This document shows, one piece after another, positions 1 to 64,000 of a stretch of 64,000 nucleotides of DNA. The stretch lies in NCBI GenBank assembly GCA_903879915.1, contig CAIRNJ010000102.1, forward strand, positions 13,200-77,199. The letters run 5' to 3'. Numbering within the stretch: position 1 is the first letter of the stretch; every line of letters starts with the position of its first letter. The notes beneath the pieces were generated by a model that saw only the letters and a program-made list of their open reading frames with translations, made no database searches and had not been told where the DNA came from. This DNA comes from an uncultured Elusimicrobia bacterium (GTDB taxonomy: Bacteria > Elusimicrobiota > Elusimicrobia > Elusimicrobiales > UBA9959). The position numbers and the translations under genes are program-made.

Positions 1-130
1 CGGCGGTGATCAGGACTTTCGCGCAGACCGCGGCGTCGGCGGCGGGCACGCCTATGCCTTTAAAAACGTCGCGTATAAAACGTTCCATAGTGTCGAACTT
101 CACCCACTTCGCGCCTTTTTCGATTTCCAT
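1..130 (-). CDS. 5' end of a gene that runs off the window. The N-terminus resembles Ldh_2-family (malate/L-lactate/sulfolactate-type) dehydrogenases.
   Basis: ATG at 130-128, two nt after the murG stop. My translation is MEIEKGAKWVKFDTMERFIRDVFKGIGVPAADAAVCAKVLITA, which fits the F..VF...GVP..DA...A..L..A pattern of Ldh_2 N-termini. Only 43 aa are visible. This is where murC would be expected, and it is not MurC-like. Confidence 0.35.
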   Translation of the reverse strand, partial: MEIEKGAKWVKFDTMERFIRDVFKGIGVPAADAAVCAKVLITA

Positions 131-131
131 T

Positions 132-1256
132 TTATTTTCTCCTGTATTTTTTCGTTCCGGCTTCAATAATATCGGCCAGCAGCCCGGCCGCTTTCAGGGC
201 GTCGGGGATGCCGGCTTCGGTGAACTTCGCCGCCATCCCCGCGGCGCGGGCCGGTTCGTCGATCAGTTCTTTAAGCCGCCTCGTCAGGCTGTCCTCGAAA
301 TCCGGGCCTTCCTCCAGGCAGACCGCGGCGCCCTTGTCCGCCAATACCAGGGCGTTCTCCTTCTGATGGCCGCCGGCCGAGGTGGGCAGCGGCACCAGCA
401 GCGCCGGCTTTTTCAGCAGGGCCAGCTCGGCCAACGTGCCGGCCCCCGAGCGGGCGATCACCAGGTCGGCCGCCGCGTACAGCCGCGGCATGTCCTCCCT
501 GTAGTCGAACACCTTCAGCCACGCCGTGCCGGACAGCCCGGCGGCGGCGTAGGCCGCTACTACGTCCGAAAAATTCTTCCGGCCGGTCACGTGGATAAGC
601 TGGAACCGCCCGTTCAGGGCCGCGGCGCTTTTTACCGCGGCCGTGTTAAGGCGGCGCGCGCCCTGGCTGCCGCCGAAGACCAGCACGGTCAGTTTCCCCG
701 GCGCCAGGCCCAGCGCGGCCAGGGCGGCGTCCTTTGCCGGCGCGGCCGCGAAGGCCGCCCGTACGGGAGTGCCGGCCAGGACGGACCGGGCGCTGAACGG
801 ATTGTTCCTTACAGGCAGGCCCAGCGCGGCCAGGTCGCAGAAAAAGCCGGCCAGGTAATTGCCCACCCCGAACTTGGCGTTGGATTCGTGTATGCAGGCG
901 GCCACTCCGGCCAGGCGCGCGGCCAGCAGCACCGGGAAAGCCACGTAGCTGCCGGTGCCCAGCACCGCCTCCGGGCGGAAGTCGGCCACTATGCGGCGCG
1001 CCAGGCACAGCGCTTTGAAGAACTTCAGCAGGAAAGCCGCGTGGGCGGCCGGGTTGAAAGAGCGCGGCAGGGAGGTCATGTCTATTTCGGCGTAAGGCAG
1101 GTCGGCCTCTTCCAGCGCGGGCCGCGCGATGTCGTCTTTTTTTACGATAAAAAGGACCTGCCAGCCGCGGGAGCGCAGTTCTGCCGCCAGGGCGAAGCCG
1201 GGATAAAAATGGCCGCCCGTTCCCCCCGCTGCTATGATCATGCGGCGTTTCAGCAT
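132..1256 (-). CDS. murG: UDP-N-acetylglucosamine:LPS/undecaprenyl-PP-MurNAc-pentapeptide GlcNAc transferase
   Basis: 374 aa. N-terminal IIAAGGTGGHFYPGFALA glycine-rich motif typical of MurG. Sits in dcw context and overlaps the ftsW stop by 7 nt. Confidence 0.9.
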   Translation of the reverse strand: MLKRRMIIAAGGTGGHFYPGFALAAELRSRGWQVLFIVKKDDIARPALEEADLPYAEIDMTSLPRSFNPAAHAAFLLKFFKALCLARRIVADFRPEAVLGTGSYVAFPVLLAARLAGVAACIHESNAKFGVGNYLAGFFCDLAALGLPVRNNPFSARSVLAGTPVRAAFAAAPAKDAALAALGLAPGKLTVLVFGGSQGARRLNTAAVKSAAALNGRFQLIHVTGRKNFSDVVAAYAAAGLSGTAWLKVFDYREDMPRLYAAADLVIARSGAGTLAELALLKKPALLVPLPTSAGGHQKENALVLADKGAAVCLEEGPDFEDSLTRRLKELIDEPARAAGMAAKFTEAGIPDALKAAGLLADIIEAGTKKYRRK

Positions 1257-2395
1257 CTTGTGGAGCTCCTGTGCGCGGAAATATTGAGAATTATGCCCGT
1301 CATGATCAGGGTTACCACTATCGACGAGCCGCCGTAGGAAAAGAACGGCAGCGGAATGCCCTTGGTGGGAATGAGGCCTATGGCCATGGACAGGTTAAAG
1401 AAAGCCTGGAGCGTTATCACCAGGGTAAGGCCGAGGGCGATCAGGGAGGTGTAAAGGCTGGGCGCGTTGGCGGCGATGCGCGCCCCCTTCACCAGCAGCG
1501 CCGTGAAAAGCCCCACTATCAGCAGGCCGCCGGCCAGCCCCATTTCTTCCGCCACTATGGGGAAAATAAAGTCGGTGTGCGCCTCGGGCAGGTACATCAG
1601 TTTGAGCTTCGAGGCGCCGAACCCCTTGCCGAACCAGCCGCCCGAGCCCACCGCGAACAGCGACTGCGTAAGCTGGTAGCCGGAGCCCGCGGAGTGCTCC
1701 AGCGGGGTCAGGAAGCTTTTGAGCCGCGCCAGGCGGTAGGGGCTGGTAAGTATGCCTATGACCACCACCAGCGCCCCGGCGGAGAGCGGCGCCAGGATGT
1801 AGCGCGGTTTTACCCCGGCGGCGCCGAAGAGGAACAGCATGACCGCGAAAAGCAGCGCGGGCGTGCCCAGGTCGGGCTCCGCCGCTATCAGGACCAGCAG
1901 CACGCAGACCGCGATGAAGGGCCTGACCAGCGTTCTCCAATCGGCCTGGATGGCGCTCATGTTCCGGTCGAAATGATCGGCCAGGTAAAGTATTATCGCG
2001 AGTTTCGCGAATTCGCTCATCTGCAGCTTCATGAAGCCCAGCGGTATCCAGCGCCTTACGTGGGCCACCGGCGGCATGAACAGCGTGATCAGCAGCAGCA
2101 GCGCCGTCAGCGCGAAGCCGGGCTTTATGGCGCGCCGCCATTTCTCAAGGTCGGTCCTGGTGAAATAGGCCGCCGCGGCCAGCCCTATGAGGATCCACTT
2201 CCCCTGCTGCAGGGTATAGTAAAAAGTTCCCCAGCCTTTGGTCTCTGTATAGATGGCGCTGGCCGAGAACAGCGAGACCAGGCCCAGCATCAGCAGGAAG
2301 CAGACTATGAAAAGGAACGGATAGTTGATGTACTTCAGGCTGCGGTTCGCGATATGGTTGTGCGAGGGTTTGTGGCGGCCGGATGAAAAATCCAT
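1250..2395 (-). CDS. ftsW: Lipid II flippase / SEDS peptidoglycan polymerase, FtsW/RodA/SpoVE family
   Basis: 381 aa multi-TM protein. C-terminal IGLIPTKGIPLPFFSYGGSS motif is characteristic of SEDS proteins. Lies between murD and murG. Confidence 0.85.
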   Translation of the reverse strand: MDFSSGRHKPSHNHIANRSLKYINYPFLFIVCFLLMLGLVSLFSASAIYTETKGWGTFYYTLQQGKWILIGLAAAAYFTRTDLEKWRRAIKPGFALTALLLLITLFMPPVAHVRRWIPLGFMKLQMSEFAKLAIILYLADHFDRNMSAIQADWRTLVRPFIAVCVLLVLIAAEPDLGTPALLFAVMLFLFGAAGVKPRYILAPLSAGALVVVIGILTSPYRLARLKSFLTPLEHSAGSGYQLTQSLFAVGSGGWFGKGFGASKLKLMYLPEAHTDFIFPIVAEEMGLAGGLLIVGLFTALLVKGARIAANAPSLYTSLIALGLTLVITLQAFFNLSMAIGLIPTKGIPLPFFSYGGSSIVVTLIMTGIILNISAHRSSTRC

Positions 2396-2429
2396 AGTTT
2401 TTAATAAGCGTCCCGGAACAGCTGCCCGC

Positions 2430-3797
2430 TTATTTAAGCGTTCTTACAAAAGCCTTGAACTTGCGGCCGCGGTCCTCGAAATCCCTGAACTGGTCGAAGG
2501 AGGCGCAGGCCGGCGAGAACAGCGCGGTTTCCCCCGCCGCGCCCAGCGCCAGGATACTGCGGCAGGCGTTCTCCATGGTGCCGGAGGTTATGACGGGGCA
2601 GCAGCCGGCCAGCTCGCGCTCTATGCGGGCCGCGCCCGTGCCTATGGTGAGCACCGCTTTCACCCTTTCCTTAATAAGGGGGGCCAGCGGCGCGTAAGGC
2701 GTGCCTTTGTCCGTGCCGCCCATTATCAGCCAGGCCGCTCTTTCGGGCGGCATGGCTTTTAGCGCCACCAGCGTGGAGTCGACGTTGGTGGCTTTGGAAT
2801 CGTTTATGAATTTAATGCCGCGCACCGTGCCGGCCGGCTCCAGCCTGTGCTCCACGCCTTTGAACGCGGCGAAGGCCTTCCTTATATGGGCCGGGGCCGC
2901 GCCGGCGGCCAGGGCCATCAGGCCGGCGCACATGGCGTTCTCCAGGTTGTGCGCGCCGGGCAGGGCCGGCGGCCGCGCCGAAAATGAAACCTTGCCGGCC
3001 TTAAAATAGATTTTACCGCCGCGCGTCCAGGCGTTCAGGCCTTTCGTGCCGCCGGCGGACGCGAAGAAAAGTTTTTTTGCCCGGCACTGCTTCGCGAGCT
3101 TAACGGTCCTGGGGTCGTTGCTGTTAAAAACGCAGACGTCCTCAGGGGTCTGGAATTTAAAGACCCTTTCTTTCGCCTTTACGTAGCCGGCCATCGTGCC
3201 GTGATGGTCTATATGGTCGGGCGTGATGTTGAGGATGCAGGAGACCGCGGGTTTTATGAACGAGCTGTCCTCCAGCTGGTAGCTGGAGAGCTCCATCACT
3301 ATCGCGTCGCCGGCCCGGGCCCCGGCGGCCGACCCCGCCGCGGGCACGCCCACGTTGCCGCAGACCAGCGCCCGGCCGGCGCCTTTCAGCGCCAGGGTCA
3401 TGATCTCGCCCAGCAGCGTGGTGGTGGTGGTTTTGCCGTTGGTGCCGGTCACCGCCAGCAGCGGCGCGCCGCCGGCGAAAGCCAGCGCTATCTCTATCTC
3501 GCTGAAAACGGGGATCTTTTTAGCTTTCAGCGCCGCTATCAGCGGGTTGGAATGCGGGAGCCCCGGGCTTTTGACGGCGAAAGCGCAGCCGTAAACGGCC
3601 CTGGTATGCCCGCCGGTCTCGGCGGTTACCCGGCGGGACAGGCCTTTAAGGCCCGCTTTCACCGCCGCGGCCTCTTTTTCTTCCGTAAGCAGCACTTCGA
3701 AGCCTTTGGCCGCCAGCAGGTTGGCGCAGGCCGCGCCCGACCTTCCGGCGCCTATGACCAGCGCTTTTTTGCCTTTATAAATACCAGGGTTGAACAT
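2430..3797 (-). CDS. murD: UDP-N-acetylmuramoylalanine--D-glutamate ligase
   Basis: 455 aa. N-terminal KKALVIGAGRSGAACANLL Rossmann-like segment and the Mur ligase P-loop AVTGTNGKTTTTTL. dcw position after mraY. Confidence 0.9.
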   Translation of the reverse strand: MFNPGIYKGKKALVIGAGRSGAACANLLAAKGFEVLLTEEKEAAAVKAGLKGLSRRVTAETGGHTRAVYGCAFAVKSPGLPHSNPLIAALKAKKIPVFSEIEIALAFAGGAPLLAVTGTNGKTTTTTLLGEIMTLALKGAGRALVCGNVGVPAAGSAAGARAGDAIVMELSSYQLEDSSFIKPAVSCILNITPDHIDHHGTMAGYVKAKERVFKFQTPEDVCVFNSNDPRTVKLAKQCRAKKLFFASAGGTKGLNAWTRGGKIYFKAGKVSFSARPPALPGAHNLENAMCAGLMALAAGAAPAHIRKAFAAFKGVEHRLEPAGTVRGIKFINDSKATNVDSTLVALKAMPPERAAWLIMGGTDKGTPYAPLAPLIKERVKAVLTIGTGAARIERELAGCCPVITSGTMENACRSILALGAAGETALFSPACASFDQFRDFEDRGRKFKAFVRTLK

Positions 3798-3812
3798 AAA
3801 GTTCCGGCAGCG

Positions 3813-4898
3813 TTACCGTATTTTCAGGGACGACAGCGCTATCAGCATCAGCATGATGCCGGCTATCCAGAAGCGCACCGTGACCTTCGACTCCGCTATG
3901 CCTTTAAGCTCGAAGTGATGATGGATGGGGGCCATCAGAAAAATGCGCTTTTTATTGCGCAGCTTGTACGACCCCATCTGCAGGATGACGGACAGCGTCT
4001 CCAGCAGGAAAATGCCGCCGGCCACGGGCAGCAGCAGCTCCTGCTTGGTGCAGATGGCCGCCACGCCGATGGTGCCGCCCAGGAACAGCGAGCTGGTGTC
4101 GCCCATGAACACTTCTGCCGGGTGCGCGTTGAACCACAGGAAACCCAGGCAGGAGCCGATCATGGCAGAAAGGAATACCGTCATCTCCCCCGCCCCTTCC
4201 ACGTAGATGATCTTGAAATAAGAGGCCAGCTTCATGTTGCCGGCCGAGTAGGCCAGGATGGCGAAGGTGAGGGCGGAGAACACTATGGTGCCCGCCGCCA
4301 GGCCGTCCAGCCCGTCGGTGAGGTTCACCGCGTTGGAGGAGCCGATTATTATGATCATCGCCAGGGCCGCGTAAATAAAGCCGAGGTGCAGGTACAGTTC
4401 CTTGGTGTAAGGAATGGAGAGCAGGGTGGCGTAAGCGGCGTTGGGCGGGTTGGCCGCCAGGTAGCCGGTGACCACCAGCGCGGCGAACAGCTGCAGCGAG
4501 AATTTGAAGGCCGAAGAGGCGCCGCGCGGATTCTTCTTCACCAGTTTGGTGTAGTCGTCCAGCCAGCCGGCGAAAGCCAGCACCACCGTGGTGAAGATCA
4601 GCAGCAGGATGAAGCGGTTGTCTATGCGTGCCCAGAGCAGGGTGGAGACCAGCAGCGTCATAAAAATAAGCAGGCCGCCCATGGTGGTGGTGCCCTGCTT
4701 CGCCAGGTGGGTCTGGGGGCCGTCGGTGCGCTGCACCTGCCCTATCTTGTAGGAGCGGAGCTTGGCTATCAGCCAGGGGCCCGCCAGCAGGCTGAGCAGG
4801 AAGGAGGTTATCAGCGCGCCGCCCGCCCTGAAGGTTATGTACTGGAAAACGTTGAGCGGGGTGAAGAATTCCTTGAAATAGTGCGCGTAGTAAAGCAT
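3813..4898 (-). CDS. mraY: Phospho-N-acetylmuramoyl-pentapeptide transferase
   Basis: 361 aa polytopic protein with MraY hallmarks (NAVNLTDGLDGLA, MGDTSSLFLGG, APIHHHFEL). AAGGAAC just upstream of the ATG could serve as the RBS. Confidence 0.95.
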   Translation of the reverse strand: MLYYAHYFKEFFTPLNVFQYITFRAGGALITSFLLSLLAGPWLIAKLRSYKIGQVQRTDGPQTHLAKQGTTTMGGLLIFMTLLVSTLLWARIDNRFILLLIFTTVVLAFAGWLDDYTKLVKKNPRGASSAFKFSLQLFAALVVTGYLAANPPNAAYATLLSIPYTKELYLHLGFIYAALAMIIIIGSSNAVNLTDGLDGLAAGTIVFSALTFAILAYSAGNMKLASYFKIIYVEGAGEMTVFLSAMIGSCLGFLWFNAHPAEVFMGDTSSLFLGGTIGVAAICTKQELLLPVAGGIFLLETLSVILQMGSYKLRNKKRIFLMAPIHHHFELKGIAESKVTVRFWIAGIMLMLIALSSLKIR

Positions 4899-4955
4899 AG
4901 GTTCCTTGGCGAAAAATGGTCAAGACCGGTCCGGCTGCGGCTGGCCCTGTCTATA

Positions 4956-4984
4956 TTTATATTTTATTACTTTTTTACCGTAAA
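4956..4984 (-). promoter_or_regulatory. Candidate sigma70-type promoter for mraY-murD-ftsW-murG
   Basis: The minus strand reads TTTACG-N17-TATAAA inside the only AT-rich stretch (about 4947-5000) between mraY and the divergent C11 gene. It lies about 50 nt upstream of the mraY ATG. Sequence pattern only. Confidence 0.3.
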
Positions 4985-5063
4985 ACATATTTCCCTAAAG
5001 GCCTATCGGCCTATCGCCCTAATTGCTCAGGCCCGCCCGCCCGGTGAGTATCATAATATACCA

Positions 5064-6356
5064 GTGAAAAAAACCGCTCTGCCCCCCGCTTTGCTGTTCA
5101 GCCTGGCTTTTTGCGCCGTGCCCGCGCGCGCGCAGCTTGAAGCGCTCACCGCCGCCGGCCTGCCGGCCGTAGCGGTCCCCGCCGCCGCCGAGCCCGGCCG
5201 CGCGGCCCAGGCCGAGTGGACGGTGCTCATTTACGTAAGCGCCCGCAATAACCTGGGCCTGGAAGCCATCAAGGACGTCAACGAAATGGAAGCCGCCGGC
5301 TCCACCGCTAAAGTTAACGTGGTGGCGGAGCTGGGGCGCATCAAGTGCGATCCCCCTTTCAACCCTTTTTCCAGCACGCAGGAACCGGTGCCGCCGCAGG
5401 CGGACTGGACCGGCTCGCGCCGCTTCCTGCTGGTGAAGGATACCGACCCGCTGAAGATAAATTCCCCGGTGCTGGCCCAGTATCCGGACGCCGACATGGG
5501 CGACTGGCGGCACCTGGCCGAATTCATAGCCTGGGGCAAGGCGGCTTACCCGGCGAAAAAATATATGCTGATAGTGGGCGGCCACGGCAGCGGCTGGCGC
5601 GGCGTAAAGCCCCCTCCCGGCGCGCCCAAGGGCATCGCCTACGATGACGTTTCAGGCAGCCATATCTCCCCCGCCGAGCTGGCGGAGGCTATAAAGGCCG
5701 GCGGCGGCGTGAACGTGTACGCCTCGGACGCCTGCCTGATGCAGACCATAGAAGTGATCTACGACCTGAAGGATTCCGCCGAGTATATCGTTGGCTCGCA
5801 GGAGGCCACGCCAGGCAGCGGCTATAACTACGAGGTTTTCCTGAACGCGCTGGCGGCGGCCCCCGGCGACGCCTTCGCCGCGGCGCAGCACGTAATGGCC
5901 GGTTTCTCCGGCTATTACGGCGGCCTTAAACAGTCGGTGACCATGTCCATAGTGCGCCCAGCTTACGCGGCTGAAATGGCCGGGAAAATGGACAGGTTCG
6001 CCCGGCTGGTGGCCGCTTCCCCCGCGGATATGAAGCTGTACCACGACAGGAAGTTCGGCCTGCGCTCCTACGACGACGAGGACGCCCGCGACCTGTACCA
6101 GCTGATGAAACTGTACTACGACAGCAGCCCCACGCCCGCCGTGAAAGAGGCGGCGCGGGACGTGATAGTGTTCCTGTCGGAAAAGCTGGTGGCGCGCAAC
6201 GACGCGGTGGGCTACAAATCCAAGGACTCCAACGGGCTTTCGGTCTACTTCCCCATCTTCTACATGAACTACAAGCCGAAGTACGAATACCTCTCCTTCT
6301 CCCGGGCCACCTACTGGGACGAAATGGTGAAAGCCGTAGTAGAATCAAAGAAATAA
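5064..6356 (+). CDS. Secreted clostripain-family (MEROPS C11) cysteine peptidase
   Basis: GTG start followed by a signal peptide (VKKTALPPALLFSLAFCAVPARA). C11-type motifs WTVLIYVSARNNL, catalytic-His context IVGGHGSGW and catalytic-Cys context YASDACLM. The upstream 3201-5063 part of the track ORF is an antisense shadow of murD/mraY. Confidence 0.75.
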   Translation: MKKTALPPALLFSLAFCAVPARAQLEALTAAGLPAVAVPAAAEPGRAAQAEWTVLIYVSARNNLGLEAIKDVNEMEAAGSTAKVNVVAELGRIKCDPPFNPFSSTQEPVPPQADWTGSRRFLLVKDTDPLKINSPVLAQYPDADMGDWRHLAEFIAWGKAAYPAKKYMLIVGGHGSGWRGVKPPPGAPKGIAYDDVSGSHISPAELAEAIKAGGGVNVYASDACLMQTIEVIYDLKDSAEYIVGSQEATPGSGYNYEVFLNALAAAPGDAFAAAQHVMAGFSGYYGGLKQSVTMSIVRPAYAAEMAGKMDRFARLVAASPADMKLYHDRKFGLRSYDDEDARDLYQLMKLYYDSSPTPAVKEAARDVIVFLSEKLVARNDAVGYKSKDSNGLSVYFPIFYMNYKPKYEYLSFSRATYWDEMVKAVVESKK

Positions 6357-6367
6357 AACTGCAGCCG

Positions 6368-8083
6368 CTATTCCTTCGCTCCTGAAGAGGGCGGGAAAAA
6401 GAACGCTGAAACGCTGCCCAGCTGCGGCTCGGTCTTCGCGCCGTCGGAATAGATGTAATAAGGGGCGCTGGTGTAGCCGTCCAGGTTGCGCAGCTTCACC
6501 AGCGCGGCGCGCTGCTCCTCGGTGAGCGTTCTGTTCACTTTGGCGAAGGCCATAGTGTAGTACCAGGAAACCTCTCCGTCCAGCTCGCCGTACCGGCGGC
6601 CCAGCGCTAGGACCTTTTCTTTGTCGGGCGCCTGGCCCGCCAGGTACTTGCGCAGCTCAACCGATATTTCCTGCCGCACTTTTATTATTTCCGCCATGGC
6701 CTTGCGCTGGAGGGGCAGCACCGCGTCCACGTGCCGGCGCTGCGCGGGCGTAAGCACCTCGCTGAGGAAGGCCTTGCCGCTGTCGCCGGTCACCGAGGTG
6801 CTGATGTCGAAGCTCTTCTTGCCCATGGCGGGCATGTCCTTCATGTAGAACCCGCCGAAGTAGGTGCCGTGCCGCTCGGGGCAGAAATACGTATCGGCCT
6901 TGACCGAGCCGGCGGTCCAGCTGAAGAACTCGCTCAGATAGGTCATGTAGGCCACGTTGAACATCTTGGGCTTGCCGCGGCCCGCCTCTTTGGCCTCGGT
7001 CTCGTCCAGCTCAGGCCAGGTGGCGAAATCGCCGAACTTCATTTTGGCGAAATAGGCCTTCTGTTCCGCGCTCAGCGACAGCCAGACCTTGGCCATTACC
7101 TCGGCGCGGCGGCGGCTGAGCTCGGCGTCCACTTCAAAGATCCTGCCGACGCTCCGCATTACCGCGGCCTTATTAAGGCCGGTGCTGCCCGAAGGCAGCT
7201 GCTCGTCCTTCTGCATGTGGAAAGCTTTTATGACCGGCAGGCGCAGTTTGGCCAGTGCTACCAGCTGCGGCTGCTGTTCCTCGGCCAGGTCTATGAACAG
7301 CTGCTTCTGTTCGGCCGTTAGGTTATGCGCCACGTTGCCGGCCACCCGGCTGAGGAAGATCGGGTTATGCCCTTTCTTGGCGGCGTCGATGTCGCGCATG
7401 TACTGGAAGCCGAAGAAATCGCACACCTTGCCCGGCGGGATGAACGTGGCCGCGCCGAAATCCCCGGTAAGGAAAGCCAGGCCGTTGAAGGCGATGGTGG
7501 TAAGCTGCGCGTTGTCCGAGACGGCCTGCTCGAGGTTATACCGGCTGCCGCCCTCCTTGCCGCCGCCTTTTCTTCCGGCGCCTCCGGGCCCCCCCTTGCC
7601 CTGGCTGCCCCGCATTCCTCTTTCGCCGTCTTCCGCGCCGGGCCTGTCCGGGGGCGGGTCCATCTGTTTAAGCATCTCGGGATCGAACCCGACGGAGATC
7701 AAAAGTTCGTCTTCAACTGGACCACCCTGCACGCCTATATCCCGCAGGGCCTTGTGTATGGCCTTGGCGTCTTCGGCCGACAAGGCCGAGGCGTCGTACT
7801 TCGAAACTATTTCCGCGGCGCCGGCTTTTTGTTCTTCGGTGATGGTCTGTGAGCCGCCGCGCTCCTGCCTGCTGTTCGCGTTCCTGGACGGCCTTTGCCC
7901 GGATCTCTGCCCGGTCCGCTGTCCCGGCCTCGGTCTCTGGTCCTGCCCTCGCGCCTGCCCCCGTTCCTGCCCCTGGTCCTGCTCCTGCCCCGCTCCCCTG
8001 CCTTCGTCGTCCTGGTCCTGAGCCCGGGCCAGCGGCCCGCCCAGAACCAGCATATAGATGGCCGCCGTTATTAAAAATTTCAT
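6368..8083 (-). CDS. Secreted protein: signal peptide, Gln/Arg/Gly/Asp-rich disordered region, short helical segment, then the uncharacterised X domain with LTXXQ-like motifs (paralogous to the centre of the 1253-aa protein)
   Basis: Start moved to ATG 8083 (MKFLITAAIYMLVLGGPLARAQ signal peptide, GGAGAA RBS 6 nt upstream). The C-terminal ~370 aa align by eye with aa 605-1023 of ORF 8851..12612. Shared blocks: YN[IL]..., FPPGKV.D[YF].GFQ[FY][LM]RD, GHNP.F, LPSG.TGL, FSW..G.V.AD.YFCPER.GTY.GGFY.KD.PAM. Confidence 0.7.
   Translation of the reverse strand: MKFLITAAIYMLVLGGPLARAQDQDDEGRGAGQEQDQGQERGQARGQDQRPRPGQRTGQRSGQRPSRNANSRQERGGSQTITEEQKAGAAEIVSKYDASALSAEDAKAIHKALRDIGVQGGPVEDELLISVGFDPEMLKQMDPPPDRPGAEDGERGMRGSQGKGGPGGAGRKGGGKEGGSRYNLEQAVSDNAQLTTIAFNGLAFLTGDFGAATFIPPGKVCDFFGFQYMRDIDAAKKGHNPIFLSRVAGNVAHNLTAEQKQLFIDLAEEQQPQLVALAKLRLPVIKAFHMQKDEQLPSGSTGLNKAAVMRSVGRIFEVDAELSRRRAEVMAKVWLSLSAEQKAYFAKMKFGDFATWPELDETEAKEAGRGKPKMFNVAYMTYLSEFFSWTAGSVKADTYFCPERHGTYFGGFYMKDMPAMGKKSFDISTSVTGDSGKAFLSEVLTPAQRRHVDAVLPLQRKAMAEIIKVRQEISVELRKYLAGQAPDKEKVLALGRRYGELDGEVSWYYTMAFAKVNRTLTEEQRAALVKLRNLDGYTSAPYYIYSDGAKTEPQLGSVSAFFFPPSSGAKE
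7853..8023 (-). repeat. Low-complexity coding repeat (QDQ/GQR/GQE-rich, about 57 aa)
   Basis: Encodes AQDQDDEGRGAGQEQDQGQERGQARGQDQRPRPGQRTGQRSGQRPSRNANSRQERGG. The DNA shows a cryptic cctg/ctgc periodicity. Confidence 0.6.
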
Positions 8084-8129
8084 AAAGTTCTCCGTTTCCG
8101 CTGCGCCGGGTCTGTCCGCTCTTAACCAC

Positions 8130-8157
8130 TTAAACCTCAGATAGCGTAAAAAGTTCC
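8130..8157 (-). promoter_or_regulatory. ECF-type promoter candidate, site B (upstream of the X-domain gene)
   Basis: The minus strand reads cGGAAC-TTTTTACGCTATCTGAG-GTTTAAg (N17 spacer). Intergenic, between the PEBP stop (8168) and ATG 8083. Same architecture as sites A, C and D. Confidence 0.45.
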
Positions 8158-8167
8158 GCAAGCTCCG

Positions 8168-8788
8168 TTACTGTCCTTCCCCCGGCGGCGGAGGCGGCGG
8201 CCCGTCCGCGCCGTCACTGCCCGGCTCCGTGAACCGCTCATAGATCACGCTGAATTCGGCTGAGCCGAGTATCAGCCCTTTCATGGCCGAGAGCAAAGTT
8301 TCCCGGTTTACTTTCTCCGGCTTAACAGTTATCCTCGGCGCAGCCGACAGCGCGTAGACGGTGTAGATATATTTCTTCGGCCCCGGGCCTTTCGAGTGCG
8401 GCGGCGCGTAGCCCGCCCGCCCGTTCACGCTGTTAGTTCCCAGTATCCCTACGCCTTTTACGTTCTTAGGCAGTTTCCTGGTTTTTGCAGGAATATCGTA
8501 AATTATCCAGTACCATTTGGTCTTGTCCGGCGCGATATGGTGCATGATCAGCGCGAAGCTCTTAGCTGCTTTCGGCGCGCCGCTCCATTCCAGCGGCAGC
8601 GTGGCGCTGGCCCCGTCGCCGGTATATTCCACGGGCAATTGGCCGCCGTCCTCTACGGCGGGGCTCCTGAGCACAAAACCGGCCGCGGAGCTTTTTTTCT
8701 CCGCGCCTTGCTCCGGCTGCGCCGGGGCGCCGCCCGGAAAGGACAGCGCCAGCAGCCCGCCCAGCGCTAAAATAATAAACCGTTCCAT
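8168..8788 (-). CDS. Secreted PEBP/YbhB-YbcL-like protein with a Pro-rich C-terminal tail
   Basis: Start moved to ATG 8788 (MERFIILALGGLLALS signal peptide, GGGAGG RBS). PEBP-like core: LPLEWSGAPKAAKSFALIMHH...KWYWIIYDIP...GYAPPHSKGPGPKKYIYTVYALS. Ends in GPPPPPPGEGQ. Confidence 0.7.
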   Translation of the reverse strand: MERFIILALGGLLALSFPGGAPAQPEQGAEKKSSAAGFVLRSPAVEDGGQLPVEYTGDGASATLPLEWSGAPKAAKSFALIMHHIAPDKTKWYWIIYDIPAKTRKLPKNVKGVGILGTNSVNGRAGYAPPHSKGPGPKKYIYTVYALSAAPRITVKPEKVNRETLLSAMKGLILGSAEFSVIYERFTEPGSDGADGPPPPPPGEGQ

Positions 8789-8802
8789 ATTTCCTCCCGA
8801 TA

Positions 8803-8830
8803 TTAAACAGCTTTGCCCGCAAAAAGTCCA
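8803..8830 (-). promoter_or_regulatory. ECF-type promoter candidate, site D (upstream of the stand-alone PEBP gene)
   Basis: The minus strand reads tTGGAC-TTTTTGCGGGCAAAGCT-GTTTAAt (N17). The -35 is imperfect (TGGAC). It lies only about 15 nt from the ATG, so the leader would be very short. Confidence 0.3.
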
Positions 8831-8850
8831 ACTGCCCGCCGCCCACTTTC

Positions 8851-11800
8851 TCACGGCGCTGTATAGGTCAGCGTCATTGTCGCGGAACTGATAGTGATCC
8901 CCGAAAGCGCGGCCGTAAGAACTGAACCTGTCACCGGTGATGAAAGCGACGGCGCTGCGGACAGGGCGTAGAGCTTATACGTATAAAGCCTGTTGCCGCC
9001 GCCGCAGGGCGGGTTGTAGGCCGTTCCCAGCGGCCCGTCGCTGGTCCCCAGGGTCCCGCCGCCCGTAGTATTCTTGGCGAAGCCTGAACTGCTGCCTGGT
9101 ATGCCGTAGAGTACCCAGTTATACTTGGTCTCTAACTGCGGCGTAACTTCAGACATAGTCAGTGCGAACTGCTGCGTTCCCGAGGGCGCATTGGTCCAGG
9201 ACATGGCGGGAGATGAACTGGAACCGGAACAGGAATATTCCAGCGTCATGGCCCCGCCGCCCGTACCCGCGCCGCTCGTCAGGGTAAAGAGCGCCTGTGT
9301 GACGCTCACCATATGGCTTGCGGAGCCCGAGCCGGCGGAGTTCGAGGCCGTAAGCGTTACGGTATAGGTGCCTGAGGAGGCGTAAACGTGCGCCGGGTTC
9401 TGTGCTGAGCTGGTTGCCCCGTCCCCGAAATCCCAGGCCCACGAGGCAGGGGCGCCGCCGGAGGCGTCCGTGAACGAGACCGTACCGCCGGCGGCAGGAG
9501 AGGAAGGAGAGAAGGAGAACGCCGCCGAGGGCGCGTCGGTGGCGAACAGGTAGTCGGTATCGTCGATATACGGCGTTATCCTGGCCAGCACGGCGGGGTC
9601 GGTGGTGGTGTCCGAGTAAAGGTAAGTGGATCTGCAGACAGAATAGTCGTAAGGGGTCCCGTTGCTATAAGTGCTGATAAGCAGACCGTCCCAGAAATCC
9701 GTCTTCAGATGGGCCCTCTGGGCGGCGCTCAGCGAGTCGGCTACCTGCTTGAAAGTTGTGGCGTAGTAGTAATTGTTAATGCCGTCCAGCGTGCCGTAGG
9801 TGGCCGAGGACAGCGCCAGCACCTGCGCCCTGACGGCGGCGCTGGAAGCGGTAGAGACCAGCAGGGTGCGCAGCAGCGCCGCTATCTGCGCGCGCACTGC
9901 CACTATGCCCTCCATATTGCTCCGCTGCACCTCGATGAGGTTCGTCATGATGGCGGCCTGCGTGGACGCCACGTAGCCCAGGGAACTGTCGAGCAGGGCC
10001 GCCCCGGCGTTGCCGGTCAGCGCGGAGTCTATGGTGTAGCTGACGCCCTGTGGCGCGTTCATGGCCGGCGCGTCCTTGATATAGAACCCGCCGTAATAGG
10101 TGCCCTGGCGTTCTGGGCAGAAATAGACGTCGGCCTCGACGTTGCCGGAATACCAGCTGAAGAGGTCGCCGGCGTAGGTCATTACCAGGGTGTTCATCGT
10201 GGTATTTGAAGCGTTGGCGCCCAGCGCGGTCTCTACCCTTGTCTTCATGTAATTGGCGTCGGTCACGGTCCAGGAGGAAGCGCCCACCCCTTTCATGGCG
10301 TCCAGCTCGGCCAGCTGGGCGCGCGTCATGGAATTATAGACGTTGGCGTAAGCCAGGGCCCGGTCGAAGGCTATCTGGCCGTCCATGAGGTAGAGTTCCT
10401 GCGACACGGCCGTTACCGCGCTCAGGCTGAGGCCGGTGGCGCCGGAAGGGATGTTCCCGTCCATCAAACGCCGGAAAGCTTGTATCAGCCTGAAGCGGTG
10501 ATAAGCGTACTCGTTGACCTGGTCCGCCTGGCTCACTGCCAGGGCCGCCAGCTGCGCCAGCTGGGAGTCGCTGAGTATCCGGATGACGCTGTTGGAGGTC
10601 AGGCCCGTGAAATCCGGGTTGTGCCCCATATTGCTGGGGTCGCTGTCCCGGAGGAACTGGAACCCGGTGTAGTCGGCCACTTTGCCCGGCGGGAAGTACG
10701 ACTGCGAGCCCAGGTTGGCGTTCATCAGGCCGAGGGCGTCGAAGGCCAGCGTGGTGCCCTGGGCCTGGTCGGAGATGCCCTGCGAAATATTATAGGCCGG
10801 CACGGTGACGGTTATAGAGCGGGTCAGCGTGGCCGAGCTGATGGAATTGGCGACCCTGAGCGTGACGGTGTAGCTGCCTGCCGAGCTGTAAACGTGCGTC
10901 GGGTACTGGGCGGTGCTGGTGGACGTGTTGTCGCCGAAATCCCAGGCCCAGGAAACAGGGGCGTTCTGCGAGGCGTCGGTAAAGCTTACCGTGTTATAGG
11001 TGGTAGGGCTGCTCGGGTAGAAGCTGAACGCGGGCGAGACGTTCGCCCGGGCGTAGGTCAGGTTCAGCGCCGCCGAGCTGATGATAAGTGAGGAGATGGC
11101 GCTGGTAAGCACGTCGCCGGTCACCAGGTCCGCTGCCGGCAGGGACGGCGCGCCCGACAGCGCGTATAAAGTGTAGGTATAGACCTTTGGCCCGGGGCCC
11201 TGCGAGCAGGGGGCGGCGTACTCCTGGCTTTGCGTGTCGCTGTTCACGCCCGCGGTGCCCACGCCGGAAGTGTTCTTGTCCAGGCCGGAGGCCGCCGCCG
11301 GTATGGCGTACAGCACCCAGTTCCATTTTGTGCTCCCGTCGCCCGGCAGCGTGGTCATGAGCAGCGCGAACTGCTGCGTGCCCGCCGGCGCGCCCGACCA
11401 GGCCAGGGCCGGGGAGGCGTACGCGCCGTCGCAGGTGTACTCGGCGGCCATGGCCGCCCCCTCCGCGCCTACGGGGCTGGTCAGCGCGAAGGCGCCCGCC
11501 GCCGCCACGGTTACGGTATGGCTGACCGCGCTGGAGCCCGCCGTATTCGCGGCCGTGAGGCTCACCGTGTAGCTGCCGGAGGAACTGAAAACGTGGGTCG
11601 GGGATTGCAGGGTGCTGCTTGAGCCGTCGCCGAAATTCCAGGCCCAGGAAGCGGGCGTGTAGGCAGAGGTGTCCGTAAAAGTCACCGTCTGGCCGGCGGT
11701 GGGCGAGGCGGGCGAAAAACTGAAGGCGGCTACGGGCGCCGACGATACCGCTGCCTGCGTATAGGTCAGCGTCATGGCGGCCGAACTTATGATCAGGCCC

Positions 11801-12612
11801 GAGAGCGCGGCCGTAAGAACGCCGCCCGTCACCTGCGCGGGGTCGGACGAAAGCGACGGGGCTCCGGACAGGGCGTAGAGCGTGTACGTATAAAGCCTGT
11901 TGCCGCCGCCGCAGGGCGGGTTGTAGGCTGTTCCCGCCGCGCCGTCGCTTTTGCCCGCCGTGCCGCCGCCGGTGGTGTTCTTGACGAAGCCGGAGCTGCC
12001 CGCCGGTATGCTGTATAGGACCCAGTTATATTTCGTCTCCAGCTGCGGAGTTAGTTCGGAAATGGTCAGCGCGAACTGCTGCGTGCCGGACGGCGCGCTG
12101 GTCCAGGCCATCGCCGGCGAAGACCCGGCTCCGGAGCAGGAATATTCCAGCGCCATAGCCCCGCCGCTCGTGCCCGCGCCGCTCTCCAGGGTGAAAGTCC
12201 CCTGGCTGACAACGGTCACTGTATGGCTTACGCTCCCGGCCCCCGCGGAGTTGGAGGCCGTAAGGGTTACACTATAACTGCCGGACGAGGCGTAGACGTG
12301 TGTCGGGTTCTGTGCCGCGCTGGTTGCGCCGTCGCCGAAGTTCCAGTCCCAGGAAGAGGGGCTGTTGACGGAGGCGTCGGTAAAGGTTACGGCCTGGCCG
12401 GCGGCCGGTGAAGCAGGAGAATAAGTGAAGGCCGCGGCCGGCGCGGCGGCCAGCGCGGCGGCCGCGGCCGCCCGCTTGTGTTCCGTCACCTTTTCGTCCA
12501 TCGTAGTCACCGCATGTTTTACCGCGCGGGTCATGCCCATATTGATCCCGGCGGACAGCGCGGCGGTCAGCGGGAACAGCGCGGCGAACAGCAGGCAATA
12601 AAGTTGTTTCAT
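8851..12612 (-). CDS. 1253-aa secreted modular protein: SP-[PKD-PEBP]-[PKD-PEBP]-PKD-X domain-[PKD-PEBP]
   Basis: Signal peptide MKQLYCLLFAALFPLTAALSA. Four PKD-type repeats (F.[FY].P..P..G..V.FTD.S...P.SW.W.FGDG..S....P.H.Y...G.Y.V.L...N). Three PEBP-like modules (P.[ML][AS]W...P.GTQQFAL...KYNWVLY.IP...Y.PPC...Y.Y.LYALS). Central ~420 aa are paralogous to ORF 6368..8083. The ATG lies 1 nt after the stop of the upstream barrel gene. Confidence 0.8.
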   Translation of the reverse strand: MKQLYCLLFAALFPLTAALSAGINMGMTRAVKHAVTTMDEKVTEHKRAAAAAALAAAPAAAFTYSPASPAAGQAVTFTDASVNSPSSWDWNFGDGATSAAQNPTHVYASSGSYSVTLTASNSAGAGSVSHTVTVVSQGTFTLESGAGTSGGAMALEYSCSGAGSSPAMAWTSAPSGTQQFALTISELTPQLETKYNWVLYSIPAGSSGFVKNTTGGGTAGKSDGAAGTAYNPPCGGGNRLYTYTLYALSGAPSLSSDPAQVTGGVLTAALSGLIISSAAMTLTYTQAAVSSAPVAAFSFSPASPTAGQTVTFTDTSAYTPASWAWNFGDGSSSTLQSPTHVFSSSGSYTVSLTAANTAGSSAVSHTVTVAAAGAFALTSPVGAEGAAMAAEYTCDGAYASPALAWSGAPAGTQQFALLMTTLPGDGSTKWNWVLYAIPAAASGLDKNTSGVGTAGVNSDTQSQEYAAPCSQGPGPKVYTYTLYALSGAPSLPAADLVTGDVLTSAISSLIISSAALNLTYARANVSPAFSFYPSSPTTYNTVSFTDASQNAPVSWAWDFGDNTSTSTAQYPTHVYSSAGSYTVTLRVANSISSATLTRSITVTVPAYNISQGISDQAQGTTLAFDALGLMNANLGSQSYFPPGKVADYTGFQFLRDSDPSNMGHNPDFTGLTSNSVIRILSDSQLAQLAALAVSQADQVNEYAYHRFRLIQAFRRLMDGNIPSGATGLSLSAVTAVSQELYLMDGQIAFDRALAYANVYNSMTRAQLAELDAMKGVGASSWTVTDANYMKTRVETALGANASNTTMNTLVMTYAGDLFSWYSGNVEADVYFCPERQGTYYGGFYIKDAPAMNAPQGVSYTIDSALTGNAGAALLDSSLGYVASTQAAIMTNLIEVQRSNMEGIVAVRAQIAALLRTLLVSTASSAAVRAQVLALSSATYGTLDGINNYYYATTFKQVADSLSAAQRAHLKTDFWDGLLISTYSNGTPYDYSVCRSTYLYSDTTTDPAVLARITPYIDDTDYLFATDAPSAAFSFSPSSPAAGGTVSFTDASGGAPASWAWDFGDGATSSAQNPAHVYASSGTYTVTLTASNSAGSGSASHMVSVTQALFTLTSGAGTGGGAMTLEYSCSGSSSSPAMSWTNAPSGTQQFALTMSEVTPQLETKYNWVLYGIPGSSSGFAKNTTGGGTLGTSDGPLGTAYNPPCGGGNRLYTYKLYALSAAPSLSSPVTGSVLTAALSGITISSATMTLTYTAP
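8854..9534 (-). repeat. C-terminal PKD-PEBP module (aa about 1027-1253)
   Basis: By eye its protein sequence is about four-fifths identical to the N-terminal module (11755-12432). The DNA differs at many third-codon positions. Confidence 0.7.
9544..10800 (-). other. X domain within the giant protein (aa about 605-1023), uncharacterised, with four LTXXQ-like motifs
   Basis: Motifs LSDSQLAQLAAL, MTRAQLAELDAM, VASTQAAIMTNL and LSAAQRAHLKTD occupy positions equivalent to LTAEQKQLFIDL, LSAEQKAYFAKM, LTPAQRRHVDAV and LTEEQRAALVKL of ORF 6368..8083. Confidence 0.6.
11047..11730 (-). repeat. Second PKD-PEBP module (aa about 295-522)
   Basis: Its PEBP part (STKWNWVLYAIPA...APCSQGPGPKVYTYTLYALS) is the module closest to the stand-alone PEBP gene (KTKWYWIIYDIPA...GPGPKKYIYTVYALS). 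Confidence 0.65.
11755..12432 (-). repeat. First PKD-PEBP module (aa about 61-286)
   Basis: Near-duplicate (at protein level) of the C-terminal module at 8854-9534. Confidence 0.7.
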
Positions 12613-12613
12613 A

Positions 12614-13207
12614 TCAGTACAGGAACAGCAGTGTCTGCGTGTCGCTCTTTTTGGAATTAGAGCGCTTCTTCTGCTGTTTCCCCCTTTTCCCGGCGGTACG
12701 GGCCGCGCCGGCTTTGCCGCCGCCCCAGTAGAAATTAAGCCCGAAATTAGCCACGTATTCGATAGCCCCGGCCGATACGGGCTCGTTTTTGTCCCGCAGG
12801 TAAATATAGGCCGGTCCGAAATCGGCCTGCAGCGAGGCGTCCGGAGCTAGGAAGCATTCGAAGCCTGCGAACAATTCCCCCGCGGCCCCGGCCCCGCGGC
12901 TGACTTCTCCCTTGAACTGTATGTAATCCGCTTCCGCGCCCAGGAACAGGTACATCGCCGCCGACGGGCGGTAATAGCTGTACAGGCGCAGGCCGCCCAC
13001 CGTAACGCCGCCGTCTGCCTGCCCTTTGGCTTCCAGCGCGTAGCGGTCGCTCATGAAATACCTGATACTTAGCCCCGGGTAATTGAAGCCCAGCCCGAAG
13101 GTGCCCCTGCCGGCACCCTGGCCGGCGCATGCCGCGCGGCAGCCCAAAAGCAGAATGCTGAAGCAGAAGCAGACGACCGCTGCGGTATTCCGGAAAGGCT
13201 TGAGCAT
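12614..13207 (-). CDS. Small outer-membrane beta-barrel protein (8-strand type) with a Lys/Arg-rich C-terminal tail
   Basis: Preferred start is ATG 13207 (MLKPFRNTAAVVCFCFSILLLGC...). Alternating aromatic/Gly beta-strand pattern (FGLGFNYPGLSIRYF, LRLYSYY, YLFLGAEADYIQF, ELFAGFECF, IEYVANFGLNFYW). Then the tail GGGKAGAARTAGKRGKQQKKRSNSKKSDTQTLLFLY. The start codon choice (13207, 13219 or 13231) is uncertain. Confidence 0.55.
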   Translation of the reverse strand: MLKPFRNTAAVVCFCFSILLLGCRAACAGQGAGRGTFGLGFNYPGLSIRYFMSDRYALEAKGQADGGVTVGGLRLYSYYRPSAAMYLFLGAEADYIQFKGEVSRGAGAAGELFAGFECFLAPDASLQADFGPAYIYLRDKNEPVSAGAIEYVANFGLNFYWGGGKAGAARTAGKRGKQQKKRSNSKKSDTQTLLFLY

Positions 13208-13241
13208 ATGCGTATCCATACACAGGTACACATCCGCTTAT

Positions 13242-13269
13242 TTAAACAGCGAAACCGGAAAAAAGTTCC
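13242..13269 (-). promoter_or_regulatory. ECF-type promoter candidate, site A (upstream of the barrel + giant protein genes)
   Basis: The minus strand reads cGGAAC-TTTTTTCCGGTTTCGCT-GTTTAAa (N17), immediately after the terminator hairpin and about 35 nt upstream of ATG 13207. Confidence 0.45.
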
Positions 13270-13294
13270 GCCCTGAAAACGGATGTTTTCAGGG
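13259..13294 (-). terminator. Rho-independent terminator after the sigma/anti-sigma/LTXXQ operon
   Basis: Perfect 10-bp stem CCCTGAAAAC/GTTTTCAGGG (13271-13280 / 13285-13294) with a 4-nt loop. On the minus strand it is followed by CGGAACTTTTTT. It starts 42 nt after the stop at 13336. Confidence 0.65.
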
Positions 13295-13335
13295 CGTGTA
13301 TGGGGAGCGCGCAAGCCTGGGCGCGGCGCGAGGTT

Positions 13336-13743
13336 TTAGCGCGGTGCTCGCCTGTCCGGGTCTTCTCCGTCGCGGGGCGGCGGCGGCCTGTTTTCGCGGC
13401 GTTTGGAATCGTTGTCCAGTTCTTCCAGCCTGGCGTACTGCTCCGGCGTAAGGACGATCCTCAATTCCGACTTGATCCTCCGGCGCAGTTCTTCTAATCT
13501 GGGCTGTATGGAATCCTTCGTCTTTTTTACTTCTGGCCGGTATTTATTGAAAATGGCCGAAACCTGCTCCTGCTGGGGGCCGGAGAGGCCGAGCTCGCGG
13601 GTGAATTTTTCTATCGCGCCTTCGGCGGGGACCGGCTGCGGCGGCCTGCGTTTAAGATGCATATGATAATAATCGGAGAACAGGGCGCCCATCAGGACGC
13701 CCGCGGCCACGGCTGCGGCTATCTGGTTCCAGCGTATGTTCAT
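13336..13743 (-). CDS. Periplasmic LTXXQ-motif protein (Spy/CpxP/ZraP-like, the 'periplasmic heavy metal sensor' family)
   Basis: Start moved to ATG 13743, which overlaps the anti-sigma stop (ATGA). N-terminal TM/signal anchor IAAAVAAGVLMGALF, then LSGPQQEQVSAIF and LTPEQYARLEEL motifs. Basic/Pro-rich tail. Confidence 0.7.
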   Translation of the reverse strand: MNIRWNQIAAAVAAGVLMGALFSDYYHMHLKRRPPQPVPAEGAIEKFTRELGLSGPQQEQVSAIFNKYRPEVKKTKDSIQPRLEELRRRIKSELRIVLTPEQYARLEELDNDSKRRENRPPPPRDGEDPDRRAPR

Positions 13744-14228
13744 TTGTCCGCTCCTTCCAGCATGGTCAAAAGGTTCCCCCCGCCGGCCGCAGGGCCTTCG
13801 GAGAAGATATTGGAAAGGGGTGAGCCTGAACTCCGGGCGGCCGGAACGGAGAACTGGCGCGCCGGCATAAGGCCGGTCTCGACGCACAGAACGTAGACGG
13901 CAAAGGAGGCCAGGGTCATGGCCGGCACTTTCCACCAGCCCGCCAGCGCCGCGCGCGTATCCGGTGAAAGCGCGAACGGGTTGAAACCGGAAGCCTGTTC
14001 TTCCGCCTGCCCGGCCCGGAGCTTCGCCATCAGGGCATCCACGAATTTATCGCCCAGCGCTGGAGCCTCGTACAGCTCCAGAGCCTGCCAAGCTTTGGAG
14101 AGCAGTTCAGCTTCTTTGCGGCAGGAGGCGCATTCTTCAAGGTGGCCGCTAAGTTCCGCCTTTTCGGAGTCATTCAGGCTGCCGGAAAGGCCGCCGGCTG
14201 AAATTTCCATGGCTCTTTTACAGTTCAT
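13740..14228 (-). CDS. Anti-sigma factor, zf-HC2 type, single-pass membrane protein
   Basis: H-x3-C-x2-C motif (HLEECASC) near the N-terminus and one predicted TM segment (VPAMTLASFAVYVLCV). Immediately downstream of the ECF sigma gene. Confidence 0.75.
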   Translation of the reverse strand: MNCKRAMEISAGGLSGSLNDSEKAELSGHLEECASCRKEAELLSKAWQALELYEAPALGDKFVDALMAKLRAGQAEEQASGFNPFALSPDTRAALAGWWKVPAMTLASFAVYVLCVETGLMPARQFSVPAARSSGSPLSNIFSEGPAAGGGNLLTMLEGADK

Positions 14229-14248
14229 AAACTATCCCCTCTCATAGG

Positions 14249-14276
14249 TATAACCGCCGATCATTGAAAAAGTTCC
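14249..14276 (-). promoter_or_regulatory. ECF-type promoter candidate, site C (inside the 3' end of the sigma gene, upstream of the anti-sigma gene)
   Basis: The minus strand reads cGGAAC-TTTTTCAATGATCGGCG-GTTATAc (N17). The GGAAC overlaps the last sigma codons (..AELFQ*). The -10-like element differs (GTTATA), so it could be coincidental. Confidence 0.3.
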
Positions 14277-14848
14277 GCCAGTTTTTCTTTCAGGCCGAGT
14301 TTCGCCCTGTGAAGAATGGATTTTACCGCCTTGGCCGAGCAGCCCATGACCTCCGCGATAGCTTCGTAGGAGAGTTCGTCGTAGCGGCAGAGCAGCACGG
14401 CAGTTCTTTGGTTCTCAGGCAATGAAGCCAGGGCTTTTTTTACCGCCTCGGCCTGTTCTTTTCTGATCAGCAGCTCCGCGGGCGGCAGATCTTTCGGGTC
14501 AGCCAGCTGCAGGCCGGGCGCGTCTTCCTGCGCTTCAGGCTTTTCGTCCAGAGGGACGAAAAGGCCCCTATGCCCGCGTTTAGCCAGAAAATTCAGACAG
14601 GTGTTGCGCGTAATGGTGAACAGCCAGGTGGTGAACTTCGCTTTTACCGTGTATTTGTTCCGGGCGTTGTAAACTTTAATAAAAACTTCCTGCGCGGCGT
14701 CCTCGGCGTCGGCGGCGTTGCCCAGGAACCTGTAAGCGAAGGCGAAAACCCGCTGCTTATGGGTTTTGACCAGCTCTATGAAGCAGGACTCCTCCCCGGC
14801 GATAAAGCGGAGCATCAACCGCGCGTCCTGGTCGGGATCCTCTGTCAT
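14261..14848 (-). CDS. ECF (group 4) RNA polymerase sigma-70 factor
   Basis: 195 aa. Region 2 (AEDAAQEVFIKVY...FTTWLFTITRNTCLNF) and region 4 (LPENQRTAVLLCRYDELSYEAIAEVMGCSAKAVKSILHRAK). The ATG overlaps the stop of the upstream PD40/TPR gene (ATGA). Confidence 0.9.
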   Translation of the reverse strand: MTEDPDQDARLMLRFIAGEESCFIELVKTHKQRVFAFAYRFLGNAADAEDAAQEVFIKVYNARNKYTVKAKFTTWLFTITRNTCLNFLAKRGHRGLFVPLDEKPEAQEDAPGLQLADPKDLPPAELLIRKEQAEAVKKALASLPENQRTAVLLCRYDELSYEAIAEVMGCSAKAVKSILHRAKLGLKEKLAELFQ

Positions 14849-17322
14849 TTATCTATGGACCGTGTTTCCTGCGCGGCCAGCGCGCTCTTCAGGTGACGGG
14901 CCGCGCTGTCCAGGTCGGGGTCGATGCTTAACGCTTTCCTGTAGGAAGCCAGCGCTTCGTCCCGGCGGCCCAGCTTTTCCAGCACCGCGCCCAGGAGGTC
15001 GTACGTACCCGCGTATTTCGGCTCCAGCCTTATCACTTCTCGGTAATGGGTTTCGGCCTCGCCGAACTCGCCGCGCGCCGCGAGCAGGGCCGCTAAAATG
15101 TCGTGAATGGCCACGTTGTTGCGGTCCAGCCGCGCCGCTTCCCTGTATTGCTTCACGGCCTCGGCCGGAGTACCCTGCGCTTCAAGGGCGGCGCCCAGCT
15201 CGGCGTGCAGCAGCGCGGTGTCGGGGCTCAGCTTCAGCGCCGCCAGGTATTTCTCTATGGCTTCAGCGAGCATTGCTTTTCTTTCCGCCCCGGAATATTC
15301 CGCCGGGCCCGGCGGCACATAGTCGTAGCGGGCTTTCAGCGCCGCGTGGTAATTGGTCCTGTCATCAGGCAGCAGGCTCTGCATGCCCAGGGCGCCGGCC
15401 AGATAATAGAACACGATAGCCGAATCCGGCCGCGCATTTATTGAGTCCCTGTAATGGCCGATCGCGCCTTTCAGGTCGCCGCGCTTAGCCAGGAGCAGGC
15501 CCATATTGGCGTGCGCGTGGGGATCGTTGGGGGCTAATTTAAGCGCCTCGTTCAAATGAGAGAAAGCCTCCTCGCGGCTGCCGGTCTTCTCCAGCGCAAC
15601 GCCCAGCAGGATCTGCACTTCGGTGTTCCCTGGGTCGAGCTCCAGCGCTTTGCGGTACGAAGCTATGGCTCCGCCGCTGTCGTTGGCCCTGGCGAACTCG
15701 AGGCCCGCCCGGTGGAAGGAAAGGCTGTCCAGGAACCTTTCGCGTATCTTTTTAAGTATGCCGCCTTTAGCCGGGAGGAATTCCGGGATGTTGGCCGCCC
15801 TGTCGGGCGCGGTAAAGCCGTCCAGCAGGACAGGGGGCGTATCGTTGCCCTGCGCGTCGATATGGGTAAGAAAAAGCTGTGTATAGGGCGTGTTGGCCTT
15901 GGAGGCGAAGACCAGCCAGCGGCTGTTGGGCGACCAGCTGTGCCAGGAGTTCATCGTGGGTTGGTTGCAGCGCATTTTCCTGGCTTCGCCCCCGCCGGCG
16001 GGCATGATATAGAGCTCGCTGTCGGGCTGCAGCAGCATGAAACTTTTCGCTTTGCAGAATATTATCCATTTCCCGTCGGGCGAATATTTCGGGAAGAAAT
16101 TGCTCATGCCGTTATCGGAAGCGCCCTGCAGCGGTTCCGGCTTGCCGCCGCGGCCTTCGTTGAAAGCAACGCGGTAAAGGTCGAACAGGAATTTCTGGCC
16201 GCCTTCCAGGAATTCCGCGCATTCTTCCTTCGCCAGCAGCACCTTGTCCCTATCGCGCAGATTTTTCAGCTTATGCGCCAGGTTCCTGGCGAAAACGATA
16301 TACTTGCCGTCGGGGCTCCAGGCGGGGTTGCTCTGTACGAATTCGGGGTCGTCAGCGCCCGGCAGCGCCTGGAAGGTCTTAGCCGCGCGGGAATAGACGG
16401 CCAGGATGCCGCTGACCGGAAAAAAAAGCTGCGAGAAGGCCAGCCCCGGCGTGGCCACGAACACCGAGCGGTCCTTGACCGTGCTGACCGCGTACCGCCC
16501 GTCCGGGGAAACCTGCGAAAGCAGGCCGAAGGTCTGGACGCCTTCCGTCCTTTTATAATCGTGCCAAGTGATGATCTTGCTTTTGTCGAGGATGGTCTCT
16601 TCGAGCACCCGGGCGATGGCGTAGGAGCCTTTGTCGTTGGCGTAATCCACGTCCATGCCCAGCACCGAGCCGTCGGCGGAAAAGGAATGGCAGTTGCCGC
16701 AGACCGGCAGATTCTCCAGCACTACCGGGGGCTGCGTTCTCAGGGAGACCTTCCCCAGCCGCCAGCGGATGCGCGAGGGGTCCTTTACCGCCTCGCTGAA
16801 CGGCAGGTTCACTTCCCTGTAGAACAGCGGCGCCTCTACTTTGTCTTTGGAGGTGCTGAAGGAAATGCTGCCCGCAGACAGGATATTTCCGGGCGCGCCG
16901 CGGGCGGCGCCGGCCACGGTAAGCCTGGCGGTCCGCTCCAGCGACCGGCGTTTGATAAGCTCCCAGTCGTCGTTGCCGGGAGTCCACTCCGGGGCCGCGG
17001 AAATAAAGCTCAGGCGGCCGCCGGCCGCGCCGGAGAATTCTATAGTCACCAGCCACAGGTCCGCGGCGGCGTTGTTGTCTTTCCAGCGGAACCCGGGGGC
17101 CGCTATGTCCGCCGGGAAAAGCGTGCCGTCGAAAGGTTTCTCGAAGGTTATGCCGCCGTCAGCCGCTCCGCTCCTGTAAGCCGCCAGCAGGGCGGCCAGG
17201 GCGGGGTCGGGCCTGGCCGGCGCGGCCGAGATAGTGCGCAGCAGCCCGGCGCCCAGTACGGCCAGCAGCAGCAGCGCGGCGCGGCGGTGCTGCTGTACTA
17301 TGAAGAGCGTGATGGTTCTCAT
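14845..17322 (-). CDS. Secreted protein: N-terminal domain with a single CXXCH motif, TolB-like PD40 beta-propeller repeats, C-terminal TPR repeats
   Basis: Signal peptide. VCGNCHS at aa 207-213. PD40-type repeats (VSPDGRYAVSTV, WSPDGKYIVFAR, YSPDGKWIIFCK, WSPNSRWLVFAS). At least five TPR-like units in the last ~270 aa (for example AIASYRKALELDPGN, AIGHYRDSINARPD, ALASYRKALSIDPD). Confidence 0.75.
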   Translation of the reverse strand: MRTITLFIVQQHRRAALLLLAVLGAGLLRTISAAPARPDPALAALLAAYRSGAADGGITFEKPFDGTLFPADIAAPGFRWKDNNAAADLWLVTIEFSGAAGGRLSFISAAPEWTPGNDDWELIKRRSLERTARLTVAGAARGAPGNILSAGSISFSTSKDKVEAPLFYREVNLPFSEAVKDPSRIRWRLGKVSLRTQPPVVLENLPVCGNCHSFSADGSVLGMDVDYANDKGSYAIARVLEETILDKSKIITWHDYKRTEGVQTFGLLSQVSPDGRYAVSTVKDRSVFVATPGLAFSQLFFPVSGILAVYSRAAKTFQALPGADDPEFVQSNPAWSPDGKYIVFARNLAHKLKNLRDRDKVLLAKEECAEFLEGGQKFLFDLYRVAFNEGRGGKPEPLQGASDNGMSNFFPKYSPDGKWIIFCKAKSFMLLQPDSELYIMPAGGGEARKMRCNQPTMNSWHSWSPNSRWLVFASKANTPYTQLFLTHIDAQGNDTPPVLLDGFTAPDRAANIPEFLPAKGGILKKIRERFLDSLSFHRAGLEFARANDSGGAIASYRKALELDPGNTEVQILLGVALEKTGSREEAFSHLNEALKLAPNDPHAHANMGLLLAKRGDLKGAIGHYRDSINARPDSAIVFYYLAGALGMQSLLPDDRTNYHAALKARYDYVPPGPAEYSGAERKAMLAEAIEKYLAALKLSPDTALLHAELGAALEAQGTPAEAVKQYREAARLDRNNVAIHDILAALLAARGEFGEAETHYREVIRLEPKYAGTYDLLGAVLEKLGRRDEALASYRKALSIDPDLDSAARHLKSALAAQETRSIDK

Positions 17323-17337
17323 GGCGGCTGGTTTCCT

Positions 17338-20300
17338 TTACGGCCAGAAATCCCGCGGATAGAGGCGCACCACTTCGGCGGCTTCCCCTTTTTCGCGGAC
17401 GAAACTCTCGTAGCTCCGGATCAGGCTGTCCGGTCCTGTTAAAAAAGCGCCGGCCTGCGGCGAGTCCGAGACCCTGCCGCCGGGCAGCCCCGGCAGCACC
17501 CGGCCGAGCGCCTTCAGGAAGCGCGCGCGCACCAGCGTCAGCGTGCCGGGCCTCCGGGCGAGCTCGAGCAGCGCGTATTTATAGGCGTGCACGGCCTCCG
17601 GGCGGTTGCCCTCTTCCAGGTCGTAGGCCAGGGCGGCGCCGCGCGACGAGAAACTCCCCGCGGCGCGGTAGTCGGCGAAGGAAGTGGCCAGGCTGTATTC
17701 GAGCTGGGAAGTATCTTCTATCTTCGTCTCCGCCGCTACCCCGGCCGCGAAGCGGAGCGTCTGCGCGGGGTCGGGGCATTTGTCGGCGTAATACCTGGCC
17801 TGACCTATCGAAGCGTAAAGCCCCAGCCCGTTGCTGTAAGCCAGCCCGGCGCCCCAGGTGCGCATGAAAAGCGAGTGCGCGCCGCCGCCCGCCAGGATCC
17901 CCAGGGCCAGGGCGTCGGGCAGGTCGCCGGGCTGAAAGGAATTATAGCCCGCTGCCGGCGTCCAGACGCTGATCGTGCCGGTCTTGCCGCCGTTGTTGAC
18001 CAGCGCTACGTGCGCCGGCCGGCCTATGCCGGGCAGGCGCTGGCGCAGCCGGCCTACTACCAGGTCCTTGCGCGGCGGCGCCGCCGCCTGCCTGCCCCTG
18101 GGCAGGCGGTCCAGCAGCGTTTCCAGCTGCCGGGCCGCCCGGTCGCTGTTCGCGGCGTTGCCGTTGATATGCACCCGCGTACCGGTGCGCACCAGCACGC
18201 CCGCCGCCAGCGCCTGCAGCCGGCGGATGGTCTCGGCGGGATGCCCGACGTCGGCGAGGAAATCGGAGGCCAGCGTCCGAAGGTCGGCGCGCCAGGAATC
18301 ATCGGGCAGGTGCGCGAATTCCCAGCGCAGATATTCGCCGAACTCGCCGTCCACCCCGGCCAGGAGTTTTTCCGCCGCGGCCCTGTCCGAGGTTTTCGCG
18401 GCGGCCATTACTTCGGCCGCGGCGGCGCGCAGGGCGGCCAGCCGCTCCGGCGCCGGGTCCTCCAGGCGCCAGCGCAGGCGGTTGAGGCTGCGCAGCACGG
18501 TGAAGGGGCTGGAGATGTTCATGTACAGCGGCCTGTCCTGGTATCTGTAGGCGGCTACCGCCTCGGACACCCAGGATTCCTCGTCCTGCTGGAAGATGCC
18601 GCGCCAGCCCTGAATGCCGGCCCGGAGCGTGTCTATCAGCCGCTCCCGGGCCGCCGGCGTCAGGCCGGGGCGGAGCAGATAGTTCTCTATCCAGGCTACG
18701 GCCCGGTCGACTTCTTCCGGCGAGGAAGCGGTAGCGCTGAAGCTGAGCTCGGCGCGGTCGCTGCGCGGGTAGGCCGCTACGCCTACGCCGGCGTCGTAGA
18801 TCTCGGCCATGATGCGCTCGCGGGCCGCGGCGTAGTCCAGCCGCTCGCCCGCCCGGGTGACCACGCCCACGGAGCCGAGGGCGCCGCCCAGCAGGGGCAG
18901 CAGCTCCCGGTCCCCTTCCGGCACGCCGCGCAGGTCGAAGTTCACGCTGATATCCGTGAAAGGCGTCTGGAACTGCGTTCGCACCAGCCGCGCTCCTGAA
19001 GCCATAAGACTTTCGCTCCAGGCAAGCTGGTCCAGTTCCAGCGGGGGCTCGCGCAGAAAAGACGGCTCGGGCGCGCCGCGCTCAAGCGCTTCGAGCTCGG
19101 CCGTGGCAGACGCGGTCTCGGCGCGGTAGCGCTCCAAGGCTTTCGCCTCAGGCAGACCGTATGCAACTGTCAGACGCTGCGAAACCGCTTTGAGGCGTTG
19201 CTGCTTCAGACCCTTCTCATGCTCGAGGAGGGCGGGATCAGGAAGGACCGCGGATACATATGGTTGTTCCAGCATGCCTGCGCGCTCGAGCGCTGCCGCC
19301 CAGGGATTCTTCCCCTCACCGAGCTCCGCGAGCAGGCGGTCTAGGGCCGCGTCTTCGGACAGCGATTTATCGAAACCCGGATCGGCGGAAAGTCCGTCCA
19401 GAAACCTGTGCCAGCTTTCGCCGGTGGAGCGTTCGCCGAACATAGGAGGCCCTTCCATCGCCTTAAGCCGGGAGCGCCGGTACGAGAGCATGCGTGAGCG
19501 CGCCCGGTCCGCTACCTCGGCCAGTTCAGGGCTGCCGGGTTTGAGATCGTGCAACCAGCGTACGCGCTCGTTTACTATGTCTCGCAGCCGCCCCAGTTTG
19601 GCCGGTGTAACATTGGCCGGCGGTATGCCGGAAAGCCACAGCATGGCATAAGAAGCGGGCAGGGCCTCGGCATCAGCGCCGATGTTGGTAGCGCCGGAAT
19701 CAAGTTTTCTGGTTTTCTGGTCTATCAGGTCGCGGTACAAGTAGGAAGTTTCACCTCCGCCTAGGAGGTCAATAGCCAGGTCAATGCGGGGCTTTTCGTC
19801 AGTGCTGAACGTCTTTCCAGGCGGCCAGGCCAGCAGCGCGTCCTGCGGCACCGGCGTACCATCGGAAGGGAAACTGCCTATCCGGACCTCGCGGCTCTTC
19901 AATGGCTCAAAAGGCGGCAACCCGGAGTAGGAGCCTGCAGGCGGTTGCGGCTCCAGGCGCAGGATCTCGTCGTTGAGTCGCGCCAGGAAGTCGGCGGCGT
20001 CCCAGCCCTGCGGCAGAGCCGCTATCATCTCCATGTTCCCGTCCAGATGGTAATGGGTGGCGTGAAAAGCGCGTACATCGGCCGGCGAAAGTTCCCATAT
20101 CTTTTCCGGTCTTCCCCCCTGAACGCGCGCCAGTGGGTGCTTTGGGCCGTACAGCATCTCGGTGAGCTGATACCAGCGTATCCAGGCCGGCTGTTCCGCA
20201 CTCGCCACCATTTCGGTATATACTGTTCCCTTTTCCTCCAGCTTAAGCAGTCCGCCTTCCTCCACCACGGCGGTATGCGCTATCTCACGGCGCATTTCCT

Positions 20301-20781
20301 CGTCCGTAATGTTCGGGCGCATCAGGGCGGTCAGATAAGAACTGAACAGTTCGTAGAACTCGGCAGGGCCGGCAGCCGTTGAAAACTGGTAGTTCGTTAA
20401 ATCGGAATATGAGACCGCGTTATGTTTGCCCATCCGCATCTGCATAAGCGTGTTGAGTTCCCGTCCCATCGTACCTTTGCCTATAAGGAGATGCTCCAGC
20501 GTATGCGCCGCGCCGCGGTCGTCGGCTGGAAGCGTGCGGAAATAGACGGAGACCTGCGGCACAGAGTCGAAGAACAGCACATCTACGGTCAGCCCGCGGT
20601 CATGCACGAAACGGGCCCCTTTGGGTCCGCCTGAGGGGTCCAGGTACAGGGCGCTGACCCGGAATGTTTTCGCAAATACCTGATCTTGTTTCAAGGCGGT
20701 GAGGTCGCCGGGGCCTGCGGCGTTAGCCAGGGCGGAGAGCATTAGAGATAGCCAAAGGAAAATTATCGGGCGTGGAGCCAT
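17338..20781 (-). CDS. Oversized (1147 aa) secreted M16 (pitrilysin/insulinase) family zinc peptidase
   Basis: Signal peptide MAPRPIIFLWLSLMLSALANA. Inverted zinc motif HxxEH (AAHTLEHLLIGKG) followed by a downstream Glu-containing segment (VYTEMV). About twice the length of typical M16 subunits. Confidence 0.75.
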   Translation of the reverse strand: MAPRPIIFLWLSLMLSALANAAGPGDLTALKQDQVFAKTFRVSALYLDPSGGPKGARFVHDRGLTVDVLFFDSVPQVSVYFRTLPADDRGAAHTLEHLLIGKGTMGRELNTLMQMRMGKHNAVSYSDLTNYQFSTAAGPAEFYELFSSYLTALMRPNITDEEMRREIAHTAVVEEGGLLKLEEKGTVYTEMVASAEQPAWIRWYQLTEMLYGPKHPLARVQGGRPEKIWELSPADVRAFHATHYHLDGNMEMIAALPQGWDAADFLARLNDEILRLEPQPPAGSYSGLPPFEPLKSREVRIGSFPSDGTPVPQDALLAWPPGKTFSTDEKPRIDLAIDLLGGGETSYLYRDLIDQKTRKLDSGATNIGADAEALPASYAMLWLSGIPPANVTPAKLGRLRDIVNERVRWLHDLKPGSPELAEVADRARSRMLSYRRSRLKAMEGPPMFGERSTGESWHRFLDGLSADPGFDKSLSEDAALDRLLAELGEGKNPWAAALERAGMLEQPYVSAVLPDPALLEHEKGLKQQRLKAVSQRLTVAYGLPEAKALERYRAETASATAELEALERGAPEPSFLREPPLELDQLAWSESLMASGARLVRTQFQTPFTDISVNFDLRGVPEGDRELLPLLGGALGSVGVVTRAGERLDYAAARERIMAEIYDAGVGVAAYPRSDRAELSFSATASSPEEVDRAVAWIENYLLRPGLTPAARERLIDTLRAGIQGWRGIFQQDEESWVSEAVAAYRYQDRPLYMNISSPFTVLRSLNRLRWRLEDPAPERLAALRAAAAEVMAAAKTSDRAAAEKLLAGVDGEFGEYLRWEFAHLPDDSWRADLRTLASDFLADVGHPAETIRRLQALAAGVLVRTGTRVHINGNAANSDRAARQLETLLDRLPRGRQAAAPPRKDLVVGRLRQRLPGIGRPAHVALVNNGGKTGTISVWTPAAGYNSFQPGDLPDALALGILAGGGAHSLFMRTWGAGLAYSNGLGLYASIGQARYYADKCPDPAQTLRFAAGVAAETKIEDTSQLEYSLATSFADYRAAGSFSSRGAALAYDLEEGNRPEAVHAYKYALLELARRPGTLTLVRARFLKALGRVLPGLPGGRVSDSPQAGAFLTGPDSLIRSYESFVREKGEAAEVVRLYPRDFWP

Positions 20782-20862
20782 GATTAATTTTACTACAGTT
20801 GCAAGGTTATCTGTACATAAGGTGCCTAGATACGGCCACTTATAAGAAAGGCCAGAGCACTA

Positions 20863-22353
20863 TTATGTATCGTTAAATGGCGGTTCCTTGCCGGAAGCTT
20901 TTACCCATGGTAGATGCGCAAATCTTTCAGGGCTATATCCGGTGGCCATTGTAATGTTATCATACCCTCTAGTATGCAAGTCTTTTGCTATATCTTCACC
21001 TTTAACTCCGCCGCCTAGTTCAGAATCAATGTAAAACGGAGTGTCTTTTGGCAAAGTCCCCAAAACAGATGTAAGCTCTTCAGCGTTTTTATACGTTCTT
21101 AGATCCATTCGGGTGGCTTTGGCGGCCATTTCCCAATTCATGCGCACTAATTTGTCATCGTCAACCAATATCACCGTACGTTTTTTTGCAGGCTTAAATG
21201 TTGGAAGCGTTAGAATTACTATTGTTCCGTGATCAGGTTTGGATTCAATTTTAAATACGCCGCCCCAGTTTTCAATGCTTATCCGCGCGTGATACAGTCC
21301 CAGCCCGTTGCCGCGGGTTTTTCCGTGTGTTTCTCCCCTACGCCCGAGCTTCGCTAGTATTTCAGGCGGAATCCCTTTGCCGTTATCCTTCACGGTTATT
21401 GAAACCATCCCATCGGCGCCAGACAACCCTACTGTGACGGCTCCTGGACCAGTAAGAGCCTCAACGGAATTGTTTATGAGGTTGGATAACAGCCGCTGGA
21501 ATTCCTTGGGATCAGTAAGAACTTTTAATTCATCTGAGGAATTGTGTAACTCGAATATGACGTCGGTTCTATAACTATACTGGAGACGCTTTTCGGCCAG
21601 AACTTCCTCTATAAGCGGTGTCAAGGCGCATGCAGTAATCTTACCGCTTTCAACAGTAATGGCGGAAGGCGTACGGTATTTCCTCAGCAAGTCGTCCGCT
21701 ATTGTATTCATGCGGGTCACCGCGCCGTTCATAAGTGCGCGTTGTTCAGCCGGGATCTCAAACCCCGTTGCCGCGGTTCTCAGTGCCGCTAGAGGAGATC
21801 GTATGTCATGCGCCACTTGTGCGGCAAGGTTCGAATAGGATTCTTTTATCCGCAAATCTAGAAGGAGATTATAGTCCCTTATCAGCCTTCTGCGTTCAAA
21901 ATAAGCTATGGGTAGGGATAGTAACGCTATAATAAGCCAGGCAATAGTGGCCCAGATTACGGGCATCAACCGGGAATAGTAAAACAGCATAGCCCCAGAT
22001 GAAAACCGGCGTTCTTCATCAAAATATAAACGCACGTTGGCAGAGGCGTAAAGCAAACGATTGCATTTTTCCGCATCAATCGGCACACTGAACCCTTTTT
22101 CCGCTCCGGTGGGGCGCCAGGACATGCCGGAAAAATCGTGCGACATGGACGAGGTCAGGGTGATAATAGTCTGACGCGTGTCACCAGACAATATCGAGTC
22201 ACGCGAAGCGGCGGAAAGTTGGTCTCCCAGGCGCTGTTTGAAATAAGCGGTGAAAACCACGGACAACATCAATGCCACTATATAGATTACCAGCTGGAAC
22301 ATCAGGAACTTTATAAAAAGTCTCTTAATGGATTGCTTTATTTCAGGGTCCAT
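20863..22353 (-). CDS. Hybrid sensor histidine kinase (2 TM, HisKA, HATPase_c, C-terminal receiver)
   Basis: H-box AAQVAHDIRSPLAAL. N/G boxes (LINNSVEAL, DNGKGIP, GNGLGLY). REC-like C-terminus (VILVDDD...FYIDSEL...KEPPF). Preferred ATG is 22353 with an AAGGAG RBS. Overlaps the upstream SBP-like gene by 16 nt. AT-richer than the surroundings. Confidence 0.8.
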   Translation of the reverse strand: MDPEIKQSIKRLFIKFLMFQLVIYIVALMLSVVFTAYFKQRLGDQLSAASRDSILSGDTRQTIITLTSSMSHDFSGMSWRPTGAEKGFSVPIDAEKCNRLLYASANVRLYFDEERRFSSGAMLFYYSRLMPVIWATIAWLIIALLSLPIAYFERRRLIRDYNLLLDLRIKESYSNLAAQVAHDIRSPLAALRTAATGFEIPAEQRALMNGAVTRMNTIADDLLRKYRTPSAITVESGKITACALTPLIEEVLAEKRLQYSYRTDVIFELHNSSDELKVLTDPKEFQRLLSNLINNSVEALTGPGAVTVGLSGADGMVSITVKDNGKGIPPEILAKLGRRGETHGKTRGNGLGLYHARISIENWGGVFKIESKPDHGTIVILTLPTFKPAKKRTVILVDDDKLVRMNWEMAAKATRMDLRTYKNAEELTSVLGTLPKDTPFYIDSELGGGVKGEDIAKDLHTRGYDNITMATGYSPERFAHLPWVKASGKEPPFNDT

Positions 22354-23876
22354 TTTAAATTTCTCCTTAGCCTCCAAAGCGCATCACCGGCAATAGCGGG
22401 CGGGTAGTTAAATGCCCACGGTTTGCGCGCCACGGAAGCATACGGGAGCAAGCCGATGGGCAGCGCACGCGCGTCGTAAAGTGTTTTATATTGAAGCGCC
22501 TGGATCATTCTCATTCGCGCGTTTTTGTCTTGGGACGCTATATAATCCGCGAACCACTTTCCCTTTTCAGCGGGGGTCATACTGAAAAAATCCATGTCCA
22601 GATAATAAGCCAGCAATCCTACATCGTCCTGAAAGCCCATATCGCAGCCAAAAAGATAAAAATCCGGTTCATGCACAACTTTGCTGCTCTTAGGTGGATA
22701 AAGGTCTTGATATTCTACCTTCGGCATCCATTTTTTTATCTCGTCTCCGTCCAGCCAAAAATAGCTGTATAGCCGTTTCGCTTCTACTTTCTTTTTTAGT
22801 ACCACTTCAGCCCCGGTATTTAGAAGCGCTTGTATTTCCCTCAGCTGCATTTTGGAAAGACCACCCTCCATTTGAAATATCTGGTCCGGAATTTCAAGCA
22901 TGCGGCGTCTTAGCGGGTAAAGGCCGCGCAGTTTTCTGGCTATAAAAAATCTTTCCTCTCTTGATAGTCTTCTCCTTCCTCGCTCGGTAAACAGGACAAA
23001 TAGCATCCTAACCGGCCGGCTAAGATGAATATTGTACCCGGGATTTGCGGCAACAAAGTCCACCTTGTCTTCCGGCTTAAGCACGGCGCTTATCCTAAGA
23101 TAATCAATTGTTTTATCTGAAAGCATGCCAAGTATTTCTTCGTTTTTAAGATATTTAGTGAAGGCAATAATTTTAATATTTTGAGGTATTTTATCTGAAT
23201 AATGATAATGGAACGGATTAGCTTTTAGCTTTATATTCCCTGCGCCTGGGTAGGCGTTCACATAATATGGCCCGGAGGTGTTTCTGTAATCGTTGATTTT
23301 GAAGGTTTTCTGGTCTATGGAGCCCCGCGGAATCACGGCATAGGTAATATTTGTCAGCAAATGGAAAAGGAACGTTTTCCGCTCGGCGAATTTCATTACG
23401 AGATTCTGCCCATTGTCACTAACTTGCAATCCGGGGCAAGGATCCTGCAAACTCATAAGTGCAGTTTTGCCGCATAACAGTTTGCTTAAAAAACCATACC
23501 CGCTTCCGCCAAGAATAAAAAGCCGCTTCAGACTCTGTTCTGCATCAATGGCATTTATTGGCAGTCCGTCCACTGTTTTAAGGTCTGTGCGCATCTTGAA
23601 GCGCGCTTCATTCCCCACCCACTCGAACCTCTCTGCAATTCCTGAAACAATCTCGTTTCCTGCGGAGTATTCTAAAAGCGGGCTAAAAATATTTTCTAAA
23701 AAAAAATAATCCCTGTTATATATGATGGCGGCAGTGTCATAATAAGAAGGTGGATTTGTCGTGTCTAGCAGCACCTTAAGTTCCGGGGATGGTCTTGACC
23801 ATAAAATCCAGGCAACGAAAAAAATGACCGACCCAGTAAGCAGGGACGGCCATTTTTTGCGTAAGGGGATACGCAC
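22338..23876 (-). CDS. Membrane-anchored solute-binding-protein family 5 (peptide/nickel type)-like protein
   Basis: GTG start and N-terminal TM anchor. FSPLLEYSAGNEIVSGIAERFEWVGNEARFKMRTDLKTVDGLPINAIDAEQSLKR matches the SBP_bac_5 N-lobe pattern (L...d..g.i.P.lAe.we...d...y.F.lR......dG.p..A.D). No ABC permease or ATPase genes nearby. Confidence 0.6.
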   Translation of the reverse strand: MRIPLRKKWPSLLTGSVIFFVAWILWSRPSPELKVLLDTTNPPSYYDTAAIIYNRDYFFLENIFSPLLEYSAGNEIVSGIAERFEWVGNEARFKMRTDLKTVDGLPINAIDAEQSLKRLFILGGSGYGFLSKLLCGKTALMSLQDPCPGLQVSDNGQNLVMKFAERKTFLFHLLTNITYAVIPRGSIDQKTFKINDYRNTSGPYYVNAYPGAGNIKLKANPFHYHYSDKIPQNIKIIAFTKYLKNEEILGMLSDKTIDYLRISAVLKPEDKVDFVAANPGYNIHLSRPVRMLFVLFTERGRRRLSREERFFIARKLRGLYPLRRRMLEIPDQIFQMEGGLSKMQLREIQALLNTGAEVVLKKKVEAKRLYSYFWLDGDEIKKWMPKVEYQDLYPPKSSKVVHEPDFYLFGCDMGFQDDVGLLAYYLDMDFFSMTPAEKGKWFADYIASQDKNARMRMIQALQYKTLYDARALPIGLLPYASVARKPWAFNYPPAIAGDALWRLRRNLKWTLK

Positions 23877-23881
23877 TTCAG

Positions 23882-24091
23882 CTATTTTCCCTTGAGTACC
23901 TTTGGGTGGGTAGGCGGCGGGATGGGGTCCGGTTGAGGTGATGTGTCGTCCTTTCCGGCGTTCAGGCTAATATCATAGCCAGTAGAAGAAGTAAGCGCAT
24001 ACCCATGCTCGGGGAACAGCGACAATGCTATGAAAGATAACATTCCGGTAAAAATAATGTTCACCAGAGCCGCTAAAAGTGTTTTCTTCAT
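23882..24091 (-). CDS. Small (69 aa) secreted/anchored protein with a Pro-rich C-terminus
   Basis: ATG 24091 with GGGGAA upstream. MKKTLLAALVNIIFTGMLSFIALSLF hydrophobic N-terminus, then ...DDTSPQPDPIPPPTHPKVLKGK. Its stop lies 5 nt before the SBP-like gene start. No recognisable family. Confidence 0.4.
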   Translation of the reverse strand: MKKTLLAALVNIIFTGMLSFIALSLFPEHGYALTSSTGYDISLNAGKDDTSPQPDPIPPPTHPKVLKGK

Positions 24092-24200
24092 TGTATTCCC
24101 CAATTAGAAACGGTAGCCATTTCCCCATTACTTCATTATATATACTTTAACAAATAATGATGAAGAGCAAAAGTGGCATTAGGCCTATTCGGGTATAGGT

Positions 24201-25577
24201 CTATTGACCCAAACTAGTGCAAGGGTTAGGCTCCAGCCCTTCTATTATCCGCTCGAATTTCATTGAGCGGGAGGCTTTGATAAGGAAAGAGCCTTTCCCG
24301 GCCGAGATCAGTTCGCGCGCCTGCGGCAGCCAGGCGTCCGGGGTCTCGGCGTAGGCCAGGTTCTTCCCCCCCGCCCGCTGATAGGCGTCGGCCGCGGCCC
24401 GCATTTCCGGCCCGGCCAGGAAGATCTTCTTCGCGCCCATATGGGCCAGCGCGGCCCCGAGGTCGGTGTGGTAATGCTTAGAGTGCTGGCCCAATTCCTT
24501 CATGTCGCCGAGCATCAGGTAAAGCGGCTTCGGGCGGCCTGCCATCTCTTTGAGCGCGGCGGCCATGCTGGCCGGGTTGGCGTTGTAGGCGTCCAGCACT
24601 ACGGCGGAGCCGCCTATCTTTACCTCCTGCAGGCGCATCGGCGGCGGCGTGTATTTCTCCAGCCCGTTGCAGATCACGGCGCAGCAGTCCACGCCGGCCG
24701 CGATGGCCGCGCCTGCCGCGGCGGCCGCGTTGTAATAATTATGTTCCCCGGCGTGCGGCAGGTCCGCCTCCAGTATCCAGCCGTCGTACTCCAGCTTAAG
24801 GTGCTTCGCCTCCAGGATGCGCACGTCGGCTTCCGGGCTCCTGCCGAACGTTATTTTCTTGAACTGCCTGCCGTTGAGGCGCGAGAGGTAGGGGTCGTCG
24901 TAATTGTAGACCAGCACCCCGCCGGGCGCCAGGCAGTCCGCTATCTCCGTCTTGGTCTCGAACACCGTTTCCAGGTCGCCGAAATACTGCAGGTGCGACG
25001 GCCCGACGTTGGTTATGATGCCGCAGGTGGGGCGCGCCACTTCGGCTATCTCCTTTATGTCGCCGCGGCGCGAGGCGCCCAGCTCGAAAACGCCGAACTT
25101 GTGCTGCGGGCCCAGCTCCAGCAGGGACAGCGGCAGCCCGAACTGGTTGTTGAGGTTGCCGGCATTGGAGCAGGTCTCCCCGGCGGCGGAAAAAATGCTC
25201 TTGAGCATCTCCTTGGCGGTGCTTTTGCCGTTGGAGCCCGTTATGGCCGTGAGCGGGATATTGAAACGCTGCCTGTGCCAGGCGGCCAGGTCCTGCAGGG
25301 CCTTGAGCGTATCCTCCACCGCCACCGCTTCGGGCGGCAGGCAGTCCTGGCGCGCCAGCGCGTCCTGCCTGGCCAGACAGCCGCTGACGCAGGGCAGCGC
25401 GTCGGGCAGGAAATCGTGGGCGTCGTAAGATGCGCCCTTCAGCGCCCAGAAAAAATCCCCGGCTTTCAGCTTCCGGGTGTCCGTCACGAAAGTATTGAAA
25501 CGCGCTTCAGGCTTCCCCCTGAGTATTTTCCCCTTTACCGCTTCGGCCAGCTGCCCGAGATTGATCTGAAGGTTCAT
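24201..25577 (-). CDS. murF: UDP-N-acetylmuramoyl-tripeptide--D-alanyl-D-alanine ligase
   Basis: 458 aa. Mur ligase P-loop AITGSNGKSTAKEM and N-terminal FVTDTRKLKAGDFFWALKG. Overlaps the murE stop by 4 nt. Confidence 0.9.
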   Translation of the reverse strand: MNLQINLGQLAEAVKGKILRGKPEARFNTFVTDTRKLKAGDFFWALKGASYDAHDFLPDALPCVSGCLARQDALARQDCLPPEAVAVEDTLKALQDLAAWHRQRFNIPLTAITGSNGKSTAKEMLKSIFSAAGETCSNAGNLNNQFGLPLSLLELGPQHKFGVFELGASRRGDIKEIAEVARPTCGIITNVGPSHLQYFGDLETVFETKTEIADCLAPGGVLVYNYDDPYLSRLNGRQFKKITFGRSPEADVRILEAKHLKLEYDGWILEADLPHAGEHNYYNAAAAAGAAIAAGVDCCAVICNGLEKYTPPPMRLQEVKIGGSAVVLDAYNANPASMAAALKEMAGRPKPLYLMLGDMKELGQHSKHYHTDLGAALAHMGAKKIFLAGPEMRAAADAYQRAGGKNLAYAETPDAWLPQARELISAGKGSFLIKASRSMKFERIIEGLEPNPCTSLGQ

Positions 25578-27094
25578 GCCCCCGTCCTCCTGTCCCCTTT
25601 CCCCAGTTTTTCCTTAATGGCCTGCGCCGCGGCCTCCGTATCGCTGAAGTGTATGGTGCGGTCGCCAAGGATCTGATATGTTTCGTGGCCTTTGCCGGCG
25701 ATCAGTATGATATCGCCTTTGCCGGCCAGGGCCACGGCTTTCGCTATAGCGGCCCCGCGGTCCGGTATTACCTCGTAGTTCGTGAATTCGCCGGCTATGC
25801 CCTTTTCAATGTCGGCGAAGATCTGCGCCGGGGCCTCGCTGCGGGGGTTGTCGCTGGTGACTATGGCCAGCTCGCTGAGGCCGCAGGCGGCCTTTCCCAT
25901 CGGGGCGCGCTTGGTGCGGTCCCTGTCGCCGCCGCAGCCGAAAACGGTTATGATGCGCCTGTGCGGCAGCAGCCCGAGGTTGGACAGCACGTTCTCCAGC
26001 GCGGCGTCGGTGTGGGCGTAGTCGACGAAGACGGAGAACTCCTGCCCCAGGTCGACGCGCTCGAGGCGCCCCGGGACGTTGGCCAGCGCCTGCGCGCCGT
26101 CCACGGCCGCCCGCAGGCTTATCCCGCCCGCCACGGCCGCGGCTATGGCCGCCAGCGCGTTGTAGACGTTGTGGCGGCCCAGCAGGTTAAGTTTCACGGG
26201 CAGGGCTTTCTCTCCGGCTTTAAGCGTGAAGCGGGTGGCGGTCTCAAGTATCTCCAGGCCGTCGGCCCTGAAGTCAGCGGCGTTCTCTATGGCGAAGGTC
26301 AGGGTCTTTACCCTGCCTTTCAGGCGTTTTATCAGCCACTCCGCGCGCTCGTCGTCGGCGTTGATCACGGCGCATTTTTCGTTCTTGGGCGAGCGCTCCA
26401 GCAGGTCGAACAGCCGGGCTTTGGCCTGGAAGTAGGCTTCCCTGTCCTTGTGGAAATCCAGGTGGTCGCGCTGGAGGTTGGTGAACACCGCGCAGTCGAA
26501 GTCCACGTCGTCCGCGCGGCCGAGGGCCAGCGCGTGGGAGGAGACCTCCAGCACCGCGGCGAGGGCGTCGGCCGCCACCATTTTCGCCAGCAGCTCCTGC
26601 AGGGTATGGGCCAGCGGCGTGGTGTTGGCGGCCGGCGCCAGCACGCGGCCGTCCACGCGGTAATCTATGGTGCCTATCACGCCGGGCCTTGAGCCGGCCA
26701 GCCGCAGTATGTTCTCGAGCAGGTAGGCGGCGGTGGTCTTTCCCTTGGTGCCGGTTATGCCGAAAACTTTGAGCCGGGCGGAGGGATGGCCGTAAAAGTT
26801 GGCGGCCGCCCTGGAGAGCGTGTTGGGAAGATCGGCGGTCCTGATGAAAGCCGCGCCGGGGAAGGCGGCGCGCAGCTCCGGGGGAACTTCGGCGCCGGAG
26901 ACCACGGCGGCGGCTCCTTTTTCAAGGGCCTGGCGGATGAAGCGCGCGCCGTCGGTCCTGGCGCCGGGCAGCGCGAAGAAAAGCGCGCCGGGCCCGGCCA
27001 GCCTGGAATCGTTTATTACGGAGGCGATCTCGATCTCCCCCGCCCCTTCCGGCGCCGCGGCGCCGGCCCCCTCAAGCAAGATTTTCAGCCGCAT
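25574..27094 (-). CDS. murE: UDP-N-acetylmuramoyl-L-alanyl-D-glutamate--2,6-diaminopimelate ligase
   Basis: P-loop GITGTKGKTTAAYL plus the DNPR motif (TSDNPRSE). Start taken at ATG 27094 (MRLKILLEG...). Confidence 0.9.
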   Translation of the reverse strand: MRLKILLEGAGAAAPEGAGEIEIASVINDSRLAGPGALFFALPGARTDGARFIRQALEKGAAAVVSGAEVPPELRAAFPGAAFIRTADLPNTLSRAAANFYGHPSARLKVFGITGTKGKTTAAYLLENILRLAGSRPGVIGTIDYRVDGRVLAPAANTTPLAHTLQELLAKMVAADALAAVLEVSSHALALGRADDVDFDCAVFTNLQRDHLDFHKDREAYFQAKARLFDLLERSPKNEKCAVINADDERAEWLIKRLKGRVKTLTFAIENAADFRADGLEILETATRFTLKAGEKALPVKLNLLGRHNVYNALAAIAAAVAGGISLRAAVDGAQALANVPGRLERVDLGQEFSVFVDYAHTDAALENVLSNLGLLPHRRIITVFGCGGDRDRTKRAPMGKAACGLSELAIVTSDNPRSEAPAQIFADIEKGIAGEFTNYEVIPDRGAAIAKAVALAGKGDIILIAGKGHETYQILGDRTIHFSDTEAAAQAIKEKLGKGDRRTGA

Positions 27095-27158
27095 CGTGCA
27101 TATATAATAGAAAATTAAGGCCGGCAACTAAATACCGCCGCCCGGAAAACCGCGGGGC

Positions 27159-28853
27159 TCAGTCGGAAACGGGAACGATGGCCTGCGGGTTTTTCGGCTT
27201 TTCGGCAACGGGGGCGTCGGCCTTAAGGCCTTTGAGAGTGATTATCCTGGCGGCGATCTCGCGGAAAACTGGCGCGGCCGACTCGCCGCCGTAAGTCATT
27301 TTCCTGGGGTTGTCCATCACCACCAGGATGGTGTAGCGCGGCTCCTCGAAAGGAAAAAAACCGCAGAAGGAGGCGACGTTCCTGCCGGTCAGGTATTTGC
27401 CGGTCTTAGGGTCGATCTTCTTCGAAGTGCCGGTCTTGCCGGCTATGGTGTAGCCCGCTATGCCCGCGTTCTTGCCCGTCCCCTTTTCGACCACCGCGCG
27501 CAGGATATCCTTCACGCGCCGGGAGGTCTGGCGGGTGATCACCTGCCGCACCAGCGAGGGTTCGTTCCTGAAAACCTCGCTGCCGTCGAATTCCGCCACG
27601 CGGTCTACGAGGCGCGGCTCGTAGAGCGCCCCGCCGTTGGCGATGGCCGAATAGGCGGTTATCACCTGCACCGGCGTGGCGGCCATGCCGTGGCCGTAGG
27701 AGCCGACCGCCAGGTCGAGCTGCGTGTACCGCTCGAGCGGCCGCAGGATGCCGGCGGATTCGCCGTAAAAACCCAGCCCGGCCTTGGAGCCGAAACCGAA
27801 GGATTTGGCGTAGAGGTAAAAATCCTTTATGCCCAGCTTCAGCCCGATCTTCGCCGTGCCTATGTTGGAGGAGCGCTCTATCACGCCGGACAGCGACAGC
27901 GTCTGCTCCGGCTCGTGGTCGTGCAGCGTCACTTTATTGTTGAACTTCCACGCCCCGTTCTCGCAGAAAAAAGTGTCCTTTTCGCTCACGACGTTCTTTT
28001 CGAACGCCGCCGCGAGCGTCACGGCCTTGAAGGTGGACCCGGGCTCGTATACCCACTCAACTGGCTGTATCTTGCTCATGTCCTCGGGCCAGGTGGCCAG
28101 GGCCAGCAGGCGGCCGGTGGAAGGCTCCTGCACCAGCGCCATGCCCAGCTCCGCCCCGGCTTTCTCCACCATGTTCTTCACGGCTTCCTGGGCGAAGAAC
28201 TGCACGTCGCGGTCCAGCGTCAGGTAAAGGTCGCGCGGCCGCGCTTCTTTCTCGAACTTGTCCTGGAAAATGACGCGGCCGGAGGCGTCCCGGATTATTT
28301 CCCGGCGCGAGGTCTTGCCGCTGAGCACCTTGTCGTAAAGCAGCTCCGCGCCGGTAAGCCCCTTGTCGGAGCCCACGAGCCCGATCACGCTGCGGGCCAG
28401 GTCGCCCGACGGATAATAGCGGTTCTGCCGGGGCTCGAGCGTGAGGCCTTTGATCTTCAGGGCCGTGACCGCGTCGAACGCGGCGCGGTCCAGGTTCTTT
28501 TTGACGGGGACGAAATTCTTGGCCTTCCGGAATTTCGCTCTGAATTCCGGCGGCAGCTTGAGCGCGCGCATCAGCGCCGCGAGGTCCTGTTCGGGGTTCT
28601 CAAGGTCGCGCTTGAAGAGCTGGGCGTCCCAGGTAACAATGGATTCGGCGAGGAGGTCGCCGCCCAGGCTGAAGATACGCCCGCGCGGGCCTGTTTCCGA
28701 GACGGTACGGCTGAACGACTTCTCCGCCATGCCCGCCAGGTTCTCGTGGCGCACCGTCTGCAGCCAGAAAAGGCGGCCGGCTATGAAGACGGCGGGCAGG
28801 CCCGCTAAGAAAGCGCAGACCGTTATCCTTGATTTTAATGTCTTGGCTGTCAT
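27159..28853 (-). CDS. ftsI: Class B penicillin-binding protein (division transpeptidase, FtsI/PBP3-like)
   Basis: N-terminal TM anchor. SxxK (GSTFKAVT), SxN (RSSNIG) and KTG (GKTGTSKK) motifs. dcw position after ftsL. Confidence 0.9.
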   Translation of the reverse strand: MTAKTLKSRITVCAFLAGLPAVFIAGRLFWLQTVRHENLAGMAEKSFSRTVSETGPRGRIFSLGGDLLAESIVTWDAQLFKRDLENPEQDLAALMRALKLPPEFRAKFRKAKNFVPVKKNLDRAAFDAVTALKIKGLTLEPRQNRYYPSGDLARSVIGLVGSDKGLTGAELLYDKVLSGKTSRREIIRDASGRVIFQDKFEKEARPRDLYLTLDRDVQFFAQEAVKNMVEKAGAELGMALVQEPSTGRLLALATWPEDMSKIQPVEWVYEPGSTFKAVTLAAAFEKNVVSEKDTFFCENGAWKFNNKVTLHDHEPEQTLSLSGVIERSSNIGTAKIGLKLGIKDFYLYAKSFGFGSKAGLGFYGESAGILRPLERYTQLDLAVGSYGHGMAATPVQVITAYSAIANGGALYEPRLVDRVAEFDGSEVFRNEPSLVRQVITRQTSRRVKDILRAVVEKGTGKNAGIAGYTIAGKTGTSKKIDPKTGKYLTGRNVASFCGFFPFEEPRYTILVVMDNPRKMTYGGESAAPVFREIAARIITLKGLKADAPVAEKPKNPQAIVPVSD

Positions 28854-28889
28854 GGGGCCGGGGTGCCGGCTAGCCGGCCCGGTTGCTGG

Positions 28890-29210
28890 CTACCAGGTAA
28901 GCTTCGCCAGCCATTCTCTGGCGGGGTTCTTCTTGCCGGGCGCTCCGTCCAGCAGCACCACGGCGCCCGGTTCCGGGTAGACCATGCCGAGCTTTAAGGC
29001 TTCCACCTCCAGTTTTTCCGGCGAAAGGGCCGTCTGGATCTCCTTTTTCAGGTAGGTGTTGGAACTTTCCAGGTCCTTTATGTCGCGGCGTATCTTTTCA
29101 ATGGTGTAGCCGAGCTTCACCGCCTGCACGTTTTCCAGGGTGAACAGGAAAAATACCGCGCAGACGGCGCCCAGCGCCGCGAGATTCATGTTGCGTGTTT
29201 TTTTAAGCAT
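28890..29210 (-). CDS. ftsL: Cell division protein FtsL-like (small bitopic coiled-coil protein)
   Basis: 106 aa. One TM segment (LAALGAVCAVFFLFTL) followed by a coiled-coil-like segment (IRRDIKDLESSNTYLKKEIQ). Position between rsmH and ftsI. Confidence 0.7.
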   Translation of the reverse strand: MLKKTRNMNLAALGAVCAVFFLFTLENVQAVKLGYTIEKIRRDIKDLESSNTYLKKEIQTALSPEKLEVEALKLGMVYPEPGAVVLLDGAPGKKNPAREWLAKLTW

Positions 29211-29234
29211 AGCGGCGGCCTTTACTAAAGAAGT

Positions 29235-29405
29235 TTATTCCATGCAGAACATTTCAATGCGGCGTATCCCGTGCTTTTCCCACAGGTAGAAGATCTTGGT
29301 GGGAGACATCGCGTCTTTGAGCCCGTTCAGTTTCGTCCTGGCGGTGCGCCCTGAGATCATCTTGTTCAGTCTTACTCCGGCTTTAAGGATGTTTACGGGG
29401 TACAT
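29235..29405 (-). CDS. Unlisted 56-aa ORF between rsmH and ftsL (basic, no recognised family)
   Basis: Absent from the supplied track (presumably too short for it). The ATG at 29405 is preceded by AAGGAGG (gagcAAGGAGGcattATG). My translation is MYPVNILKAGVRLNKMISGRTARTKLNGLKDAMSPTKIFYLWEKHGIRRIEMFCME*. It fills most of the otherwise unexplained 214-nt gap inside the operon. Confidence 0.5.
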   Translation of the reverse strand: MYPVNILKAGVRLNKMISGRTARTKLNGLKDAMSPTKIFYLWEKHGIRRIEMFCME

Positions 29406-29424
29406 AATGCCTCCTTGCTCGCGT

Positions 29425-30309
29425 TTACAGTTTTTCTATCACGCGCAGTTTTGCGCTGCGGGCCCTTTTGTTCTCGATGATCTCCGCTTCTGCGGGCTTT
29501 ACGGGTTTTCGCGTCACCAGCTTCCATCCGCCCATGCTGGCCATCAGGCGGAAAGTCTCTTTCACTATGCGGTCCTCGAGGGAGTGGAAGGTTATTATCC
29601 CCATCCGCGCCCCGGGCTTGAGCAGCGGCATCATTTTCTGTATGCCGCGGGTCAGGTTGTCGAATTCGTAATTCACCGCCACCCTCAGCGCCAGGAACGT
29701 TTTTGTCGCCGGGTGGGTCTTCTCCCCCCGCGCCGGCGCCACGCGGGCTATCAGCGCGCCCAGCTCGGCGGTGGTCTCGAGCGCGTGCTCCCTGCGCGCG
29801 TCGAGTATCGCCCGGGTGATGCGCCGGGAATGCCGTTCGCCGCAGATGCGTATCAGGTGCTCGATCTGCTCGTAGGGCCACTGGTTGATTATCGTGTAGG
29901 CGGTCAGCGGGTTGTCCGGGTTGATGCGCATGTCCAGCGGGCCGTCGTTCATGATGCTGAAGCCGCGCGAAGCCTTGTCGAAATGCAGCGAGGAAATGCC
30001 CAGGTCGAACAGCGCGCCGGCCACCGAGCGGATGCCTTCCCGCGCCGTTATTTCGTCGATGTTGGCGAAATTCCCCTGCACTATCTTCACTCTGTCGCCG
30101 AAAGGAGCGAGAGCGCGGGCGGCCACCCCGGCCATTTCGGGGTCCCAGTCTATGCCCAGCACGCTGGCTTCCGCCGGCAGGGCGTTGAGCAGGCGCGTGG
30201 TGTGCCCGCCCATGCCCAGCGTGGCGTCCACGTAGGTCCCCCTTTTCGCGGTTATCAGCAGGCTGACGGTCTCTTCCGCCAGAACCGGGACATGAGTGTA
30301 TTCGCTCAT
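29425..30309 (-). CDS. rsmH: 16S rRNA (cytosine1402-N4)-methyltransferase
   Basis: Start taken at ATG 30309 (MSEYTHVPVLAEE...), overlapping the mraZ stop (ATGA). SAM-binding VDATLGMGGHT. Second gene of the dcw cluster. Confidence 0.9.
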   Translation of the reverse strand: MSEYTHVPVLAEETVSLLITAKRGTYVDATLGMGGHTTRLLNALPAEASVLGIDWDPEMAGVAARALAPFGDRVKIVQGNFANIDEITAREGIRSVAGALFDLGISSLHFDKASRGFSIMNDGPLDMRINPDNPLTAYTIINQWPYEQIEHLIRICGERHSRRITRAILDARREHALETTAELGALIARVAPARGEKTHPATKTFLALRVAVNYEFDNLTRGIQKMMPLLKPGARMGIITFHSLEDRIVKETFRLMASMGGWKLVTRKPVKPAEAEIIENKRARSAKLRVIEKL

Positions 30310-30755
30310 ATGTCGATTATCTTGCTGAACTTCGCGAACGAGGGTTCCATTACGTCTTTTTTGTATTTTGCCCAGAGCTGCGCATCCCATATCTCCGCCT
30401 TATTGCCGACGCCCCTTATCACGATATCTTTCTTAAGAGAGGCGTAAACCTTTTGATTTTGAGGTACCAGTATCCTGCCCTGCTTGTCCAGCTGGGCGTC
30501 CGCGGCGTTGCCGAAGAAAGCGCGCTTGAAAGCCCGCTCGTCTTCCTTGTTCTCCGATTTGAAGATCTCCATGTTGTTGGCGATCAGCTCCTCCCACTTG
30601 GACGGCAGGAAAATATAAAGACACTGGTCCAGCCCCGTGCTGAGCATCAGGTGGTCTTTTTTCTCCGCGGCGAGGGCCTCGCGAAAACGCGCAGGTATAA
30701 AAACCCGGCTCTTCGGGTCCATCACGCAGTTATATTCTCCGTAAAGTGAGCTCAT
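30306..30755 (-). CDS. mraZ: Transcriptional regulator MraZ
   Basis: 149 aa with two SpoVT/AbrB-like halves (DPKSRVFIPARFR and DKQGRILVPQNQK). First gene of the dcw cluster. Confidence 0.9.
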   Translation of the reverse strand: MSSLYGEYNCVMDPKSRVFIPARFREALAAEKKDHLMLSTGLDQCLYIFLPSKWEELIANNMEIFKSENKEDERAFKRAFFGNAADAQLDKQGRILVPQNQKVYASLKKDIVIRGVGNKAEIWDAQLWAKYKKDVMEPSFAKFSKIIDI

Positions 30756-30779
30756 GATCTTTTCAACATTTTAAAACAT

Positions 30780-30819
30780 TATTCGCCACTATCCAACACT
30801 GTCCACCACTTTGCACCAC
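30780..30819 (-). promoter_or_regulatory. Putative MraZ operator: four 10-bp-phased direct repeats
   Basis: The minus strand reads GTGGTGCAAA GTGGTGGACA GTGTTGGATA GTGGCGAATA. It lies 25-65 nt upstream of the mraZ ATG, directly downstream of the candidate promoter. Confidence 0.55.
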
Positions 30820-30828
30820 CGGTTAGTA

Positions 30829-30859
30829 AGTATACAGTATGGCTCCCCCCTTTTGTCAA
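30829..30859 (-). promoter_or_regulatory. Candidate sigma70 promoter of the mraZ (dcw) operon
   Basis: Perfect -35 TTGACA (30859-30854). The -10 is either TGTATA at 17-nt spacing or TATACT at 19 nt (30834-30829). Confidence 0.4.
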
Positions 30860-30917
30860 TACCATGACAAAAAAGTCTTTGTTTTATAGATATATTTTAT
30901 TGGAAACAGCGCGGCCG

Positions 30918-30952
30918 AAAAATAGCCGACTTGAGATTAGTCAAGGCGGCTA
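30918..30952 (-). terminator. Rho-independent terminator after the peptidase-MA-like gene
   Basis: On the minus strand: TAGCCGCCTTGA-CTAATC-TCAAGTCGGCTA (12-bp stem, one mismatch) followed by TTTTT. It separates that gene from the mraZ promoter. Confidence 0.6.
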
Positions 30953-31019
30953 TTATTAAGGAAAGGATATATATACGGCGGGTGAACGCGGAATATAGCG
31001 CGCGGCCGCGCGGCCGCGG

Positions 31020-32132
31020 TCAGCGGTTCACGTCGGAGATCTTGCCGGTTTTTAGGTCGTAGCGCCAGGCGTACTCCAGCGAGGACAGCTTGTTGTAGGG
31101 CATGCCGTAAGCGCGGTACAGCGCCTGGGCCGCGGGCGTTCCGTCCCGCATGCCTTTGCAGAAAATATAGAACGACTCGCCGGTCTTCATCGTCATCAGG
31201 AAGCGGGCCAGGCTGTAGGACTGCGCGTACCACAGGCGCACGTTGTCCTCGTCCGCGCCCTGCAGGTTCTCTATGCGCACCAGGTCGTCGAGCTTGAAGC
31301 CGCTGCCCGTCTCGAGCAGCTTGAGGTTCTGCTTCAGCCAGCTCGGGGCGGAGTTGCCGCGTTCGGCCTGCACGTAAGTGGCTATGCCTTCGCTGAGCCA
31401 CAAGGGGCTGGGGTTGGACGCCGGGAAGAAGCTGTCGAAATAGATGTGGGTGAGCTCGTGCGCGAGGATGCCGAAAGCTTCGTCGCTTTTATAAAGATAG
31501 ATCTTGCGCTCGCTCGACGAGGCCGCGCCCCCCGACCACTCCGGGCGGCCGGTCATGCGGCGGAAGGTCGCCTGGTTCTTCGTGAAGAAAATATAGACCT
31601 TCTTCTCGCGGCTCCACGGCGAGAAAGCTATCAGGTCCAGCATGATGTTCCCGTGCAGCGCCTCCACCGTGTCGACGAGCTCGTCGGAGACCTGCGGGGC
31701 CTCTTCGTAGACCACGAAATGCCTTGTCACCTTCGCGGCGAAGCCCTCCGGGGCCGCGGGGTAGGCTTCGTCGGCGCCGCCCGGAGCCCCGGCGCCGGCG
31801 GCTTTGTCCCCGCCGGAATGCTCCGGCATCCTCCCGGGGTAGGCGATGTCCTTTATCTCGGGGCCGGCTATGGGCTTTAGCATGGAGCCGCCGGGCTGGG
31901 GCGCGGCCGCCGTCTGCGGAGCCGGGCCGGGCGGAACGTAGGGCGTTTCCGGGAGATACGTTCTTTTCAGCTCCGCCGGCGGGCTGTCCGGCTTGCCGGT
32001 GAACGGGTTCTCCGCTACATGGAAGCGTTTAAGGCTGGACATGTCCGAATCGATGTACTGGTACATGAAGAGTCCCCATAACCCCAGTACCAGGCACCAG
32101 AAGACCACCCTTAATTTGGCTAATATGTCCAT
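31020..32132 (-). CDS. Membrane-anchored putative zinc metallopeptidase (peptidase MA / DUF1570-like)
   Basis: N-terminal TM segment, a Pro-rich linker, then an HExxH motif (ILAHELTHIYF) with a downstream Glu (LWLSEGIATY). Confidence 0.55.
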   Translation of the reverse strand: MDILAKLRVVFWCLVLGLWGLFMYQYIDSDMSSLKRFHVAENPFTGKPDSPPAELKRTYLPETPYVPPGPAPQTAAAPQPGGSMLKPIAGPEIKDIAYPGRMPEHSGGDKAAGAGAPGGADEAYPAAPEGFAAKVTRHFVVYEEAPQVSDELVDTVEALHGNIMLDLIAFSPWSREKKVYIFFTKNQATFRRMTGRPEWSGGAASSSERKIYLYKSDEAFGILAHELTHIYFDSFFPASNPSPLWLSEGIATYVQAERGNSAPSWLKQNLKLLETGSGFKLDDLVRIENLQGADEDNVRLWYAQSYSLARFLMTMKTGESFYIFCKGMRDGTPAAQALYRAYGMPYNKLSSLEYAWRYDLKTGKISDVNR

Positions 32133-32162
32133 GTAGAACGGGATCCCTTCCGCGCTCGACCT

Positions 32163-32819
32163 TTATTTGCCCAGCTTCCTGAATATTACTATAAAGCGGT
32201 CCTCCTGCTCTCCCGGCAGGCGGTAGCTGAACTTCTCCGCCAGCCCGGCGCGGGCCTTGTGCATGACCTTCTCCAGCTCCGGGCGCGGCGCCGCCAGCTG
32301 GGCCGCGCTCTGCCAGGCCAGGAACACGCCGCCCTGCGTCAGCATATTTAAGCATTGGGGCAGTATGTTTTCAAGCTGTCCCATGGCGCGCTCGAGCACG
32401 GCGGCGTAGCGGGGGCTCTTCGGTCCTTCTCCCACCCTGCGCTGGAACACGGCGGCGTTGGAGATCTTCATCGCGGCGGCGGCGCGGCCCAGGAAGGCGC
32501 AGCGCTTGCCGTTGGAATCCAGCAGCTCGAACCTGAAGTTCTCCAGCGCGGCGGCCAGCGGCATGCCGGGGAAGCCGGCGCCGGTGCCGGAGTCGGCTAT
32601 CAGCGCGCCGGGCTTAAGCAGGCGGCGCAGCAGCGGCGCGGCCGCCAGGGAATCGGCGATATGGCGCTGCCAGATCAGCGGTTCGTCCTTTTGCGAGATC
32701 AGGTTCATCACGGCGTTGTTAGTTATGAGTTCGGCGGCGAAAATTCCGAGCCTTTCGGTCTGCGGCCCTGAAAGCTCCACGCCCCAGGCGGCCAGCGCGC
32801 TCTTCAGTTCATCGTTCAT
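32163..32819 (-). CDS. rsmG: 16S rRNA (guanine527-N7)-methyltransferase
   Basis: 218 aa. SAM-binding DSGTGAGFPGMPLA. Downstream of and overlapping mnmG (the classic gidA-gidB pair). Confidence 0.85.
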   Translation of the reverse strand: MNDELKSALAAWGVELSGPQTERLGIFAAELITNNAVMNLISQKDEPLIWQRHIADSLAAAPLLRRLLKPGALIADSGTGAGFPGMPLAAALENFRFELLDSNGKRCAFLGRAAAAMKISNAAVFQRRVGEGPKSPRYAAVLERAMGQLENILPQCLNMLTQGGVFLAWQSAAQLAAPRPELEKVMHKARAGLAEKFSYRLPGEQEDRFIVIFRKLGK

Positions 32820-34575
32820 TCTTGCTTCCTTTCTCCAGCAGCACCCACAGCAGCTGCACTTCGCCCGGCGTTACTCCCGGCACGCGGGCCGCCTGGGCGA
32901 GGGTGAGCGGCCGGTTGACTTCGAGCTTCTGCCTGGCCTCGTTGGACAGGGCTTTGATATGAGCGTACCTGAAATCCGCGGGTATTTCAAGGTGCTCGAA
33001 TTTTTTAAGGCGCTCGGCGTCAGCCTGGTTGCGCTTTATATAGGAGGCGTAGCTTTTTTCCACGGCGGCGGTGGCGCGCGCTTTCGCGAGCGTCCAGGGC
33101 CCTTCTTCCGGCAGGACGGCTTTGGTCTTTCCTTTCTCCGCCAGCTCGGCCGCCGCCGCGCGGTAGCGCTCGAAGACCGGGGCCAGCTCCGGACCCAGCA
33201 GCCCGAGCCTGAACCCGTGCCCGGCCAGGCGCAGGTCGGCGTTGTCCTGGCGCAGCATCAGCCGGTATTCCGCGCGCGACGTAAAAATGCGGTACGGCTC
33301 GTCCACGCCCTTGGACACCAGGTCGTCTATCATCACGCCTATGTAGGCCTCGTCGCGGCGCAGGATGAAAGGAGCTTCCCCCCGCACTTTCAGCGCCGCG
33401 TTCACGCCGGCCACCAGGCCCTGGGCCGCGGCCTCCTCGTAGCCGGTGGTGCCGTTCACCTGGCCGGCCAGGAACAGGCCGGGCACGGCGCGCGACTGCA
33501 GCGTGTAATCCAGGGCGCGGGGATCGCAGTAATCGTACTCGATGGCGTAGCCCGCGCGCATGAGCTCGGCTTTCTCCAGGCCGGCCACGGAACGGACAAT
33601 ATCTATCTGCGTGGCTTCCGGCAGGCTGGTGGAGAGGCCGTTGACGTAATATTCCTCGGTATCGAAGCCCTCCGGCTCCAGGAAAAGATGATGCGCCCCG
33701 TGGTGCGGGAATTTCACGATCTTATCCTCTATCGACGGGCAGTAGCGGGGCCCGGCAGAGCTTATTTTCCCGCTGTACAGCGGCGAGCCGCCGAGGCCGG
33801 CGGAAATCACGGCGGCGGTCTTCGCGTTGGTGCGCGTGATCCAGCAGGGCAGCAGCCGGCGGGTAATAGCGGGCGTGAAATGCGACAGCGGCAGGGCCGG
33901 GCTGTCGGGGGCCTGAGGTTCGCATTTCGAAAAATCTATGCCGCGCGCGTGCAGGCGCATGGGGGTGCCGGTTTTGAGGCGGCCCAGCCTGAGCCCCAGG
34001 CCTTCCAGGCTTTTCGACAGCAGGGAGCTGGGCGGATGGTTGTAGCGCCCGCCGGGGAAAGAGCGCAGCCCTATGTGGATGAGCCCGCGCAGAAAGGTGC
34101 CGGCCGTGAGGATGACGGCCGCCGCCCGGTAGCGCGTGCCGCGCGCGGTCAGCACGCCGCTCACTTTCCCCCCGCGCGTAAGCAGCTCGGCCGCTTCGTC
34201 CTGCACCAGCAGCAGCCCGCCCTGGCGCTCGAGAGCGTGCTTCATGGCGAACTGGTAAAGCTTCTTGTCGCACTGCGCCCGCGGCGAGTGCACCGCCGGC
34301 CCCCTGGAAATATTAAGCATGTGGCAGCTGAGCATGGCCCTGTCGGTGACCTTGGCCATCTCGCCGCCCAGCGCGTCGAGCTCGCGCACCAGCTGGCCTT
34401 TGCCCACCCCGCCTATGGACGGGTTGCAGGACATCTGCGCCACCGTGTCCAGGTCCTGCGTGAGCAGCAGCGTCCTCGCGCCCAGGCGCGCGGCCGCCAG
34501 CGCCGCTTCGCAACCGGCATGGCCGCCGCCTATCACCGCCACGTCGAAAATTTCGGGGTAGTCGAAAGCTTTCAT
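32809..34575 (-). CDS. mnmG: tRNA uridine-5-carboxymethylaminomethyl synthesis enzyme MnmG (GidA)
   Basis: 588 aa. N-terminal FAD motif DVAVIGGGHAGCEAALAAAR. Conserved GQLVRELDALGG and GLFLAGQVNGTTGYEEAAAQG. Confidence 0.95.
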   Translation of the reverse strand: MKAFDYPEIFDVAVIGGGHAGCEAALAAARLGARTLLLTQDLDTVAQMSCNPSIGGVGKGQLVRELDALGGEMAKVTDRAMLSCHMLNISRGPAVHSPRAQCDKKLYQFAMKHALERQGGLLLVQDEAAELLTRGGKVSGVLTARGTRYRAAAVILTAGTFLRGLIHIGLRSFPGGRYNHPPSSLLSKSLEGLGLRLGRLKTGTPMRLHARGIDFSKCEPQAPDSPALPLSHFTPAITRRLLPCWITRTNAKTAAVISAGLGGSPLYSGKISSAGPRYCPSIEDKIVKFPHHGAHHLFLEPEGFDTEEYYVNGLSTSLPEATQIDIVRSVAGLEKAELMRAGYAIEYDYCDPRALDYTLQSRAVPGLFLAGQVNGTTGYEEAAAQGLVAGVNAALKVRGEAPFILRRDEAYIGVMIDDLVSKGVDEPYRIFTSRAEYRLMLRQDNADLRLAGHGFRLGLLGPELAPVFERYRAAAAELAEKGKTKAVLPEEGPWTLAKARATAAVEKSYASYIKRNQADAERLKKFEHLEIPADFRYAHIKALSNEARQKLEVNRPLTLAQAARVPGVTPGEVQLLWVLLEKGSKNER

Positions 34576-35339
34576 ATAAGGAGCAGCGCCTGGAATATTT
34601 CCGGCGGGAGCAGGCCCAGCGCGGACAGCGAGAACAGGAACGCCGCGCCGGCCAGCATCGCCGGCACCGCGGCGGCCGCCGCCCGGGCCGCGGTAGTGCC
34701 GGCCAAAGCCGCGCAGGCCCTTACCAGGTAGACCAGCGCCAGCGCCGCCAGCGCGTACTGCAGCGCGCTGAAAGCGGTCTGCGAGCCCGCCAGCACGGCC
34801 GCGGCGCCGGCGGCGTCGGCCGCCAGCGTAATCACAGACAGCGCCAGGGCCGTCTTTAGCAGCGGGAGGTAAAGCCCCTTATTGACCAGCGCCGCCCTGA
34901 AGGCGCCGCCGGCCGCCAGGCCGGCCAGCAGCCAGGTGGCGCCGGCATAGGCGGGGCTGCCCTTGAAAGGCAGCAGGAAGAAAAAACCGTAGGCCGCCGT
35001 GCCCAGGGCCAGGCAGGCCAGGCGCAGCGGCAGCCTGCCAGACCTTAAAAAAGGAAGGAAGGCCGCCAGCAGGGCGCAGAAGAACAGCGTAAAGCCGAAC
35101 CCGCCCGGCAGCCCCACGGCGAGATACCACCAGAAACTTTTCCCCGCGGCCAGTTCCGCTCCCCCCGCCGCCTCGGCCAGGAACTCGGGCGGGAGGTGAT
35201 AAAGCAGCAGGGCCGAGGACACGGCCGACGCGCAATAAAGGGCCAGCGGCCAGCCCCAGCCGGTATTGCCCGCGGCTATCCCGGCGAAAGTTTCGCCCGG
35301 CCTGAACAGCAGCTTTACCGGAAAAATATCTTTTAGCAT
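34572..35339 (-). CDS. Hypothetical polytopic membrane protein (Ala/Leu/Gly-rich, possibly Yip1-like)
   Basis: 255 aa with at least 5 hydrophobic segments. Sits between mnmE and mnmG, overlapping the mnmG start by 4 nt. No diagnostic motif. Coding status rests on its position and a coherent TM pattern. Confidence 0.45.
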   Translation of the reverse strand: MLKDIFPVKLLFRPGETFAGIAAGNTGWGWPLALYCASAVSSALLLYHLPPEFLAEAAGGAELAAGKSFWWYLAVGLPGGFGFTLFFCALLAAFLPFLRSGRLPLRLACLALGTAAYGFFFLLPFKGSPAYAGATWLLAGLAAGGAFRAALVNKGLYLPLLKTALALSVITLAADAAGAAAVLAGSQTAFSALQYALAALALVYLVRACAALAGTTAARAAAAAVPAMLAGAAFLFSLSALGLLPPEIFQALLLI

Positions 35340-35345
35340 GTTCGT

Positions 35346-36713
35346 TTATTTCCCGACGCAGAAATTCCTGAAGATGTCCGCCAGCACTTCCTCGGGCGCG
35401 GTTTCGCCCAGTATCGCCCCCAGGGCTTCCAGGGCTCCCCGCAGATGCTCGGCCGCCAGTTCCAACTTCGGCCGGTCCTTTTTCATCAGGTCCTGCAGCC
35501 GGCCCAGCTCCGCGGCCGCGCCGCCCAGCGCTTCGAAGTGGCGGGCGAAGATCACCGGGGCTTCGGCCCCGTCGCGGAACACTTTTTTCTGCTTCTCCAC
35601 CAGTATGCGGCGCACGGCGGCGAGCCCCGCGCCGGTCCTGCACGAGGTCCTGATGGCGGCGGCCGCCCGCACTTTCGCCGGCAGGTCGGCCTTGGTAAGT
35701 ATCTCTATTAAAGCGGCTCCCGGCGCGGCAAGCTCACCCGCCCGCCGCCGGGCCAGCTTGTCCGAGGGGGTCAGCGGCGCGGAGCCGTCCTTGAGCAGCA
35801 GTATTATGTCCGCTTCCGAGACGGCCTTTGCGGCGCGCCGGATGCCTTCCGTCTCCAGCGGGCCGCGCGCCGCGGCGTTAAGCCCGGCGGTGTCGGTGAA
35901 GATCACCGAGAAACCGTGGATCTCCAGCGTCACTTCCAGGGTGTCGCGCGTAGTGCCGGCCTCGGGCGACACTATCGCCCGGTCGTAGCCCAGCAGCGCG
36001 TTCAAAAGCGAGGATTTCCCCGAGTTGGGGGCGCCGGTTATTACCACCCTTATGCCTTCGCGTATGCCGCGCCCGGCTTCGAACCCGGCGGCCAGGGCGA
36101 GCGTTTCCTTTTTCAGCGCCGCGGTGTCCCGCAGGAACGCGGCGGCGGCCACCGGCGCGGTCTCCTCGTAGGAATCGTCCAGGCGCGCCTCGAGCTCCGC
36201 CAGCAGGCGCACGGCGGCGGTTTTAAGGGCGCGCACCCGCGCCGACATGGTTCCCTGTACCTGGGCCAGGGCCGCGCGGTGGGCGGCCTCGGTGCCCGAG
36301 GCTATAAGGCCTCCGACGGCTTCCGCCTGGGCCAGGTCCAGCTTGCCGTTGAGGAAAGCGCGCAGCGTGAATTCGCCCGGCGCCGCCGGGACGGCCCCGC
36401 TGCGCACGGCGAGGTTAAGGAGGGTGCGGACTATGTAGGGTGAACCGTGGCAGGTTATCTCTACCGTATCCTGGCCGGTGTAAGAGGCCGGAGCCCTGAA
36501 AAAAACGGCCACCGTCCTGTCTATCAGGCGGGGGCCGTCCCTGACGTCGAGCATGCGCACCAGGCGGTGGGCGGGCGCGCGCTGCGGCGGGCTGGTGAAA
36601 GCGGCGGCGGTACTGAAAGCCCCGGGGCCGGACAGCCGGATTATGGCCAGCGCGCCTGTCCCCGGCGGGGTGGCCAGCGCTACAATGGTCCGGTCGGTAT
36701 CGGGCAGGGGCAT
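35346..36713 (-). CDS. mnmE: tRNA modification GTPase MnmE (TrmE)
   Basis: G1 motif GAPNSGKSSLLN, G3 DTAGL, and the C-terminal FCVGK (CxGK) motif. Confidence 0.9.
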   Translation of the reverse strand: MPLPDTDRTIVALATPPGTGALAIIRLSGPGAFSTAAAFTSPPQRAPAHRLVRMLDVRDGPRLIDRTVAVFFRAPASYTGQDTVEITCHGSPYIVRTLLNLAVRSGAVPAAPGEFTLRAFLNGKLDLAQAEAVGGLIASGTEAAHRAALAQVQGTMSARVRALKTAAVRLLAELEARLDDSYEETAPVAAAAFLRDTAALKKETLALAAGFEAGRGIREGIRVVITGAPNSGKSSLLNALLGYDRAIVSPEAGTTRDTLEVTLEIHGFSVIFTDTAGLNAAARGPLETEGIRRAAKAVSEADIILLLKDGSAPLTPSDKLARRRAGELAAPGAALIEILTKADLPAKVRAAAAIRTSCRTGAGLAAVRRILVEKQKKVFRDGAEAPVIFARHFEALGGAAAELGRLQDLMKKDRPKLELAAEHLRGALEALGAILGETAPEEVLADIFRNFCVGK

Positions 36714-36772
36714 AAAATTGAACAGCGTGACAGCAGCGGCGCCGCTGTCACGCTGTGCGGCTTTCCCTCGGC

Positions 36773-37948
36773 TTACTTGGGCTGCTGCGCTTCGGTCTTC
36801 TCCTCAGCGGGCGCGGGCTCGCTGCAGCAGGGGGCGTTATCGCCGCAGTGCGGGCAGGCCTCGGCCGACGGAGCTTTCGCTTCCTCGGCGGCGGGCTGGT
36901 CCTGCACGGGGGCCTGGGCCTGGTCCTGCACGGGGGCCGGTGCCTGCTCCTGCACCTGGGCCGGAGCCTGTTCCTGCGCCTGGGCCGGCGCCGCCGCCGG
37001 GGCCTGGCCTTCCGCGCGGCGTATTACCACCTTGCGCCAGCGCCCTTCTCCCTCGGAGCTGGTCTCTATGCCGGGGTGGGAGGCCTTTACGATGTTATGC
37101 ACCATTTTCCTCATAGAGGCGGGCATAGGTTCGAGCCGGCAGGGAACGGAGTTGGCCTTTACGGAATTCACGGCGTCCTCCACCATGCGGGCCAGTTCTT
37201 TTTCCTTGCTGTCCCAGTAACCGCCGGTATCCAGGCGCAGGGCCAGGTGCGGCTCGCGCTTGCGGCTTACTATGGAGTTCAGGACGAACTGCAGGGCCTG
37301 CAGCCCGCGGCCGTTGTCTTCCGTGAACGCGGCGGAATCCGGGCATTCGAAGCGTATGAAGAGCAGGTTCTCGCCCTCCTCCAGCCTGGCTTCGCTCACC
37401 GTGGCTTCCATTCCCATCAGGGAAGTTATCTTGAGCAGCACCGTCTTGGCGTGCTCCACCGGGTCCTTCAGGGGCTCGATGTTAAGGAAGGCCGCGCCGA
37501 GGGATTCCTCGTTGTAGGCGCGTTCCCGGGTGCGTTCGCTGTCCCTGTGGGGGCGCTCGCCGCGGGGCTGCTCGTCGCTGGCCTGCGGCGGCGGGAGCCT
37601 GGCGTCTTCGTAGCCGTAGCGCCCGGGCCGTCTGGCCGGCGCCGCCGGGCGGGTTTCGCTTCTGCCGCCGCCGCCGCCGCGGGTGTCCCTGCGGGGGCCG
37701 CGTCCGTCGCGGCGTCCTGCGCCTCCCCGGCGCGGTCCGCGGTCGCGCGGCTCGTCCTGGGTGCGTCCGTCGGTCCAGCGTTTCTCCCTGAGTATGACGC
37801 AGGCTTTTTTCGCGCCGAATCCCAGGAATCCGGTCGTGCCTTCGCTGACCACCACAACTTCCACCTGGTCGCGCCGCAGGCCCATTTCCGCAAGGCCTTT
37901 TTCTACGGCGTCCTGTATCGTTTTGGCTTCTGTCTTTGTTTCTCTCAT
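36773..37948 (-). CDS. jag: Jag/KhpB (Jag_N-KH-R3H RNA-binding protein) with an Arg/Gly-rich insert and an unusual repeat + Cys-rich C-terminal extension
   Basis: Jag_N-like start (TIQDAVEKGLAEMGL...VEVVVVSEG). R3H-like MRKMVHNIVKASHPGIETSSEGEGRWRKVVI. Position after yidC. The extension is described under findings. Confidence 0.8.
   Translation of the reverse strand: MRETKTEAKTIQDAVEKGLAEMGLRRDQVEVVVVSEGTTGFLGFGAKKACVILREKRWTDGRTQDEPRDRGPRRGGAGRRDGRGPRRDTRGGGGGRSETRPAAPARRPGRYGYEDARLPPPQASDEQPRGERPHRDSERTRERAYNEESLGAAFLNIEPLKDPVEHAKTVLLKITSLMGMEATVSEARLEEGENLLFIRFECPDSAAFTEDNGRGLQALQFVLNSIVSRKREPHLALRLDTGGYWDSKEKELARMVEDAVNSVKANSVPCRLEPMPASMRKMVHNIVKASHPGIETSSEGEGRWRKVVIRRAEGQAPAAAPAQAQEQAPAQVQEQAPAPVQDQAQAPVQDQPAAEEAKAPSAEACPHCGDNAPCCSEPAPAEEKTEAQQPK
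36896..37006 (-). repeat. Degenerate ~24-nt in-frame tandem repeat encoding (QAPAxVQ[E/D])n
   Basis: The plus strand shows ctggtcctgcacgggggcctgggc twice in succession, then two diverged copies. Encodes PAQAQEQAPAQVQEQAPAPVQDQAQAPVQDQ. Confidence 0.65.
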
Positions 37949-37982
37949 TTTAGTTGTCTCCTCCGTGTCACTGAAAATAGTG

Positions 37983-39533
37983 TCAGGCCATCTTGTTCTT
38001 GAGATACATGTTCTGCGCGAAACCCCAGATGCTGTTTATCAGCCAGTACATGACCAGCCCCGAGGGGAAGCTGAGGAACATGAACGTGAAGATGAGAGGC
38101 ATCCATTTCATCATCGCCGCCTGCGCGGGGTCGGCGGTCTGCGGCGAGAGGTGCTGCTGCAGGAACATTATCCCGCCCATCACCAGCGGCAGCACGTAGA
38201 ACGGGTCCTTGGCCGAAAGGTCCTTTATCCAGAAGATGAACGGCGCGCCGTGCAGCGTCCAGGAGTTCCTCAGCGCCGTGAACAGCGCGAAGAAGACCGG
38301 TATCTGCAGCAGCATCGGCAGGCAGCCGCCCAGCGGGTTGGTGCCGTGGCGCTTGTAAAGGTCCATGACCTCCTGGTTCATCCTTTTGGGGTCGTCCTTG
38401 TAGCGCTTCTGTATCTCCTGCATCTCCGGCTGTATTTTTTTCATCACCGCCATGGCCTTATAGCTCTTGAAGCTCAGCGGCGTGAGCAGCAGCTGTATCA
38501 GCACGCTGAGGATGACGATGGCCGCGCCGAAGTTCCCGGTGAGCCTGAAGAAATACGTCAGCGCGGAGTTGGCCAGTTTCGCCAGCGGCGAGAAAAAGCC
38601 GAAATCCACCGAGCGGTCCAGGCCCATGCCCAGTTTCTGAAGGCGCTGGTAGTCCTTGGGCCCCAGGTAGAAGCTGGTGGCCCATCTGCGGCTTTCGCCG
38701 GGGTTGAGCTGCTCCGCCGCGAAAGGCACGGCCAGCAGCGGCGCTTTGTTCGTCCCGACTTTCTCTTCCCTGCGCAGCGGGCGGGTCTTGTCGAGGTTCC
38801 CCCCCGCCAGGGCCGCCAGGAAATAGCGGTTGTCCACGCCGGCCCAGACGCAGTCGTTCTGCGCGGGCTCGTCCTTAAGGACCTTCACGGTGGGGTGCTT
38901 GCGCCCGGTCTCCATGAAAGCGTACGCGGCCCGCCAGAGCTTGGGGTTCTCTTTTTCCTCGCTTTTCGCGGTGCCCAGGCCCGGCCCGACGGTGAGCTCC
39001 CAGGCCGGCAGTATCTGCGGCGTTCTCCCCTTGTTCGTGATGTCCATGCTGAAGCTGTTGATGCCGCCGTCGGCCGACAGCACGAACTTCTTGGTCACTG
39101 TCAGCCCGCCGGGGCCGTCGGCCGAGAACTCCAGCGAGCCGGCCGTTCTGGCCTTAAGCCTGAAGCGGTAGGGCAGGGAGGACGCGAAGAAGCCCTGTCC
39201 GGCGTCGGGGATCAGCTCTATCGGGGCCACCGGGCCCTGGTAGATCACGCTTTTTATGGAGGCGGCGTCCGGGTAGAAAAGGTAGGCGGCTTTGCCGGCG
39301 CTTATCGCCGCCGCGCTTTTTTTCCAGTCGGCGGCCGGCAGGGCGGCGGAGGACGCCGGGGCCGGAGCGGCCGCGCCGGCGGCTAAAGGAGCGGGGCTCC
39401 CCGGCGTAACGGCGCCCGCGGCGGCGGTCTGCGCGCCCGCGGCCGGCGGTTTCAGGTTCTTGCCCAGATAGGAATACCAGCCTATATAGACCAGTGAAGA
39501 CAGAACTACCGCGAGTATAAGATTCCTCTGCAT
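37983..39533 (-). CDS. yidC: Membrane protein insertase YidC
   Basis: 516 aa. N-terminal TM segment, a large periplasmic domain and the conserved C-terminal core (NPLGGCLPMLLQIPVFFALF, PLVMGGIMFLQQ). Confidence 0.9.
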   Translation of the reverse strand: MQRNLILAVVLSSLVYIGWYSYLGKNLKPPAAGAQTAAAGAVTPGSPAPLAAGAAAPAPASSAALPAADWKKSAAAISAGKAAYLFYPDAASIKSVIYQGPVAPIELIPDAGQGFFASSLPYRFRLKARTAGSLEFSADGPGGLTVTKKFVLSADGGINSFSMDITNKGRTPQILPAWELTVGPGLGTAKSEEKENPKLWRAAYAFMETGRKHPTVKVLKDEPAQNDCVWAGVDNRYFLAALAGGNLDKTRPLRREEKVGTNKAPLLAVPFAAEQLNPGESRRWATSFYLGPKDYQRLQKLGMGLDRSVDFGFFSPLAKLANSALTYFFRLTGNFGAAIVILSVLIQLLLTPLSFKSYKAMAVMKKIQPEMQEIQKRYKDDPKRMNQEVMDLYKRHGTNPLGGCLPMLLQIPVFFALFTALRNSWTLHGAPFIFWIKDLSAKDPFYVLPLVMGGIMFLQQHLSPQTADPAQAAMMKWMPLIFTFMFLSFPSGLVMYWLINSIWGFAQNMYLKNKMA

Positions 39534-39577
39534 TGTGTTCCTCCCCGCGTTAAGCGCGGAGGCGTCGCAGGGAGCTT

Positions 39578-39820
39578 TCAGCGTACCGGGTCGTAACCGC
39601 CCGGAGTCAAAGGATGGCAGCGGGACAGGCGCCTTGCGGCCATGCCCGTCCCTTTTAAAATCCCGTGTTTGCCCAGCGCCTCGAACGCGTACTCGGAACA
39701 GGACGGCGTGAAACGGCAGGTCCCGGGCCCGAGGGCCGGCCTGAACGTCCTGTATGCCGAGCGCAGCGTGTTAAGCGCCAGTGTTTGAAGATTTTTAAAA
39801 ACGGTCTTTGTTACCGTCAT
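39578..39820 (-). CDS. yidD: Membrane protein insertion efficiency factor YidD
   Basis: 80 aa with the CRFTPSCSEYAFEAL...RLSRCHP motif. Confidence 0.85.
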   Translation of the reverse strand: MTVTKTVFKNLQTLALNTLRSAYRTFRPALGPGTCRFTPSCSEYAFEALGKHGILKGTGMAARRLSRCHPLTPGGYDPVR

Positions 39821-40164
39821 TATTTAAGACGCGCTCTTCGCCAGACGTTGTCCAGCGCCGCGCGGGCCTGTGCCAGATTCCCGACGGCGCAGCCCGCTTT
39901 CGGATATATGATAAAGTGCGCGCTTTCCTTTAACTCGTCTTTCGACAGCCTGAAAGCTTCCCTTAGAAGCCTTTTTAACCTGTTTCGTTGTACAGCGCCG
40001 CCGGTCTTTTTAGAGACCATAAGGCCGATCTTCTTTTCCGCGCCGCCGCCGGAGTGCCACATTACCAGGTCCCTGGTAACGGTTTTTTTCGCCGCGGCGA
40101 ATACCGCCTCAAAATCCTTCTTAAGGCGCAGGCGCGATGCTCTTGAAAAAGCGAACTTTTTCAC
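39820..40164 (-). CDS. rnpA: Ribonuclease P protein component
   Basis: 114 aa, basic. AVQRNRLKRLLREAFR (RNR motif). Position between rpmH and yidD. Confidence 0.8.
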   Translation of the reverse strand: MKKFAFSRASRLRLKKDFEAVFAAAKKTVTRDLVMWHSGGGAEKKIGLMVSKKTGGAVQRNRLKRLLREAFRLSKDELKESAHFIIYPKAGCAVGNLAQARAALDNVWRRARLK

Positions 40165-40215
40165 TGTTTTGTCCGTGTATGAAACTGACGATGCGGGCCG
40201 CGAGGCCCGCGCCGT

Positions 40216-40362
40216 TTATGACTTCATTCCGGGGATGAGCTGCCAGCGGCCTTTGCTGCGTCTGCGGGCCAGCGTTTTCCTGCCTCCGGCGGTTTTCATC
40301 TTGGCGCGGAAGCCTATGTGCTTCTTGCGCTTGCGTACGTTTGGTCTGTATGTTGGTAGCAT
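40216..40362 (-). CDS. rpmH: 50S ribosomal protein L34
   Basis: Start taken at ATG 40362: [42 protein letters not shown]..., which matches the L34 consensus. The longer track ORF adds a hydrophobic, non-L34 extension. Confidence 0.9.
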
Positions 40363-40372
40363 GATGGTTATT

Positions 40373-40401
40373 ATTATATAAATAAGCGCGGGAAATTGCA
40401 A
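40373..40401 (-). promoter_or_regulatory. Near-consensus sigma70 promoter for rpmH-rnpA-yidD-yidC...
   Basis: The minus strand reads TTGCAA-N17-TATAAT. The -10 ends 10 nt before the rpmH ATG, implying a very short or absent leader. Confidence 0.5.
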
Positions 40402-40441
40402 AAGGCGGCCGGGATGTTTGGTAGAATATACCGACTTCCAT

Positions 40442-41095
40442 ATGATCTTCTGCGATCACGGCATTGTCCTCAACCGGCGCCAGCTGCGTGAAAACGACCG
40501 CATAGTGACGGTTTTTACCGAAGCGGGCGGCAAGCTGGAGGTCAATTTCAAGAGCGTGCGCCTGGCGCGCGGCAAACTGCGGGCGCTCAGCGAGCCGCTG
40601 TCCTGGAGCGACTTCCGCTTCTATCTTAAGAAAGGCTCCAATTTCCCGGTCTGCACGGGCGGCCGCTCGCTGAGCGTGTTCGCCGGCCTGCGCGGGGACC
40701 TGGACAGGCTGTGCCTGGGCCTGCATTACTGCGAGATCGTCAACCGCCTTACGCCGGCGCAGCAACCGGCCCCGGAGAAATACGCCCTGCTGCTGGGCGC
40801 GCTGCAGGACCTGGCGGCCCGCGGCGGCGGCGCCTGGCTGCGCCAGGCGTTCACCCTGCGGGTGCTGGACCTGGCGGGGTTCGGCTTCCGCGAGACCGCG
40901 GCCGGGCCGGACGCCGCGCTGTGGGATGTCCTTCACGACGGGGACTGGGCCGCCGTGCGCGCGCTGCCCGCAAACCCCGAAGCCGGCGTTTTCGTGGACG
41001 GCCTGCTCGGCCGGTTCTTCCGCGGGCAGATGGGCATAGAGCTGCGCACCCTGCCCTTCGTGCTCTCCGCCCCTCCGCCCCCTTCGCCGCGGTAG
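40442..41095 (+). CDS. recO: DNA repair protein RecO
   Basis: Start taken at ATG 40442 ([32 protein letters not shown]...), the typical RecO OB-fold N-terminus. The TTG at 40418 is an alternative start. Confidence 0.75.
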
Positions 41096-41154
41096 AAAGG
41101 TATAATATTCAAAGTATAAAGGCCGCCGCGCAGCCGCGGCGGCCGGAGGCTAAC

Positions 41155-42027
41155 GTGAATTTCCAGGACATCATAATAAAACTGGGCCAGTACTGGGCGC
41201 GCCAGGGCTGCGCGCTGATCCAGCCTTACGACCTCGAGAAAGGCGCTGGCACTTTCAACCCGGCCACGTTCTTCGGCTCCCTCACCTCGAAGCCCTCGAA
41301 GGCGGCTTACGTCGAGCCGTGCCGCCGGCCCGGCGACGGGCGCTTCGGCGAGAACCCCAACCGCCTGGGCAAGTACTACCAGTACCAGGTGGTGATAAAG
41401 CCGCCGCCCGGCAACGTACAGCAGCTCTACCTGGATTCGCTGCGGGCCGTGGGCATAGACCATTCCGAGCACGACATCCGCTGGATCGAGGACGACTGGG
41501 AGTCCCCCACCCTCGGCGCCTCGGGCGTGGGCTGGGAGGTCTGGCTGGACGGCATGGAGATCACGCAGTTCACCTATTTCCAGCAGATGGCCTCTTACGA
41601 GCTCGACCCGGTCAGCGTCGAGATCACCTACGGGCTGGAACGCCTGGCCATGTTCGTGCAGAAGAAAAAGAACATCTTCGACATAAAATGGAACGACCGC
41701 CTGACCTACGGGGCCGTTCACGCCGGGCAGGAGGCCCAGTTCTCCCATTACAATTTCGAGGAGGCGGACGTGGAGAACCTTCGCTCGGATTTCGACCGCT
41801 GGGAAAAAGAAACTTTCCGCGTGGCCGGCAAAGGCTATTTCCTGCCGGCCTTCGACCTGGTTATGAAGTGCTCTCATAATTTCAACCTGCTGGACGCCCG
41901 CGGCGCCATCTCGGTGACCGAGCGCGCCGTGCTGATAAAGCGCATCCGCGATATGGCGAAGGTCTGCGCCTCGGGTTACGTGGCCGCCAGCGGGCCGGCA
42001 GGGCGCAAGGAGCCCGCAAATGCTTAA
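41155..42027 (+). CDS. glyQ: Glycine--tRNA ligase alpha subunit
   Basis: GTG 41155 preceded by [44 protein letters not shown] is highly GlyQ-like. The upstream part of track ORF 40711.. overlaps recO and is rejected. Confidence 0.95.
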
Positions 42028-44098
42028 GCGAGACGTCCTGCTCGAGGTGCGCACGGAGAACATTCCGGCGCGGTTCGTGCTCTCAGCCGAAGCGCAGCTT
42101 AAAAAATACGCGGCCGAACTGCTGGCCGCGGCCTGCCTGCCTTGCGAGGCCATAGAGGCTTACGGCACTTATAAGCGGCTGGTGCTTTATATTTCCGGGG
42201 TGCCGGCCAGGACCGAAGAGCGCGTTGGGAAGGCTTACGGCCCGGCGGCGCGCCTGCTGAAGGACGCCGGCGGGAACTTTACTCCCCAGGCCGCGGGTTT
42301 CGCGCGCGCGCGCGGCACCACGCCGGACAAGCTGGGCGTGGAGACCGTGCCCAATAAAGGCGAGGTGCTGGTGTTCTCGGCGAAGGTCCCGGGCCGGGCC
42401 GCGGTAAAGGCTCTTGCCGAGATCTTCCCCAAGGTCATTTCCCGGCTCCAGTTCCCGAAGAACATGGTGTGGGAGACCACCCGGTTCCGCTTCGCGCGCC
42501 CCATCCGCGGCGTGCTCGCCCTGTACGGGGACAAGCCCGTGACGTTCGAGATCGCCGGGATAAAGTCGGGGCGGCTCACCGTCGGCCTCAGCGCCAAGGG
42601 CTCGCGCCAGGTAAAAGTGGCCGCCGCGGAGAAATATTTCAAGGCGCTGGAGCACGCGAGCGTCATAGTGCAGGACGCGCAGCGCCTGGACGCCATGCGC
42701 CGGGAGCTCGCGCGCCTTTCAAAGCGCATGCGGCTGGAAGTGCGGGAGGACGAGGAACTGCTCGAAGAGAACCTTTACCTGGCGGAGTACCCGGTCTGCG
42801 TGGTGGCCGGCTATTCGCAGGATTTTCTGAAGCTGCCTCATGAGCTGGTGCAGCTGGTAATGAAAAAACAGCTGAAGTTCTTTACCGTGACCGACCAGGC
42901 CGGGAAGCTGCAGCCGTATTTCGTGGGCGTGCGGGACGGCGTTTCCAAAGGCCAGCGCAACGTCGAGGAGGGGTTCCGCAACGTGCTCGAAGCGCGCCTG
43001 CGCGACGCGGTTTTCTTCTATACCCGCGACCTCGCCGTGCCGCTGGCCGCCTTCAGGGCGAAACTGTCGTCCGTCACTTTCCAGGAGAAGCTCGGGAACA
43101 TGGCCGATAAGACCGCCAGGGTGGAGAAACTCACCGCCTGGCTGTGCGCCCGCTGCGGCGCGCCTGTTAATAAGGAAGAGGCCGCCTCCGCGGCCGGCTG
43201 CGTCTACGCCGATCTGACCAGCAGCGTGGTGCGCGAGTTCACCGAGCTGCAGGGAGTTATGGGCTATTATTACGCGAAGAACGCGGGCCTGGGCGAAAGG
43301 ACCGCCCGCGCCGCTGGCGAGTTCTACCTGCCGCTGTCGGCGAAATCGCCGCTGCCCTCCTCTATGGAGGGCGCCCTGGTTTCCCTGGCCGGCAAGCTGG
43401 ATACGCTGGCCTGCGACTTCTCGCTGGGGCTGATGCCTACCGGCAGCGAGGACCCGCACGCGCTGAGGCGCCAGGCGCTGGGCGCGGTGCGCATCGTGCT
43501 TGAGAACAAGCTGCCGCTGGACCTCAAAGCGGCCGTCGCCGAAGCTTTTTCCCTGCTCCCCCCTCCTTCGCGGCCGCGGGCCGGCGAGGCGCTGCTGGAT
43601 TTCCTCTGGCAGCGCGCCGAGGCGGTCTTCTCGGACGCGGGCTGCCGCTTCGACGAGATAAAAGCGGCCAGGGGATTTTTTCTCTCCGGCGGGGACCTGC
43701 GGGACTGCCGCGCCCGCATACTGGGCCTCAACGCGCTGCGGGCCGACCCGGACTTCGCCGCTATCGCCGCGGCCTTCAAGCGGGCGAAGAATATCCTGCG
43801 CGAGGCCAAGGCGCCGCTCAGCGGGGCCCCCGACGAAGCCGTTTTCGCTCAGGACGAGGAAAGGGCCCTGTACGGAGATATCAAAAGGCTGTCGGGCAGG
43901 CTGAAGGCGCATGCGGACAACAGGGATTACGCCGCCGGCCTGCGCGAGCTGCTTTCGATAAAAGTGAGCCTGGACAGCTTCTTCGAAAAAGTTATGGTGA
44001 TGGCCGAGGACCCCGAAGTGCGCGGCAACCGCCTGAACCTGATGAAGTCGCTGGTGAATATCTTCGGGTCGCTGGCCGACCTGTCCCAACTGCAGTAA
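42020..44098 (+). CDS. glyS: Glycine--tRNA ligase beta subunit
   Basis: 692 aa. N-terminal [13 protein letters not shown] motif. Overlaps the glyQ stop by 8 nt. Confidence 0.9.
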
Positions 44099-44120
44099 GG
44101 GTTCAAGGCCTTAAGAAAAG

Positions 44121-44151
44121 CGCCGCCCCTACGGGCGGCGTTCTTCTTTTT
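44121..44151 (+). terminator. Rho-independent (potentially bidirectional) terminator between glyS and the convergent OMP gene
   Basis: Stem CGCCGCCC / GGGCGGCG with loop CTAC, followed by TTCTTCTTTTT. Preceded by GAAAAG on the other side. Confidence 0.75.
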
Positions 44152-44171
44152 GCCCGGGGCAGCCTGCTTTG

Positions 44172-45536
44172 TCAGAAAGGATAGCCTATTCTTATTATGG
44201 CGTTGGTGCCTTCGGAGCCGTAGGCCAGGTCCACGGTGGCCACCAGCTGCGGGCGGATCACCAGACGGGCCGAGATGCCGGGCGCGTATTTAAGATTGCG
44301 CGCGCGGAAGTGAGTGGGTTTATTGAACACGCTGCCCACGTCCAGGAAAGGGGCTATTTCCGTTTCGCTGATGAACTTCATGAAAGGCGTGCGGGACAGC
44401 GTAATGCGCTCCTCGATGGTGAACACGAACTTGCCGCGGTCCGTGAAGCGGCCGTCGCCAGCCATCCTGAGCCCGGTGCTTTCCCCCAGCTGCGGCATGG
44501 CGTAAAAAGGCAGCTCATCCCCGCGCTGGAACTGCAGCAGGTAATGCACCGCCGTCACGTAGCGGCCCTCTTCCTTATAGTTATAGTAGTTCTTCACCTG
44601 GAAAGCGTAGGTGCGGTATTCGTAGTCCGAGCCCAGTTTCCTGTTGGAATACAGGGCGGAGGCGCTCGCGTAGGTGCCTATCTTCGGCAGGAACGGGTGG
44701 TCCGTATCGTCGTAGACCAGCGAGAAGCGGTTGGTGTGGAACGTGCGCATCTCCGCCGCTTTCGCGTAATCCGCAGGAAAAAGGTCCTTCACCTGCCCGT
44801 TGTCCACCGGCCCGTTATCTATTCGCTTGTCGAAATAGGTATGGTTGAAGTTTATGAACAGGTGTTTTATCAGCGGCAGGTCCAGTATCACCTCTTCGCC
44901 CGTCATCTGCAGCGCGTAATTCGCCTTGTTCCCCCTTTGCGAATTTATGCCGTACCCGTAGAAAGAGGGCTTGCCGGTTATCCAGTGCTTCGCCTCCACG
45001 CTGAGCCGGATGTCGGAGGAAAAAAGCTGCGGGGTATAGTAATAGACCATCAGTTCCCGCTCCACGCGCTCTGATTTCGAGGCGCGCAGGATGAAGTACC
45101 GCTTGTCGTCCGGGAAAATATAATGCCTGTAGGTGAGCGTGGTCCGCAGGTTCTCGTTATAGGTGATGGACGGAACGATCACGGATTTAAGCGTTCCCGT
45201 GCCTTTGCCCCGTATCGCGAGCACCGGCATGAAGCCGAAGCTGGGGCCCAGGTCCTTGCTCGAATCCACCACCGGGAACGGGATTATGGGGCCGTTGGCG
45301 GTATTTATAGTAATGGTGTTCAGCATCCTCGCCAGGATCCCCTCCCGGTAGGTGGTGGTCGGCCGCTCCAGGGTCTTAAGAATGTCTTCCCTGGTCTTCG
45401 GCTCTATTTTGGTTATTTCTTCCTTGGCTTTAGGCGTCGGCTTCGCCAGCCGCTTCTTCCGTGGCTGCTGGCTGTAAGCGGCCGGAGCGCAGGCGAACAG
45501 CAGGGCGAAACATATAAGGAGGGATCTTTTAAACAT
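44172..45536 (-). CDS. Omp85/BamA-TamA-family outer membrane beta-barrel (surface antigen D15-like, no obvious POTRA)
   Basis: Signal peptide with a possible lipobox (LLFACAP). Alternating beta-strand pattern throughout. C-terminal ...GTNAIIRIGYPF ending in Phe. Confidence 0.6.
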   Translation of the reverse strand: MFKRSLLICFALLFACAPAAYSQQPRKKRLAKPTPKAKEEITKIEPKTREDILKTLERPTTTYREGILARMLNTITINTANGPIIPFPVVDSSKDLGPSFGFMPVLAIRGKGTGTLKSVIVPSITYNENLRTTLTYRHYIFPDDKRYFILRASKSERVERELMVYYYTPQLFSSDIRLSVEAKHWITGKPSFYGYGINSQRGNKANYALQMTGEEVILDLPLIKHLFINFNHTYFDKRIDNGPVDNGQVKDLFPADYAKAAEMRTFHTNRFSLVYDDTDHPFLPKIGTYASASALYSNRKLGSDYEYRTYAFQVKNYYNYKEEGRYVTAVHYLLQFQRGDELPFYAMPQLGESTGLRMAGDGRFTDRGKFVFTIEERITLSRTPFMKFISETEIAPFLDVGSVFNKPTHFRARNLKYAPGISARLVIRPQLVATVDLAYGSEGTNAIIRIGYPF

Positions 45537-47175
45537 TATATCCGGCGGGCGCTTTTACTATGGGCATCTTCCGGCCGTAGCCGAAAGATTTTTCCGTCAC
45601 CTTCAGCCCGATGGGGAGCTGCTTGCGCTTGTATTCGTTGGCCTCCACGCGGCGCAGTATGGAGCGCACCAGCTTTTCGTTGAAGCCCCGGCGCACTATC
45701 TCCGCCGCGGAGCGGTTCTCTTCCATGTAAAGGCGTATCACTTCGTCGAGCACCTTGTAAGGCGGCAGATCGTCCTGGTCCTTCTGCCCGGGCTTGAGCT
45801 CGGCCGTGGGCGGCCGCCGTATGACGGCGCGCGGGATAACTTCCCCTTCCCGGTTCAGGTATTGCGCCAGCCGGTAAACCTCGGTCTTCAGCAGGTCGGC
45901 TATGGGCGCGATGGCCCCGGCGGTGTCGCCGTAAAGCGTGCAGTAGCCTACGGCTATCTCCGACTTATTGCCGGTGGTGAGCGCCAGCCAGTTGTTGGCG
46001 TTGGCCAGCGCCATCAGTATGCTGCCCCGGGAGCGGGACTGCAGGTTCTGCATGGTAAGGGAAACCTCGCCGCCGGGGGCGCCCGCCCTGAGTTCTTTCA
46101 GGAAGGCGCGGTAAATGCTCTTTATCGGCACCGTCATGGTCTTAATGCCGAGGTTGCGGGCGATACGCAGCGCGTCGCCGCAGCTCCGTTCGGAGGTATA
46201 CTCCGAAGGCATCAGCACGCCGGTGACGTTCTCCGGGCCCAGCGCGCGGGCGGCCAGCGCCGCCACCACCGCCGAGTCTATGCCGCCGCTCAGGCCCAGC
46301 ACGGCTTTTCTGAAACCCATCTTCCCGAAATAATCACGGATGCCGAGGGTAAGGGCCGCGCAGATCTCGCCCTCGGCGTCCATTGCGGGGGCCGCGGGAG
46401 CGGAGGGCGCTTGCGTATCTATCAGCAGCAGGTCTTCCGCGAAACTTTTCGCCCGCGCCAGCACTTTGCCCGAAGGCGCCAGCGCGAAGCTGTTGCCGTC
46501 GAAGATAAGTTCGTCGTTGGCGCCGGTCTGGTTCGCGTAAATTATGAAGGCGTTCATCCTGCGCGCGAGCCCTGAAAGGATGCGCAGGCGCCTGGCGCTC
46601 TTTCCCTTGTAGAACGGCGACGCCGAGATGTTTATCACTACGGAGGCCCTGGCCGCGCACAGCGTCCTGACCGGGTTGTTCCGGTAAAGCAGGCGGCTGG
46701 GCAGCAGGGCGGTTCCGGCCCAGATGTCCTCGCAGACGGTCAGGCCCAGCGTGACCCCGGCGAAGCGCACCGGTTTGTTCTCCGCGGCCGGTTCGAAGTA
46801 GCGGGCCTCGTCGAAAATATCGTAGGTGGGCAGCAGCGATTTGGCCCTTTTCGCGGCTACGCGGCCGGAGTGCAGCAGCGCCACCGAGTTAAGCAGCGCC
46901 TTGCCTTTTTTCGCGGGATTCCTGTCGGCGAAGCCTACTACCAGCGCCGGTCTCAGCTTAAGAGCGGCCAGACGTTCAAGCGCGCGCAGGTTCTCGGCGA
47001 TGAACTCTTTCCGCTCCAGCAGGTCCAGCGGCGGATAGCCGGTCAGCGCCAGCTCCGGGAAAACTACCAGGTCGGCGCCGGCGGCTTCGGCCCGGCGCGC
47101 GAAAGCTTCCGCCAGGCGGGCGTTGCCGTCGATGTCTCCTACCCGTGGGTTGATCTGCGCGATAGCTATTTTCAT
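45529..47175 (-). CDS. nadE: Glutamine-dependent NAD+ synthetase (nitrilase-like CN hydrolase + NAD synthase domains)
   Basis: MKIAIAQINPRVGDIDGN...VVFPELALTGYPP (CN hydrolase) and LGLSGGIDSAVVAALA (PP-loop SGGxDS). Start taken at ATG 47175. Confidence 0.9.
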   Translation of the reverse strand: MKIAIAQINPRVGDIDGNARLAEAFARRAEAAGADLVVFPELALTGYPPLDLLERKEFIAENLRALERLAALKLRPALVVGFADRNPAKKGKALLNSVALLHSGRVAAKRAKSLLPTYDIFDEARYFEPAAENKPVRFAGVTLGLTVCEDIWAGTALLPSRLLYRNNPVRTLCAARASVVINISASPFYKGKSARRLRILSGLARRMNAFIIYANQTGANDELIFDGNSFALAPSGKVLARAKSFAEDLLLIDTQAPSAPAAPAMDAEGEICAALTLGIRDYFGKMGFRKAVLGLSGGIDSAVVAALAARALGPENVTGVLMPSEYTSERSCGDALRIARNLGIKTMTVPIKSIYRAFLKELRAGAPGGEVSLTMQNLQSRSRGSILMALANANNWLALTTGNKSEIAVGYCTLYGDTAGAIAPIADLLKTEVYRLAQYLNREGEVIPRAVIRRPPTAELKPGQKDQDDLPPYKVLDEVIRLYMEENRSAAEIVRRGFNEKLVRSILRRVEANEYKRKQLPIGLKVTEKSFGYGRKMPIVKAPAGYNV

Positions 47176-47286
47176 TATTTCCAGTGTTAAGTATAGAAAA
47201 TTAGGCACGCTGTGTAAAAAACGTTCCTGGATTTAATAAACTATAACATCTTAGTGAACAGCTTCTTTAGTTTGAGGAGATCTTTG

Positions 47287-47511
47287 ATGAGAACGAGATC
47301 GTTTTTACTTCCCCTGCTGGTTTTGCCCGCGCTGGCCCTGGGCGGCTGCGTGCGGGTGCACCAGATAGACCGGGAGACCCTTTCAAAACCGATAATGCAA
47401 TTCGAGCCGATGGGCAACCGCCAGGCTTTTTTGAACGATTTCCATTCCATCAGGGAAGGCGCGGCGGGCGGCGTGGGCCAGAGCGCGGGAGGCGGCTGTG
47501 GCTGCAATTAG
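47287..47511 (+). CDS. DUF4266-type small lipoprotein
   Basis: ATG 47287 with a GAGGAG RBS. Lipobox LALGGC. C-terminus ...GVGQSAGGGCGCN, the Gly/Cys-rich ending I associate with DUF4266. Confidence 0.65.
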   Translation: MRTRSFLLPLLVLPALALGGCVRVHQIDRETLSKPIMQFEPMGNRQAFLNDFHSIREGAAGGVGQSAGGGCGCN

Positions 47512-48670
47512 AAGATTCCTTTTCGCGGCCGTGCTGATAGCCTGCTTCGAAAGGGCGGCCGTCGCAAAGACCAATATGGAACTGGTGGTCAACTCCATGT
47601 ACCAGAGCGGCCATGGCGGCAGGCAGGTCTACGACGGCTCGGGCGACCAGTCCCTGACGCTGTACGAACCGGTGCTTTATATAAATTCCCAGATAGACCA
47701 TAACCCCAGCGTGTTCGGCAGCGCCGTTTTTGACGCGCTGAGTTCCGCCTCCGCCAAGGCTTTTGATTCCGGCACCGGCGCCTCGGGCGGCAAAAACAGT
47801 GCGGGAGGCGACGACGAAGGAGAGGGCGGCGACAGCCTGCTGGGCGGCTGGCAGAGCCGGGTGGGTTTCGACTTCGGGGTTTCGAAGAGGGCCGGCAATT
47901 GGATGTTCACCCCCACCGCCGGCTATTCCAACGAGCTTTCCTACCGGTCGCTGCACGGCGGCCTGAACGCGCAGAAATTCTTCGCAGAGGACAATTTCGT
48001 GGTTTCCGCCGGGGTCTTCCACTTCTCCGACGCCGCCAACCCCTGGGACCTGGCCCGCGGCAGGTTCGCGGGCTTCAAGGCCAAGACCACCAACTCGGCG
48101 AACCTCAGCGTGTCGCAGCTGCTCAGCCCCGACGATATCGTGCTCGGCGGCATCAGCTACACCCGCCAGGGAGGCTTCCTGGAAGGAACGCGCAATACCG
48201 TAAGCACCGGCACCGTCACGCAGCGCGCCTCCGAAGCGCTGCCGCAGGGCCGGGACAAGTTCACGGCCAATACGCGCTACGTCCGCAGCCTCGGAGAGAA
48301 CCTGGCCTTCCACCTCGACTACCGGTACTACGCCGACAGCTGGGACATCCGCGCCCACACCTGGGAGCCGTCGCTGGCCGCGGCTTTCTCCGACGAGAAA
48401 GGGCTTTTCCGCGTGCTTTACCGCCGGTATTCCCAGACCGCGGCCAAGTATTACGCCGCGTCCTTCTCCGGGGTCGGGCACAGGATGACCTCCGATTCCG
48501 ACCTTTCGAAGTTCACCGCCAACGAGGGCGGCGTCCAGTTCACGTACGCGCCGGAGCCGGGCAGGGCCGGCGGTACCGAATGGGCCTGGGGCGGCACGGC
48601 GCTTTACTATAAGCGGTCCAACGACCTGAAAGCCCTGGTGTTCCAGTTCTCCGTCACGGCGAGGTATTGA
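47498..48670 (+). CDS. DUF3570-type predicted outer-membrane beta-barrel
   Basis: GTG start overlapping the DUF4266 gene. Signal peptide. YRYYADSWDIRAHTWEP motif and beta-strand periodicity. Ends FQFSVTARY. Confidence 0.6.
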   Translation: MAAIRRFLFAAVLIACFERAAVAKTNMELVVNSMYQSGHGGRQVYDGSGDQSLTLYEPVLYINSQIDHNPSVFGSAVFDALSSASAKAFDSGTGASGGKNSAGGDDEGEGGDSLLGGWQSRVGFDFGVSKRAGNWMFTPTAGYSNELSYRSLHGGLNAQKFFAEDNFVVSAGVFHFSDAANPWDLARGRFAGFKAKTTNSANLSVSQLLSPDDIVLGGISYTRQGGFLEGTRNTVSTGTVTQRASEALPQGRDKFTANTRYVRSLGENLAFHLDYRYYADSWDIRAHTWEPSLAAAFSDEKGLFRVLYRRYSQTAAKYYAASFSGVGHRMTSDSDLSKFTANEGGVQFTYAPEPGRAGGTEWAWGGTALYYKRSNDLKALVFQFSVTARY

Positions 48671-49635
48671 TGGAACCTTTGGTCATGGCCCGGACCTGCA
48701 TGGGGTCCCCTTTCGAAATAACCGCCTACCCGGGCGGCCCCTCCGGCGCCGCCGAAACGGCGGTGAGGACCGCCTACGCCGAGCTGGAACGGGTGGAGGC
48801 TTTGCTCACCGATTTCCGCGACAGCCCGCTGAACGCCCTGAACGCGGCCGCGGGCGGGCCGCCGGTCGGCGTTGCGCCGGAACTTTTCAGCCTGGTGGAA
48901 TTCGCGCTGGGGATCTGCGGGGAGTCCGGCGGCGCCTTCGATATAACCTTCTCGGCCGTGGGCATGCTCTGGCGCGAGGCTTTCCGCACCGGCGTCCCCC
49001 CCGCCCCGGAGGAAATAGAGCGGGCGCGGCTCCTGGTGGACCATTCAAAGGTGGAACTGGACAGGTCCGCCTGTACCATCCGGCTGCCGCAGCGCGGCAT
49101 GCGCATAGGTCTCGGTTCCATCGGCAAGGGCTACGGGGTGGACAGGGCTTACCGCGTGCTCAAAGACCTCGGCCTTGAAAATTTCTGCGTCAACGGCGCC
49201 GGCGACCTTCGCGTGGCCTCTTCGCCGGGCGCTCCGCGCCCGTGGCGGGTGGCCGTGAAAAATCCATTCGCCGCCGACGACAGGGCGGCCGGCTTCATGG
49301 ACCTGCGCGGCGGCGCGCTGGTCACCTCGGGGGATTACGCGCGCTACTTCGTCCACCGCGGCAAAAAATACCACCACATAATCGACGCGCGTACAGGCCA
49401 GGTGCGCAGCGACGTGGCCAGCGTTACGGTGCTGGCCTCCACCGCGGCGCTGGCCAACGCCTATACCATTTCCGCCATGGCGCTGGGGCCCGAAGAAGGC
49501 GCCGCGTTCCTGCGCCGCCGCCGCGAGGCGTCCGGCATCATCATAACTTCCTCCGGCGCCGTTATCAATTGCAACATGAAAACAGCCGGGTGTCCCACTA
49601 AAGGAGAGAACGCATATGCAGCCGGTAAACCTTGA
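48670..49635 (+). CDS. apbE: FAD:protein FMN transferase (ApbE family)
   Basis: LGSIGKGYGVDRA and TSGDYARYF...YHHIIDARTG motifs. The ATG overlaps the DUF3570 stop (TGATG). Confidence 0.85.
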   Translation: MEPLVMARTCMGSPFEITAYPGGPSGAAETAVRTAYAELERVEALLTDFRDSPLNALNAAAGGPPVGVAPELFSLVEFALGICGESGGAFDITFSAVGMLWREAFRTGVPPAPEEIERARLLVDHSKVELDRSACTIRLPQRGMRIGLGSIGKGYGVDRAYRVLKDLGLENFCVNGAGDLRVASSPGAPRPWRVAVKNPFAADDRAAGFMDLRGGALVTSGDYARYFVHRGKKYHHIIDARTGQVRSDVASVTVLASTAALANAYTISAMALGPEEGAAFLRRRREASGIIITSSGAVINCNMKTAGCPTKGENAYAAGKP

Positions 49636-50293
49636 AACTATCTCGCTTATGACCTTCCTGGCCGTTTACGTCTCCGGCCTGCTGACCTCCCTCACGCCCT
49701 GCGTGTATCCCATACTGCCCATCGTCGTGGGCTACCTGGGGTCCCGGGAGGGCGGCGCCGCCAGCCGCCTGCTGGCCGGCCTTTCCTACATACTCGGCAT
49801 GGCGCTGGTCTACTCGGCGCTGGGCATGGCGGCGGCCCTGACGGGCTCCCTGTTCGGCGAGATCAGCACCAACACTTACGTGTACCTGGCCTTCGGCGTG
49901 CTGATGCTGTTCATGGGAGGCAGCATGATGGACTGGTATTACATCCCAATGCCCGATCTGCCGGGCCTGGCTTCGGCGGAAATTAAAAAATCCCCGTTCA
50001 TCGGCCCTTTCGTGATGGGCCTTACCTCCGGACTGGTGGCTTCGCCGTGCACCGCGCCGGTACTGGCGAGCCTCCTGATGTACGTGGCGGCGAAGAGGGC
50101 CGTGGTCACCGGCGCCCTGCTGCTTTTTACTTTCTCCATGGGGCTCAGCACCATGCTGCTGGTGATCGGCTTTTTCGCCGGGACCCTGCTGCCGAGGTCC
50201 GGAGCCTGGATGGTAAAGGTGAAAAAGGGCCTGGCCATCCTGATAATAGGGGCCGGCATTTACTTTATTTACGCGGCCGGCAGGCTGGCCTGA
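49616..50293 (+). CDS. ccdA: Cytochrome c biogenesis/thiol-disulfide transporter CcdA (DsbD transmembrane domain)
   Basis: AAGGAG RBS. LTSLTPCVYPILP and LVASPCTAPVL, the two conserved Cys-containing TM motifs. Confidence 0.8.
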   Translation: MQPVNLETISLMTFLAVYVSGLLTSLTPCVYPILPIVVGYLGSREGGAASRLLAGLSYILGMALVYSALGMAAALTGSLFGEISTNTYVYLAFGVLMLFMGGSMMDWYYIPMPDLPGLASAEIKKSPFIGPFVMGLTSGLVASPCTAPVLASLLMYVAAKRAVVTGALLLFTFSMGLSTMLLVIGFFAGTLLPRSGAWMVKVKKGLAILIIGAGIYFIYAAGRLA

Positions 50294-50319
50294 ATTCTTT
50301 CCGGGAGGACCTTGTTAAC

Positions 50320-50784
50320 ATGAAAAAAATTATCGCGGTATTGTTCGTAGCGTGCGTCGCGGCCGCCGGCTGGGCGCTGTACGCCGGGCAGGAGCCGGCC
50401 GCGGAGAACTTCGCCCTGCCGGGCCTGGACGGGAAACAGTTCAAGCTCGAAGAGAATCTGGGCAAAGGGTATATCGTCCTTAATTTCTGGGCGCGCTGGT
50501 GCGCCTCCTGCGAGGAGGAAGTCCCGCAGCTGGACGCGCTGATGAAGGAGCCCGGCGCGGATAAAGCGCTGTTCGTGGGCGTGAACGTAGGGGACAACCA
50601 GGCGAAGGCCTCCAAGTTCGTCGCCAAGTTCAAGTACCCCTACCTGGTCGTCCTGGACAAAGACAAGGCGGTGGCTAAAAAATACGGCGTGCTCGGGCTG
50701 CCGGTCACGCTGATAATCTCGAAGGACAGGAAAATAGTTTTCAGGGGCTCGCGCCCGCCAAAAACCTTCGACTTTTCCAAATAG
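50320..50784 (+). CDS. TlpA/ResA-like periplasmic thioredoxin (thiol:disulfide oxidoreductase)
   Basis: GGGAGG RBS. N-terminal anchor. WCASC active site inside LNFWARWCASCEEEVP. LGLPVTLIISKD (cis-Pro loop). Confidence 0.8.
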   Translation: MKKIIAVLFVACVAAAGWALYAGQEPAAENFALPGLDGKQFKLEENLGKGYIVLNFWARWCASCEEEVPQLDALMKEPGADKALFVGVNVGDNQAKASKFVAKFKYPYLVVLDKDKAVAKKYGVLGLPVTLIISKDRKIVFRGSRPPKTFDFSK

Positions 50785-50808
50785 CTCCGCCTGTCGTCCC
50801 GTCCTCCC

Positions 50809-50832
50809 GCCGGCCGGTTGAACCCGGCCGGC
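50809..50832 (+). terminator. GC-rich hairpin after the tlpA-like gene (weak terminator candidate)
   Basis: GCCGGCCGG-TTGAAC-CCGGCCGGC, a 9-bp stem. It is followed by TTAATAT rather than a clean U-tract. Confidence 0.3.
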
Positions 50833-50847
50833 TTAATATGATATTAT
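50818..50847 (+). promoter_or_regulatory. Candidate sigma70 promoter for rpsB-tsf
   Basis: TTGAAC (in the hairpin loop)-N18-TATTAT, about 70 nt upstream of the rpsB ATG. Confidence 0.4.
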
Positions 50848-50918
50848 CGCTACAGGATGAAATCCTGCCCCTGGAGGGCGGGAAAAGAACCGGAAAGTAA
50901 ATAAAAGAGAGGAAGAAA

Positions 50919-51767
50919 ATGTTAAACGTGTCAATGAAAAGCATGCTCGAAGCCGGAGTTCACTTCGGTCACCAGACCCACAGGTGGAACCCCAAGATGT
51001 CCCGCTATATATTCGGCGAAAGGAACGGGATACACATCCTGGACCTGCAGAAAACCGTTAAAGAAATAAAGAAAGCCTACACTTTTATGAAGGACTGCGC
51101 GAAGCAGGGAAAGACCTTCCTCTTTGTCGGCACCAAGAAACAGGCCAAGGAGATCATCCGCGAAGAAGCGCTGCGCTCCGACGTCTCCTGCGTGTACGAG
51201 AAGTGGCTGGGCGGCACCCTGACCAACTTCGAAACGCTGCGCAAGTCGCTGAAGCGCCTCGAGGAGCTCGAGAAATTCGAGACCGACGGCCTTTTCAAGG
51301 TCATGTCCAAGAAAGAAGTCTCCCGCCTTTCCAAAGAGAAAGCCCGCCTGGTAAAACTGCTCAGCGGCATACGCGGCCTGCGCTCGCTGCCCGACATCGT
51401 GTTCATCGTGGACCCGATAATGGAAGGCAACGCCCTGCGCGAAGCCCGCAAACTGGGCATCCCGGTGGTCGGCGTCTGCGACACCAACTGCGACCCCGAT
51501 ATGCTTGACTGGCCCGTGCCGGGCAACGACGACGCGGCCCGTTCCATACGGCTTTTCTGCGCCGCCATGGCCGACGCCATCATCGACGGACGCGCCGAAG
51601 CGGAGGCCGAGAAGGCCGCCGCCCACCAGCAGACCCAGGAAGCCGAGGCTCTGTCCGCCAGCGAGCAGCAGATCGCCGAGGCCGGCGGGCAGCCGATGGA
51701 GGAACCCGCCCCGGAGACCGAAACCTCCGAGCAGGCCGCTCCCGAAACCGTCAGGACCGAAGAGTAA
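50919..51767 (+). CDS. rpsB: 30S ribosomal protein S2 (with an acidic C-terminal extension)
   Basis: [27 protein letters not shown]... is a canonical S2 N-terminus. GAGAGGAAG RBS. Confidence 0.95.
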
Positions 51768-51786
51768 CTGACTTTTCCGCAGTACG

Positions 51787-51819
51787 GGGGGCGCGGCTTA
51801 AACGCGGCGCCCCCTTTTT
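51787..51819 (+). terminator. Rho-independent terminator/attenuator between rpsB and tsf
   Basis: GGGGGCGC ... GCGCCCCC stem (8 bp, 12-nt loop) followed by TTTTT. Confidence 0.55.
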
Positions 51820-51852
51820 AATACCCCCTATCAGACCTTAAGGAGAACGAAC

Positions 51853-52755
51853 ATGGCAATAACCAGCGAACAGGTGAGAGACCTCAGAGCCCAGACAGGC
51901 GCGGGCATAATGGACTGCAAAAGCGCCCTTAACGAATCCGCCGGAGACCTGGCCAAGGCGGTGGAACTCCTCCGCAAGAAAGGTCTGGCCGGGCTCGCCA
52001 AGCGCGCCGGGCGCACCATGAAGGAAGGCGTCGTGGTGGCCAAGACCTCCGCCGACGGCAAAACCTGCTCTTTCATCGAGATAAACTGTGAGACGGATTT
52101 CGTGGCCAAGAACCCGGCCGTTATCAATTTCGCCGGGACCCTGGCGCAGGATATGCTTACCGACGCGGCGCTGGCCAACCCGGCCGAGAGCGCGGCGGCC
52201 AAAGAGCGCCTGCAGGCCATCGCCATCACGATGGGCGAGAACATGCAGATACGCCGCGGCGTGGTGTACAGCACCGGTACCGATTCCGCCGCCAACTACT
52301 ACGTGCACTCCGACAACCGCAAAGGCGCCCTCGTGGAAATAGGCTTCGACGGGAACCTCGCCGCCGCCAGGCCCGAGCTGGAAGCCCTGGCCAAAGAGCT
52401 GGCCATGCAGAGCGTGGCCATGTCCCCCAAGTTCCTGCGCCGCGAAGAAGTTGACGCCGACGTGGTGGCCAAGGAGCGCGAGATCTACCGCGCCAAGATG
52501 ATCAAGGACGAAGAGGACGCCAAGGCCAAGGCCGCCGAGTTCGGCAAGCCCTACAAGGCCAAACCGCCCGAAGCCATGGAGAAGATGCTGGAAGGCCGCG
52601 TTAACAAGTATTTCCAGGAATCCTGCCTCCTCGAGCAGGCTTCCATACGCGACTCCAAAGTGACGGTGGCGCAGGTCGTAAAGAACCTTTCCGCGAAGCT
52701 GGGCGGCAACGTGACCGTAAAGCGGTTCCATTGCTATCTCGTCGGCATTGAGTGA
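51853..52755 (+). CDS. tsf: Elongation factor Ts
   Basis: MAITSEQVRDLRAQTGAGIMDCKSALNES (UBA-like N-terminus typical of EF-Ts). AAGGAG RBS. Confidence 0.95.
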   Translation: MAITSEQVRDLRAQTGAGIMDCKSALNESAGDLAKAVELLRKKGLAGLAKRAGRTMKEGVVVAKTSADGKTCSFIEINCETDFVAKNPAVINFAGTLAQDMLTDAALANPAESAAAKERLQAIAITMGENMQIRRGVVYSTGTDSAANYYVHSDNRKGALVEIGFDGNLAAARPELEALAKELAMQSVAMSPKFLRREEVDADVVAKEREIYRAKMIKDEEDAKAKAAEFGKPYKAKPPEAMEKMLEGRVNKYFQESCLLEQASIRDSKVTVAQVVKNLSAKLGGNVTVKRFHCYLVGIE

Positions 52756-52835
52756 ACTAACGGACCGGGAACGGGGAGCGGCGCTCCGCGCCGCCTCCCC
52801 CCGCCCCGGGCTTTTGGGGTACTAAAGGGGCAAAC

Positions 52836-53546
52836 ATGTACAAGCGCGTCCTTCTTAAACTCTCGGGCGAAGCGCTGGGCAGCGCCGGAGACGGCCGTTC
52901 CATCAACCCCGCCTCCCTCACCTATATCGCCAAAGAGATAGCCAAGGCCCGGCTGCGCGGCACGCAGCTCGCCATCGTTATCGGCGGCGGCAATATCTGG
53001 CGCGGCGCGCGCGACGGCCACGGCATGATAGACCGCGTCACTTCCGACAACATGGGGATGCTGGCCACCATCATAAACGCCATGGCGCTGCAGTCGGCGC
53101 TGGAGCACGAGGGCGTCTCCACCCGCGTGCAGACCGCCATCGAGATCTCCCGCCTCGCGGAGCCTTTCATACGGCGCCGCGCCATGCGCCATCTTGAAAA
53201 GGGCCGCGTGGTGATCTTCGCCGGCGGCAGCGGCAATCCCTATTTCACCACCGATACCGCGGCGGCCCTGCGCGCGGCCGAAATAAACGCGGACGTTATT
53301 TTCAAGGCCACGCAGGTGGACGGCGTTTACACCGGCGACCCCAAGAAAGACCCGAAGGCGAAGCTGATAAAGGACATCACCTATATGTCCGCCATCAGCA
53401 AAGGCCTGAAGTTCATGGACGCCAGCGCGCTGACGCTCTGCATGGAGAACAGCATCCCGATACTGGTCTTCAACCTGCATACGGCGGGCAACATCCGCAA
53501 GGCGATGGCCGGCGCGAAGACCGGCACCCTCATACGCCACGAGTGA
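52836..53546 (+). CDS. pyrH: UMP kinase
   Basis: [13 protein letters not shown]...[10 protein letters not shown] motifs. Confidence 0.95.
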
Positions 53547-53549
53547 CCT

Positions 53550-54125
53550 ATGGAAGATAAAATATCTCTCGCTATCCGGATGCATCAGCAGGCAGCGGCC
53601 GCCCTGGCCGCGGATACTTCCGCTATAAAAGCCATCGCCGCCGCGCTGTCCGCCACGGCGCTGGCCGGCGGAAAGATCCTGATCTGCGGCAACGGCGGCT
53701 CCGCCGCCGACAGCCAGCACATAGCTGGCGAATTCGTGGGCCGCTTCAAGAAAGAGCGCCGCGCCATAGCCGCGGTGGCCCTTTCCACCGACACCTCCGT
53801 GCTTACCTGCGTGGGCAACGACTACGGTTTCGACAGTATTTTTTCGCGCCAGGTGGAGGCCCTGGGGCGGCGCGGCGACGCGCTGCTCGCCATCTCCACC
53901 TCCGGCTCCAGCCCCAACGTGCTGGCCGCAGTGAAGCAGGCCCGGGCGGCAGGCATGCTTACCGTCGGCTTCACGGGCAGGAACGGCGGGGCTATCCTGG
54001 AGTACTGCGACCTGGCTTTCCTGGCGCCCGAGACGGATACGCCGCGCGTACAGGAAATGCATATCCTGGCCGCCCATATAATCTGCGGGCTGGTGGAAGA
54101 CGCAGTGGCGGCCGAAAAGCGGTAA
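53550..54125 (+). CDS. gmhA: SIS-domain protein, phosphoheptose isomerase GmhA/DiaA-like
   Basis: [23 protein letters not shown] and [15 protein letters not shown] motifs. 191 aa. Confidence 0.6.
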
Positions 54126-54224
54126 GCGCCCCGGCCGGGGCGTCCAATCCTGCACTCGAAATATAATATAATTATCAATGTCCGGCGGGGTCGTAAGCCC
54201 GCTGCGCGGACAGGAGGATCTTTT

Positions 54225-54794
54225 ATGGCCGAATCATCCATTGCCGATATCATTTCCGGCGCGGAGATGGAAATGCTGGAGAAAGTCGATAAATTTAAAA
54301 GGGAGCTCACTTCGCTGCGTACCGGCCGGGCCAACCCGCAGCTGCTGGACTCCATACAGGTGGAGTATTACGGCTCCAGGGTGCCGCTCAAGCAGGTGGC
54401 CTCCGTTTCCGTCCCCGAGCCCCGCACCCTCGAGGTCAGGGCCTGGGACGCCGGCGCGCTCGACGCCATAGAGGCGGAGCTTAACAAGATGGATTTCGGC
54501 TCCTCCCCCTCCCGCAACGGCGGAGTGATACGCATAAACCTCCCCCCTATGACCGAGGACCAGCGCAAGAAGATGGTCAAGATAGTGCACAACATGGGAG
54601 AGGATTCCCGCGTGCAGATGCGCAATATCCGCCGCGAGGTGCTTGAGAAGATAAAAAAGGCGCAGAAAGCCGGCGAGGTGACCGAGGACGATCTCGAGCG
54701 CTACGAGATAGAAGTGCAGAAGCACACCGACGCTTACGTCAAGAACGTGGACGATGTCGTAGCCGCGAAAGAAAAAGAACTGCTTACGGTCTGA
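54225..54794 (+). CDS. frr: Ribosome recycling factor
   Basis: LTSLRTGRANPQLLDSIQVEYYG and the PPMTEDQRKKMVK motif. AGGAGG RBS. Confidence 0.95.
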   Translation: MAESSIADIISGAEMEMLEKVDKFKRELTSLRTGRANPQLLDSIQVEYYGSRVPLKQVASVSVPEPRTLEVRAWDAGALDAIEAELNKMDFGSSPSRNGGVIRINLPPMTEDQRKKMVKIVHNMGEDSRVQMRNIRREVLEKIKKAQKAGEVTEDDLERYEIEVQKHTDAYVKNVDDVVAAKEKELLTV

Positions 54795-54854
54795 GGCTCC
54801 CGGCCGCCGGCGCAGGGCGCGGAGCTCCGCGCCGCGCCGGGCACATATCTGAAA

Positions 54855-55568
54855 ATGTCTGTCGCGCAAAACGCCAATACACTCGATCCCGCCCGCCTGC
54901 CGGCCCACGTGGCCGTGATCATGGACGGCAACCGGCGCTGGGCTAAACAGCGCGGCCTGCCCGCGGTGGCCGGGCACCGCGCCGGCGTGAAGTCAGTTCA
55001 CGCGGTGGTGCGCGCCGCCAGCCGCGCCGGCATTAAGGCCCTGACCATTTACGCTTTCTCCACCGAGAACTGGCGGCGCTCGAAGCTGGAAGTGGCCGCG
55101 CTGATGTTCCTGCTGAAAAGGACCATCACCGCGTACGCGGACGAACTGGACAGGGAAGGCATACGCCTTATGTACAGCGGCCGCGTAGACGAACTGCCGA
55201 AGCCTGCCCGCCTCGCGCTGCGCGCCGCCGAAGCGCGCCTGGCGGCCAATACCGGCATGACGCTCAACATCGCCCTTAATTACGGCGGCCGCCAGGAGAT
55301 ACTCGACGCCGCCAACCGGGCGCTGGCCGCCGGGCTTAAGAACCTCGACGAGAAGACTTTCTCCGGGCTGCTGCAGACCGCGCCGCTGCCCGACCCCGAC
55401 CTGCTGATACGCACTTCGGGGGAGATGCGCATTTCCAATTTTCTGCTCTGGCAGACGGCCTACTCCGAGTTCTACTTCACCGATACGCTCTGGCCGGATT
55501 TCAGGGAGAAAGAACTGCTGAAGGCGCTGAGCGCCTACCAGGAAAGAGAACGGAGGAAAGGAACCTGA
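54855..55568 (+). CDS. uppS: Ditrans,polycis-undecaprenyl-diphosphate synthase
   Basis: HVAVIMDGNRRWA, FSTENWRR, and RTSGEMRISNFLLWQ. Confidence 0.95.
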   Translation: MSVAQNANTLDPARLPAHVAVIMDGNRRWAKQRGLPAVAGHRAGVKSVHAVVRAASRAGIKALTIYAFSTENWRRSKLEVAALMFLLKRTITAYADELDREGIRLMYSGRVDELPKPARLALRAAEARLAANTGMTLNIALNYGGRQEILDAANRALAAGLKNLDEKTFSGLLQTAPLPDPDLLIRTSGEMRISNFLLWQTAYSEFYFTDTLWPDFREKELLKALSAYQERERRKGT

Positions 55569-56376
55569 TGCTATTACCCAGAGTCATGACGGCGTTGTTC
55601 GGCATCCCCGCGGTAGTGCTGCTTATCCGGGCCGGCGGCCCGGCCTACGCGGTTTTCGTATTCGCCATAATCTTCCTTTCCCTGTACGAATACGCCACGC
55701 TGATGAAGATCGGCTCCAAGCCCGTACAGGTCCCCTCTCTGTTCCTGTTCGGCCTGCTGCTGCCGGCCGCCCTTTATTTCGACCATTATTCCGCGGCGCA
55801 GGCCGGCGGGGATAATTTCACCGGCTTCTTCATCGCGCTGACGGTCATCGGAGTGATGTCCTATGAGCTGTTCTCCGCGCAGAAATATCTGGAGCGCATC
55901 GGGCTTACGCTGCTGGGCATCTTCATGATCTCCTGGTGCATGTTCCACCTGATAGCCATCCGCGGCCTGCGGCCCGACGGGATGGCGCTCACCTTCCTGC
56001 TTATCGTCACGGTGTGGGTGATGGATACGGCGGCTTACTTTTTCGGCAAATCCATGGGCCGGCGGCAGCTGTCCTCCATCAGCCCTAAAAAGACCTGGGA
56101 AGGGGCCGCGGCCGGGTTCATCGCGGCCATAGCCACCGCCCTGGGCATAGCGAAGCTTTCCGGCGGCCTGATCTCGCCCTATTCCGCGGCCGGCGCCGGC
56201 GTGCTGATAGGCGTCTTCGGCCAGCTTTCCGACATCGCCGAGTCCATGCTCAAGCGCGCGGTGGGCGCCAAGGACTCGTCGAACCTGCTGCCGGGCCACG
56301 GCGGGATCCTCGACCGCTTCGACTCCTATATCTTCCTCGCCCCGGTGATCTATTATTACGCGGTGTTCACCAGATA

Positions 56377-56377
<1 letters not shown>
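55568..56377 (+). CDS. cdsA: Phosphatidate cytidylyltransferase
   Basis: Polytopic membrane protein. SPKKTWEG and ESMLKRAVGAKDSSNLLPGHGGILDRFDS signature. Confidence 0.9.
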
Positions 56378-57549
<1,172 letters not shown>

Positions 57550-57551
57550 TA

Positions 57552-58691
57552 ATGATCATATCTATAATAGCCGTACTGTTCACTTTCGGGCTGGTTATTT
57601 TCCTGCACGAGTTCGGCCACTTCATAGTATGCAAGCTCGTCGGCATAAGGGTCGACGCGTTCTCTTTCGGCTTCGGCAAGGAGCTGCTGGGCTTTACCCG
57701 TGGCGATACGCATTATTCCGTAAGGCTGATCCCTCTCGGCGGCTACGTGAAACCGGCCGGCGAGGATCTCGAGGAAGAGACCGGCGGGCAGGAAAAGCCG
57801 GCGGAGGGCCCCGGGGCTTCCGCCGTGCCGGCCCCTGACATGTATTTCGCCAAGCCCTGGTACGTCAGGCTTGGCGTGGTCCTGGCCGGGCCAGCGATGA
57901 ACTATCTGCTCGCGTTCGCTCTTTTCTCCGGCGTTATCCTGACCGTGGGAGAGCCTACCCCCTCTGACGAGCCCGTGCTGGACGAGATAACCGCCGGTTC
58001 CCCCGCCGAAGCCGCCGGCCTGAAGAACGGGGACCGCATCCTTAAAGTGGCCGGCACGGAGGTCGCCTCCTGGGACGTCATGGCGTCGGCCATCCGCTCG
58101 AGCCTCGGCCGGGAGATCACCATCGTCTACCGCCGCGGCACGGCGGAGACCGCGGTGAAGCTTGTGCCCCGCCCCGCCCCCGGCGACGCCGCGCAGGGAG
58201 CGATAGGCGTGGCCCGGAAAGTATATTACAAGAGCGTCCCGGCGTTCAAAGGCCTGGCCATGGGCCTGCACCAGTGCTGGTATTGGACCGCTTTCACCGT
58301 TAAGACGCTGTCCGCGAATATCACCAAGCGCCAGAAGCCCGACCTGGCCGGGCCCATAGGCATCGTGAACATCGTCAGCAAGGCCGCCCACACCGGGCTG
58401 GCCGACCTGATCTTCCTGATCGGGCTTATCTCGGTGGCGGTCGGCTTCTTCAACCTGCTGCCCATCCCGCTGCTGGACGGCGGCTGGGCGGTGCTTTTCG
58501 TGTTCGAAGGCGTATTCAGGCGCCGCATAACTCCGGTGATAATGAAATACGTCAACGGCGCCGGCATCGGCCTGCTGATGACCATCCTGCTGTTCGCCAC
58601 CTACAGCGACCTGATGCGCATAAAGACCTCCCATGACGCGAAGAAGGCCGCGGCGGCCGCGCAGGCCGTGCCTGCCGGCGGGGACAAGTAG
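57552..58691 (+). CDS. rseP: RIP site-2 zinc metalloprotease (M50, RseP family)
   Basis: HEFGHF motif in TM1, a PDZ-like segment (GSPAEAAGLKNGDRIL), and NLLPIPLLDGG. Confidence 0.9.
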   Translation: MIISIIAVLFTFGLVIFLHEFGHFIVCKLVGIRVDAFSFGFGKELLGFTRGDTHYSVRLIPLGGYVKPAGEDLEEETGGQEKPAEGPGASAVPAPDMYFAKPWYVRLGVVLAGPAMNYLLAFALFSGVILTVGEPTPSDEPVLDEITAGSPAEAAGLKNGDRILKVAGTEVASWDVMASAIRSSLGREITIVYRRGTAETAVKLVPRPAPGDAAQGAIGVARKVYYKSVPAFKGLAMGLHQCWYWTAFTVKTLSANITKRQKPDLAGPIGIVNIVSKAAHTGLADLIFLIGLISVAVGFFNLLPIPLLDGGWAVLFVFEGVFRRRITPVIMKYVNGAGIGLLMTILLFATYSDLMRIKTSHDAKKAAAAAQAVPAGGDK

Positions 58692-58693
58692 GC

Positions 58694-59797
58694 ATGAAGG
58701 AAGATCTCCGTCCGGGCAAACCCCGTAAAACCCGTCTTGTTAAAGCCGGCAGCGTTCCCATCGGCGGGGGCAGCCGCATTTCCGTGCAGTCGATGTGCAA
58801 TACCGACACCCGCGACCTGAAAGCGACGGTAGACCAGATACGCCGCCTCGAAGCGGCCGGCTGCGAGCTGATCCGCGTGGCCGTGCCCGATATGGACGCC
58901 GCGCTGAACCTGGGCCGCATCAAGCGCGCCATTTCCATCCCGCTGGTGGCGGACATCCATTTCGACTGGCGCCTGGCGGTGGAAGCCGTGCGCCAGGGCG
59001 TGGACAAGGTGCGCATAAACCCGGGGAATATAGGCGAGCGCGACAAAGTTAAAGAGGTCGTCGGCGCCTGCAGGTCGGCGGGCGTAGCGATACGCATTGG
59101 CGTGAACGCCGGTTCGCTCAAGGCGCTGAAAGAGACGCCCAAACCGCGCTGGACCCCGGCGCAATGGGCCCGGCTGATGGTGCGCGAGGCTTTGGACGAG
59201 GTGCGGGCGCTGGAGCGGCTGGACTTCCGCGCCATAGTGGTTTCCCTGAAGGCCGACGACATAGAGCGCACCGTGCTGGCCAATACCCTTTTCGCCGCCA
59301 AGTCGGACATTCCCCTCCATCTCGGCGTGACCGAGGCGGGCAGCTTCCTGGCCGGCACGGTGAAGTCCGCGCTGGGCATCGGCTCGCTGCTGGGGCGCGG
59401 CATAGGCGATACCGTGCGCGTTTCGCTTACCGAAGACCCCGCCATGCAGGTGCGCGCCGCCTACGAGATACTCAAATGCCTGGGCCTGCGCCGTTACGGC
59501 CCCGACCTGGTGTCCTGCCCCACCTGCGGCCGCTGCCAGGTGAACGTGGGGAAGGTGATCCACGAGCTCGAGGAACGGATCTATGCCGACAGCAACCTGC
59601 GCAAGGACGCCGAGGGCCTGAAGATAGCCGTGATGGGCTGCGTGGTCAACGGCCCCGGCGAGGCCCGCTCCGCCGACTTCGGCGTGGCCGGCGGCAAAGG
59701 CCGCGGCGTCTGGATAGAGAAAGGCAAGCAGATCCGGGTAGTGAAAGAATCCGAGTGGGTCAACGAAGTTATACGCAAGATACGAAATTCCAAATAG
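58694..59797 (+). CDS. ispG: 4-hydroxy-3-methylbut-2-en-1-yl diphosphate synthase
   Basis: VQSMCNTDTRD, RVAVP, RINPGNIG, and the Cys cluster SCPTCGRC...GCVVNGPGE. Confidence 0.95.
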   Translation: MKEDLRPGKPRKTRLVKAGSVPIGGGSRISVQSMCNTDTRDLKATVDQIRRLEAAGCELIRVAVPDMDAALNLGRIKRAISIPLVADIHFDWRLAVEAVRQGVDKVRINPGNIGERDKVKEVVGACRSAGVAIRIGVNAGSLKALKETPKPRWTPAQWARLMVREALDEVRALERLDFRAIVVSLKADDIERTVLANTLFAAKSDIPLHLGVTEAGSFLAGTVKSALGIGSLLGRGIGDTVRVSLTEDPAMQVRAAYEILKCLGLRRYGPDLVSCPTCGRCQVNVGKVIHELEERIYADSNLRKDAEGLKIAVMGCVVNGPGEARSADFGVAGGKGRGVWIEKGKQIRVVKESEWVNEVIRKIRNSK

Positions 59798-59826
59798 GGG
59801 CCGGCGGGCCCGGCAGGCAGGTCCAG

Positions 59827-61572
59827 ATGAAGCTTTCCAGATATTTTCTCCCCACGCTGCGCGAGGCGCCGCAGGACGCGGACAATGTGTCCGTGAAGCT
59901 GATGTTCCGGGCCGGCATGATACGCAAGCTCGCCAGCGGCATCTATGAATGGCTGCCGCTGGGCCTGCGCGTGCTGCAGAAAATAGAGAATATAGTGCGC
60001 GAAGAGCTGAACCGCGTGGACGGCCAGGAAGTGCGGCTGCCGGTGATACAGCCCAAGGAACTCTGGATGGAAACGGGCCGCTGGCAGGTCTACGGCAAGG
60101 AATTGCTACGCCTCGCCGACCGCAAGGAGTCCGAGTTCTGTTTCGCCCCTACGGCCGAGGAAGTGATAACCAATATGGTGCGCCGGGACGTCGGCTCCTG
60201 GCGGCAGCTGCCTCTCCTGCTTTACCAGTTCGGCCTGAAGTTCCGCGACGAGATCCGCCCCCGCTTCGGCGTGATGCGCTCCCGCGAGTTCCTGATGAAG
60301 GACGCCTACTCCTTCCACGCCTCCGACGAGGACGCGCAGAAATGGTACGGCATACTTTACGGCGCGTACGAAAGGATCTTCACCCGCTGCGGCCTGGACT
60401 TCAAGGCCGTGGAGGCCGACAGCGGCCCTATCGGCGGCAGCCATTCCCACGAGTTCATGGTGCTGGCCGATACCGGCGAGGCGGAGATATCCCTCTGCGA
60501 ATGCGGCTACGCCGCCAATACCGAGAAGGCCGAAGTGTCCGAAGCCCCGGCCCGCCGGGCCGACCCCGCCAGGCTGGAACCGGTGCGGGAAGTTCCTACA
60601 CCAGGCCGCTATACCGTAGAGGACGTAGCCGGGTTCCTTAAGATGAACCCGAAACAATTCATCAAGACCCTGTTCTTCCTTGCGGACGGAGAGCCGGTGC
60701 TGGCGCTGGTGCGCGGCGACCATGAACTTAACGAAAACAAGCTGCGCCGTTTCCTCGGCGCCAGGGAACTTGAAAAAGCCCCCGCGCACATTTACGAGGC
60801 CATAGCGGGCTGCCCCGCCGGCTTTGCCGGCCCGGTGGACATAAAGAACCGGTACGTTCCCGCCAAGGACACGAAGCCGCTCTCGAAGGTCATAGCCGAC
60901 CACGCGCTGAAGAACGTTTTTAACGGCGTTTCCGGCGCCAACAGGAACGACACTCACGCCACCGGCATAAACCTGGGCCGCGACTACGCCCCTGACGCTT
61001 TCGCCGACATCCACGCGGCCGCGGCCGGCGACCTCTGCCCGAAATGCGCCAAGCCGCTGGCCTTCACGCGGGGCATAGAAGTGGGGCAGACCTTCAAGCT
61101 GGGCACCAAGTATTCCGGGCCGCTCAAATGCAACTTCGTCGACGAGCACCAGAAGGAGCTGCCTATGGTGATGGGCTGCTACGGCATAGGCGTCACCCGC
61201 ACCGCGGCCGCCGCCATAGAGGCCGGGCACGACGACTGGGGCATAATCTGGCCCCCCTCCATAGCCCCTTTCGAGTTCTCGCTGATCAGCATCGAGAGCG
61301 CGGACCAGGCCGTGGCGGACGCCTCAGCCGCGGTCTACGCGGCCGTAAAAGCGGAGGGCATGGAAGCCCTCTGGGACGACCGCGACGAGCGCCCCGGGGT
61401 GAAGTTCAAGGACGCCGACCTGATAGGCCTGCCCTGGCGCGTGGTGGTCAGCTCCAAAACGCTCCGGAACGGAGAATGCGAATTCAAGCGCCGCGCGGAA
61501 AAGGCCGCGGTGCGCTGGAAACTGGCCGAGGTGCCGGCCAGGCTTAAGGAACTCAGGGCGGAGATAAAATAA
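59827..61572 (+). CDS. proS: Proline--tRNA ligase
   Basis: Start ATG 59827 (MKLSRYFLPTLREAP...). FRDEIRPRFGVMRSREFLMKDAYSF class II motif 2 region. The upstream part of track ORF 59164.. overlaps ispG and is rejected. Confidence 0.95.
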   Translation: MKLSRYFLPTLREAPQDADNVSVKLMFRAGMIRKLASGIYEWLPLGLRVLQKIENIVREELNRVDGQEVRLPVIQPKELWMETGRWQVYGKELLRLADRKESEFCFAPTAEEVITNMVRRDVGSWRQLPLLLYQFGLKFRDEIRPRFGVMRSREFLMKDAYSFHASDEDAQKWYGILYGAYERIFTRCGLDFKAVEADSGPIGGSHSHEFMVLADTGEAEISLCECGYAANTEKAEVSEAPARRADPARLEPVREVPTPGRYTVEDVAGFLKMNPKQFIKTLFFLADGEPVLALVRGDHELNENKLRRFLGARELEKAPAHIYEAIAGCPAGFAGPVDIKNRYVPAKDTKPLSKVIADHALKNVFNGVSGANRNDTHATGINLGRDYAPDAFADIHAAAAGDLCPKCAKPLAFTRGIEVGQTFKLGTKYSGPLKCNFVDEHQKELPMVMGCYGIGVTRTAAAAIEAGHDDWGIIWPPSIAPFEFSLISIESADQAVADASAAVYAAVKAEGMEALWDDRDERPGVKFKDADLIGLPWRVVVSSKTLRNGECEFKRRAEKAAVRWKLAEVPARLKELRAEIK

Positions 61573-61576
61573 CCAT

Positions 61577-62161
61577 ATGGACGATCTGTTCAATAACGCG
61601 GTTTTCATGCGCGGCGCTTTGGACGCCGTTCCTTCCATCCTGCTGGTGGTCGACGAAGACGTCCGCGTCTTTTACCGCAATAACGCCGCCAGGGCGCTGC
61701 TGAAGGGCGAGAAGATCTACGGCGACCGCGCCGGGACGATAATGCGCTGCATCCACTCCGAGGACGTGCCGGCCGGCTGCGGCCGGGGCCCCAGCTGCGG
61801 CGACTGCGCGGTGCGCAACGCGGTCAACGACGTTTTTGCCGGGAAGGCGGTGCGCCGCCGGCGCACTGATATCTCCGTAAAGGCCGGCAAAAAAACCTTG
61901 CGCATTCCCGCCCTGGTTTCAGCCTCCGTATTCACTTTGGAGGGGAAGCGGTATTCCCTGCTGGTCATAGAGGATATCTCGGAGCTTATCGAGCTGCGTT
62001 TGCTTTTGCCCATCTGCGCCGCCTGCAAGAAGATCCGCAATGAGGACGGTCAGTGGGAAAGCATCGAGATCTATCTGAAGAAGCATCTCCCTGAAGCCAA
62101 TCTTACCCACGGCCTCTGCCAGGCGTGCGCCAGAAAACTGTATCCGGACCATTCGGACTAA
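61577..62161 (+). CDS. Stand-alone PAS-like sensor protein with two Cys clusters
   Basis: 194 aa. PAS-like core (ILLVVDEDVRVFYRNNAA...LLVIEDISE). Cluster CIHSEDVPAGCGRGPSCGDC. C-terminal PICAACKKIRNEDGQWESIEIYLKKHLPEANLTHGLCQACARKLYP. Confidence 0.6.
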   Translation: MDDLFNNAVFMRGALDAVPSILLVVDEDVRVFYRNNAARALLKGEKIYGDRAGTIMRCIHSEDVPAGCGRGPSCGDCAVRNAVNDVFAGKAVRRRRTDISVKAGKKTLRIPALVSASVFTLEGKRYSLLVIEDISELIELRLLLPICAACKKIRNEDGQWESIEIYLKKHLPEANLTHGLCQACARKLYPDHSD

Positions 62162-62206
62162 GAAGCCGGCCGGCCGTAACGGACAGCCGCTTTTTTTCCG
62201 CGCGCG

Positions 62207-62234
62207 GCCGCCTTTCGGACCGGCGGCCTTTTTC
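62207..62234 (+). terminator. Rho-independent terminator after the PAS/Cys-rich gene
   Basis: GGCCGCC-tttcggacc-GGCGGCC followed by TTTTT. Confidence 0.55.
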
Positions 62235-62318
62235 CTTTATTTGCCCCCCCGCATTTGTTAGAATTTTTAGATAGGAAGAGCGCGGCCCGGCGGCCGGGCC
62301 GAACCCGGAGGAATTACA

Positions 62319-63134
62319 ATGAAACCCAATGACTTTATGAAATTAATGGCTGGTGCCAAAATGTACGACCTTACCCAGCCGCTGAGCATACATACCCCCC
62401 CCTGGCCCAGCTACATGCCGCTCGGCCTGCAGTATTTCAAGCGCATAGCCGGCGCGCACATGGGGCAGGGCGCCAACGGCCAGATCATGACCACCTCCAA
62501 CCACGTGGGCACGCACATGGACGGCGAGATACATTTTTACAGCGCCGGCCGCACCATCGGCGAAGTGCCTATGAAAGAATGGATAGGCAACGCCGTGGTG
62601 GCCGACATTTCCAGGGACGTGGGCGATTACGACCTGTACGAGCCGGAACTGCTGATGAAGCGCGCCGACATCCGCAAGGGCGACATCCTGATCATCAATA
62701 CCGGCTATCACAAGTACGCCTGGTACGAAAAAGGGACCTGCGACGAGGTGCGCTATTTCTGCAAGCACCCCGGGCCGGGCCCCCGCTTCCATAAATGGGC
62801 GCTGGACATGAAGTTCAAATGGATAGGAGTGGACTGCGGCTCGGCCGACCACCCGATGAACACCATCATCCGCAACTGGCACCCGAAGCTCTTCGTGGAA
62901 GCCGAGAACAAGCTGGTGGCAAACTACGGCAAGAAATGGGACGAGCTCTTCCCCCAGGATATTTATTACCAGGTCATGCACCTGAAGCTGTTCCCCAAAC
63001 GCCTGGTCCACGCCGAGAACATCGGCGGCGAAATAGACAAGCTTTCCAACAAGCGCTGCTGGCTGGGCTTCTTCCCGCTGAAAGGGATGGAACTGGAATC
63101 CGCCATGGGGCGCGTGGTAGCCTGGACGGCGTAA
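62319..63134 (+). CDS. Cyclase-family (kynurenine formamidase-like, PF04199-type) metal hydrolase
   Basis: SNHVGTHMDGEIHF (HxGTHxDxxxH motif). GGAGG RBS. 271 aa. Confidence 0.7.
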   Translation: MKPNDFMKLMAGAKMYDLTQPLSIHTPPWPSYMPLGLQYFKRIAGAHMGQGANGQIMTTSNHVGTHMDGEIHFYSAGRTIGEVPMKEWIGNAVVADISRDVGDYDLYEPELLMKRADIRKGDILIINTGYHKYAWYEKGTCDEVRYFCKHPGPGPRFHKWALDMKFKWIGVDCGSADHPMNTIIRNWHPKLFVEAENKLVANYGKKWDELFPQDIYYQVMHLKLFPKRLVHAENIGGEIDKLSNKRCWLGFFPLKGMELESAMGRVVAWTA

Positions 63135-63145
63135 CGAAACCCGGG

Positions 63146-63170
63146 AGCCGGGAGTCGGAAGCCGGGAGTC
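63146..63170 (+). repeat. Direct repeat AGCCGGGAGTC x2 (14-nt period) in the intergenic region
   Basis: Copies at 63146-63156 and 63160-63170, with a partial third copy (cccgggag) starting at 63140. Located 64-88 nt upstream of the next ATG. Confidence 0.5.
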
Positions 63171-63233
63171 AGCGCAGCTGTCCGCGGCCCCAGGTTCCCG
63201 ACCCCGGCCCTCGACTTATTTCCGGAGGTAACT

Positions 63234-64000
63234 ATGCCGATAACGACAGAATTCGAATACGTCAAGCCGAAGGACATGGACGAAGCGCTCCATGTTTTTT
63301 CGCTTTACCGTGAGAAAGCCAGGGCGCTGGCCGGCGGCACCGACCTGATAGTGCATCTCAAGGAGAACCTTGCCCGGCCCGAGGTAGTGGTGGATATAAA
63401 AGCACTGGGCGAACTGGCCGGCCTGACGCTGAAAGGCGGCACGCTGCATATAGGGGCGCGGGTAACTTTCACCGAACTTCTGGAATCCCCGATCATAAAA
63501 AGCAAATTCCCGCTGCTGTGGGAGGCGGCCGGGACCGTGGCCTCGGGCGGCGTGCGCAACCGCGCCACCGTGGCCGGGAATATCTGTTCGGCTGTGCCGT
63601 CCGCGGATTCCGCGCCGGCCCTGGCGGTCTACGACGCCGAGGTGCTCACCCTCGGCATAAAAGGCGCGCGCCGCATTCCCATAGCCGAATGGTTCACCGG
63701 GCCCAAACGCACGGCCCTGCTGCCGGAGGAAATAGTCACGGCCGTGGAACTGAAGCTGCCGGCTCAAAAGCACGCCGGCTGCTATATGAAACTTTCCCGC
63801 TACGAGGGCGAGGACCTGGCGCAGGGCGGCATCGCCGCGCTGGCGTTCGCCGACAACACCTACCGCGTGGCCTTCTGCGCGCTGGGGCCCAAGCCCGCCC
63901 GCTGTCCTAAAACAGAGGCGGTGCTCAACGGCAACAAGCTCGGAGAAAAACTGCTGCTTAAGGCCAAGGCCGCGCTACTCGAAGAGGTCTGCCCGATCAG
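63234..64000 (+). CDS. FAD-binding (medium) subunit of a molybdenum hydroxylase (xanthine/CO dehydrogenase family); 3' end is outside the window
   Basis: Not in the ORF track because it is open-ended. GGAGG RBS then ATG 63234. My translation is MPITTEFEYVKPKDMDEALHVFSLYREKARALAGGTDLIVHLKEN...NRATVAGNICSAVPSADSAP, the FAD_binding_5 pattern (AGGTDL ... GN). Confidence 0.75.
   Translation, partial: MPITTEFEYVKPKDMDEALHVFSLYREKARALAGGTDLIVHLKENLARPEVVVDIKALGELAGLTLKGGTLHIGARVTFTELLESPIIKSKFPLLWEAAGTVASGGVRNRATVAGNICSAVPSADSAPALAVYDAEVLTLGIKGARRIPIAEWFTGPKRTALLPEEIVTAVELKLPAQKHAGCYMKLSRYEGEDLAQGGIAALAFADNTYRVAFCALGPKPARCPKTEAVLNGNKLGEKLLLKAKAALLEEVCPI

Follow-up and report, generated by a model that had tools for sequence, protein, structure and literature searches.

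A split dcw cluster in an uncultured Elusimicrobia bacterium: evidence for stepwise insertion at the murF-mraY junction

Introduction

The dcw cluster has been described as among the most stable in bacteria (PMC8871954). In the window analysed here, a 64,000-nucleotide stretch of DNA from an uncultured Elusimicrobia bacterium (GCA_903879915.1, CAIRNJ010000102.1:13200-77199), the canonical murF-to-mraY adjacency is broken by 19,302 bp carrying 13 genes. This raises the question of how the two genes came to be parted, and of how mraY and the genes that follow it might be expressed in their new setting. Our comparisons lead us to propose that the cluster has become two separately promoted units in this clade and that the junction between them was filled in steps. 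We place the probability of this explanation, taken as a whole, at about 0.75.

Results

The dcw genes are complete from mraZ to murG and lie in two halves

All ten genes of the canonical mraZ-to-murG order are present, collinear and on a single strand, as judged from NCBIfam matches. On the minus strand, where all features described below lie unless noted otherwise, mraZ-rsmH-(56 aa)-ftsL-ftsI-murE-murF runs down to 24201 and mraY-murD-ftsW-murG runs from 4898, with the order and the murF and mraY coordinates that the original prediction had given. The upstream half opens with mraZ (30306..30755; TIGR00242, 106.7 bits, above cutoff). It is followed by rsmH (29425..30390 as the longest ORF; TIGR00006, 277 bits), whose true start may lie near 30309, as in relatives, where the gene calls are 294-312 aa long. 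The interval between rsmH and ftsL holds a conserved 56-aa protein (29235..29405) that shares 63-77% identity and 32 invariant residues with its counterparts in four relatives and has no family match. The ftsL gene (28890..29210) has weak NCBIfam FtsL matches below cutoff and a conserved position, and ftsI, encoding a class B PBP (27159..28853), is supported by PBP family matches and by orthologues with PBP_dimer and Transpeptidase domains. This half closes with murE (25574..27127; NF001126, 523.7 bits) and murF (24201..25577; TIGR01143, 337.6 bits). The downstream half opens with mraY (3813..4898; TIGR00445, 369 bits) and continues through murD (2430..3797; TIGR01087, 378.6 bits) and ftsW (1250..2395; TIGR02614, 349 bits) to murG (132..1256; TIGR01133, 245 bits, just under cutoff), the final dcw gene here. 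After murG comes an Ldh_2 gene and not murC, as in relatives. The canonical continuation with murC, murB, ddl, ftsQ, ftsA and ftsZ does not follow murG here, and the large ORFs tested in the remaining sequence of the window were mnmE, jag, yidC, glyS, an Omp85-family gene and nadE.

The split is not an assembly artefact, because assemblies made independently from other samples contain the segments from murE to the SBP gene and from the ECF gene to ftsW at 99.7-100% identity, and because the longest contig has the same length for the kinase of the gap and for MraY (197,672 bp in both cases).

The gap encodes envelope, secreted and sensory proteins

A recount reduces the 14 ORFs first proposed between murF and mraY to 13 real genes. 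Pfam and NCBIfam agree with the families then named, namely an SBP and histidine kinase pair, M16 and C11 peptidases, an ECF sigma module and PEBP/PKD proteins. Nearest to murF is a small membrane or secreted protein (23882..24091), 69 aa from MKKTLL, followed by a periplasmic SBP_bac_5-like protein of 512 aa with an N-terminal anchor (22338..23876; Pfam SBP_bac_5 E = 1.4e-7, narrowly missing the cutoff) and a sensor histidine kinase (20863..22377, probable start 22353; HATPase_c E = 2.9e-22; HisKA E = 3.3e-5, marginally below the cutoff of Pfam). These three genes are orthologous to a cassette of host-like GC in L177, another Elusimicrobia contig, where the corresponding products are 60 aa (41% identical), 504 aa (58% identical over the full length) and a kinase (63% identical). 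The nearest homologues of the kinase are without exception from Elusimicrobia, at no more than 64% identity. No response regulator for the kinase was found among the block products, none of which has a Pfam Response_reg domain; the L177 cassette has a regulator of the sigma-54 type 1.6 kb away on the opposite strand.

The next gene encodes an M16-like (insulinase-fold) secreted protein of 1147 aa (17338..20781; weak Peptidase_M16 and M16_C matches), which is a mosaic allele. It is followed by an 825-aa protein with a signal or anchor sequence, a Tricorn_N/PD40 beta-propeller and TPRs (14845..17322; Pfam TPR and PD40, precomputed Tricorn_N). An ECF-type sigma factor (14261..14848; Sigma70_r2 E = 1.3e-21, r4_2 E = 1.1e-17; TIGR02937, 115 bits, above cutoff) has Sigma70 regions 2 and 4 only, and is adjoined downstream by a zf-HC2 anti-sigma factor (13740..14228; zf-HC2 E = 3.5e-4, NCBIfam anti-sigma E = 1.6e-9, both below curated cutoffs). 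Further along are a 135-aa Spy/CpxP-like protein (13336..13743; weak Pfam LTXXQ and Metal_resist matches, E = 2.6e-4 and 9.4e-4) and a protein of ~200 aa (12614..13231) whose N-terminus, ...SILLLGC, reads as lipoprotein-like and which has no Pfam or NCBIfam match. A secreted 1253-aa protein is built of repeated PKD and PEBP domains (8851..12612; PKD_4 E = 1.4e-66, PBP (PEBP) E = 8e-44, internal repeats), and next to it lies a secreted PEBP/YbhB-family protein with a 206-aa gene call (8168..8791; PBP E = 2.3e-20; TIGR00481, 52.7 bits). The last minus-strand gene (6368..8086) encodes a secreted protein that carries an LTXXQ domain at its C-terminal end (E = 2.2e-8) and whose middle shares ~36% identity with a segment of the PKD/PEBP protein. 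Its stop codon is 11 bp from that of the C11 gene.

The C11 (clostripain-family) secreted cysteine peptidase is divergent from mraY and lies on the plus strand (5064..6356; Peptidase_C11 E = 5.8e-41). The family had been named correctly at the outset; the minus-strand ORF at 5019-5585 is the antisense shadow of this gene. Orthologues at 77-82% identity occupy the matching position in relatives with 84-90% MraY identity, and judged by this synteny C11 has been in the gap longer than any other gene. The gap cargo consists almost throughout of envelope, secreted and sensory proteins. No role in peptidoglycan precursor synthesis was detectable for it, and none of its products matched a known peptidoglycan enzyme family in Pfam or NCBIfam.

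The junction is open and variable across the clade

Among distant genomes from many phyla, murF lies directly before mraY in ~76 of 80 loci, including the nearest Elusimicrobiaceae and Endomicrobiellum, in line with the high conservation that had been claimed for this pair. Throughout the clade to which the window belongs, by contrast, murF and mraY are parted, and the content of the junction varies. The sister contig L176 (96% identical) carries M16 plus C11, and relatives at 90, 86 and 84% MraY identity carry the reverse-strand C11 peptidase alone. At 81% MraY identity the junction holds a ROK kinase, at 76% a 120-aa protein and a TPR protein, and at 73% mraY is not linked to murF. The gap measures 1232-5008 bp in the clade relatives versus 19302 bp in the window. 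These comparisons cover ~20 kb around each mraY, so that block genes may have been relocated elsewhere in the relatives' genomes. On this distribution, the ancestor of the clade already had an open junction. The synteny comparison suggested with the original prediction did not find the same genes in all relatives. Its proposal that the block is an insertion agrees with the other, far shorter content of closer relatives, with the refinement that several events, not one, are involved; the comparative data support a layered insertion.

Composition singles out one part of the gap. The AT-rich stretch is the sole compositional outlier in the 64 kb, with a GC content of 0.43-0.50 versus 0.62, a tetranucleotide correlation to the window of 0.27-0.64 versus a mean of 0.91, and a codon third-position GC (GC3) of 0.47-0.53 versus 0.80-0.86. 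All three measures thus bear out the AT-richness first noticed at 20.8-24.2 kb. Composition is atypical at 20.7-24.2 kb (GC 0.45-0.48, GC3 ~0.5) and partly so at 19.1-20.8 kb, and 4.9-19.1 kb is host-like.

An imported tract ends inside M16 and inside murF

By blastn, the window matches L176 in three blocks (24682-24233, 20722-17300 and 6356-1). Comparison with L176 delimits an imported tract of ~5.1 kb (~19107..24232), made up of the low-GC cassette of small protein, SBP and histidine kinase together with the 5′ half of the M16 gene, which is divergent. Within M16, a change point at ~19107 separates a mismatch to L176 of 23.8% on the 5′ side from 4.2% on the 3′ side (2*deltaLL = 303). The dS steps at this place too, from 0.55-1.44 for the 5′ part to 0.02-0.13 for the 3′ part, with flanking genes at 0.08-0.15, and the protein is 76% identical in its N-half and 96% in its C-half. 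The GC3 of the 5′ half is 0.64-0.74 in the window, below the host level, versus 0.79-0.94 in L176. At the other end, homology runs out at 24233, both to L176 and to all relatives, two codons short of the ancestral stop of murF. The import replaced this stop codon; the last murF codons (24232-24201) lie within imported DNA and encode the tail EPNPCTSLGQ, which makes MurF ~9 residues longer than in relatives; all of these end in ...EGL(xx)*, and the tail was found only in the window. There is no repeat at the murF join (24233). No donor of the tract was found, the nearest kinase being 64% identical. The nested insertion that had been suspected from composition is upheld, in that the low-GC cassette was acquired separately, and the imported tract is longer than thought, reaching into the 5′ half of M16. 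The cassette has a GC3 of ~0.5 and the imported M16 half one of ~0.69, and therefore more than one import event is possible.

The other large difference from L176 is a 10.9 kb tract of normal, host-like composition (6357..17299), which holds the ECF sigma/anti-sigma pair and secreted proteins and is missing from the sister contig, where position 4004 corresponds to 17300 of the window and position 4009 to 6356. L176 retains the RBS, the ATG and ~7 codons of the TPR gene, the first gene of the tract, 4 nt from the C11 stop. Because the start codon of this gene is kept, the tract was probably deleted in the sister lineage rather than freshly inserted in the window, a call based on ~40 nt of retained homology. 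Counting against a deletion, two more distant genomes lack the TPR gene after M16.

Each half is preceded by a conserved candidate promoter

Upstream of mraZ, a Pmra-like promoter with repeats (30784..30859) can be read from the sequence and is conserved in five relatives. It comprises TTGACA (30859-30854), TATACT (30834-30829) and, after these, four direct repeats of the GTGGTG type with 10-nt spacing (30819-30784), which we take to be MraZ boxes by analogy with the known E. coli and Bacillus MraZ operators. Before mraY lies a conserved AT-rich 15-nt motif, AAAAGTAATAAAATA (4960..4974), with the core TAAAAT at 4966-4961. The motif occurs once in the window and is near-invariant before mraY in six lineages, whatever gene lies upstream. 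We propose that it is the -10/UP region of an mraY promoter, with no conserved -35 partner; it could instead be a regulator site. It falls within the candidate promoter first placed at 4956-4984, and C11 is antisense to any read-through from murF into mraY. Both observations are consistent with the earlier suggestion that mraY-murG has its own promoter, the motif being a phylogenetic footprint rather than a mapped start. We infer that this promoter is active and that read-through from murF is lacking.

Discussion

Our comparisons suggest a history in which the dcw cluster of this groundwater/freshwater Elusimicrobiota clade became two separately promoted units, with mraZ to murF under a canonical MraZ-box promoter and mraY to murG under a separate, conserved promoter element that is AT-rich. 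Since mraY would no longer rely on read-through from murF, foreign DNA would be tolerated at the junction, and genes would be gained and lost there. At least four steps would have produced the 19.3 kb gap. An old insertion of the reverse-strand C11 gene would be common to relatives down to 84% MraY identity. An M16-like gene would then have arrived between murF and C11, in a step common to the 96%-identical sister contig, and probably came along with the 10.9 kb tract of ECF sigma, anti-sigma and secreted-protein genes, which the sister lineage probably deleted. Finally, the window lineage would have imported ~5.1 kb (the small protein, the SBP-like protein, the kinase and the divergent 5′ half of M16) from an Elusimicrobia donor of lower GC, through a homologous crossover inside M16 and an illegitimate join two codons before the murF stop that gave MurF its new tail. 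The pattern of this last step matches homology-facilitated illegitimate recombination (HFIR).

Alternatively, the long block could be ancestral to the clade, with the window as the conservative state and the shorter gaps of relatives all secondary deletions. L176 does look as if the 10.9 kb tract had been deleted from it, with the TPR gene start retained, and most of the block (4.9-19.1 kb) is host-like in composition. However, three successive outgroups (90, 86 and 84% MraY identity) hold C11 alone with unrelated spacer lengths, and the 81% and 76% relatives hold wholly different genes, so that several independent clean deletions would be needed. In addition, M16 homologues at 74% and 60% M16 identity lie in unrelated contexts, and the low-GC cassette and divergent M16 half cannot be ancestral, which together make this reading unlikely. 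We give still less credence to a self-mobile element (an integrative element, transposon or prophage remnant) targeting the murF-mraY spacer, even though the block is large, lineage-specific and partly foreign in composition and many metagenome assemblies break within it at 22.7-23.3 kb. Domain searches found no integrase, transposase, relaxase or phage domain in any of the 13 products, the 64 kb contains no tRNA gene as a target, and the edges lack direct or inverted repeats, the only repeats being the internal PKD/PEBP domain repeats. Both ends of the imported tract also lie in coding sequence (M16 and the murF stop), which fits naked-DNA recombination over site-specific integration.

The cargo might also be more than neutral. 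The C11 and M16 peptidases, ECF sigma factor, Spy-like LTXXQ chaperones and SBP-kinase sensor could have been recruited to the dcw cluster as an envelope-stress or peptidoglycan-remodelling module and kept by selection for co-regulation. Nearly all products have a signal peptide or membrane anchor, the divergent control region of 165 bp common to C11 and mraY goes back at least as far as the 84% relatives, and a PEBP gene adjoins mraY-murD in the 73% relative as well. Such recruitment nevertheless seems improbable to us, given that clade members differ in their cargo (ROK kinase, TPR protein, radical-SAM/Crp), that the M16 and kinase cassettes occur elsewhere in unrelated contexts, and that the products match none of the known peptidoglycan enzyme families. 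We favour stepwise filling of a junction between two dcw units. The split cluster would add one more case to a known type of event, a clear but rather unremarkable instance in which a genome was remodelled where a permissive site allowed it.

The locus can be compared with several known systems. It resembles the canonical dcw cluster in having all ten mraZ-murG genes collinear on one strand and an MraZ-box promoter before mraZ. It differs in the 19.3 kb break between murF and mraY, in halting at murG with an Ldh_2 gene in place of murC, in the clade-specific 56-aa gene between rsmH and ftsL, and in the apparent promoter of its second half. The adjacent sigma and anti-sigma genes, followed on the same strand by LTXXQ-type and secreted proteins, are similar to ECF sigma/zf-HC2 envelope-stress modules, although here they are set beside dcw, a linkage that is probably incidental. 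The imported tract recalls HFIR, which is defined by one homologous anchor and one illegitimate end (PMC3240628). The divergence from L176 switches sharply from 24% to 4% inside M16, the would-be anchor, and the other end is a non-homologous join within the last murF codons that lacks extended homology; in the window, this mechanism is read from sequence alone. As in genomic islands and regions of genome plasticity, essential genes flank lineage-variable content that is in part atypical and missing from close relatives, with L176 lacking 6357-17299 and ~20723-24232 and the 84-90% relatives having C11 only. Unlike typical islands, the block has no integrase, tRNA or direct repeats and is mostly of native composition, and the hot spot falls within an operon that is normally left unbroken.

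Results

The dcw cluster is split between murF and mraY, as the original prediction had it. NCBIfam assignments give a minus-strand order of mraZ (30755-30306), rsmH, ftsL, an FtsI-type PBP gene, murE and murF (25577-24201), followed by mraY (4898-3813), murD, ftsW and murG (1256-132), with 19,302 bp separating the murF stop from the mraY start. The MraY sequence, which occurs in freshwater-lake metagenome assemblies, is the same as that of a protein annotated 'MAG: Elusimicrobia bacterium'. The gap holds 13 credible genes, which encode a 69-aa membrane protein, an SBP_bac_5-like protein, a HisKA/HATPase histidine kinase, an M16-like protein (1147 aa), a Tricorn_N/PD40+TPR protein, an ECF sigma factor, a zf-HC2 anti-sigma factor, an LTXXQ/Spy-like protein (135 aa), a lipoprotein-like protein (~200 aa), a PKD/PEBP repeat protein (1253 aa), a PEBP protein, an LTXXQ-domain protein and a C11 (clostripain-family) peptidase, nearly all with a signal peptide or membrane anchor. 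The original prediction needs two corrections. The C11 gene is encoded on the plus strand (5064-6356) and diverges from mraY, and the small minus-strand ORFs around it (5019-5585, 5652-6044 and 5926-6348) are high-GC shadow ORFs, as is a 1051-aa plus-strand ORF (3201-6356). Multiplication of PEBP domains in secreted proteins is unusual; the 1253-aa protein (8851-12612) consists of three diverged PKD+PEBP repeat units of ~700 nt each, and its middle shares ~36% identity over ~400 residues with the LTXXQ-domain protein (6368-8086).

Conservation of gene order is extreme in the dcw cluster, a textbook example, and murF-mraY ranks among the tightest pairs in it. In an MraY search of one-genome-per-species collections, murF was directly upstream of mraY in about 76 of 80 loci, which came from Proteobacteria, Acidobacteria, Nitrospirota, Spirochaetes and others, and from the nearest named Elusimicrobiota, where the pair is adjacent in Elusimicrobiaceae (63-64% MraY identity) and Endomicrobiellum (52-53%). 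This frequency accords with the view that dcw is among the most stable bacterial clusters (PMC8871954). A metagenome-wide MraY locus search was uninformative on close synteny, the relatives among the matches listed lying at ≤65% identity, and close synteny was traced from graded MraY homologues to their contigs by exact-protein look-ups. Relatives at 90, 86 and 84% MraY identity carry a reverse-strand C11 peptidase gene alone in a gap of 1.5-1.9 kb, the 81% relative has a ROK kinase gene, and the 76% relative has genes for a 120-aa protein and a TPR protein; in the 73% relative, mraY-murD is unlinked to murF. The junction is therefore open across the clade with lineage-specific content, which, set beside the general adjacency elsewhere, supports the proposal that the block is an insertion. 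A second lineage-specific insertion within the clade's dcw cluster is a CsgG-family gene between ftsI and murE in the 90% relative (4402-5241 of contigs L084/L085). A literature search on dcw organisation in Elusimicrobia gave, among the papers searched, nothing past a passing mention.

A sister contig (L176, GCA_026388125.1), whose dcw flanks share 96% nucleotide identity with the window, has the order murF-M16-C11 (reverse)-mraY. By blastn the two align in three collinear blocks (window 24682-24233, 20722-17300 and 6356-1, equivalent to L176 1-450, 581-4004 and 4009-10364, respectively), and the window thus carries two tracts that L176 lacks, one either side of M16. The 10.9-kb tract B (6357-17299) spans the genes from TPR to LTXXQ and is indistinguishable in composition from the remainder of the 64 kb. 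L176 keeps the 17-nt spacer 3′ of the M16 stop and, of the TPR gene, the ATG with some seven codons, which are then joined 4 nt from the C11 stop codon. The simplest reading, and quite a probable one, is that the common ancestor had M16 and tract B and that L176 deleted the latter; a fresh insertion in the window appears rather unlikely.

Tract A (~19107-24232) contains the sole compositional outlier of the 64 kb, a low-GC part with GC of 0.43-0.50 vs 0.62, tetranucleotide correlation to the window of 0.27-0.64 vs a mean of 0.91, and GC3 of 0.47-0.53 vs 0.80-0.86 in dcw genes. These GC, tetranucleotide and codon third-position profiles mark a separate layer, as had been anticipated. The genes for the 69-aa protein, SBP-like protein and kinase form one unit. 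An orthologous cassette (41, 58 and 63% identity, beginning with a 60-aa protein) is found in an Elusimicrobia contig from groundwater, where its GC is that of the contig, 0.60. The best homologues of the window kinase are all from Elusimicrobia at ≤64% identity, pointing to a probable donor within the phylum, lower in GC and not yet sampled.

Compared with L176, M16 has a dS of 0.55-1.44 over its first ~560 codons and 0.02-0.13 over its last 550, the latter matching the flanking genes (0.08-0.15). A likelihood change point falls at ~19107 (mismatches 23.8% vs 4.2%, 2*deltaLL = 303), the encoded proteins are 76% identical in the N-half and 96% in the C-half, and GC3 of the 5′ half is 0.64-0.74 in the window and a host-like 0.79-0.94 in L176. 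The window M16 is thus a mosaic. The nested import predicted for 20.8-24.2 kb holds for the low-GC genes but not in its extent, as imported DNA runs past the kinase into M16, to ~19107. At the murF end, homology to L176 and all relatives stops at 24233, two codons ahead of the ancestral murF stop, and the MurF C-terminus, ...EGL(xx) in all relatives, is ...EGLEPNPCTSLGQ in the window; the stop codon of an essential gene, murF, can be overwritten without loss of the gene. The change point and the unmatched murF end imply one homologous crossover and one non-homologous join. This matches the signature of homology-facilitated illegitimate recombination (PMC3240628), which is, on balance, the mechanism we favour for the import of tract A. 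The cassette and the M16 half differ in GC3, which may reflect two import events.

In many independent assemblies of this species, murF-bearing contigs stop inside the low-GC SBP gene (window 22724-23324), and 12 of about 21 index blocks gave 2-5 kb contigs only. The fetched murF contigs are 99.7-100% identical to the window as far as the break. Heterogeneity among strains, or lower coverage of the imported tract, could account for the breaks. The large M16-like gene often switches neighbourhood. In a relative at 60% M16 identity (L179/L180 13598-23444) it has a PemK toxin-antitoxin pair on one side and, on the other, a region with a Prim-Pol gene, a type I restriction-modification system and a phage-integrase fragment; in the relative at 74%, its neighbours are tmk-holB-cysS and ribonucleotide reductase.

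The original prediction placed a candidate mraY promoter at 4956-4984, and a conserved motif, AAAAGTAATAAAATA (4974-4960; core TAAAAT, 4966-4961), falls within it, in the 165-bp mraY-C11 spacer. The motif occurs once in the window and is near-invariant ~40-70 nt 5′ of the mraY ATG, both here and in the relatives at 90, 86, 84, 81 and 73%, despite different upstream genes (C11, ROK, Crp) and an otherwise unalignable spacer. We consider it reasonably likely that AAAAGTAATAAAATA is the -10/UP region of a promoter for mraY that goes back to the ancestor of the clade; alternatively, it may be bound by a regulator. A conserved -35 hexamer was not found beside it among the mraY-upstream regions compared, and a generic sigma-70 scan missed the motif, returning just a weak TTGACC-18-TATGCT overlapping the mraY start codon. 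Terminator-like matches were no commoner than in shuffles, and the idea of a riboswitch or other structured RNA, either within the gap or 5′ of mraY, was dropped, as Rfam at gathering threshold had no match in the 64 kb. Read-through from murF to mraY would cross the entire C11 gene antisense.

The mraZ promoter has the textbook form in the same genomes, TTGACA-N17-19-TATACT, followed by four GTGGTG-type direct repeats with 10-nt spacing (30784-30859, minus strand; kept in five relatives) that look like MraZ operator boxes. About 140 nt 5′ of mraZ, the partly conserved AATAAAATATA (30891-30901, minus strand) has 11 nt in common with the mraY-upstream motif; it may be a regulatory element common to both dcw halves or an AT-rich-spacer coincidence. 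Three nucleotides 5′ of the C11 GTG start lies an AT-rich element (5051-5060; read as TATATTATGA on the minus strand and TCATAATATA on the plus), common to contig L171 and partly to L170 and L084 of the relatives, which may be the -10 box of a leaderless or short-leader C11 transcript.

Between rsmH and ftsL, a 56-aa ORF (29235-29405, minus strand) is a genuine gene, kept at 63-77% identity in four relatives, down to the one at 81% MraY identity, with 32 invariant residues (MYPxNILK...PTKIFYLWEKHG...). It is missing from the 76% relative, and a family search had no match. It may encode a clade-specific small dcw protein. The cluster ends at murG and is followed by an Ldh_2-family dehydrogenase gene, not murC (window 1-131 and contigs L084, L086, L170, L171 and L176); no match to murC, murB, ddl or ftsQAZ came from the large ORFs tested in other parts of the 64 kb, and the clade's cluster therefore has a second break. 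Directly 5′ of mraZ (31020-39533, minus strand) lie a Peptidase_MA_2 gene, gidB, gidA, mnmE, jag and yidC, in the same order in relatives. This set is usually found beside the replication origin, suggesting that dcw may be origin-proximal in this clade.

Discussion

Our analysis favours a layered origin for the 19.3 kb (probability of about 0.75). The dcw cluster would have been divided into two transcription units, and the murF-mraY junction would now be permissive for gene gain, loss and exchange, with successive layers of an old C11 gene, M16 (and perhaps tract B alongside it) and a xenologous import of recent date. The converse, a long ancestral block shortened by repeated deletion, is very unlikely, as it needs many clean independent losses and leaves the foreign tract unexplained. 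A self-mobile element was rejected in the absence of every hallmark tested, with no tRNA genes in the 64 kb, no boundary repeats at the block edges and no integrase or transposase domains among the block products. An assembly chimera was likewise rejected, because independent assemblies agree at 99.7-100% identity and kinase and MraY each give 197,672 bp as the longest contig.

The cargo of the layered gap is envelope, secreted and sensory and differs in identity across the clade, and peptidoglycan enzyme families had no match among its products. These features lead us to prefer passive accumulation of genes at a permissive site to functional recruitment. Functional coupling to cell-wall synthesis is possible for C11, whose divergent pairing with mraY has been stable since the 84% relatives. 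A stronger proposal is improbable: that the junction is a long-lived, selectively maintained landing pad, made permissive by mraY's own promoter, with the highly conserved dcw flanks as homology arms for exchange of envelope cargo between diverged lineages and the resident C11, sharing a bidirectional control region with mraY, as a new cell-wall-linked factor.

The locus shows at base-pair resolution how dcw gene-order constraint can relax: the downstream half would gain its own promoter, and the junction would then accumulate and swap cargo. It is a useful case study for work on how operons evolve and recombine in uncultured phyla, with the putative clade-specific promoter motif and the conserved 56-aa dcw gene as testable features. 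Splits of dcw and lineage-specific insertions are known in general, and islands between core genes are commonplace; rather than a new kind of system, this locus is a new, well-resolved instance in a poorly studied phylum.

Follow-up and report, generated by a model that had tools for sequence, protein, structure and literature searches.

The domain that occurs twice in the window, i.e. in the whole stretch of 64,000 nucleotides that was analysed, and to which we refer as "X", is secreted and helical almost throughout. Comparison of its sequence halves has shown that X consists of a ~185-aa unit duplicated in tandem, and its hairpins have been shown to belong to the LTXXQ (Spy/CpxP/ZraP/CnrX) superfamily. 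In many bacterial phyla, X is repeatedly fused or adjacent to a divergent PEBP domain, which is its strongest contextual signal, and it recurrently adjoins either an ECF sigma/anti-sigma pair or an OmpR-type regulator with a HAMP kinase. We infer, with a probability of about 0.5, that X is a pseudo-dimer formed by one chain, which binds to or modulates an envelope signalling system from the periplasm.

Every gene involved is located on the minus strand of the window:

6368..8083, minus strand: ProtA, 571 aa from ATG, starting with MKFLITAA (open reading frame and translation); from N to C, signal peptide, Q/G/R-rich linker, helical N-domain of ~70 aa, X1 domain
8168..8788, minus strand: stand-alone secreted PEBP-like protein, 206 aa (Pfam PBP, 74 bits)
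8851..12612, minus strand: giant protein, 1253 aa, PKD-PEBP-PKD-PEBP-PKD-X2-PKD-PEBP
12614..13207, minus strand: small secreted protein of unknown family, 197 aa (open reading frame; also called on the source contig)
13336..13743, minus strand: small membrane-anchored LTXXQ/Metal_resist-like protein, 135 aa, in a CnrX-like position
13740..14228, minus strand: anti-sigma factor (zf-HC2; Pfam E 3.5e-4, 21.0 bits, just under the gathering score of 22.2)
14261..14848, minus strand: ECF sigma factor (TIGR02937, 115 bits, above the cut-off of 42.9)

This run, ordered as ECF sigma, anti-sigma, CnrX-like protein, small secreted protein, giant PKD/PEBP/X2 protein, PEBP and X1 protein, looks like one stress-controlled unit; the first three are located upstream of the X genes in the same orientation, and the ECF sigma factor, annotated with Sigma70_r2 and r4 on the source contig, probably regulates the downstream cluster. 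The protein encoded at 13336..13743, which has a 75%-identical orthologue in another locus (L002), is on sequence grounds a probable member of the LTXXQ family (Pfam LTXXQ E 9.5e-4, Metal_resist E 2.7e-4), as the preliminary description had proposed, but not a canonical one, with both scores under gathering (20.3 vs 24.3 bits and 21.5 vs 29.2 bits, respectively). The small secreted protein, without a match in the Pfam search, looks by eye like a small outer-membrane beta-barrel; its gene is directly upstream of the giant gene, and the spacing places both in the same operon. Pfam identifies four PKD and three PBP stretches in the giant protein, orthologues of which (1178-1228 aa) occur in other Elusimicrobia metagenome-assembled genomes, while a protein identical to ProtA (P0001) is called on public contigs. 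The stand-alone PEBP-like gene, placed between the two X-encoding genes, encodes a protein that scores 52.7 bits with TIGR00481, below the cut-off of 57.75, and in which neither DPDAP nor G.HRY, two motifs of E. coli YbhB, is present.

The presence of X both in a stand-alone protein and inside the giant protein, earlier noticed by eye, is borne out by BLASTP with composition-based statistics: ProtA aa 182 to ~565 aligns with giant aa 607 to ~1035 (34% identity over 430 columns, 215 bits, E 5e-64), and the homologous part of ProtA is its C-terminal ~390 aa. The boundaries first proposed (nt 6437-7540 and 9544-10800) agree with this alignment, except that the conserved region of ProtA extends to ~aa 565. 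The two segments share a helical character and a high content of A/L/Q, and a resemblance by chance or composition, e.g. between Ala/Leu/Gln-rich helices, could be considered for this reason; it is refuted, to the point that we give it practically no credence, by an E-value reached despite compositional adjustment, by dozens of invariant columns, non-helical motifs among them, and by thousands of homologues in which both halves are conserved. The features of the two copies are as follows:

6992..7546, minus strand: X1 repeat unit 1, ProtA aa 180-364 (hhalign against unit 2 and against Spy)
6422..6991, minus strand: X1 repeat unit 2, ProtA aa 365-554 (PF07813, AF2 unit model, Foldseek)
9538..10800, minus strand: X2 domain of the giant protein, aa 605-1025, two repeat units (BLASTP against X1)
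7391..7444, minus strand: X1 unit-1 loop, FIPPGKVCDFFGFQYMRD, followed by GHNP at 7361-7372
6836..6889, minus strand: X1 unit-2 loop, YFCPERHGTYFGGFYMKD, diverged twin of the unit-1 loop
10645..10698, minus strand: X2 unit-1 loop, YFPPGKVADYTGFQFLRD, with GHNP at 10615-10626 (family alignment)
10072..10125, minus strand: X2 unit-2 loop, YFCPERQGTYYGGFYIKD (family alignment)
7307..7321, minus strand: ProtA LTXXQ motif 1, LTAEQ, aa 255 (motif scan)
7061..7075, minus strand: ProtA LTXXQ motif 2, LSAEQ, aa 337 (motif scan)
6740..6754, minus strand: ProtA LTXXQ motif 3, LTPAQ, aa 444 (motif scan)
6512..6526, minus strand: ProtA LTXXQ motif 4, LTEEQ, aa 520 (motif scan)
10561..10575, minus strand: X2 LTXXQ-like motif 1, LSDSQ, aa 680 (motif scan)
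10315..10329, minus strand: X2 LTXXQ-like motif 2, MTRAQ, aa 762 (motif scan)
9958..9972, minus strand: X2 degenerate motif 3, VASTQ, aa 881 (counted from the BLASTP alignment, where it faces ProtA LTPAQ)
9718..9732, minus strand: X2 LTXXQ-like motif 4, LSAAQ, aa 961 (motif scan)

Each unit consists, in order, of an extra helix, a conserved loop and an LTXXQ-type hairpin, and the alignment of unit 1 with unit 2 (hhalign, 97.6%, E 3.4e-12, 158 columns) places both loops and all four LTXXQ motifs in register. Four such motifs had been ascribed to each copy, which is strictly true of ProtA only, since the giant protein carries MTRAQ and the degenerate VASTQ. Pfam LTXXQ (PF07813, gathering score 24.3 bits) matches ProtA aa 444-531 with 35.7 bits in the whole protein and 40.4 bits in the isolated domain, matches 29 of the 30 aligned family members and, in one PEBP-X1 fusion, falls on unit 1; between the copies of the window, only the stand-alone one is above threshold, with ~90 aa covered by Pfam, while the copy of the giant protein has no Pfam match, and X2 alone no LTXXQ match. 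Weaker profile similarity connects units 1 and 2 with E. coli Spy (hhalign, E 5.9e-5 and 1.8e-4) and the two halves with CpxP (E 7.6e-4 and 2.1e-3). In the AF2 model of one unit, the hairpin has a pLDDT of 80-93, and the best PDB folds found by Foldseek are CnrX, NccX and CpxP, which account for 14 of the 25 best matches (2y3d: probability 0.96, target-normalised TM 0.60, 108 aligned columns), with E-values of 0.5-2 that are non-significant by themselves. The model of the full domain, in which a pTM of 0.85 indicates that the two units are confidently positioned relative to each other, retrieved nothing from the PDB by Foldseek, and neither did sequence searches of NCBIfam and the PDB. Taken together, the PF07813 match, the duplication, the Spy/CpxP profiles and the CnrX/NccX/CpxP folds support the earlier suggestion of an enlarged LTXXQ-related envelope domain and disfavour its alternative, a new fold that embeds LTXXQ helices.

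In the family alignment of 30 sequences, to which the column numbers refer, we have found each of the conserved blocks of the preliminary description to be invariant or nearly so: YN[LI].Q..SD.AQ.TT, PPGKV.D..GFQ[YF][ML]RD, GHNP, PSG.TGL and FSW..G...AD.YFCPER.GTY.GGFY.KD.PAM. The invariant columns of the unit-1 loop are P37, P38, G39, K40, V41, D43, G46, F47, Q48, R51, D52, D54, G59, H60, N61 and P62, and those of the unit-2 loop are Y220, F221, C222, P223, E224, R225, G227, T228, Y229, G231, F233, Y234 and K236. The two loops align with each other in hhalign (shared consensus T[FY][IF][PC]P[GE][KR]..[FY]FG..YM[RK]D), the FCPER...GGFY.KD loop being the diverged counterpart of the PPGKV...GFQYMRD loop. 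The FCPER signature had earlier been recognised from no named family, and in our searches of Pfam and NCBIfam, no model covers both segments. The most conserved loops are also the least confidently modelled (pLDDT below 50 at residues 45-59 in unit 1 and in the unit-2 loop), which is why the site proposed below is not visible in the model.

The inspection of gene neighbourhoods has revealed X next to PEBP genes, ECF sigma factors and OmpR/HAMP systems, fused with PKD domains, and repeatedly fused or adjacent to purple-acid-phosphatase-like metallophosphoesterases. In 12 of the fetched loci, X1 carries a PEBP domain at its N- or C-terminal side, and in four, X2 has such a fusion; a separate PEBP gene adjoins X in 12 loci, and no other Pfam domain is fused as often as PEBP (8 of the 70 family representatives); in reverse, a search from the PEBP of the window reached X1 in two of three loci examined, the third having an ECF/Metal_resist/MacAB-TolC context. 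Where 3 kb or more of upstream sequence was available (49 X1 loci), a kinase/regulator pair is divergent in 12, a layout shared with E. coli cpxRA/cpxP and zraP/zraSR, and co-directional in two, and an ECF/anti-sigma pair occurs in four; an OmpR-type regulator and a HAMP kinase are adjacent in all four X2 loci with called genes that were examined. The RefSeq annotation of Ca. Chlorohelix reads RR-HK-X1-PEBP-MPE-MPE, and at many X loci no regulator was found within the fetched flank. Signal-like N-termini, T9SS sorting tails and PKD/Ig/cadherin partners suggest an envelope location.

The same neighbourhoods contain enzymes, and X could alternatively be the part of an extracytoplasmic phosphate/sulfate-ester pathway that binds the substrate or performs catalysis, with K40, R51, D52, D54, H60, C222, E224, R225 and K236 as a putative anion-binding or active site, the LTXXQ hairpins as mere scaffold, and X acting in series with a PEBP pocket, the metallophosphoesterases and sulfatases. 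We regard this as unlikely, although 22 of 51 loci have a metallophosphoesterase downstream of X in the same orientation (26 of 51 with sulfatases counted), tight X1-sulfatase-MPE and PEBP-X1-MPE-MPE operons occur, one protein (locus L032) joins X2 with two metallophosphoesterase domains, proteins that contain X2 typically have it as their N-terminal "head", together with Ig-like stalks and secretion tails, and FGE-sulfatase and arylsulfotransferase domains are found near or fused to the X-associated PEBP type. The charged invariant residues and the unusually strong conservation of X1 (62-72% identity across phyla; median 62% vs 44% for the phosphoesterase and 38% for the sulfatase, in a sample biased to close X1 relatives) also point this way, and a specific ligand or active site fits them better than a promiscuous chaperone. 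Against it, searches of Pfam, NCBIfam and the PDB and with Foldseek gave no similarity to a known enzyme fold or family, the sole homologues found being LTXXQ proteins, which are not enzymes; His and Cys are invariant at only one position each, and this Cys may be structural, with its likely partner shifting from position 42 in X1 to near 360 in X2 (30 of 41 sequences); a two-component system is the sole conserved neighbour of many X genes; and the window contains neither a metallophosphoesterase nor a sulfatase.

That X senses metal in the periplasm or serves as a metallochaperone, in the manner of CnrX/ZraP, with loops that fold around a metal ion and either report it to the adjacent regulator or deliver it to co-encoded metalloenzymes, appears quite unlikely to us. 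The metal sensors CnrX and NccX are the best fold matches, Metal_resist is found in 14 of 30 members at E <= 0.1 (best 6.3e-6), the partner domains (metallophosphoesterase, sulfatase, SGL, EF-hand) are metal-dependent, and the Cys/His/Met-rich unit-2 loop of X1 (FCPERHGTYFGGFYMKDMPAMG) is disordered in the model, as apo metal sites often are; the adjoining response regulator best matches the heavy-metal class of NCBIfam (225 bits), but both this match and that of the kinase, which is closest to CpxA, are far below family cut-offs. ProtA itself scores 16.6 bits with Metal_resist, under the gathering score of 29.2; neither hairpin has an invariant His in the 30-sequence alignment, so the site of CnrX, with its His/Glu ligands, cannot be conserved; and of the Cys/His/Met loop residues compared between X1 and X2, Cys222 and His60 alone are universal, with Cys42, Met235, Met238 and Met241 replaced in X2 and His226 changed to Gln in 14 of 41 sequences. 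A dedicated steric chaperone for co-encoded exported hydrolases, with no signalling role and a logic comparable to lipase-specific foldases, would suit the Spy-family ancestry of X1 and the operons, sometimes fusions, of X with metallophosphoesterases, sulfatase, SGL and Lcl_C proteins; we consider it very unlikely, as such enzymes are absent from the window and from four proteobacterial/deltaproteobacterial X2 loci, X of Bacteroidota is instead located inside MacAB-type efflux operons, and the supposed clients are less conserved than X1.

Returning to a modulator of envelope signalling, canonical Spy/CpxP/ZraP/CnrX-type members act as homodimers, and the fused repeats of X would therefore most likely form a single-chain pseudo-dimer, whose two non-identical loops, rich in invariant K/R/H/D/E, would make up one asymmetric site for a ligand or partner, the most probable candidate being the PEBP domain or its cargo. 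X would be produced when the neighbouring signalling system fires, would bind or chaperone, at the cell surface or within the periplasm, the exported proteins encoded alongside it, and would feed back onto the sensor, by analogy with the feedback of CpxP on CpxA, ZraP on ZraS and CnrX on CnrY. Counting against this reading are the strong conservation of X1 and the charged invariant residues of its loops, the non-significant Foldseek E-values, the missing LTXXQ match of X2 alone, the many loci with no regulator in the fetched flank and the absence of a metallophosphoesterase from the window.

No experiment on any member of the family was found in the literature, and the X2 subfamily has no database model, none of its more than 1600 homologues carrying a Pfam model over the X2 part. 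X is a large unstudied family, divided into the stand-alone X1 and the embedded X2 subfamily, which together form 955 or more clusters at 50% identity.

The subject of our comparison is a repeated domain of 370-420 aa, referred to as X, which occurs as a stand-alone type (X1, represented in the window by the 571-aa protein ProtA) and as an embedded type (X2, represented by a giant protein of 1253 aa). Both genes are part of a cluster that runs from an ECF sigma factor to ProtA on one strand (minus), with tight spacing; its features, including the domains of the giant protein that belong to the PEBP family (PF01161), are as follows:

14261-14848, minus: ECF sigma factor
13740-14228, minus: zf-HC2 anti-sigma factor
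13336-13743, minus: membrane-anchored protein of 135 aa, with LTXXQ and Metal_resist matches, both sub-threshold
12614-13207, minus: small secreted protein, family unknown
8851-12612, minus: giant protein, 1253 aa, with the Pfam architecture PKD-PEBP-PKD-PEBP-PKD-(no model, aa ~605-1025)-PKD-PEBP
~11755-12198, ~11050-11493 and ~8854-9291, minus: PEBP domains of the giant protein
8168-8788, minus: secreted PEBP-like protein, 206 aa
6368-8083, minus: ProtA, 571 aa

ProtA consists of a signal-like N-terminus, a Q/G/R-rich linker, a helical N-domain of ~70 aa and X, which occupies the last ~390 aa; hydrophobic N-termini that resemble signal peptides by eye are present on ProtA, the PEBP and the giant protein. 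The closest public relatives, with 77-89% identity, are found in Elusimicrobia MAGs, and therefore, judging by these sequences, the window probably originates from this phylum. The N-domain (aa ~78-147, window ~7640-7850, minus; consensus LT.EQK..V..IL.KYD...LTA.DAKAIH.A.R.AG..GGP....AGFDP..L..L.PPP) is also located in front of X1 in many homologues of other phyla; Pfam has no model for it, and its single weak match is centrin-2 (E 0.35). Directly upstream of the ECF sigma factor, and overlapping its gene by 4 nt, the stretch at 14845-20781 (minus) encodes a Tricorn_N/TPR protein (825 aa) and an M16-type peptidase-like protein (an ORF of 1147 aa, called as 1134 aa in the source contig), and a Peptidase_C11 (clostripain-like) gene at 5064-6356 (plus) converges on the 3' end of ProtA; thus, proteases are located on both sides of the cluster. 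The GC content falls to 0.46-0.51 at window 20000-24000, against ~0.62 elsewhere; this region, which spans the ORFs 20863-22377 and 22338-23876 (both minus, one of them similar to histidine kinases) and has no Rfam match, may be a foreign insert.

The similarity between ProtA and the giant protein, which the preliminary description had proposed by eye, is real: in BLASTP, aa 182-~565 of ProtA pair with aa 607-~1035 of the giant protein (E 5e-64; 34% identical residues in 430 columns), and the motif blocks picked out there are all invariant or near-invariant in a 30-sequence alignment. In an hhalign comparison built from an 82-sequence alignment that spans X1 and X2, residues 1-185 (unit 1) match residues 186-375 (unit 2) with 97.6% probability (E 3.4e-12, 158 columns), which identifies X as a tandem duplication, with the LTXXQ motifs of the two units in register. 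In each unit, a helix and a conserved loop are combined with a long helical hairpin, on which two LTXXQ motifs are located. The signature TYFCPERHGTYFGGFYMKD, which had at first been recognised from no named family, has its twin, now diverged, in TFIPPGKVCDFFGFQYMRD of unit 1. The earlier count of four LTXXQ motifs per copy stands for ProtA, where all four are canonical (LTAEQ and LSAEQ in unit 1, LTPAQ and LTEEQ in unit 2), but is loosened for the giant protein, where the matching sites read LSDSQ, MTRAQ, a degenerate VASTQ and LSAAQ. Both units are covered in one stretch by all 150 best family representatives of the profile search.

The proposal that X is an enlarged LTXXQ-related domain has also gained direct support, as X1 matches the LTXXQ model PF07813 above its gathering score and both units resemble the profiles of Spy and CpxP. 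The PF07813 match falls on ProtA aa 444-531, i.e. on unit 2, with 35.7 bits in the whole protein and 40.4 bits in the isolated X domain (gathering score 24.3); it is found in 29 of 30 aligned members, and in one PEBP-X1 fusion it falls on unit 1. The unit profiles match E. coli Spy with E 5.9e-5 and 1.8e-4, and CpxP with E 7.6e-4 and 2.1e-3. The X2 copy of the giant protein has no Pfam match, PF07813 being absent from it at E <= 1, and its tie to the LTXXQ family runs solely via its homology to X1. An NCBIfam search with ProtA returned no family, and the PDB, searched by sequence with either ProtA or the family profile, gave nothing relevant, the best profile match being a spurious HMG-box (E 0.03). 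An X1 homologue is labelled 'hypothetical protein' in RefSeq, and the automatic JGI name for X1 is 'Spy/CpxP family protein refolding chaperone'; in our literature searches, neither the JGI product name nor LTXXQ combined with metallophosphoesterases (MPEs), PEBP or duplication led to anything relevant. X2 and the N-terminal two thirds of X1 are without a database model, and deserve one.

Periplasmic quality control and signal modulation have their textbook models in Spy, CpxP, ZraP and CnrX; these canonical LTXXQ proteins act as homodimers of single units of about 100-165 aa. X shares with CpxP, Spy and ZraP (PF07813, COG3678) the above-threshold Pfam match (in X1), two LTXXQ motifs per unit, units modelled as helical hairpins, exported-looking N-termini and, as in the cpxP-cpxRA and zraP-zraSR layouts that we have verified in E. 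coli K-12, a position beside, and often divergent from, an OmpR-type two-component system. It belongs with the LTXXQ family by sequence (X1 copy only), motifs and gene neighbourhood (adjacency), and it falls outside the description of small single-unit proteins: unlike CpxP, Spy and ZraP, X has 370-420 aa, where those proteins have about 140-165 aa, with two units per chain rather than a homodimer, each unit adds an N-terminal helix and a highly conserved loop of ~45 residues to the layout of Spy and CpxP, identity across phyla is much higher, a PEBP partner looks obligatory, and X2 is built into giant surface proteins with many domains. In evolutionary and structural terms, the classification of X as a duplicated, enlarged LTXXQ/CnrX-type module is well supported.

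The AlphaFold2 model of the whole X domain is nearly all-helical (pTM 0.85). Structural comparison hints at the LTXXQ relationship for the single unit and not for the whole domain: Foldseek finds NccX, many CnrX entries and CpxP among the top matches of the single-unit model (they make up 14 of the first 25, at probabilities reaching 0.96 and a target-normalised TM of 0.5-0.6), with E-values of only 0.5-2, and for the whole-X model only meaningless helical-membrane-protein matches in the PDB (E >= 0.1, TM < 0.25). The modelled LTXXQ hairpin fold of the X unit is therefore suggestive, not significant. The loops with the highest conservation have the lowest confidence in both models (pLDDT < 50); the invariant residues of these loops are K, R, H, D and E. 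Invariant positions of X include K40, R51, D52, D54, H60, C222, E224, R225 and K236. The only invariant histidine, H60, and the near-invariant H226 (Gln in 14 of 41 X2 sequences) both lie in the inserted loops, and the 30-sequence alignment shows no invariant histidine in either hairpin. Cys222 is universal (41/41 sequences); its likely partner is Cys42 in X1 (40/41) and a cysteine near position 360 in X2 (30/41), a pattern that fits a putative C42-C222 disulfide in X1, swapped for C222-C~360 in X2, with 11 X2 sequences having no partner cysteine. The methionines and the second cysteine of X1 are not retained in X2. Two catalytic sites have been considered and rejected: a sulfatase-type formylglycine site, as C-P-E-R of FCPER mismatches C-x-P-x-R, and a trinuclear zinc site of the P1-nuclease or phospholipase-C type, as just one histidine is invariant.

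CnrX and NccX are the best structural matches of one unit (Foldseek), and weak Metal_resist (PF13801) matches occur in about half of the members: the X domain of ProtA scores 16.6 bits against a gathering threshold of 29.2, and E <= 0.1 is reached by 14 of 30 members, the lowest value being 6.3e-6. Unlike CnrX, X is duplicated, stays below this threshold, and has cleavable-looking signal sequences instead of a membrane anchor; the metal ligands of CnrX and NccX are conserved His/Glu within the hairpin, whereas the hairpins of X have no conserved histidine. Because X is below the Pfam threshold and has neither the conserved ligands nor the membrane anchor, it cannot be counted among the metal sensors of the CnrX type. 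A CnrX-like role in the window is more plausibly filled by the anchored 135-aa neighbour (13336-13743); its initial designation as a canonical LTXXQ protein is weakened to that of a probable member, both matches being sub-threshold. Together with the ECF sigma and zf-HC2 anti-sigma factors (13336-14848, minus), this protein forms a trio like that of the CnrYXH ECF system (CnrH/CnrY/CnrX) at the head of the cluster; such a trio also precedes a MacAB-TolC and PEBP gene set in a Riflebacteria contig (L088).

X1 proteins are numerous (> 3000 matches), have a typical length of 420-450 aa and share 62-72% identity across Elusimicrobia, Planctomycetota, Verrucomicrobiota, Lentisphaerota, Bacteroidota, Desulfobacterota, Acidobacteriota, Ignavibacteria and Armatimonadota, with a Chloroflexota homologue at 51%; in a sample biased towards close X1 relatives, X1 has a median identity of 62%, whereas the phosphoesterase and the sulfatase encoded nearby reach 44% and 38%, respectively. 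X2 has > 1600 matches, 53-58% identical to the copy of the giant protein, their X part having no Pfam model, and is usually placed at the N-terminus, as the head of a larger secreted protein. When 1.84 billion representatives were searched with a profile, 955 clusters matched at E <= 1e-3, and 405 did so at E <= 1e-30. Among 70 representatives, the commonest fused domain is PEBP (8), followed by PKD (6) and T9SS sorting tails (3); Fn3, CHB_HEX_C, SGL, FG-GAP, EF-hand and BACON occur twice each, and Lcl_C, Calx-beta, cadherin and metallophosphoesterase once each. Individual fusions include a 1456-aa protein with X2 and two purple-acid-phosphatase-like MPE domains (L032:1469-5839) and a 1370-aa protein with X2, two Lcl_C domains and an SMP-30/gluconolactonase beta-propeller (L056:1324-5436). 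A distant relative of 757 aa from an Opitutales MAG (L049:8714-10987; 22.9% identity, E 2e-10) has apparently about four units, with motifs such as ANYFGFAYYRYIDRA, and no Pfam match.

Gene neighbours have been clustered over 80 fetched genome loci with our own simple ORF caller, and the results were checked on loci with public gene calls. Co-occurrence with PEBP, PKD and ECF sigma genes, for which the preliminary description had proposed to look, extends to other genomes: PEBP is fused or adjacent, PKD is fused in 6/70 and an ECF/anti-sigma pair is present at 4/49 X1 loci. The association with PEBP takes the form of PEBP-X1 fusions at 12 loci (with PEBP at the N-terminus in Acidobacteriota, Desulfobacterium and Bacteroidota, and at the C-terminus elsewhere), PEBP-X2 fusions at 4 loci and an adjacent PEBP gene at 12 loci. 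Prolixibacteraceae and Desulfobacterium are among the sources of such natural X1-PEBP fusions. In the reverse direction, a search from the window PEBP has led to X1 at two of the three loci examined (63% identity confirmed); the third has an ECF sigma factor, a Metal_resist protein, MacAB-TolC and PEBP. Strong matches to PF01161, the family of the YbhB/YbcL-type bacterial PEBPs, are found for the window PEBP and for the three PEBP domains of the giant protein, but X-associated PEBPs score below the TIGR00481 cut-off and, unlike E. coli YbhB, have neither DPDAP nor G.HRY (G.THRY), showing instead H[IV]AP (or ELTP/TLPG) and PPHSKGPG.K.Y; they are 55-75% identical across phyla, a conservation equal to that of X1. 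The X-PEBP association appears undescribed, because fusions or conserved neighbourhoods of YbhB homologues are rare according to a 2022 family review (PMC8793217); we have found no literature that links LTXXQ proteins with PEBP or metallophosphoesterases. Some homologues of the window PEBP (P0490, P0473, P0497) are fused to an FGE-sulfatase domain or to EF-hand pairs, and at one locus (L089) the PEBP subfamily has as neighbours giant proteins in which Lcl_C, FGE-sulfatase, SGL and arylsulfotransferase domains occur.

The remaining neighbours are enzymes, transporters and regulators. A same-strand, purple-acid-phosphatase-like MPE follows X1 at 22 of 51 loci, and a sulfatase at 8; the 64-kb window has no MPE, sulfatase or Lcl_C gene, unlike an Elusimicrobia relative (L002) where the MPE is located directly after X1. 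X1 and X2 lie side by side at ~12 loci from several phyla, the Syntrophus order being response regulator, histidine kinase, PEBP-X2 fusion, X1. Upstream of X1, 18 of 49 loci have a regulatory pair: a divergent kinase/regulator pair at 12, a co-directional pair at 2 and the ECF/anti-sigma pair at 4; an OmpR-type regulator and a HAMP kinase adjoin X2 at all four loci with called genes. In Niveibacterium microcysteis (CP071060), a histidine kinase and a response regulator accompany a divergently oriented X2-PKD gene. The complete module is present on a 375-kb replicon of the Chloroflexota member Ca. Chlorohelix allophototropha (L097; NZ_CP128401.1, 267775-275568), with the RefSeq order response regulator, HAMP kinase, hypothetical protein (X1), YbhB/YbcL PEBP, metallophosphoesterase, metallophosphoesterase, next to ArsR, thioredoxin and permease genes. 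The neighbouring regulator is nearest to the heavy-metal class and the kinase to CpxA, all scores being below the family cut-offs; an identification of the system as PhoBR has been rejected on these best matches. In Bacteroidota (L062:2316-11341, L091:5663-12882, also L038 and L060), the PEBP-X1 fusion gene separates MacA (HlyD) from MacB in a TolC-MacAB-type operon, after which a LytS/LytTR pair is encoded; the MacB part comprises an ABC ATPase and a MacB_PCD/FtsX permease.

Since the canonical members are homodimeric, the fused repeat is most simply read as a single-chain pseudo-dimer, on which the two diverged loops would form one asymmetric site. The position of X beside a two-component system or an ECF sigma factor mirrors cpxP-cpxRA, zraP-zraSR and cnrYXH, and we therefore favour, with a probability of roughly 0.5, a role as a stress-induced periplasmic or surface binder or chaperone, which would work with the PEBP domain and modulate its own sensor. 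The very high conservation of X1, the invariant charged residues of the loops and the poor modelling of these same loops point, however, to a site more specific than a general chaperone needs, and so keep two other readings alive: that X is an enzyme or anion receptor, which we consider unlikely, and that it houses a metal site, which we consider distinctly improbable, as the hairpins have no conserved histidine, the methionines and second cysteine of X1 are lost in X2, and His226 is replaced by Gln in 14/41 X2 sequences.

Next to the favoured binder/chaperone role, we put forward with considerable reservation a more far-reaching scheme, in which X and the divergent PEBP would constitute a new two-part extracytoplasmic ligand-handling system: the loops would bind or catalyse, the PEBP would deliver, and the phosphoesterases and sulfatases would process. 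Its ligand might be a phosphorylated or sulfated molecule of the envelope or the environment, or a lipid cargo from MacB-type pumps.

To our knowledge, LTXXQ proteins are known almost only as small homodimers of Proteobacteria. X adds to them a large sister group of at least 955 clusters (50% identity) and thousands of sequences, distributed over Elusimicrobia, the PVC phyla, Bacteroidota, Desulfobacterota, Acidobacteriota, Chloroflexota and Betaproteobacteria, which differs from the textbook proteins in having the dimer fused in one chain and a new, extremely conserved loop pair. The function of bacterial PEBPs has long been unknown; they now gain a strongly supported partner, X, and a regulated operon context, and their role is directly testable in cultivable carriers, e.g. 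Niveibacterium microcysteis and Victivallis vadensis; Gimesia and Saccharicrinis are cultivable carriers as well. If the two-part X-PEBP scheme were true, it would give bacterial PEBPs their first defined biochemical role, and the LTXXQ scaffold would have been turned into a specific receptor or enzyme.

Follow-up and report, generated by a model that had tools for sequence, protein, structure and literature searches.

The question raised by this locus is which genes, if any, are controlled by the ECF sigma factor that it encodes. The window, meaning the whole 64-kb stretch of DNA that was analysed, comes from an uncultured Elusimicrobia-like lineage and carries genes for secreted proteins next to the sigma gene (14261-14848). 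An earlier note had read four short bipartite sequences from the minus strand and proposed them as promoters, and direct reading of that strand finds all four:

13269-13242, minus strand: site A, predicted promoter; GGAAC at 13269-13265, 17-nt spacer, GTTTAA at 13247-13242
8157-8130, minus strand: site B, predicted promoter; GGAAC at 8157-8153, 17-nt spacer, GTTTAA at 8135-8130
14276-14249, minus strand: site C, predicted promoter; GGAAC at 14276-14272, 17-nt spacer, GTTATA at 14254-14249
8830-8803, minus strand: site D, predicted promoter; TGGAC at 8830-8826, 17-nt spacer, GTTTAA at 8808-8803

The note had further described a common AC-TTTTT and an exact 17-nt spacer, and both hold at 4/4 sites, where TTTTT directly follows the 5-mer and 17 nt lead from it to the hexamer. 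All four point towards a gene whose start codon follows at a distance of 14-51 nt.

Within the 64-kb window, GGAAC-N17-GTTTAA has 2 matches where 0.01 are expected, and the longer pattern GGAACTTTTT-N12-GTTTAA, with up to 2 mismatches allowed, picks out exactly sites A-D (4 matches against 0.01 expected), a count of at least 4 having been reached in 0/100 shuffles. A PWM trained only on sites from other, related loci ranks A-D first to fourth in the window (A 42.3, B 39.2, C 36.5, and D 24.0 bits), and the next independent site reaches 12.2 bits. The null for this PWM, 100 Markov-1 simulations, gave a maximum per 64 kb of 12.4 bits on average and 22.5 bits at the highest, the latter being only modestly exceeded by site D. 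A scan of 1.8 Mb of natural sequence, taken from distant ECF loci, gave matches of at least 21.7 bits only at sigma/anti-sigma junctions, and the PWM found no further high-scoring sites in the ~106 kb made up of the window and the related loci L081 and L161. With 12.2 bits as the best remaining score, the claim that the window holds no equivalent motif elsewhere is borne out; the look-alike at about 3800, which was said to lack a -10 element, scores 8.0 bits (3778-3807) and has no GTT, and the region near 47225 has no site above 12.2 bits. The other copies of GGAACTTTT, at 2222 and 48879, have no GTT 17 nt after GGAAC.

The sigma gene and the two genes that follow it on the same strand are:

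14261..14848, minus strand: ECF (group 4) sigma factor gene, 195 aa, Sigma70_r2 and Sigma70_r4_2
13740..14228, minus strand: putative anti-sigma factor, 162 aa, one predicted transmembrane segment, N-terminal HxxxCxxC, zf-HC2-like
13336..13743, minus strand: small exported helical protein, 135 aa, overlapping the anti-sigma stop, weakly LTXXQ/Metal_resist-like

The sigma protein matches PF04542 Sigma70_r2 (1.3e-21) and PF08281 Sigma70_r4_2 (1.1e-17) in Pfam, as well as TIGR02937 sigma70-ECF (115 bits, cut-off 42.9), and has the make-up of the ECF family, with sigma2 and sigma4 as its only domains and a length of 195 aa (~170-220 aa expected). Its nearest solved relatives are AlgU, SigW, and E. 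coli sigmaE, with ~30% identity to sigmaE and AlgU, and both Pfam and NCBIfam return generic ECF matches only. Assignment as an RpoE (sigmaE, ECF02-type) ortholog was rejected, as TIGR02939 gives 119.4 bits, below its cut-off of 236.15, and no RseA or RseB domains were found with Pfam. In the translation of the anti-sigma gene, the stretch GHLEECASC (HxxxCxxC) and a hydrophobic segment are visible; its matches to PF13490 zf-HC2 (21.0 bits, just below the cut-off of 22.2), to the NF052375 "anti-sigma factor" model (E 1.6e-9, 38 bits, below the cut-off of 100), and to TIGR03988 RsrA (18.2 bits, below the cut-off of 62.5) are all sub-threshold. The small exported protein likewise stays below the cut-offs of PF13801 (2.6e-4) and PF07813 (9.4e-4; 20.3 bits vs 24.3), and the position orthologous to its gene is occupied by DUF3106 proteins in L082 and L083.

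ECF sigma genes are usually autoregulated, and the sigma gene of the window departs from that rule. Its ATG overlaps the stop codon of an upstream TPR/PD40 gene (ATGA), and a scan of the stretch between 14848 and 21 kb, which takes in the TPR and M16-like genes, found nothing above background; the sigma gene is probably co-transcribed with these upstream genes. Nor is there a cognate site upstream of sigma in L001, L081, L082, or L161. A 14-mer that L001, L081, and L082 have in common ahead of their sigma genes, GTAGTTTGTAGAAT, is absent from the window. A positively autoregulated ECF operon was rejected as a description of the locus, since no cognate promoter precedes sigma, and a site stands between sigma and anti-sigma instead.

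The sites are conserved in related genomes. In orthologous loci whose sigma factors are 71-78% identical, all four are kept position for position, the TGGAC of D and the weaker -10 of C included, and in the alignments the -35 and -10 blocks alone are invariant, the spacers and flanks having diverged. L161 has the complete set in unchanged order, L081 carries C, A, and B, L001 carries C and two tandem copies of A, L162 carries D and B, and L082 and L083 each carry C and a second site. Site A precedes the barrel ortholog in L001 (as the tandem pair), L081, and L161, and site B precedes the X ortholog in L081, L161, and L162. Site D is absent from L081, where another gene precedes PEBP. Site C lies at the sigma/anti-sigma junction in L001, L081, L082, L083, L087, and L161, with a -10 of GTTATA, GTTACA, or GTTGTA in the close clade, and in L084, L085, L086, and L002 it is kept with an AAAAC or GAAAC -35. 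Across 27 sites in 14 loci, the spacer between the 5-mer and GTT is always 17 nt (consensus gC-GgAAC-TTTTT-N12-GTT-taA), the orientation is always that of the downstream gene, and, at sites beside operon genes, 14-51 nt separate the end of the -10 from the start codon. Sites A and B of L161 also give weak matches on the opposite strand, AAAC and GTTT being partly self-complementary.

This conservation bears on the two reservations in the earlier note. One was that site C lies in coding sequence with a different -10. In the window, and only there, the sigma stop codon (14263-14261) falls inside the site C spacer; the doubt loses its force, since the site is intergenic in the relatives and its DNA is kept whether coding or not. 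The other was that site D has an imperfect -35 and a very short leader. Its -10 does end 14 nt before the PEBP start codon, which would leave a leader of only ~7-8 nt with the Shine-Dalgarno sequence at its very 5' end; here too the doubt fades, since TGGAC recurs in L161 and L162, there with a 15-nt gap to the gene. On comparative grounds, both reservations are settled in favour of the sites.

The motif also travels with the sigma lineage. In 12/12 loci with a sigma identity of at least 42%, a sequence of the form nnAAC-TTT-N14-GTT, or more strictly nnAAC-TTTT-N13-GTT, adjoins the sigma gene, lying between sigma and anti-sigma in 10 of them and upstream of sigma in 2. It is found beside sigma in every close relative although the surrounding genes differ, and among the loci compared, the GTT-type motif is confined to those of this sigma clade. 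Between sub-clades the -35 and -10 letters change. The group of L084-L086 and L002 has AAAAC or GAAAC; in the more distant Clostridia relatives (L004, L005, L011, L014, L023, L029, L035, L041, and L092) the change is to CGTC, their site at the sigma/anti-sigma junction reading GGAACTTTTT-N12-CGTCTAA. Desulfatiglans-type relatives have GGAACnTTTT...TGTCAAA upstream of sigma (L012, L016, L090, L093, and L102). Covariation between sigma region 4.2 and the -35 was also considered: loci with GGAAC tend to have H or N at one position of the helix, and those with AAAAC/GAAAC an S there; L085 breaks the pattern, which is too weak to be used.

The genes downstream of the sites are:

12614..13207, minus strand: small exported protein of 197 aa, in translational coupling with the gene that follows
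8851..12612, minus strand: giant secreted protein, 1253 aa, PKD-PEBP-PKD-PEBP-PKD-X-PKD-PEBP
8168..8788, minus strand: secreted PEBP (YbhB/YbcL-type), 206 aa, PF01161 1.7e-20, TIGR00481 3.9e-14
6368..8083, minus strand: X-domain protein, 571 aa; signal peptide, low-complexity linker, helical domain of ~390 aa (highly conserved), LTXXQ match at the C terminus

The 197-aa protein is possibly an outer-membrane beta-barrel, as the earlier note had judged from its sequence pattern; it has no Pfam or NCBIfam match, and it shares 50-60% identity with its orthologs in L001, L081, and L161, which have a conserved aromatic residue at the end. In the giant protein, Pfam finds four PKD and three PBP domains; its PEBP copies share 34-48% identity with the small PEBP, and residues 607-1035 align at 34% identity (E 5e-64) with the X-domain protein. 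The latter matches PF07813 (1.4e-8, 35.7 bits) over residues 444-531 of 571 only, the rest having no Pfam relative. Its homologs number more than 3000, are 55-88% identical across phyla, and are in many cases fused to PEBP. Cys221, His239, Cys401, Glu403, and Arg404 of the X-domain are invariant. The AF2 model of the X-domain is all-helical (pLDDT 73); a profile search of PDB sequences gave no meaningful match, and Foldseek against the PDB gave no match with E < 0.09. In other phyla, no GGAACTTTTT-type site was found before X-domain homologs from an unclassified-bacterium MAG (L163), Planctomycetaceae (L164), and a homolog named as Verrucomicrobiaceae (L165), and the accompanying regex is too loose to inform. 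The X-domain gene of the window is monocistronic, since the next gene is a convergent C11 peptidase.

Site A is accompanied by one further element:

13269..13296, minus strand: terminator-like hairpin, 12 bp, CGCCCTGAAAAC-ATCC-GTTTTCAGGGCG, its T tail being the T-run of site A

It is the top-ranked terminator-like site, and the only one to stand out between 6 and 21.2 kb, where the counts of sigma-70-type promoters and of terminators are at shuffle level. The hairpin is seen only in the window, the relatives carrying separate hairpins. Because site A overlaps it, part of the site A T-run could serve termination.

Taken together, the evidence makes it very likely that sites A-D are promoters read by RNA polymerase with the ECF sigma factor encoded at 14261-14848. 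As far as sequence comparison can tell, they look like ECF-type promoters in having a bipartite motif with AAC and a GT-containing -10 at fixed spacing, in lying upstream of genes and co-oriented with them, and in being conserved along with the sigma lineage. The proposal that the local sigma drives the PEBP, PKD, and X-domain genes is likewise supported by the ECF geometry, the co-orientation, the conserved islands, and the restriction to one clade.

Several other explanations were weighed against this one. GGAAC/GTT is an ECF motif common to many systems. The sites might be genuine ECF-type promoters whose main or additional reader is another ECF sigma factor, with its gene elsewhere in the genome, the adjacency to the local sigma being partly coincidental or the regulons overlapping; in C. 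glutamicum, SigH reads all SigE promoters (PMC10012870). The absence of a motif before the local sigma gene itself fits this idea, as does the fact that only 64 kb of the genome is in view, more sigma factors with overlapping specificity or more regulon members being possible. The association of the motif with this one sigma clade despite differing neighbours argues the other way, as do the shift of the -35 and -10 letters with the sigma lineage and the presence of a site at the sigma/anti-sigma junction, the expected place of a cognate feedback promoter. Another sigma factor as the main or additional reader is accordingly considered unlikely.

It is more improbable still that the repeat is not a promoter at all, being instead an operator bound by some regulator, part of intrinsic terminators as their 3' tail, or one of a set of small dispersed repeats. 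In favour of this, the 12-bp hairpin directly before site A is followed by a T-run that could act as a terminator tail, every site lies just past a stop codon, and sites A and B of L161 match weakly on both strands; sites B, C, and D, however, have no upstream hairpin, and two short blocks with a fixed 17-nt gap and a free spacer fit the -35 and -10 elements of a sigma factor, not an RNA structure or the palindrome of an operator. The orientation always matches the downstream gene, and the copies occur in this cluster only and are not dispersed. A reading as RNA elements was dropped, the window having neither an Rfam match nor a tRNA in a search for both. Chance, or a coincidence of base composition where intergenic DNA is AT-rich and the genome GC-rich, has a negligible probability. 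The intergenic regions are indeed AT-richer than the window average used for the shuffles, and sites C and D each deviate from the consensus; the shuffles, the independent PWM that picks sites A-D first, and the 1.8-Mb scan nevertheless effectively refute this explanation, and the conservation across 14 loci likewise counts against it.

If the sites are promoters of the local sigma factor, the circuit that we infer, including its start sites, relative promoter strengths, and signal, would run as follows. At rest, the membrane anti-sigma (14228-13740) would keep sigma inactive, until an envelope signal inactivates the anti-sigma. The freed sigma would then bind the -35 (c)GGAAC-TTTTT and the -10 GTTTAA, 17 nt apart, and transcription would start a few bases downstream. 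Site A would drive the barrel gene together with the giant PKD/PEBP/X gene; sites D and B would be internal promoters from which the small PEBP gene and the X-domain gene, respectively, receive additional transcription, D being probably a weaker one. Site C, at the very end of the sigma gene, is the predicted promoter of the anti-sigma gene and the gene for the small Spy-like periplasmic protein, which would close a negative feedback loop. Since the sigma gene has no such promoter, the circuit would be one of negative feedback through C, not of classic autoregulation. The deviations from the consensus are position-specific and conserved across genomes, with a weakened -10 at C in the close clade and a weakened -35 (TGGAC) at D. 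The four promoters might accordingly be unequal parts of one hard-wired expression programme, a pure negative-feedback ECF switch without positive autoregulation that fixes the output ratios of the barrel protein, the PKD/PEBP/X giant protein, the PEBP, and the X-domain protein. This last step is put forward tentatively, as a possibility somewhat short of an even chance.

The cluster is most likely a real but ordinary stress-response gene switch, because the motif precedes secreted-protein genes next to a sigma gene and recurs in related uncultured bacteria, and it leaves the general understanding of ECF sigma factors unchanged. What it offers is a testable promoter model and a compact predicted regulon of four promoters for an ECF sigma factor of this uncultured lineage. 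For this ECF clade, the diagnostic site is a predicted promoter between the sigma and anti-sigma genes, and pipelines that scan only upstream of sigma would miss it. The widespread, highly conserved, and uncharacterised secreted domains (PEBP and the helical X-domain) are tied by the predicted sites to a putative envelope-type stress circuit, which suggests conditions under which their function could be sought; if the hard-wired programme were true, the regulon would be the first regulatory handle on the X-domain family, which has no known fold relative or function. The literature searched held no papers on an ECF sigma with DUF3106 and no ECF work on Elusimicrobia (one irrelevant paper was returned); the ECF reclassification paper makes no mention of Elusimicrobia, LTXXQ, or DUF3106, and the ECF specificity-code paper gives no usable residue-to-base rule.

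Among the homologs, the Clostridia and Desulfatiglans-type loci resemble the window in a -35 of GGAAC-TTTT and a 17-nt spacer and differ from it in a -10 of CGTCTAA or TGTCAAA instead of GTTTAA, all of these sites being predicted. The predicted Clostridia site shares the position between sigma and anti-sigma. In contrast, the predicted Desulfatiglans-type site, upstream of sigma, would correspond to classic autoregulation.

E. coli sigmaE, an envelope-related ECF factor with a membrane anti-sigma, as is predicted for the local sigma, has promoters with the same -35, GGAACTTTT, and a -10 of GGTCAAAA, the register being GGAAC-N17-GTCAAA there and GGAAC-N17-GTTTAA here. A second sigmaE promoter lies upstream of rseA and provides negative feedback (PMC1312014), as is predicted for site C. 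On the other hand, the -10 has GTT in the window and GTC in E. coli, the putative anti-sigma is zf-HC2-like, not RseA, and there is no RseB, no promoter precedes the sigma gene, and the predicted targets are PEBP, PKD, and X-domain proteins, not OMP/LPS assembly factors.

The actinobacterial SigE/SigH (SigR) systems share the GGAAC ... GTT core (GGAAC/T-N17-19-(c)GTT there, and GGAAC-N17-18-cGTT for C. glutamicum SigE/SigH) and an HxxxCxxC motif in the anti-sigma factor, which is a putative one in the window (PMC10012870). In C. glutamicum, the stress promoter P2cseE directly precedes the anti-sigma gene, and sigE, rarely autoregulated, relies on other promoters (PMC10012870), so that site C, by analogy with cseE and with E. 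coli rseA, would be the feedback promoter of the anti-sigma gene. The window differs in its phylum (an Elusimicrobia-like MAG), in the extended T-tract after the -35 and the TAA after GTT, in an anti-sigma that is predicted to be membrane-anchored where RsrA and RshA are soluble, and in the content of the regulon. The promoter type is thus a known one, and what is new is one more instance of it, with predicted sites.

The ECF sigma factor gene belongs to a minus-strand cluster, in which four ECF-type promoter motifs (sites A to D) are read from the sequence.

Genes and promoter motifs of the cluster in order of transcription (window coordinates)
20781-17338, minus strand, M16-like peptidase
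17322-14845, minus strand, TPR/PD40 protein
14848-14261, minus strand, ECF sigma factor, its ATG overlapping the TPR stop codon
14276-14249, minus strand, site C: GGAAC (14276-14272), 17 nt, GTTATA (14254-14249)
14228-13740, minus strand, putative zf-HC2-like anti-sigma factor, following site C
13743-13336, minus strand, small exported LTXXQ/Metal_resist-like protein, followed by a 12-bp hairpin and then site A
13269-13242, minus strand, site A: GGAAC (13269-13265), 17 nt, GTTTAA (13247-13242)
13207-12614, minus strand, "barrel" protein of 197 aa without a family match, downstream of site A
12612-8851, minus strand, giant protein of 1253 aa, followed by site D
8830-8803, minus strand, site D: TGGAC (8830-8826), 17 nt, GTTTAA (8808-8803)
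8788-8168, minus strand, PEBP, between sites D and B
8157-8130, minus strand, site B: GGAAC (8157-8153), 17 nt, GTTTAA (8135-8130)
8083-6368, minus strand, X-domain protein of 571 aa, after site B; a convergent C11 peptidase gene comes next

Along the giant protein, the domains run in the order PKD-PEBP-PKD-PEBP-PKD-X-PKD-PEBP; residues 607-1035 share 34% identity with the X-domain protein (E 5e-64), and the three PEBP copies share 34-48% with the small PEBP. The predicted regulon thus comprises proteins built from three secreted modules plus the "barrel" protein, a putative label taken from a sequence pattern only. The terminator-like hairpin before site A (13269-13296, minus strand) ends in a T-tail that is also the -35-proximal T-tract of that site, such that terminator and promoter overlap, an arrangement seen in the window genome only. 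At the convergent end, the plus-strand ORF 3201-6356 is mostly spurious, as it overlaps mraY and murD of the opposite strand; its Peptidase_C11 (clostripain) match is limited to the last ~370 codons, and the real C11 peptidase gene is the part at about 5230-6356.

An earlier note had listed the four minus-strand sites with their 17-nt spacer, and re-reading the strand matched its positions and letters exactly; TTTTT lies immediately 3' of each 5-mer. GGAAC-N17-GTTTAA has 2 matches in the window (0.01 expected), and GGAACTTTTT-N12-GTTTAA with at most two mismatches matches only A, B, C, and D (0.01 expected). Scans of the window for GGAAC-N17-GTT at other spacings or positions gave a few unrelated matches, all without the T-tract and TAA. 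These spacer scans also surfaced a perfect 6-bp inverted repeat (GGAACG-N14-CGTTCC, 45171-45198), which is unconnected with the ECF motif and may serve as a binding site for a regulator.

With the sigma protein as query, genome and metagenome collections yielded 160 loci, the closest genome match being L001 of an Elusimicrobia MAG (71% sigma identity); two syntenic loci, L161 and L162, were added through homologs of the X-domain protein. L161 (78%) carries counterparts of all four sites (C', A', D', B') in the same order: GGAAC..GTTACA, GAAAC..GTTTAA, TGGAC..GTTTAA, and GGAAC..GTTTAA. Three loci carry part of the set: C', A', and B' in L081 (73%), D' and B' in L162, and C' with a tandemly duplicated A' in L001. 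In both L082 (76%) and L083 (52%), C' is joined by a second site downstream of the third gene. In four intergenic alignments, only the blocks cGGAACTTT(T)T and GTT..A are invariant, while spacers and flanks diverge. The caveat that site C lies in coding sequence is thereby settled for this site: C is intergenic in all relatives, and the window is the one case in which the sigma frame extends across its -35 (encoding ...AELFQ*), which argues that the DNA motif is kept independently of coding. The imperfect -35 and short leader of site D, likewise flagged, recur in L161 and L162 as TGGAC with 14-15 nt to the ATG. L081 lacks a site D; there, PEBP is preceded by an inserted Lcl_C gene. With its short leader, modest score margin, and absence from one relative, D is the weakest of the four predicted sites. 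In L001, the two tandem consensus sites (1967-2116) lie upstream of the barrel ortholog, and downstream of the first comes a 12-bp hairpin whose loop is C-rich (CCCCUGCCCCUACCCCCC) and whose U-tail is weak; the fold energy is -30.7 kcal/mol (z = -2.0). This segment could encode an ECF-dependent small RNA; the window has no counterpart of it.

A position weight matrix trained on sites from relatives only, with none from the window, ranked A (42.3 bits), B (39.2), C (36.5), and D (24.0) first to fourth in the window. D scored 17.5 bits under an earlier matrix without any D-type sites. The best further independent site reached 12.2 bits, which bears out the claim that no equivalent motif exists elsewhere in the window, and 100 Markov simulations of 64 kb gave a mean maximum of 12.4 (highest, 22.5). 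In leave-one-locus-out scans of L161, L081, and L082, more than 10 bits separated every known site from all else. In L001 both A' copies stood clear and C' (16.5 bits) was 9.7 above the next match, and in L083 one extra minus-strand match (20.1 bits) came close to the two known sites (25.3 and 22.8). Within roughly 106 kb of lineage DNA, the predicted regulon appears confined to the cluster. Pooled from 14 loci, 27 sites give the consensus gC-GgAAC-TTTTT-N12-GTT-taA, all of them with the 17-nt spacing, and 14-51 nt separate the -10 end from the start codon at sites adjoining operon genes.

Another ECF sigma factor may cross-recognize these sites, as the visible DNA is only 64 kb of the genome. 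The motif, however, follows the sigma clade. In all 12 loci with at least 42% sigma identity, nnAAC-TTT-N14-GTT adjoins the sigma gene, at the sigma/anti-sigma junction in 10 and upstream of sigma in two (L088, L089). L084-L086 and L002 (Omnitrophota), at 42-49% identity, have AAAAC or GAAAC as their -35. Clostridia homologs (32-38% identity) have GGAACTTTTT-N12-CGTCTAA, likewise at the junction, and in Desulfatiglans-type homologs the motif is GGAACnTTTT..TGTCAAA and lies upstream of sigma. Across 1.8 Mb from distant ECF loci, sites at the sigma/anti-sigma junction, not random DNA, supplied the top matrix matches. The letters thus vary with sigma lineage while the geometry is fixed, as cognate sigma-promoter pairs predict. 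Motif statistics, conservation, and this clade association support the original reading that the local sigma factor drives the PEBP/PKD/X genes, and support, at the sequence level, a well-behaved ECF regulon with a canonical promoter type. Additional targets may lie beyond the visible 64 kb.

In the proposed circuit, a membrane anti-sigma factor would gate sigma activity, and upon its inactivation the holoenzyme would fire the predicted promoters P_A, P_D, and P_B. As no terminator-like sites were found to separate the giant, PEBP, and X genes, D and B are probably internal boosters atop read-through from A. P_C would renew the anti-sigma factor and the small periplasmic protein, closing a negative-feedback loop; its transcript probably ends at the hairpin 13296-13269, whose T-tail would double as the P_A T-tract. 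No cognate ECF promoter was found for the sigma gene in the window, and its translation is coupled to that of the TPR gene; constitutive expression together with the upstream genes is therefore probable. Sigma in L001, L081, and L082 instead has its own upstream intergenic region, with an invariant 14-mer, GTAGTTTGTAGAAT (289-302, 9978-9991, and 2328-2341, respectively), resembling an extended -10 (TGnTAGAAT). This 14-mer is missing from the window and L161, where sigma overlaps the upstream gene. LTXXQ-like modules in both the third gene product and the X protein give only a hint that the inducing signal is envelope, metal, or folding stress. The interest of the regulon lies mainly in its predicted feedback-only wiring, its position-specific conserved promoter variants, and its PEBP/X-domain output.

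The X-domain (gene 6368-8083 and, as residues 607-1035 of its product, giant gene 8851-12612, both minus strand) defines a secreted family of very large size and unusual conservation, with >3000 matches (55-88% identical) in Verrucomicrobia, Planctomycetes, Hydrogenedentota, and others, many of them PEBP-X fusions. Cys, His, Glu, and Arg residues are invariant in its alignment, its AF2 model is all-helical (pLDDT 73), and neither sequence profile nor Foldseek found a PDB relative. Though sources call the protein a "Spy/CpxP chaperone," its LTXXQ match covers only the last ~90 residues. In other phyla, the X-domain lies under other regulators, beside sulfatases, metallophosphatases, Lcl_C, EF-hand, and YHYH proteins. 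For instance, L165 (8001-14423, Verrucomicrobia) and L164 (2021-12024, Planctomycetes) group X-domain genes with those for PEBP, Lcl_C, sulfatase, purple-acid-phosphatase-like metallophosphatase, EF-hand, and YHYH proteins; the L164 group follows a different ECF sigma gene. The recurrence of this neighborhood may be a clue to what the PEBP/X system does.

The cluster sits in a ~19 kb insert (~4900-24200) that splits a cell-wall/division cluster, with a Mur ligase gene (25577-24201) and further minus-strand ORFs upstream on one flank, and mraY (4898-3813), murD, ftsW, and murG on the other. The insert holds the C11 peptidase gene, the entire ECF cluster, the TPR and M16-like genes, and a segment (20800-24000) with a GC content of 0.46-0.51 versus about 0.62 elsewhere. 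This segment, with genes for an SBP_bac_5 protein and for a histidine kinase whose C-terminus is receiver-like, may be a horizontal acquisition.

Among known systems, the E. coli sigmaE promoter (-35 GGAACTTTT, -10 (T/C)GGTCAAAA), or GGAAC-N17-GTCAAA (PMC1312014), is in the same register as the window sites, and the actinobacterial SigE/SigH/SigR promoter, GGAAC/T-N17-19-(c)GTT (PMC10012870), has their GTT core. Site C precedes the anti-sigma gene, as do the documented promoter of E. coli rseA (PMC1312014) and P2cseE of C. glutamicum, in which sigE autoregulation is rare (PMC10012870). The window sigma factor, an ECF family member assigned to no named ECF group, shares about 30% identity with AlgU, SigW, and sigmaE; an RpoE equivalog was ruled out (119 bits against a cut-off of 236), and its putative anti-sigma factor is of a zf-HC2-like type, not RseA. 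By analogy, the window sigma factor would operate like the sigmaE and SigE/SigH systems.
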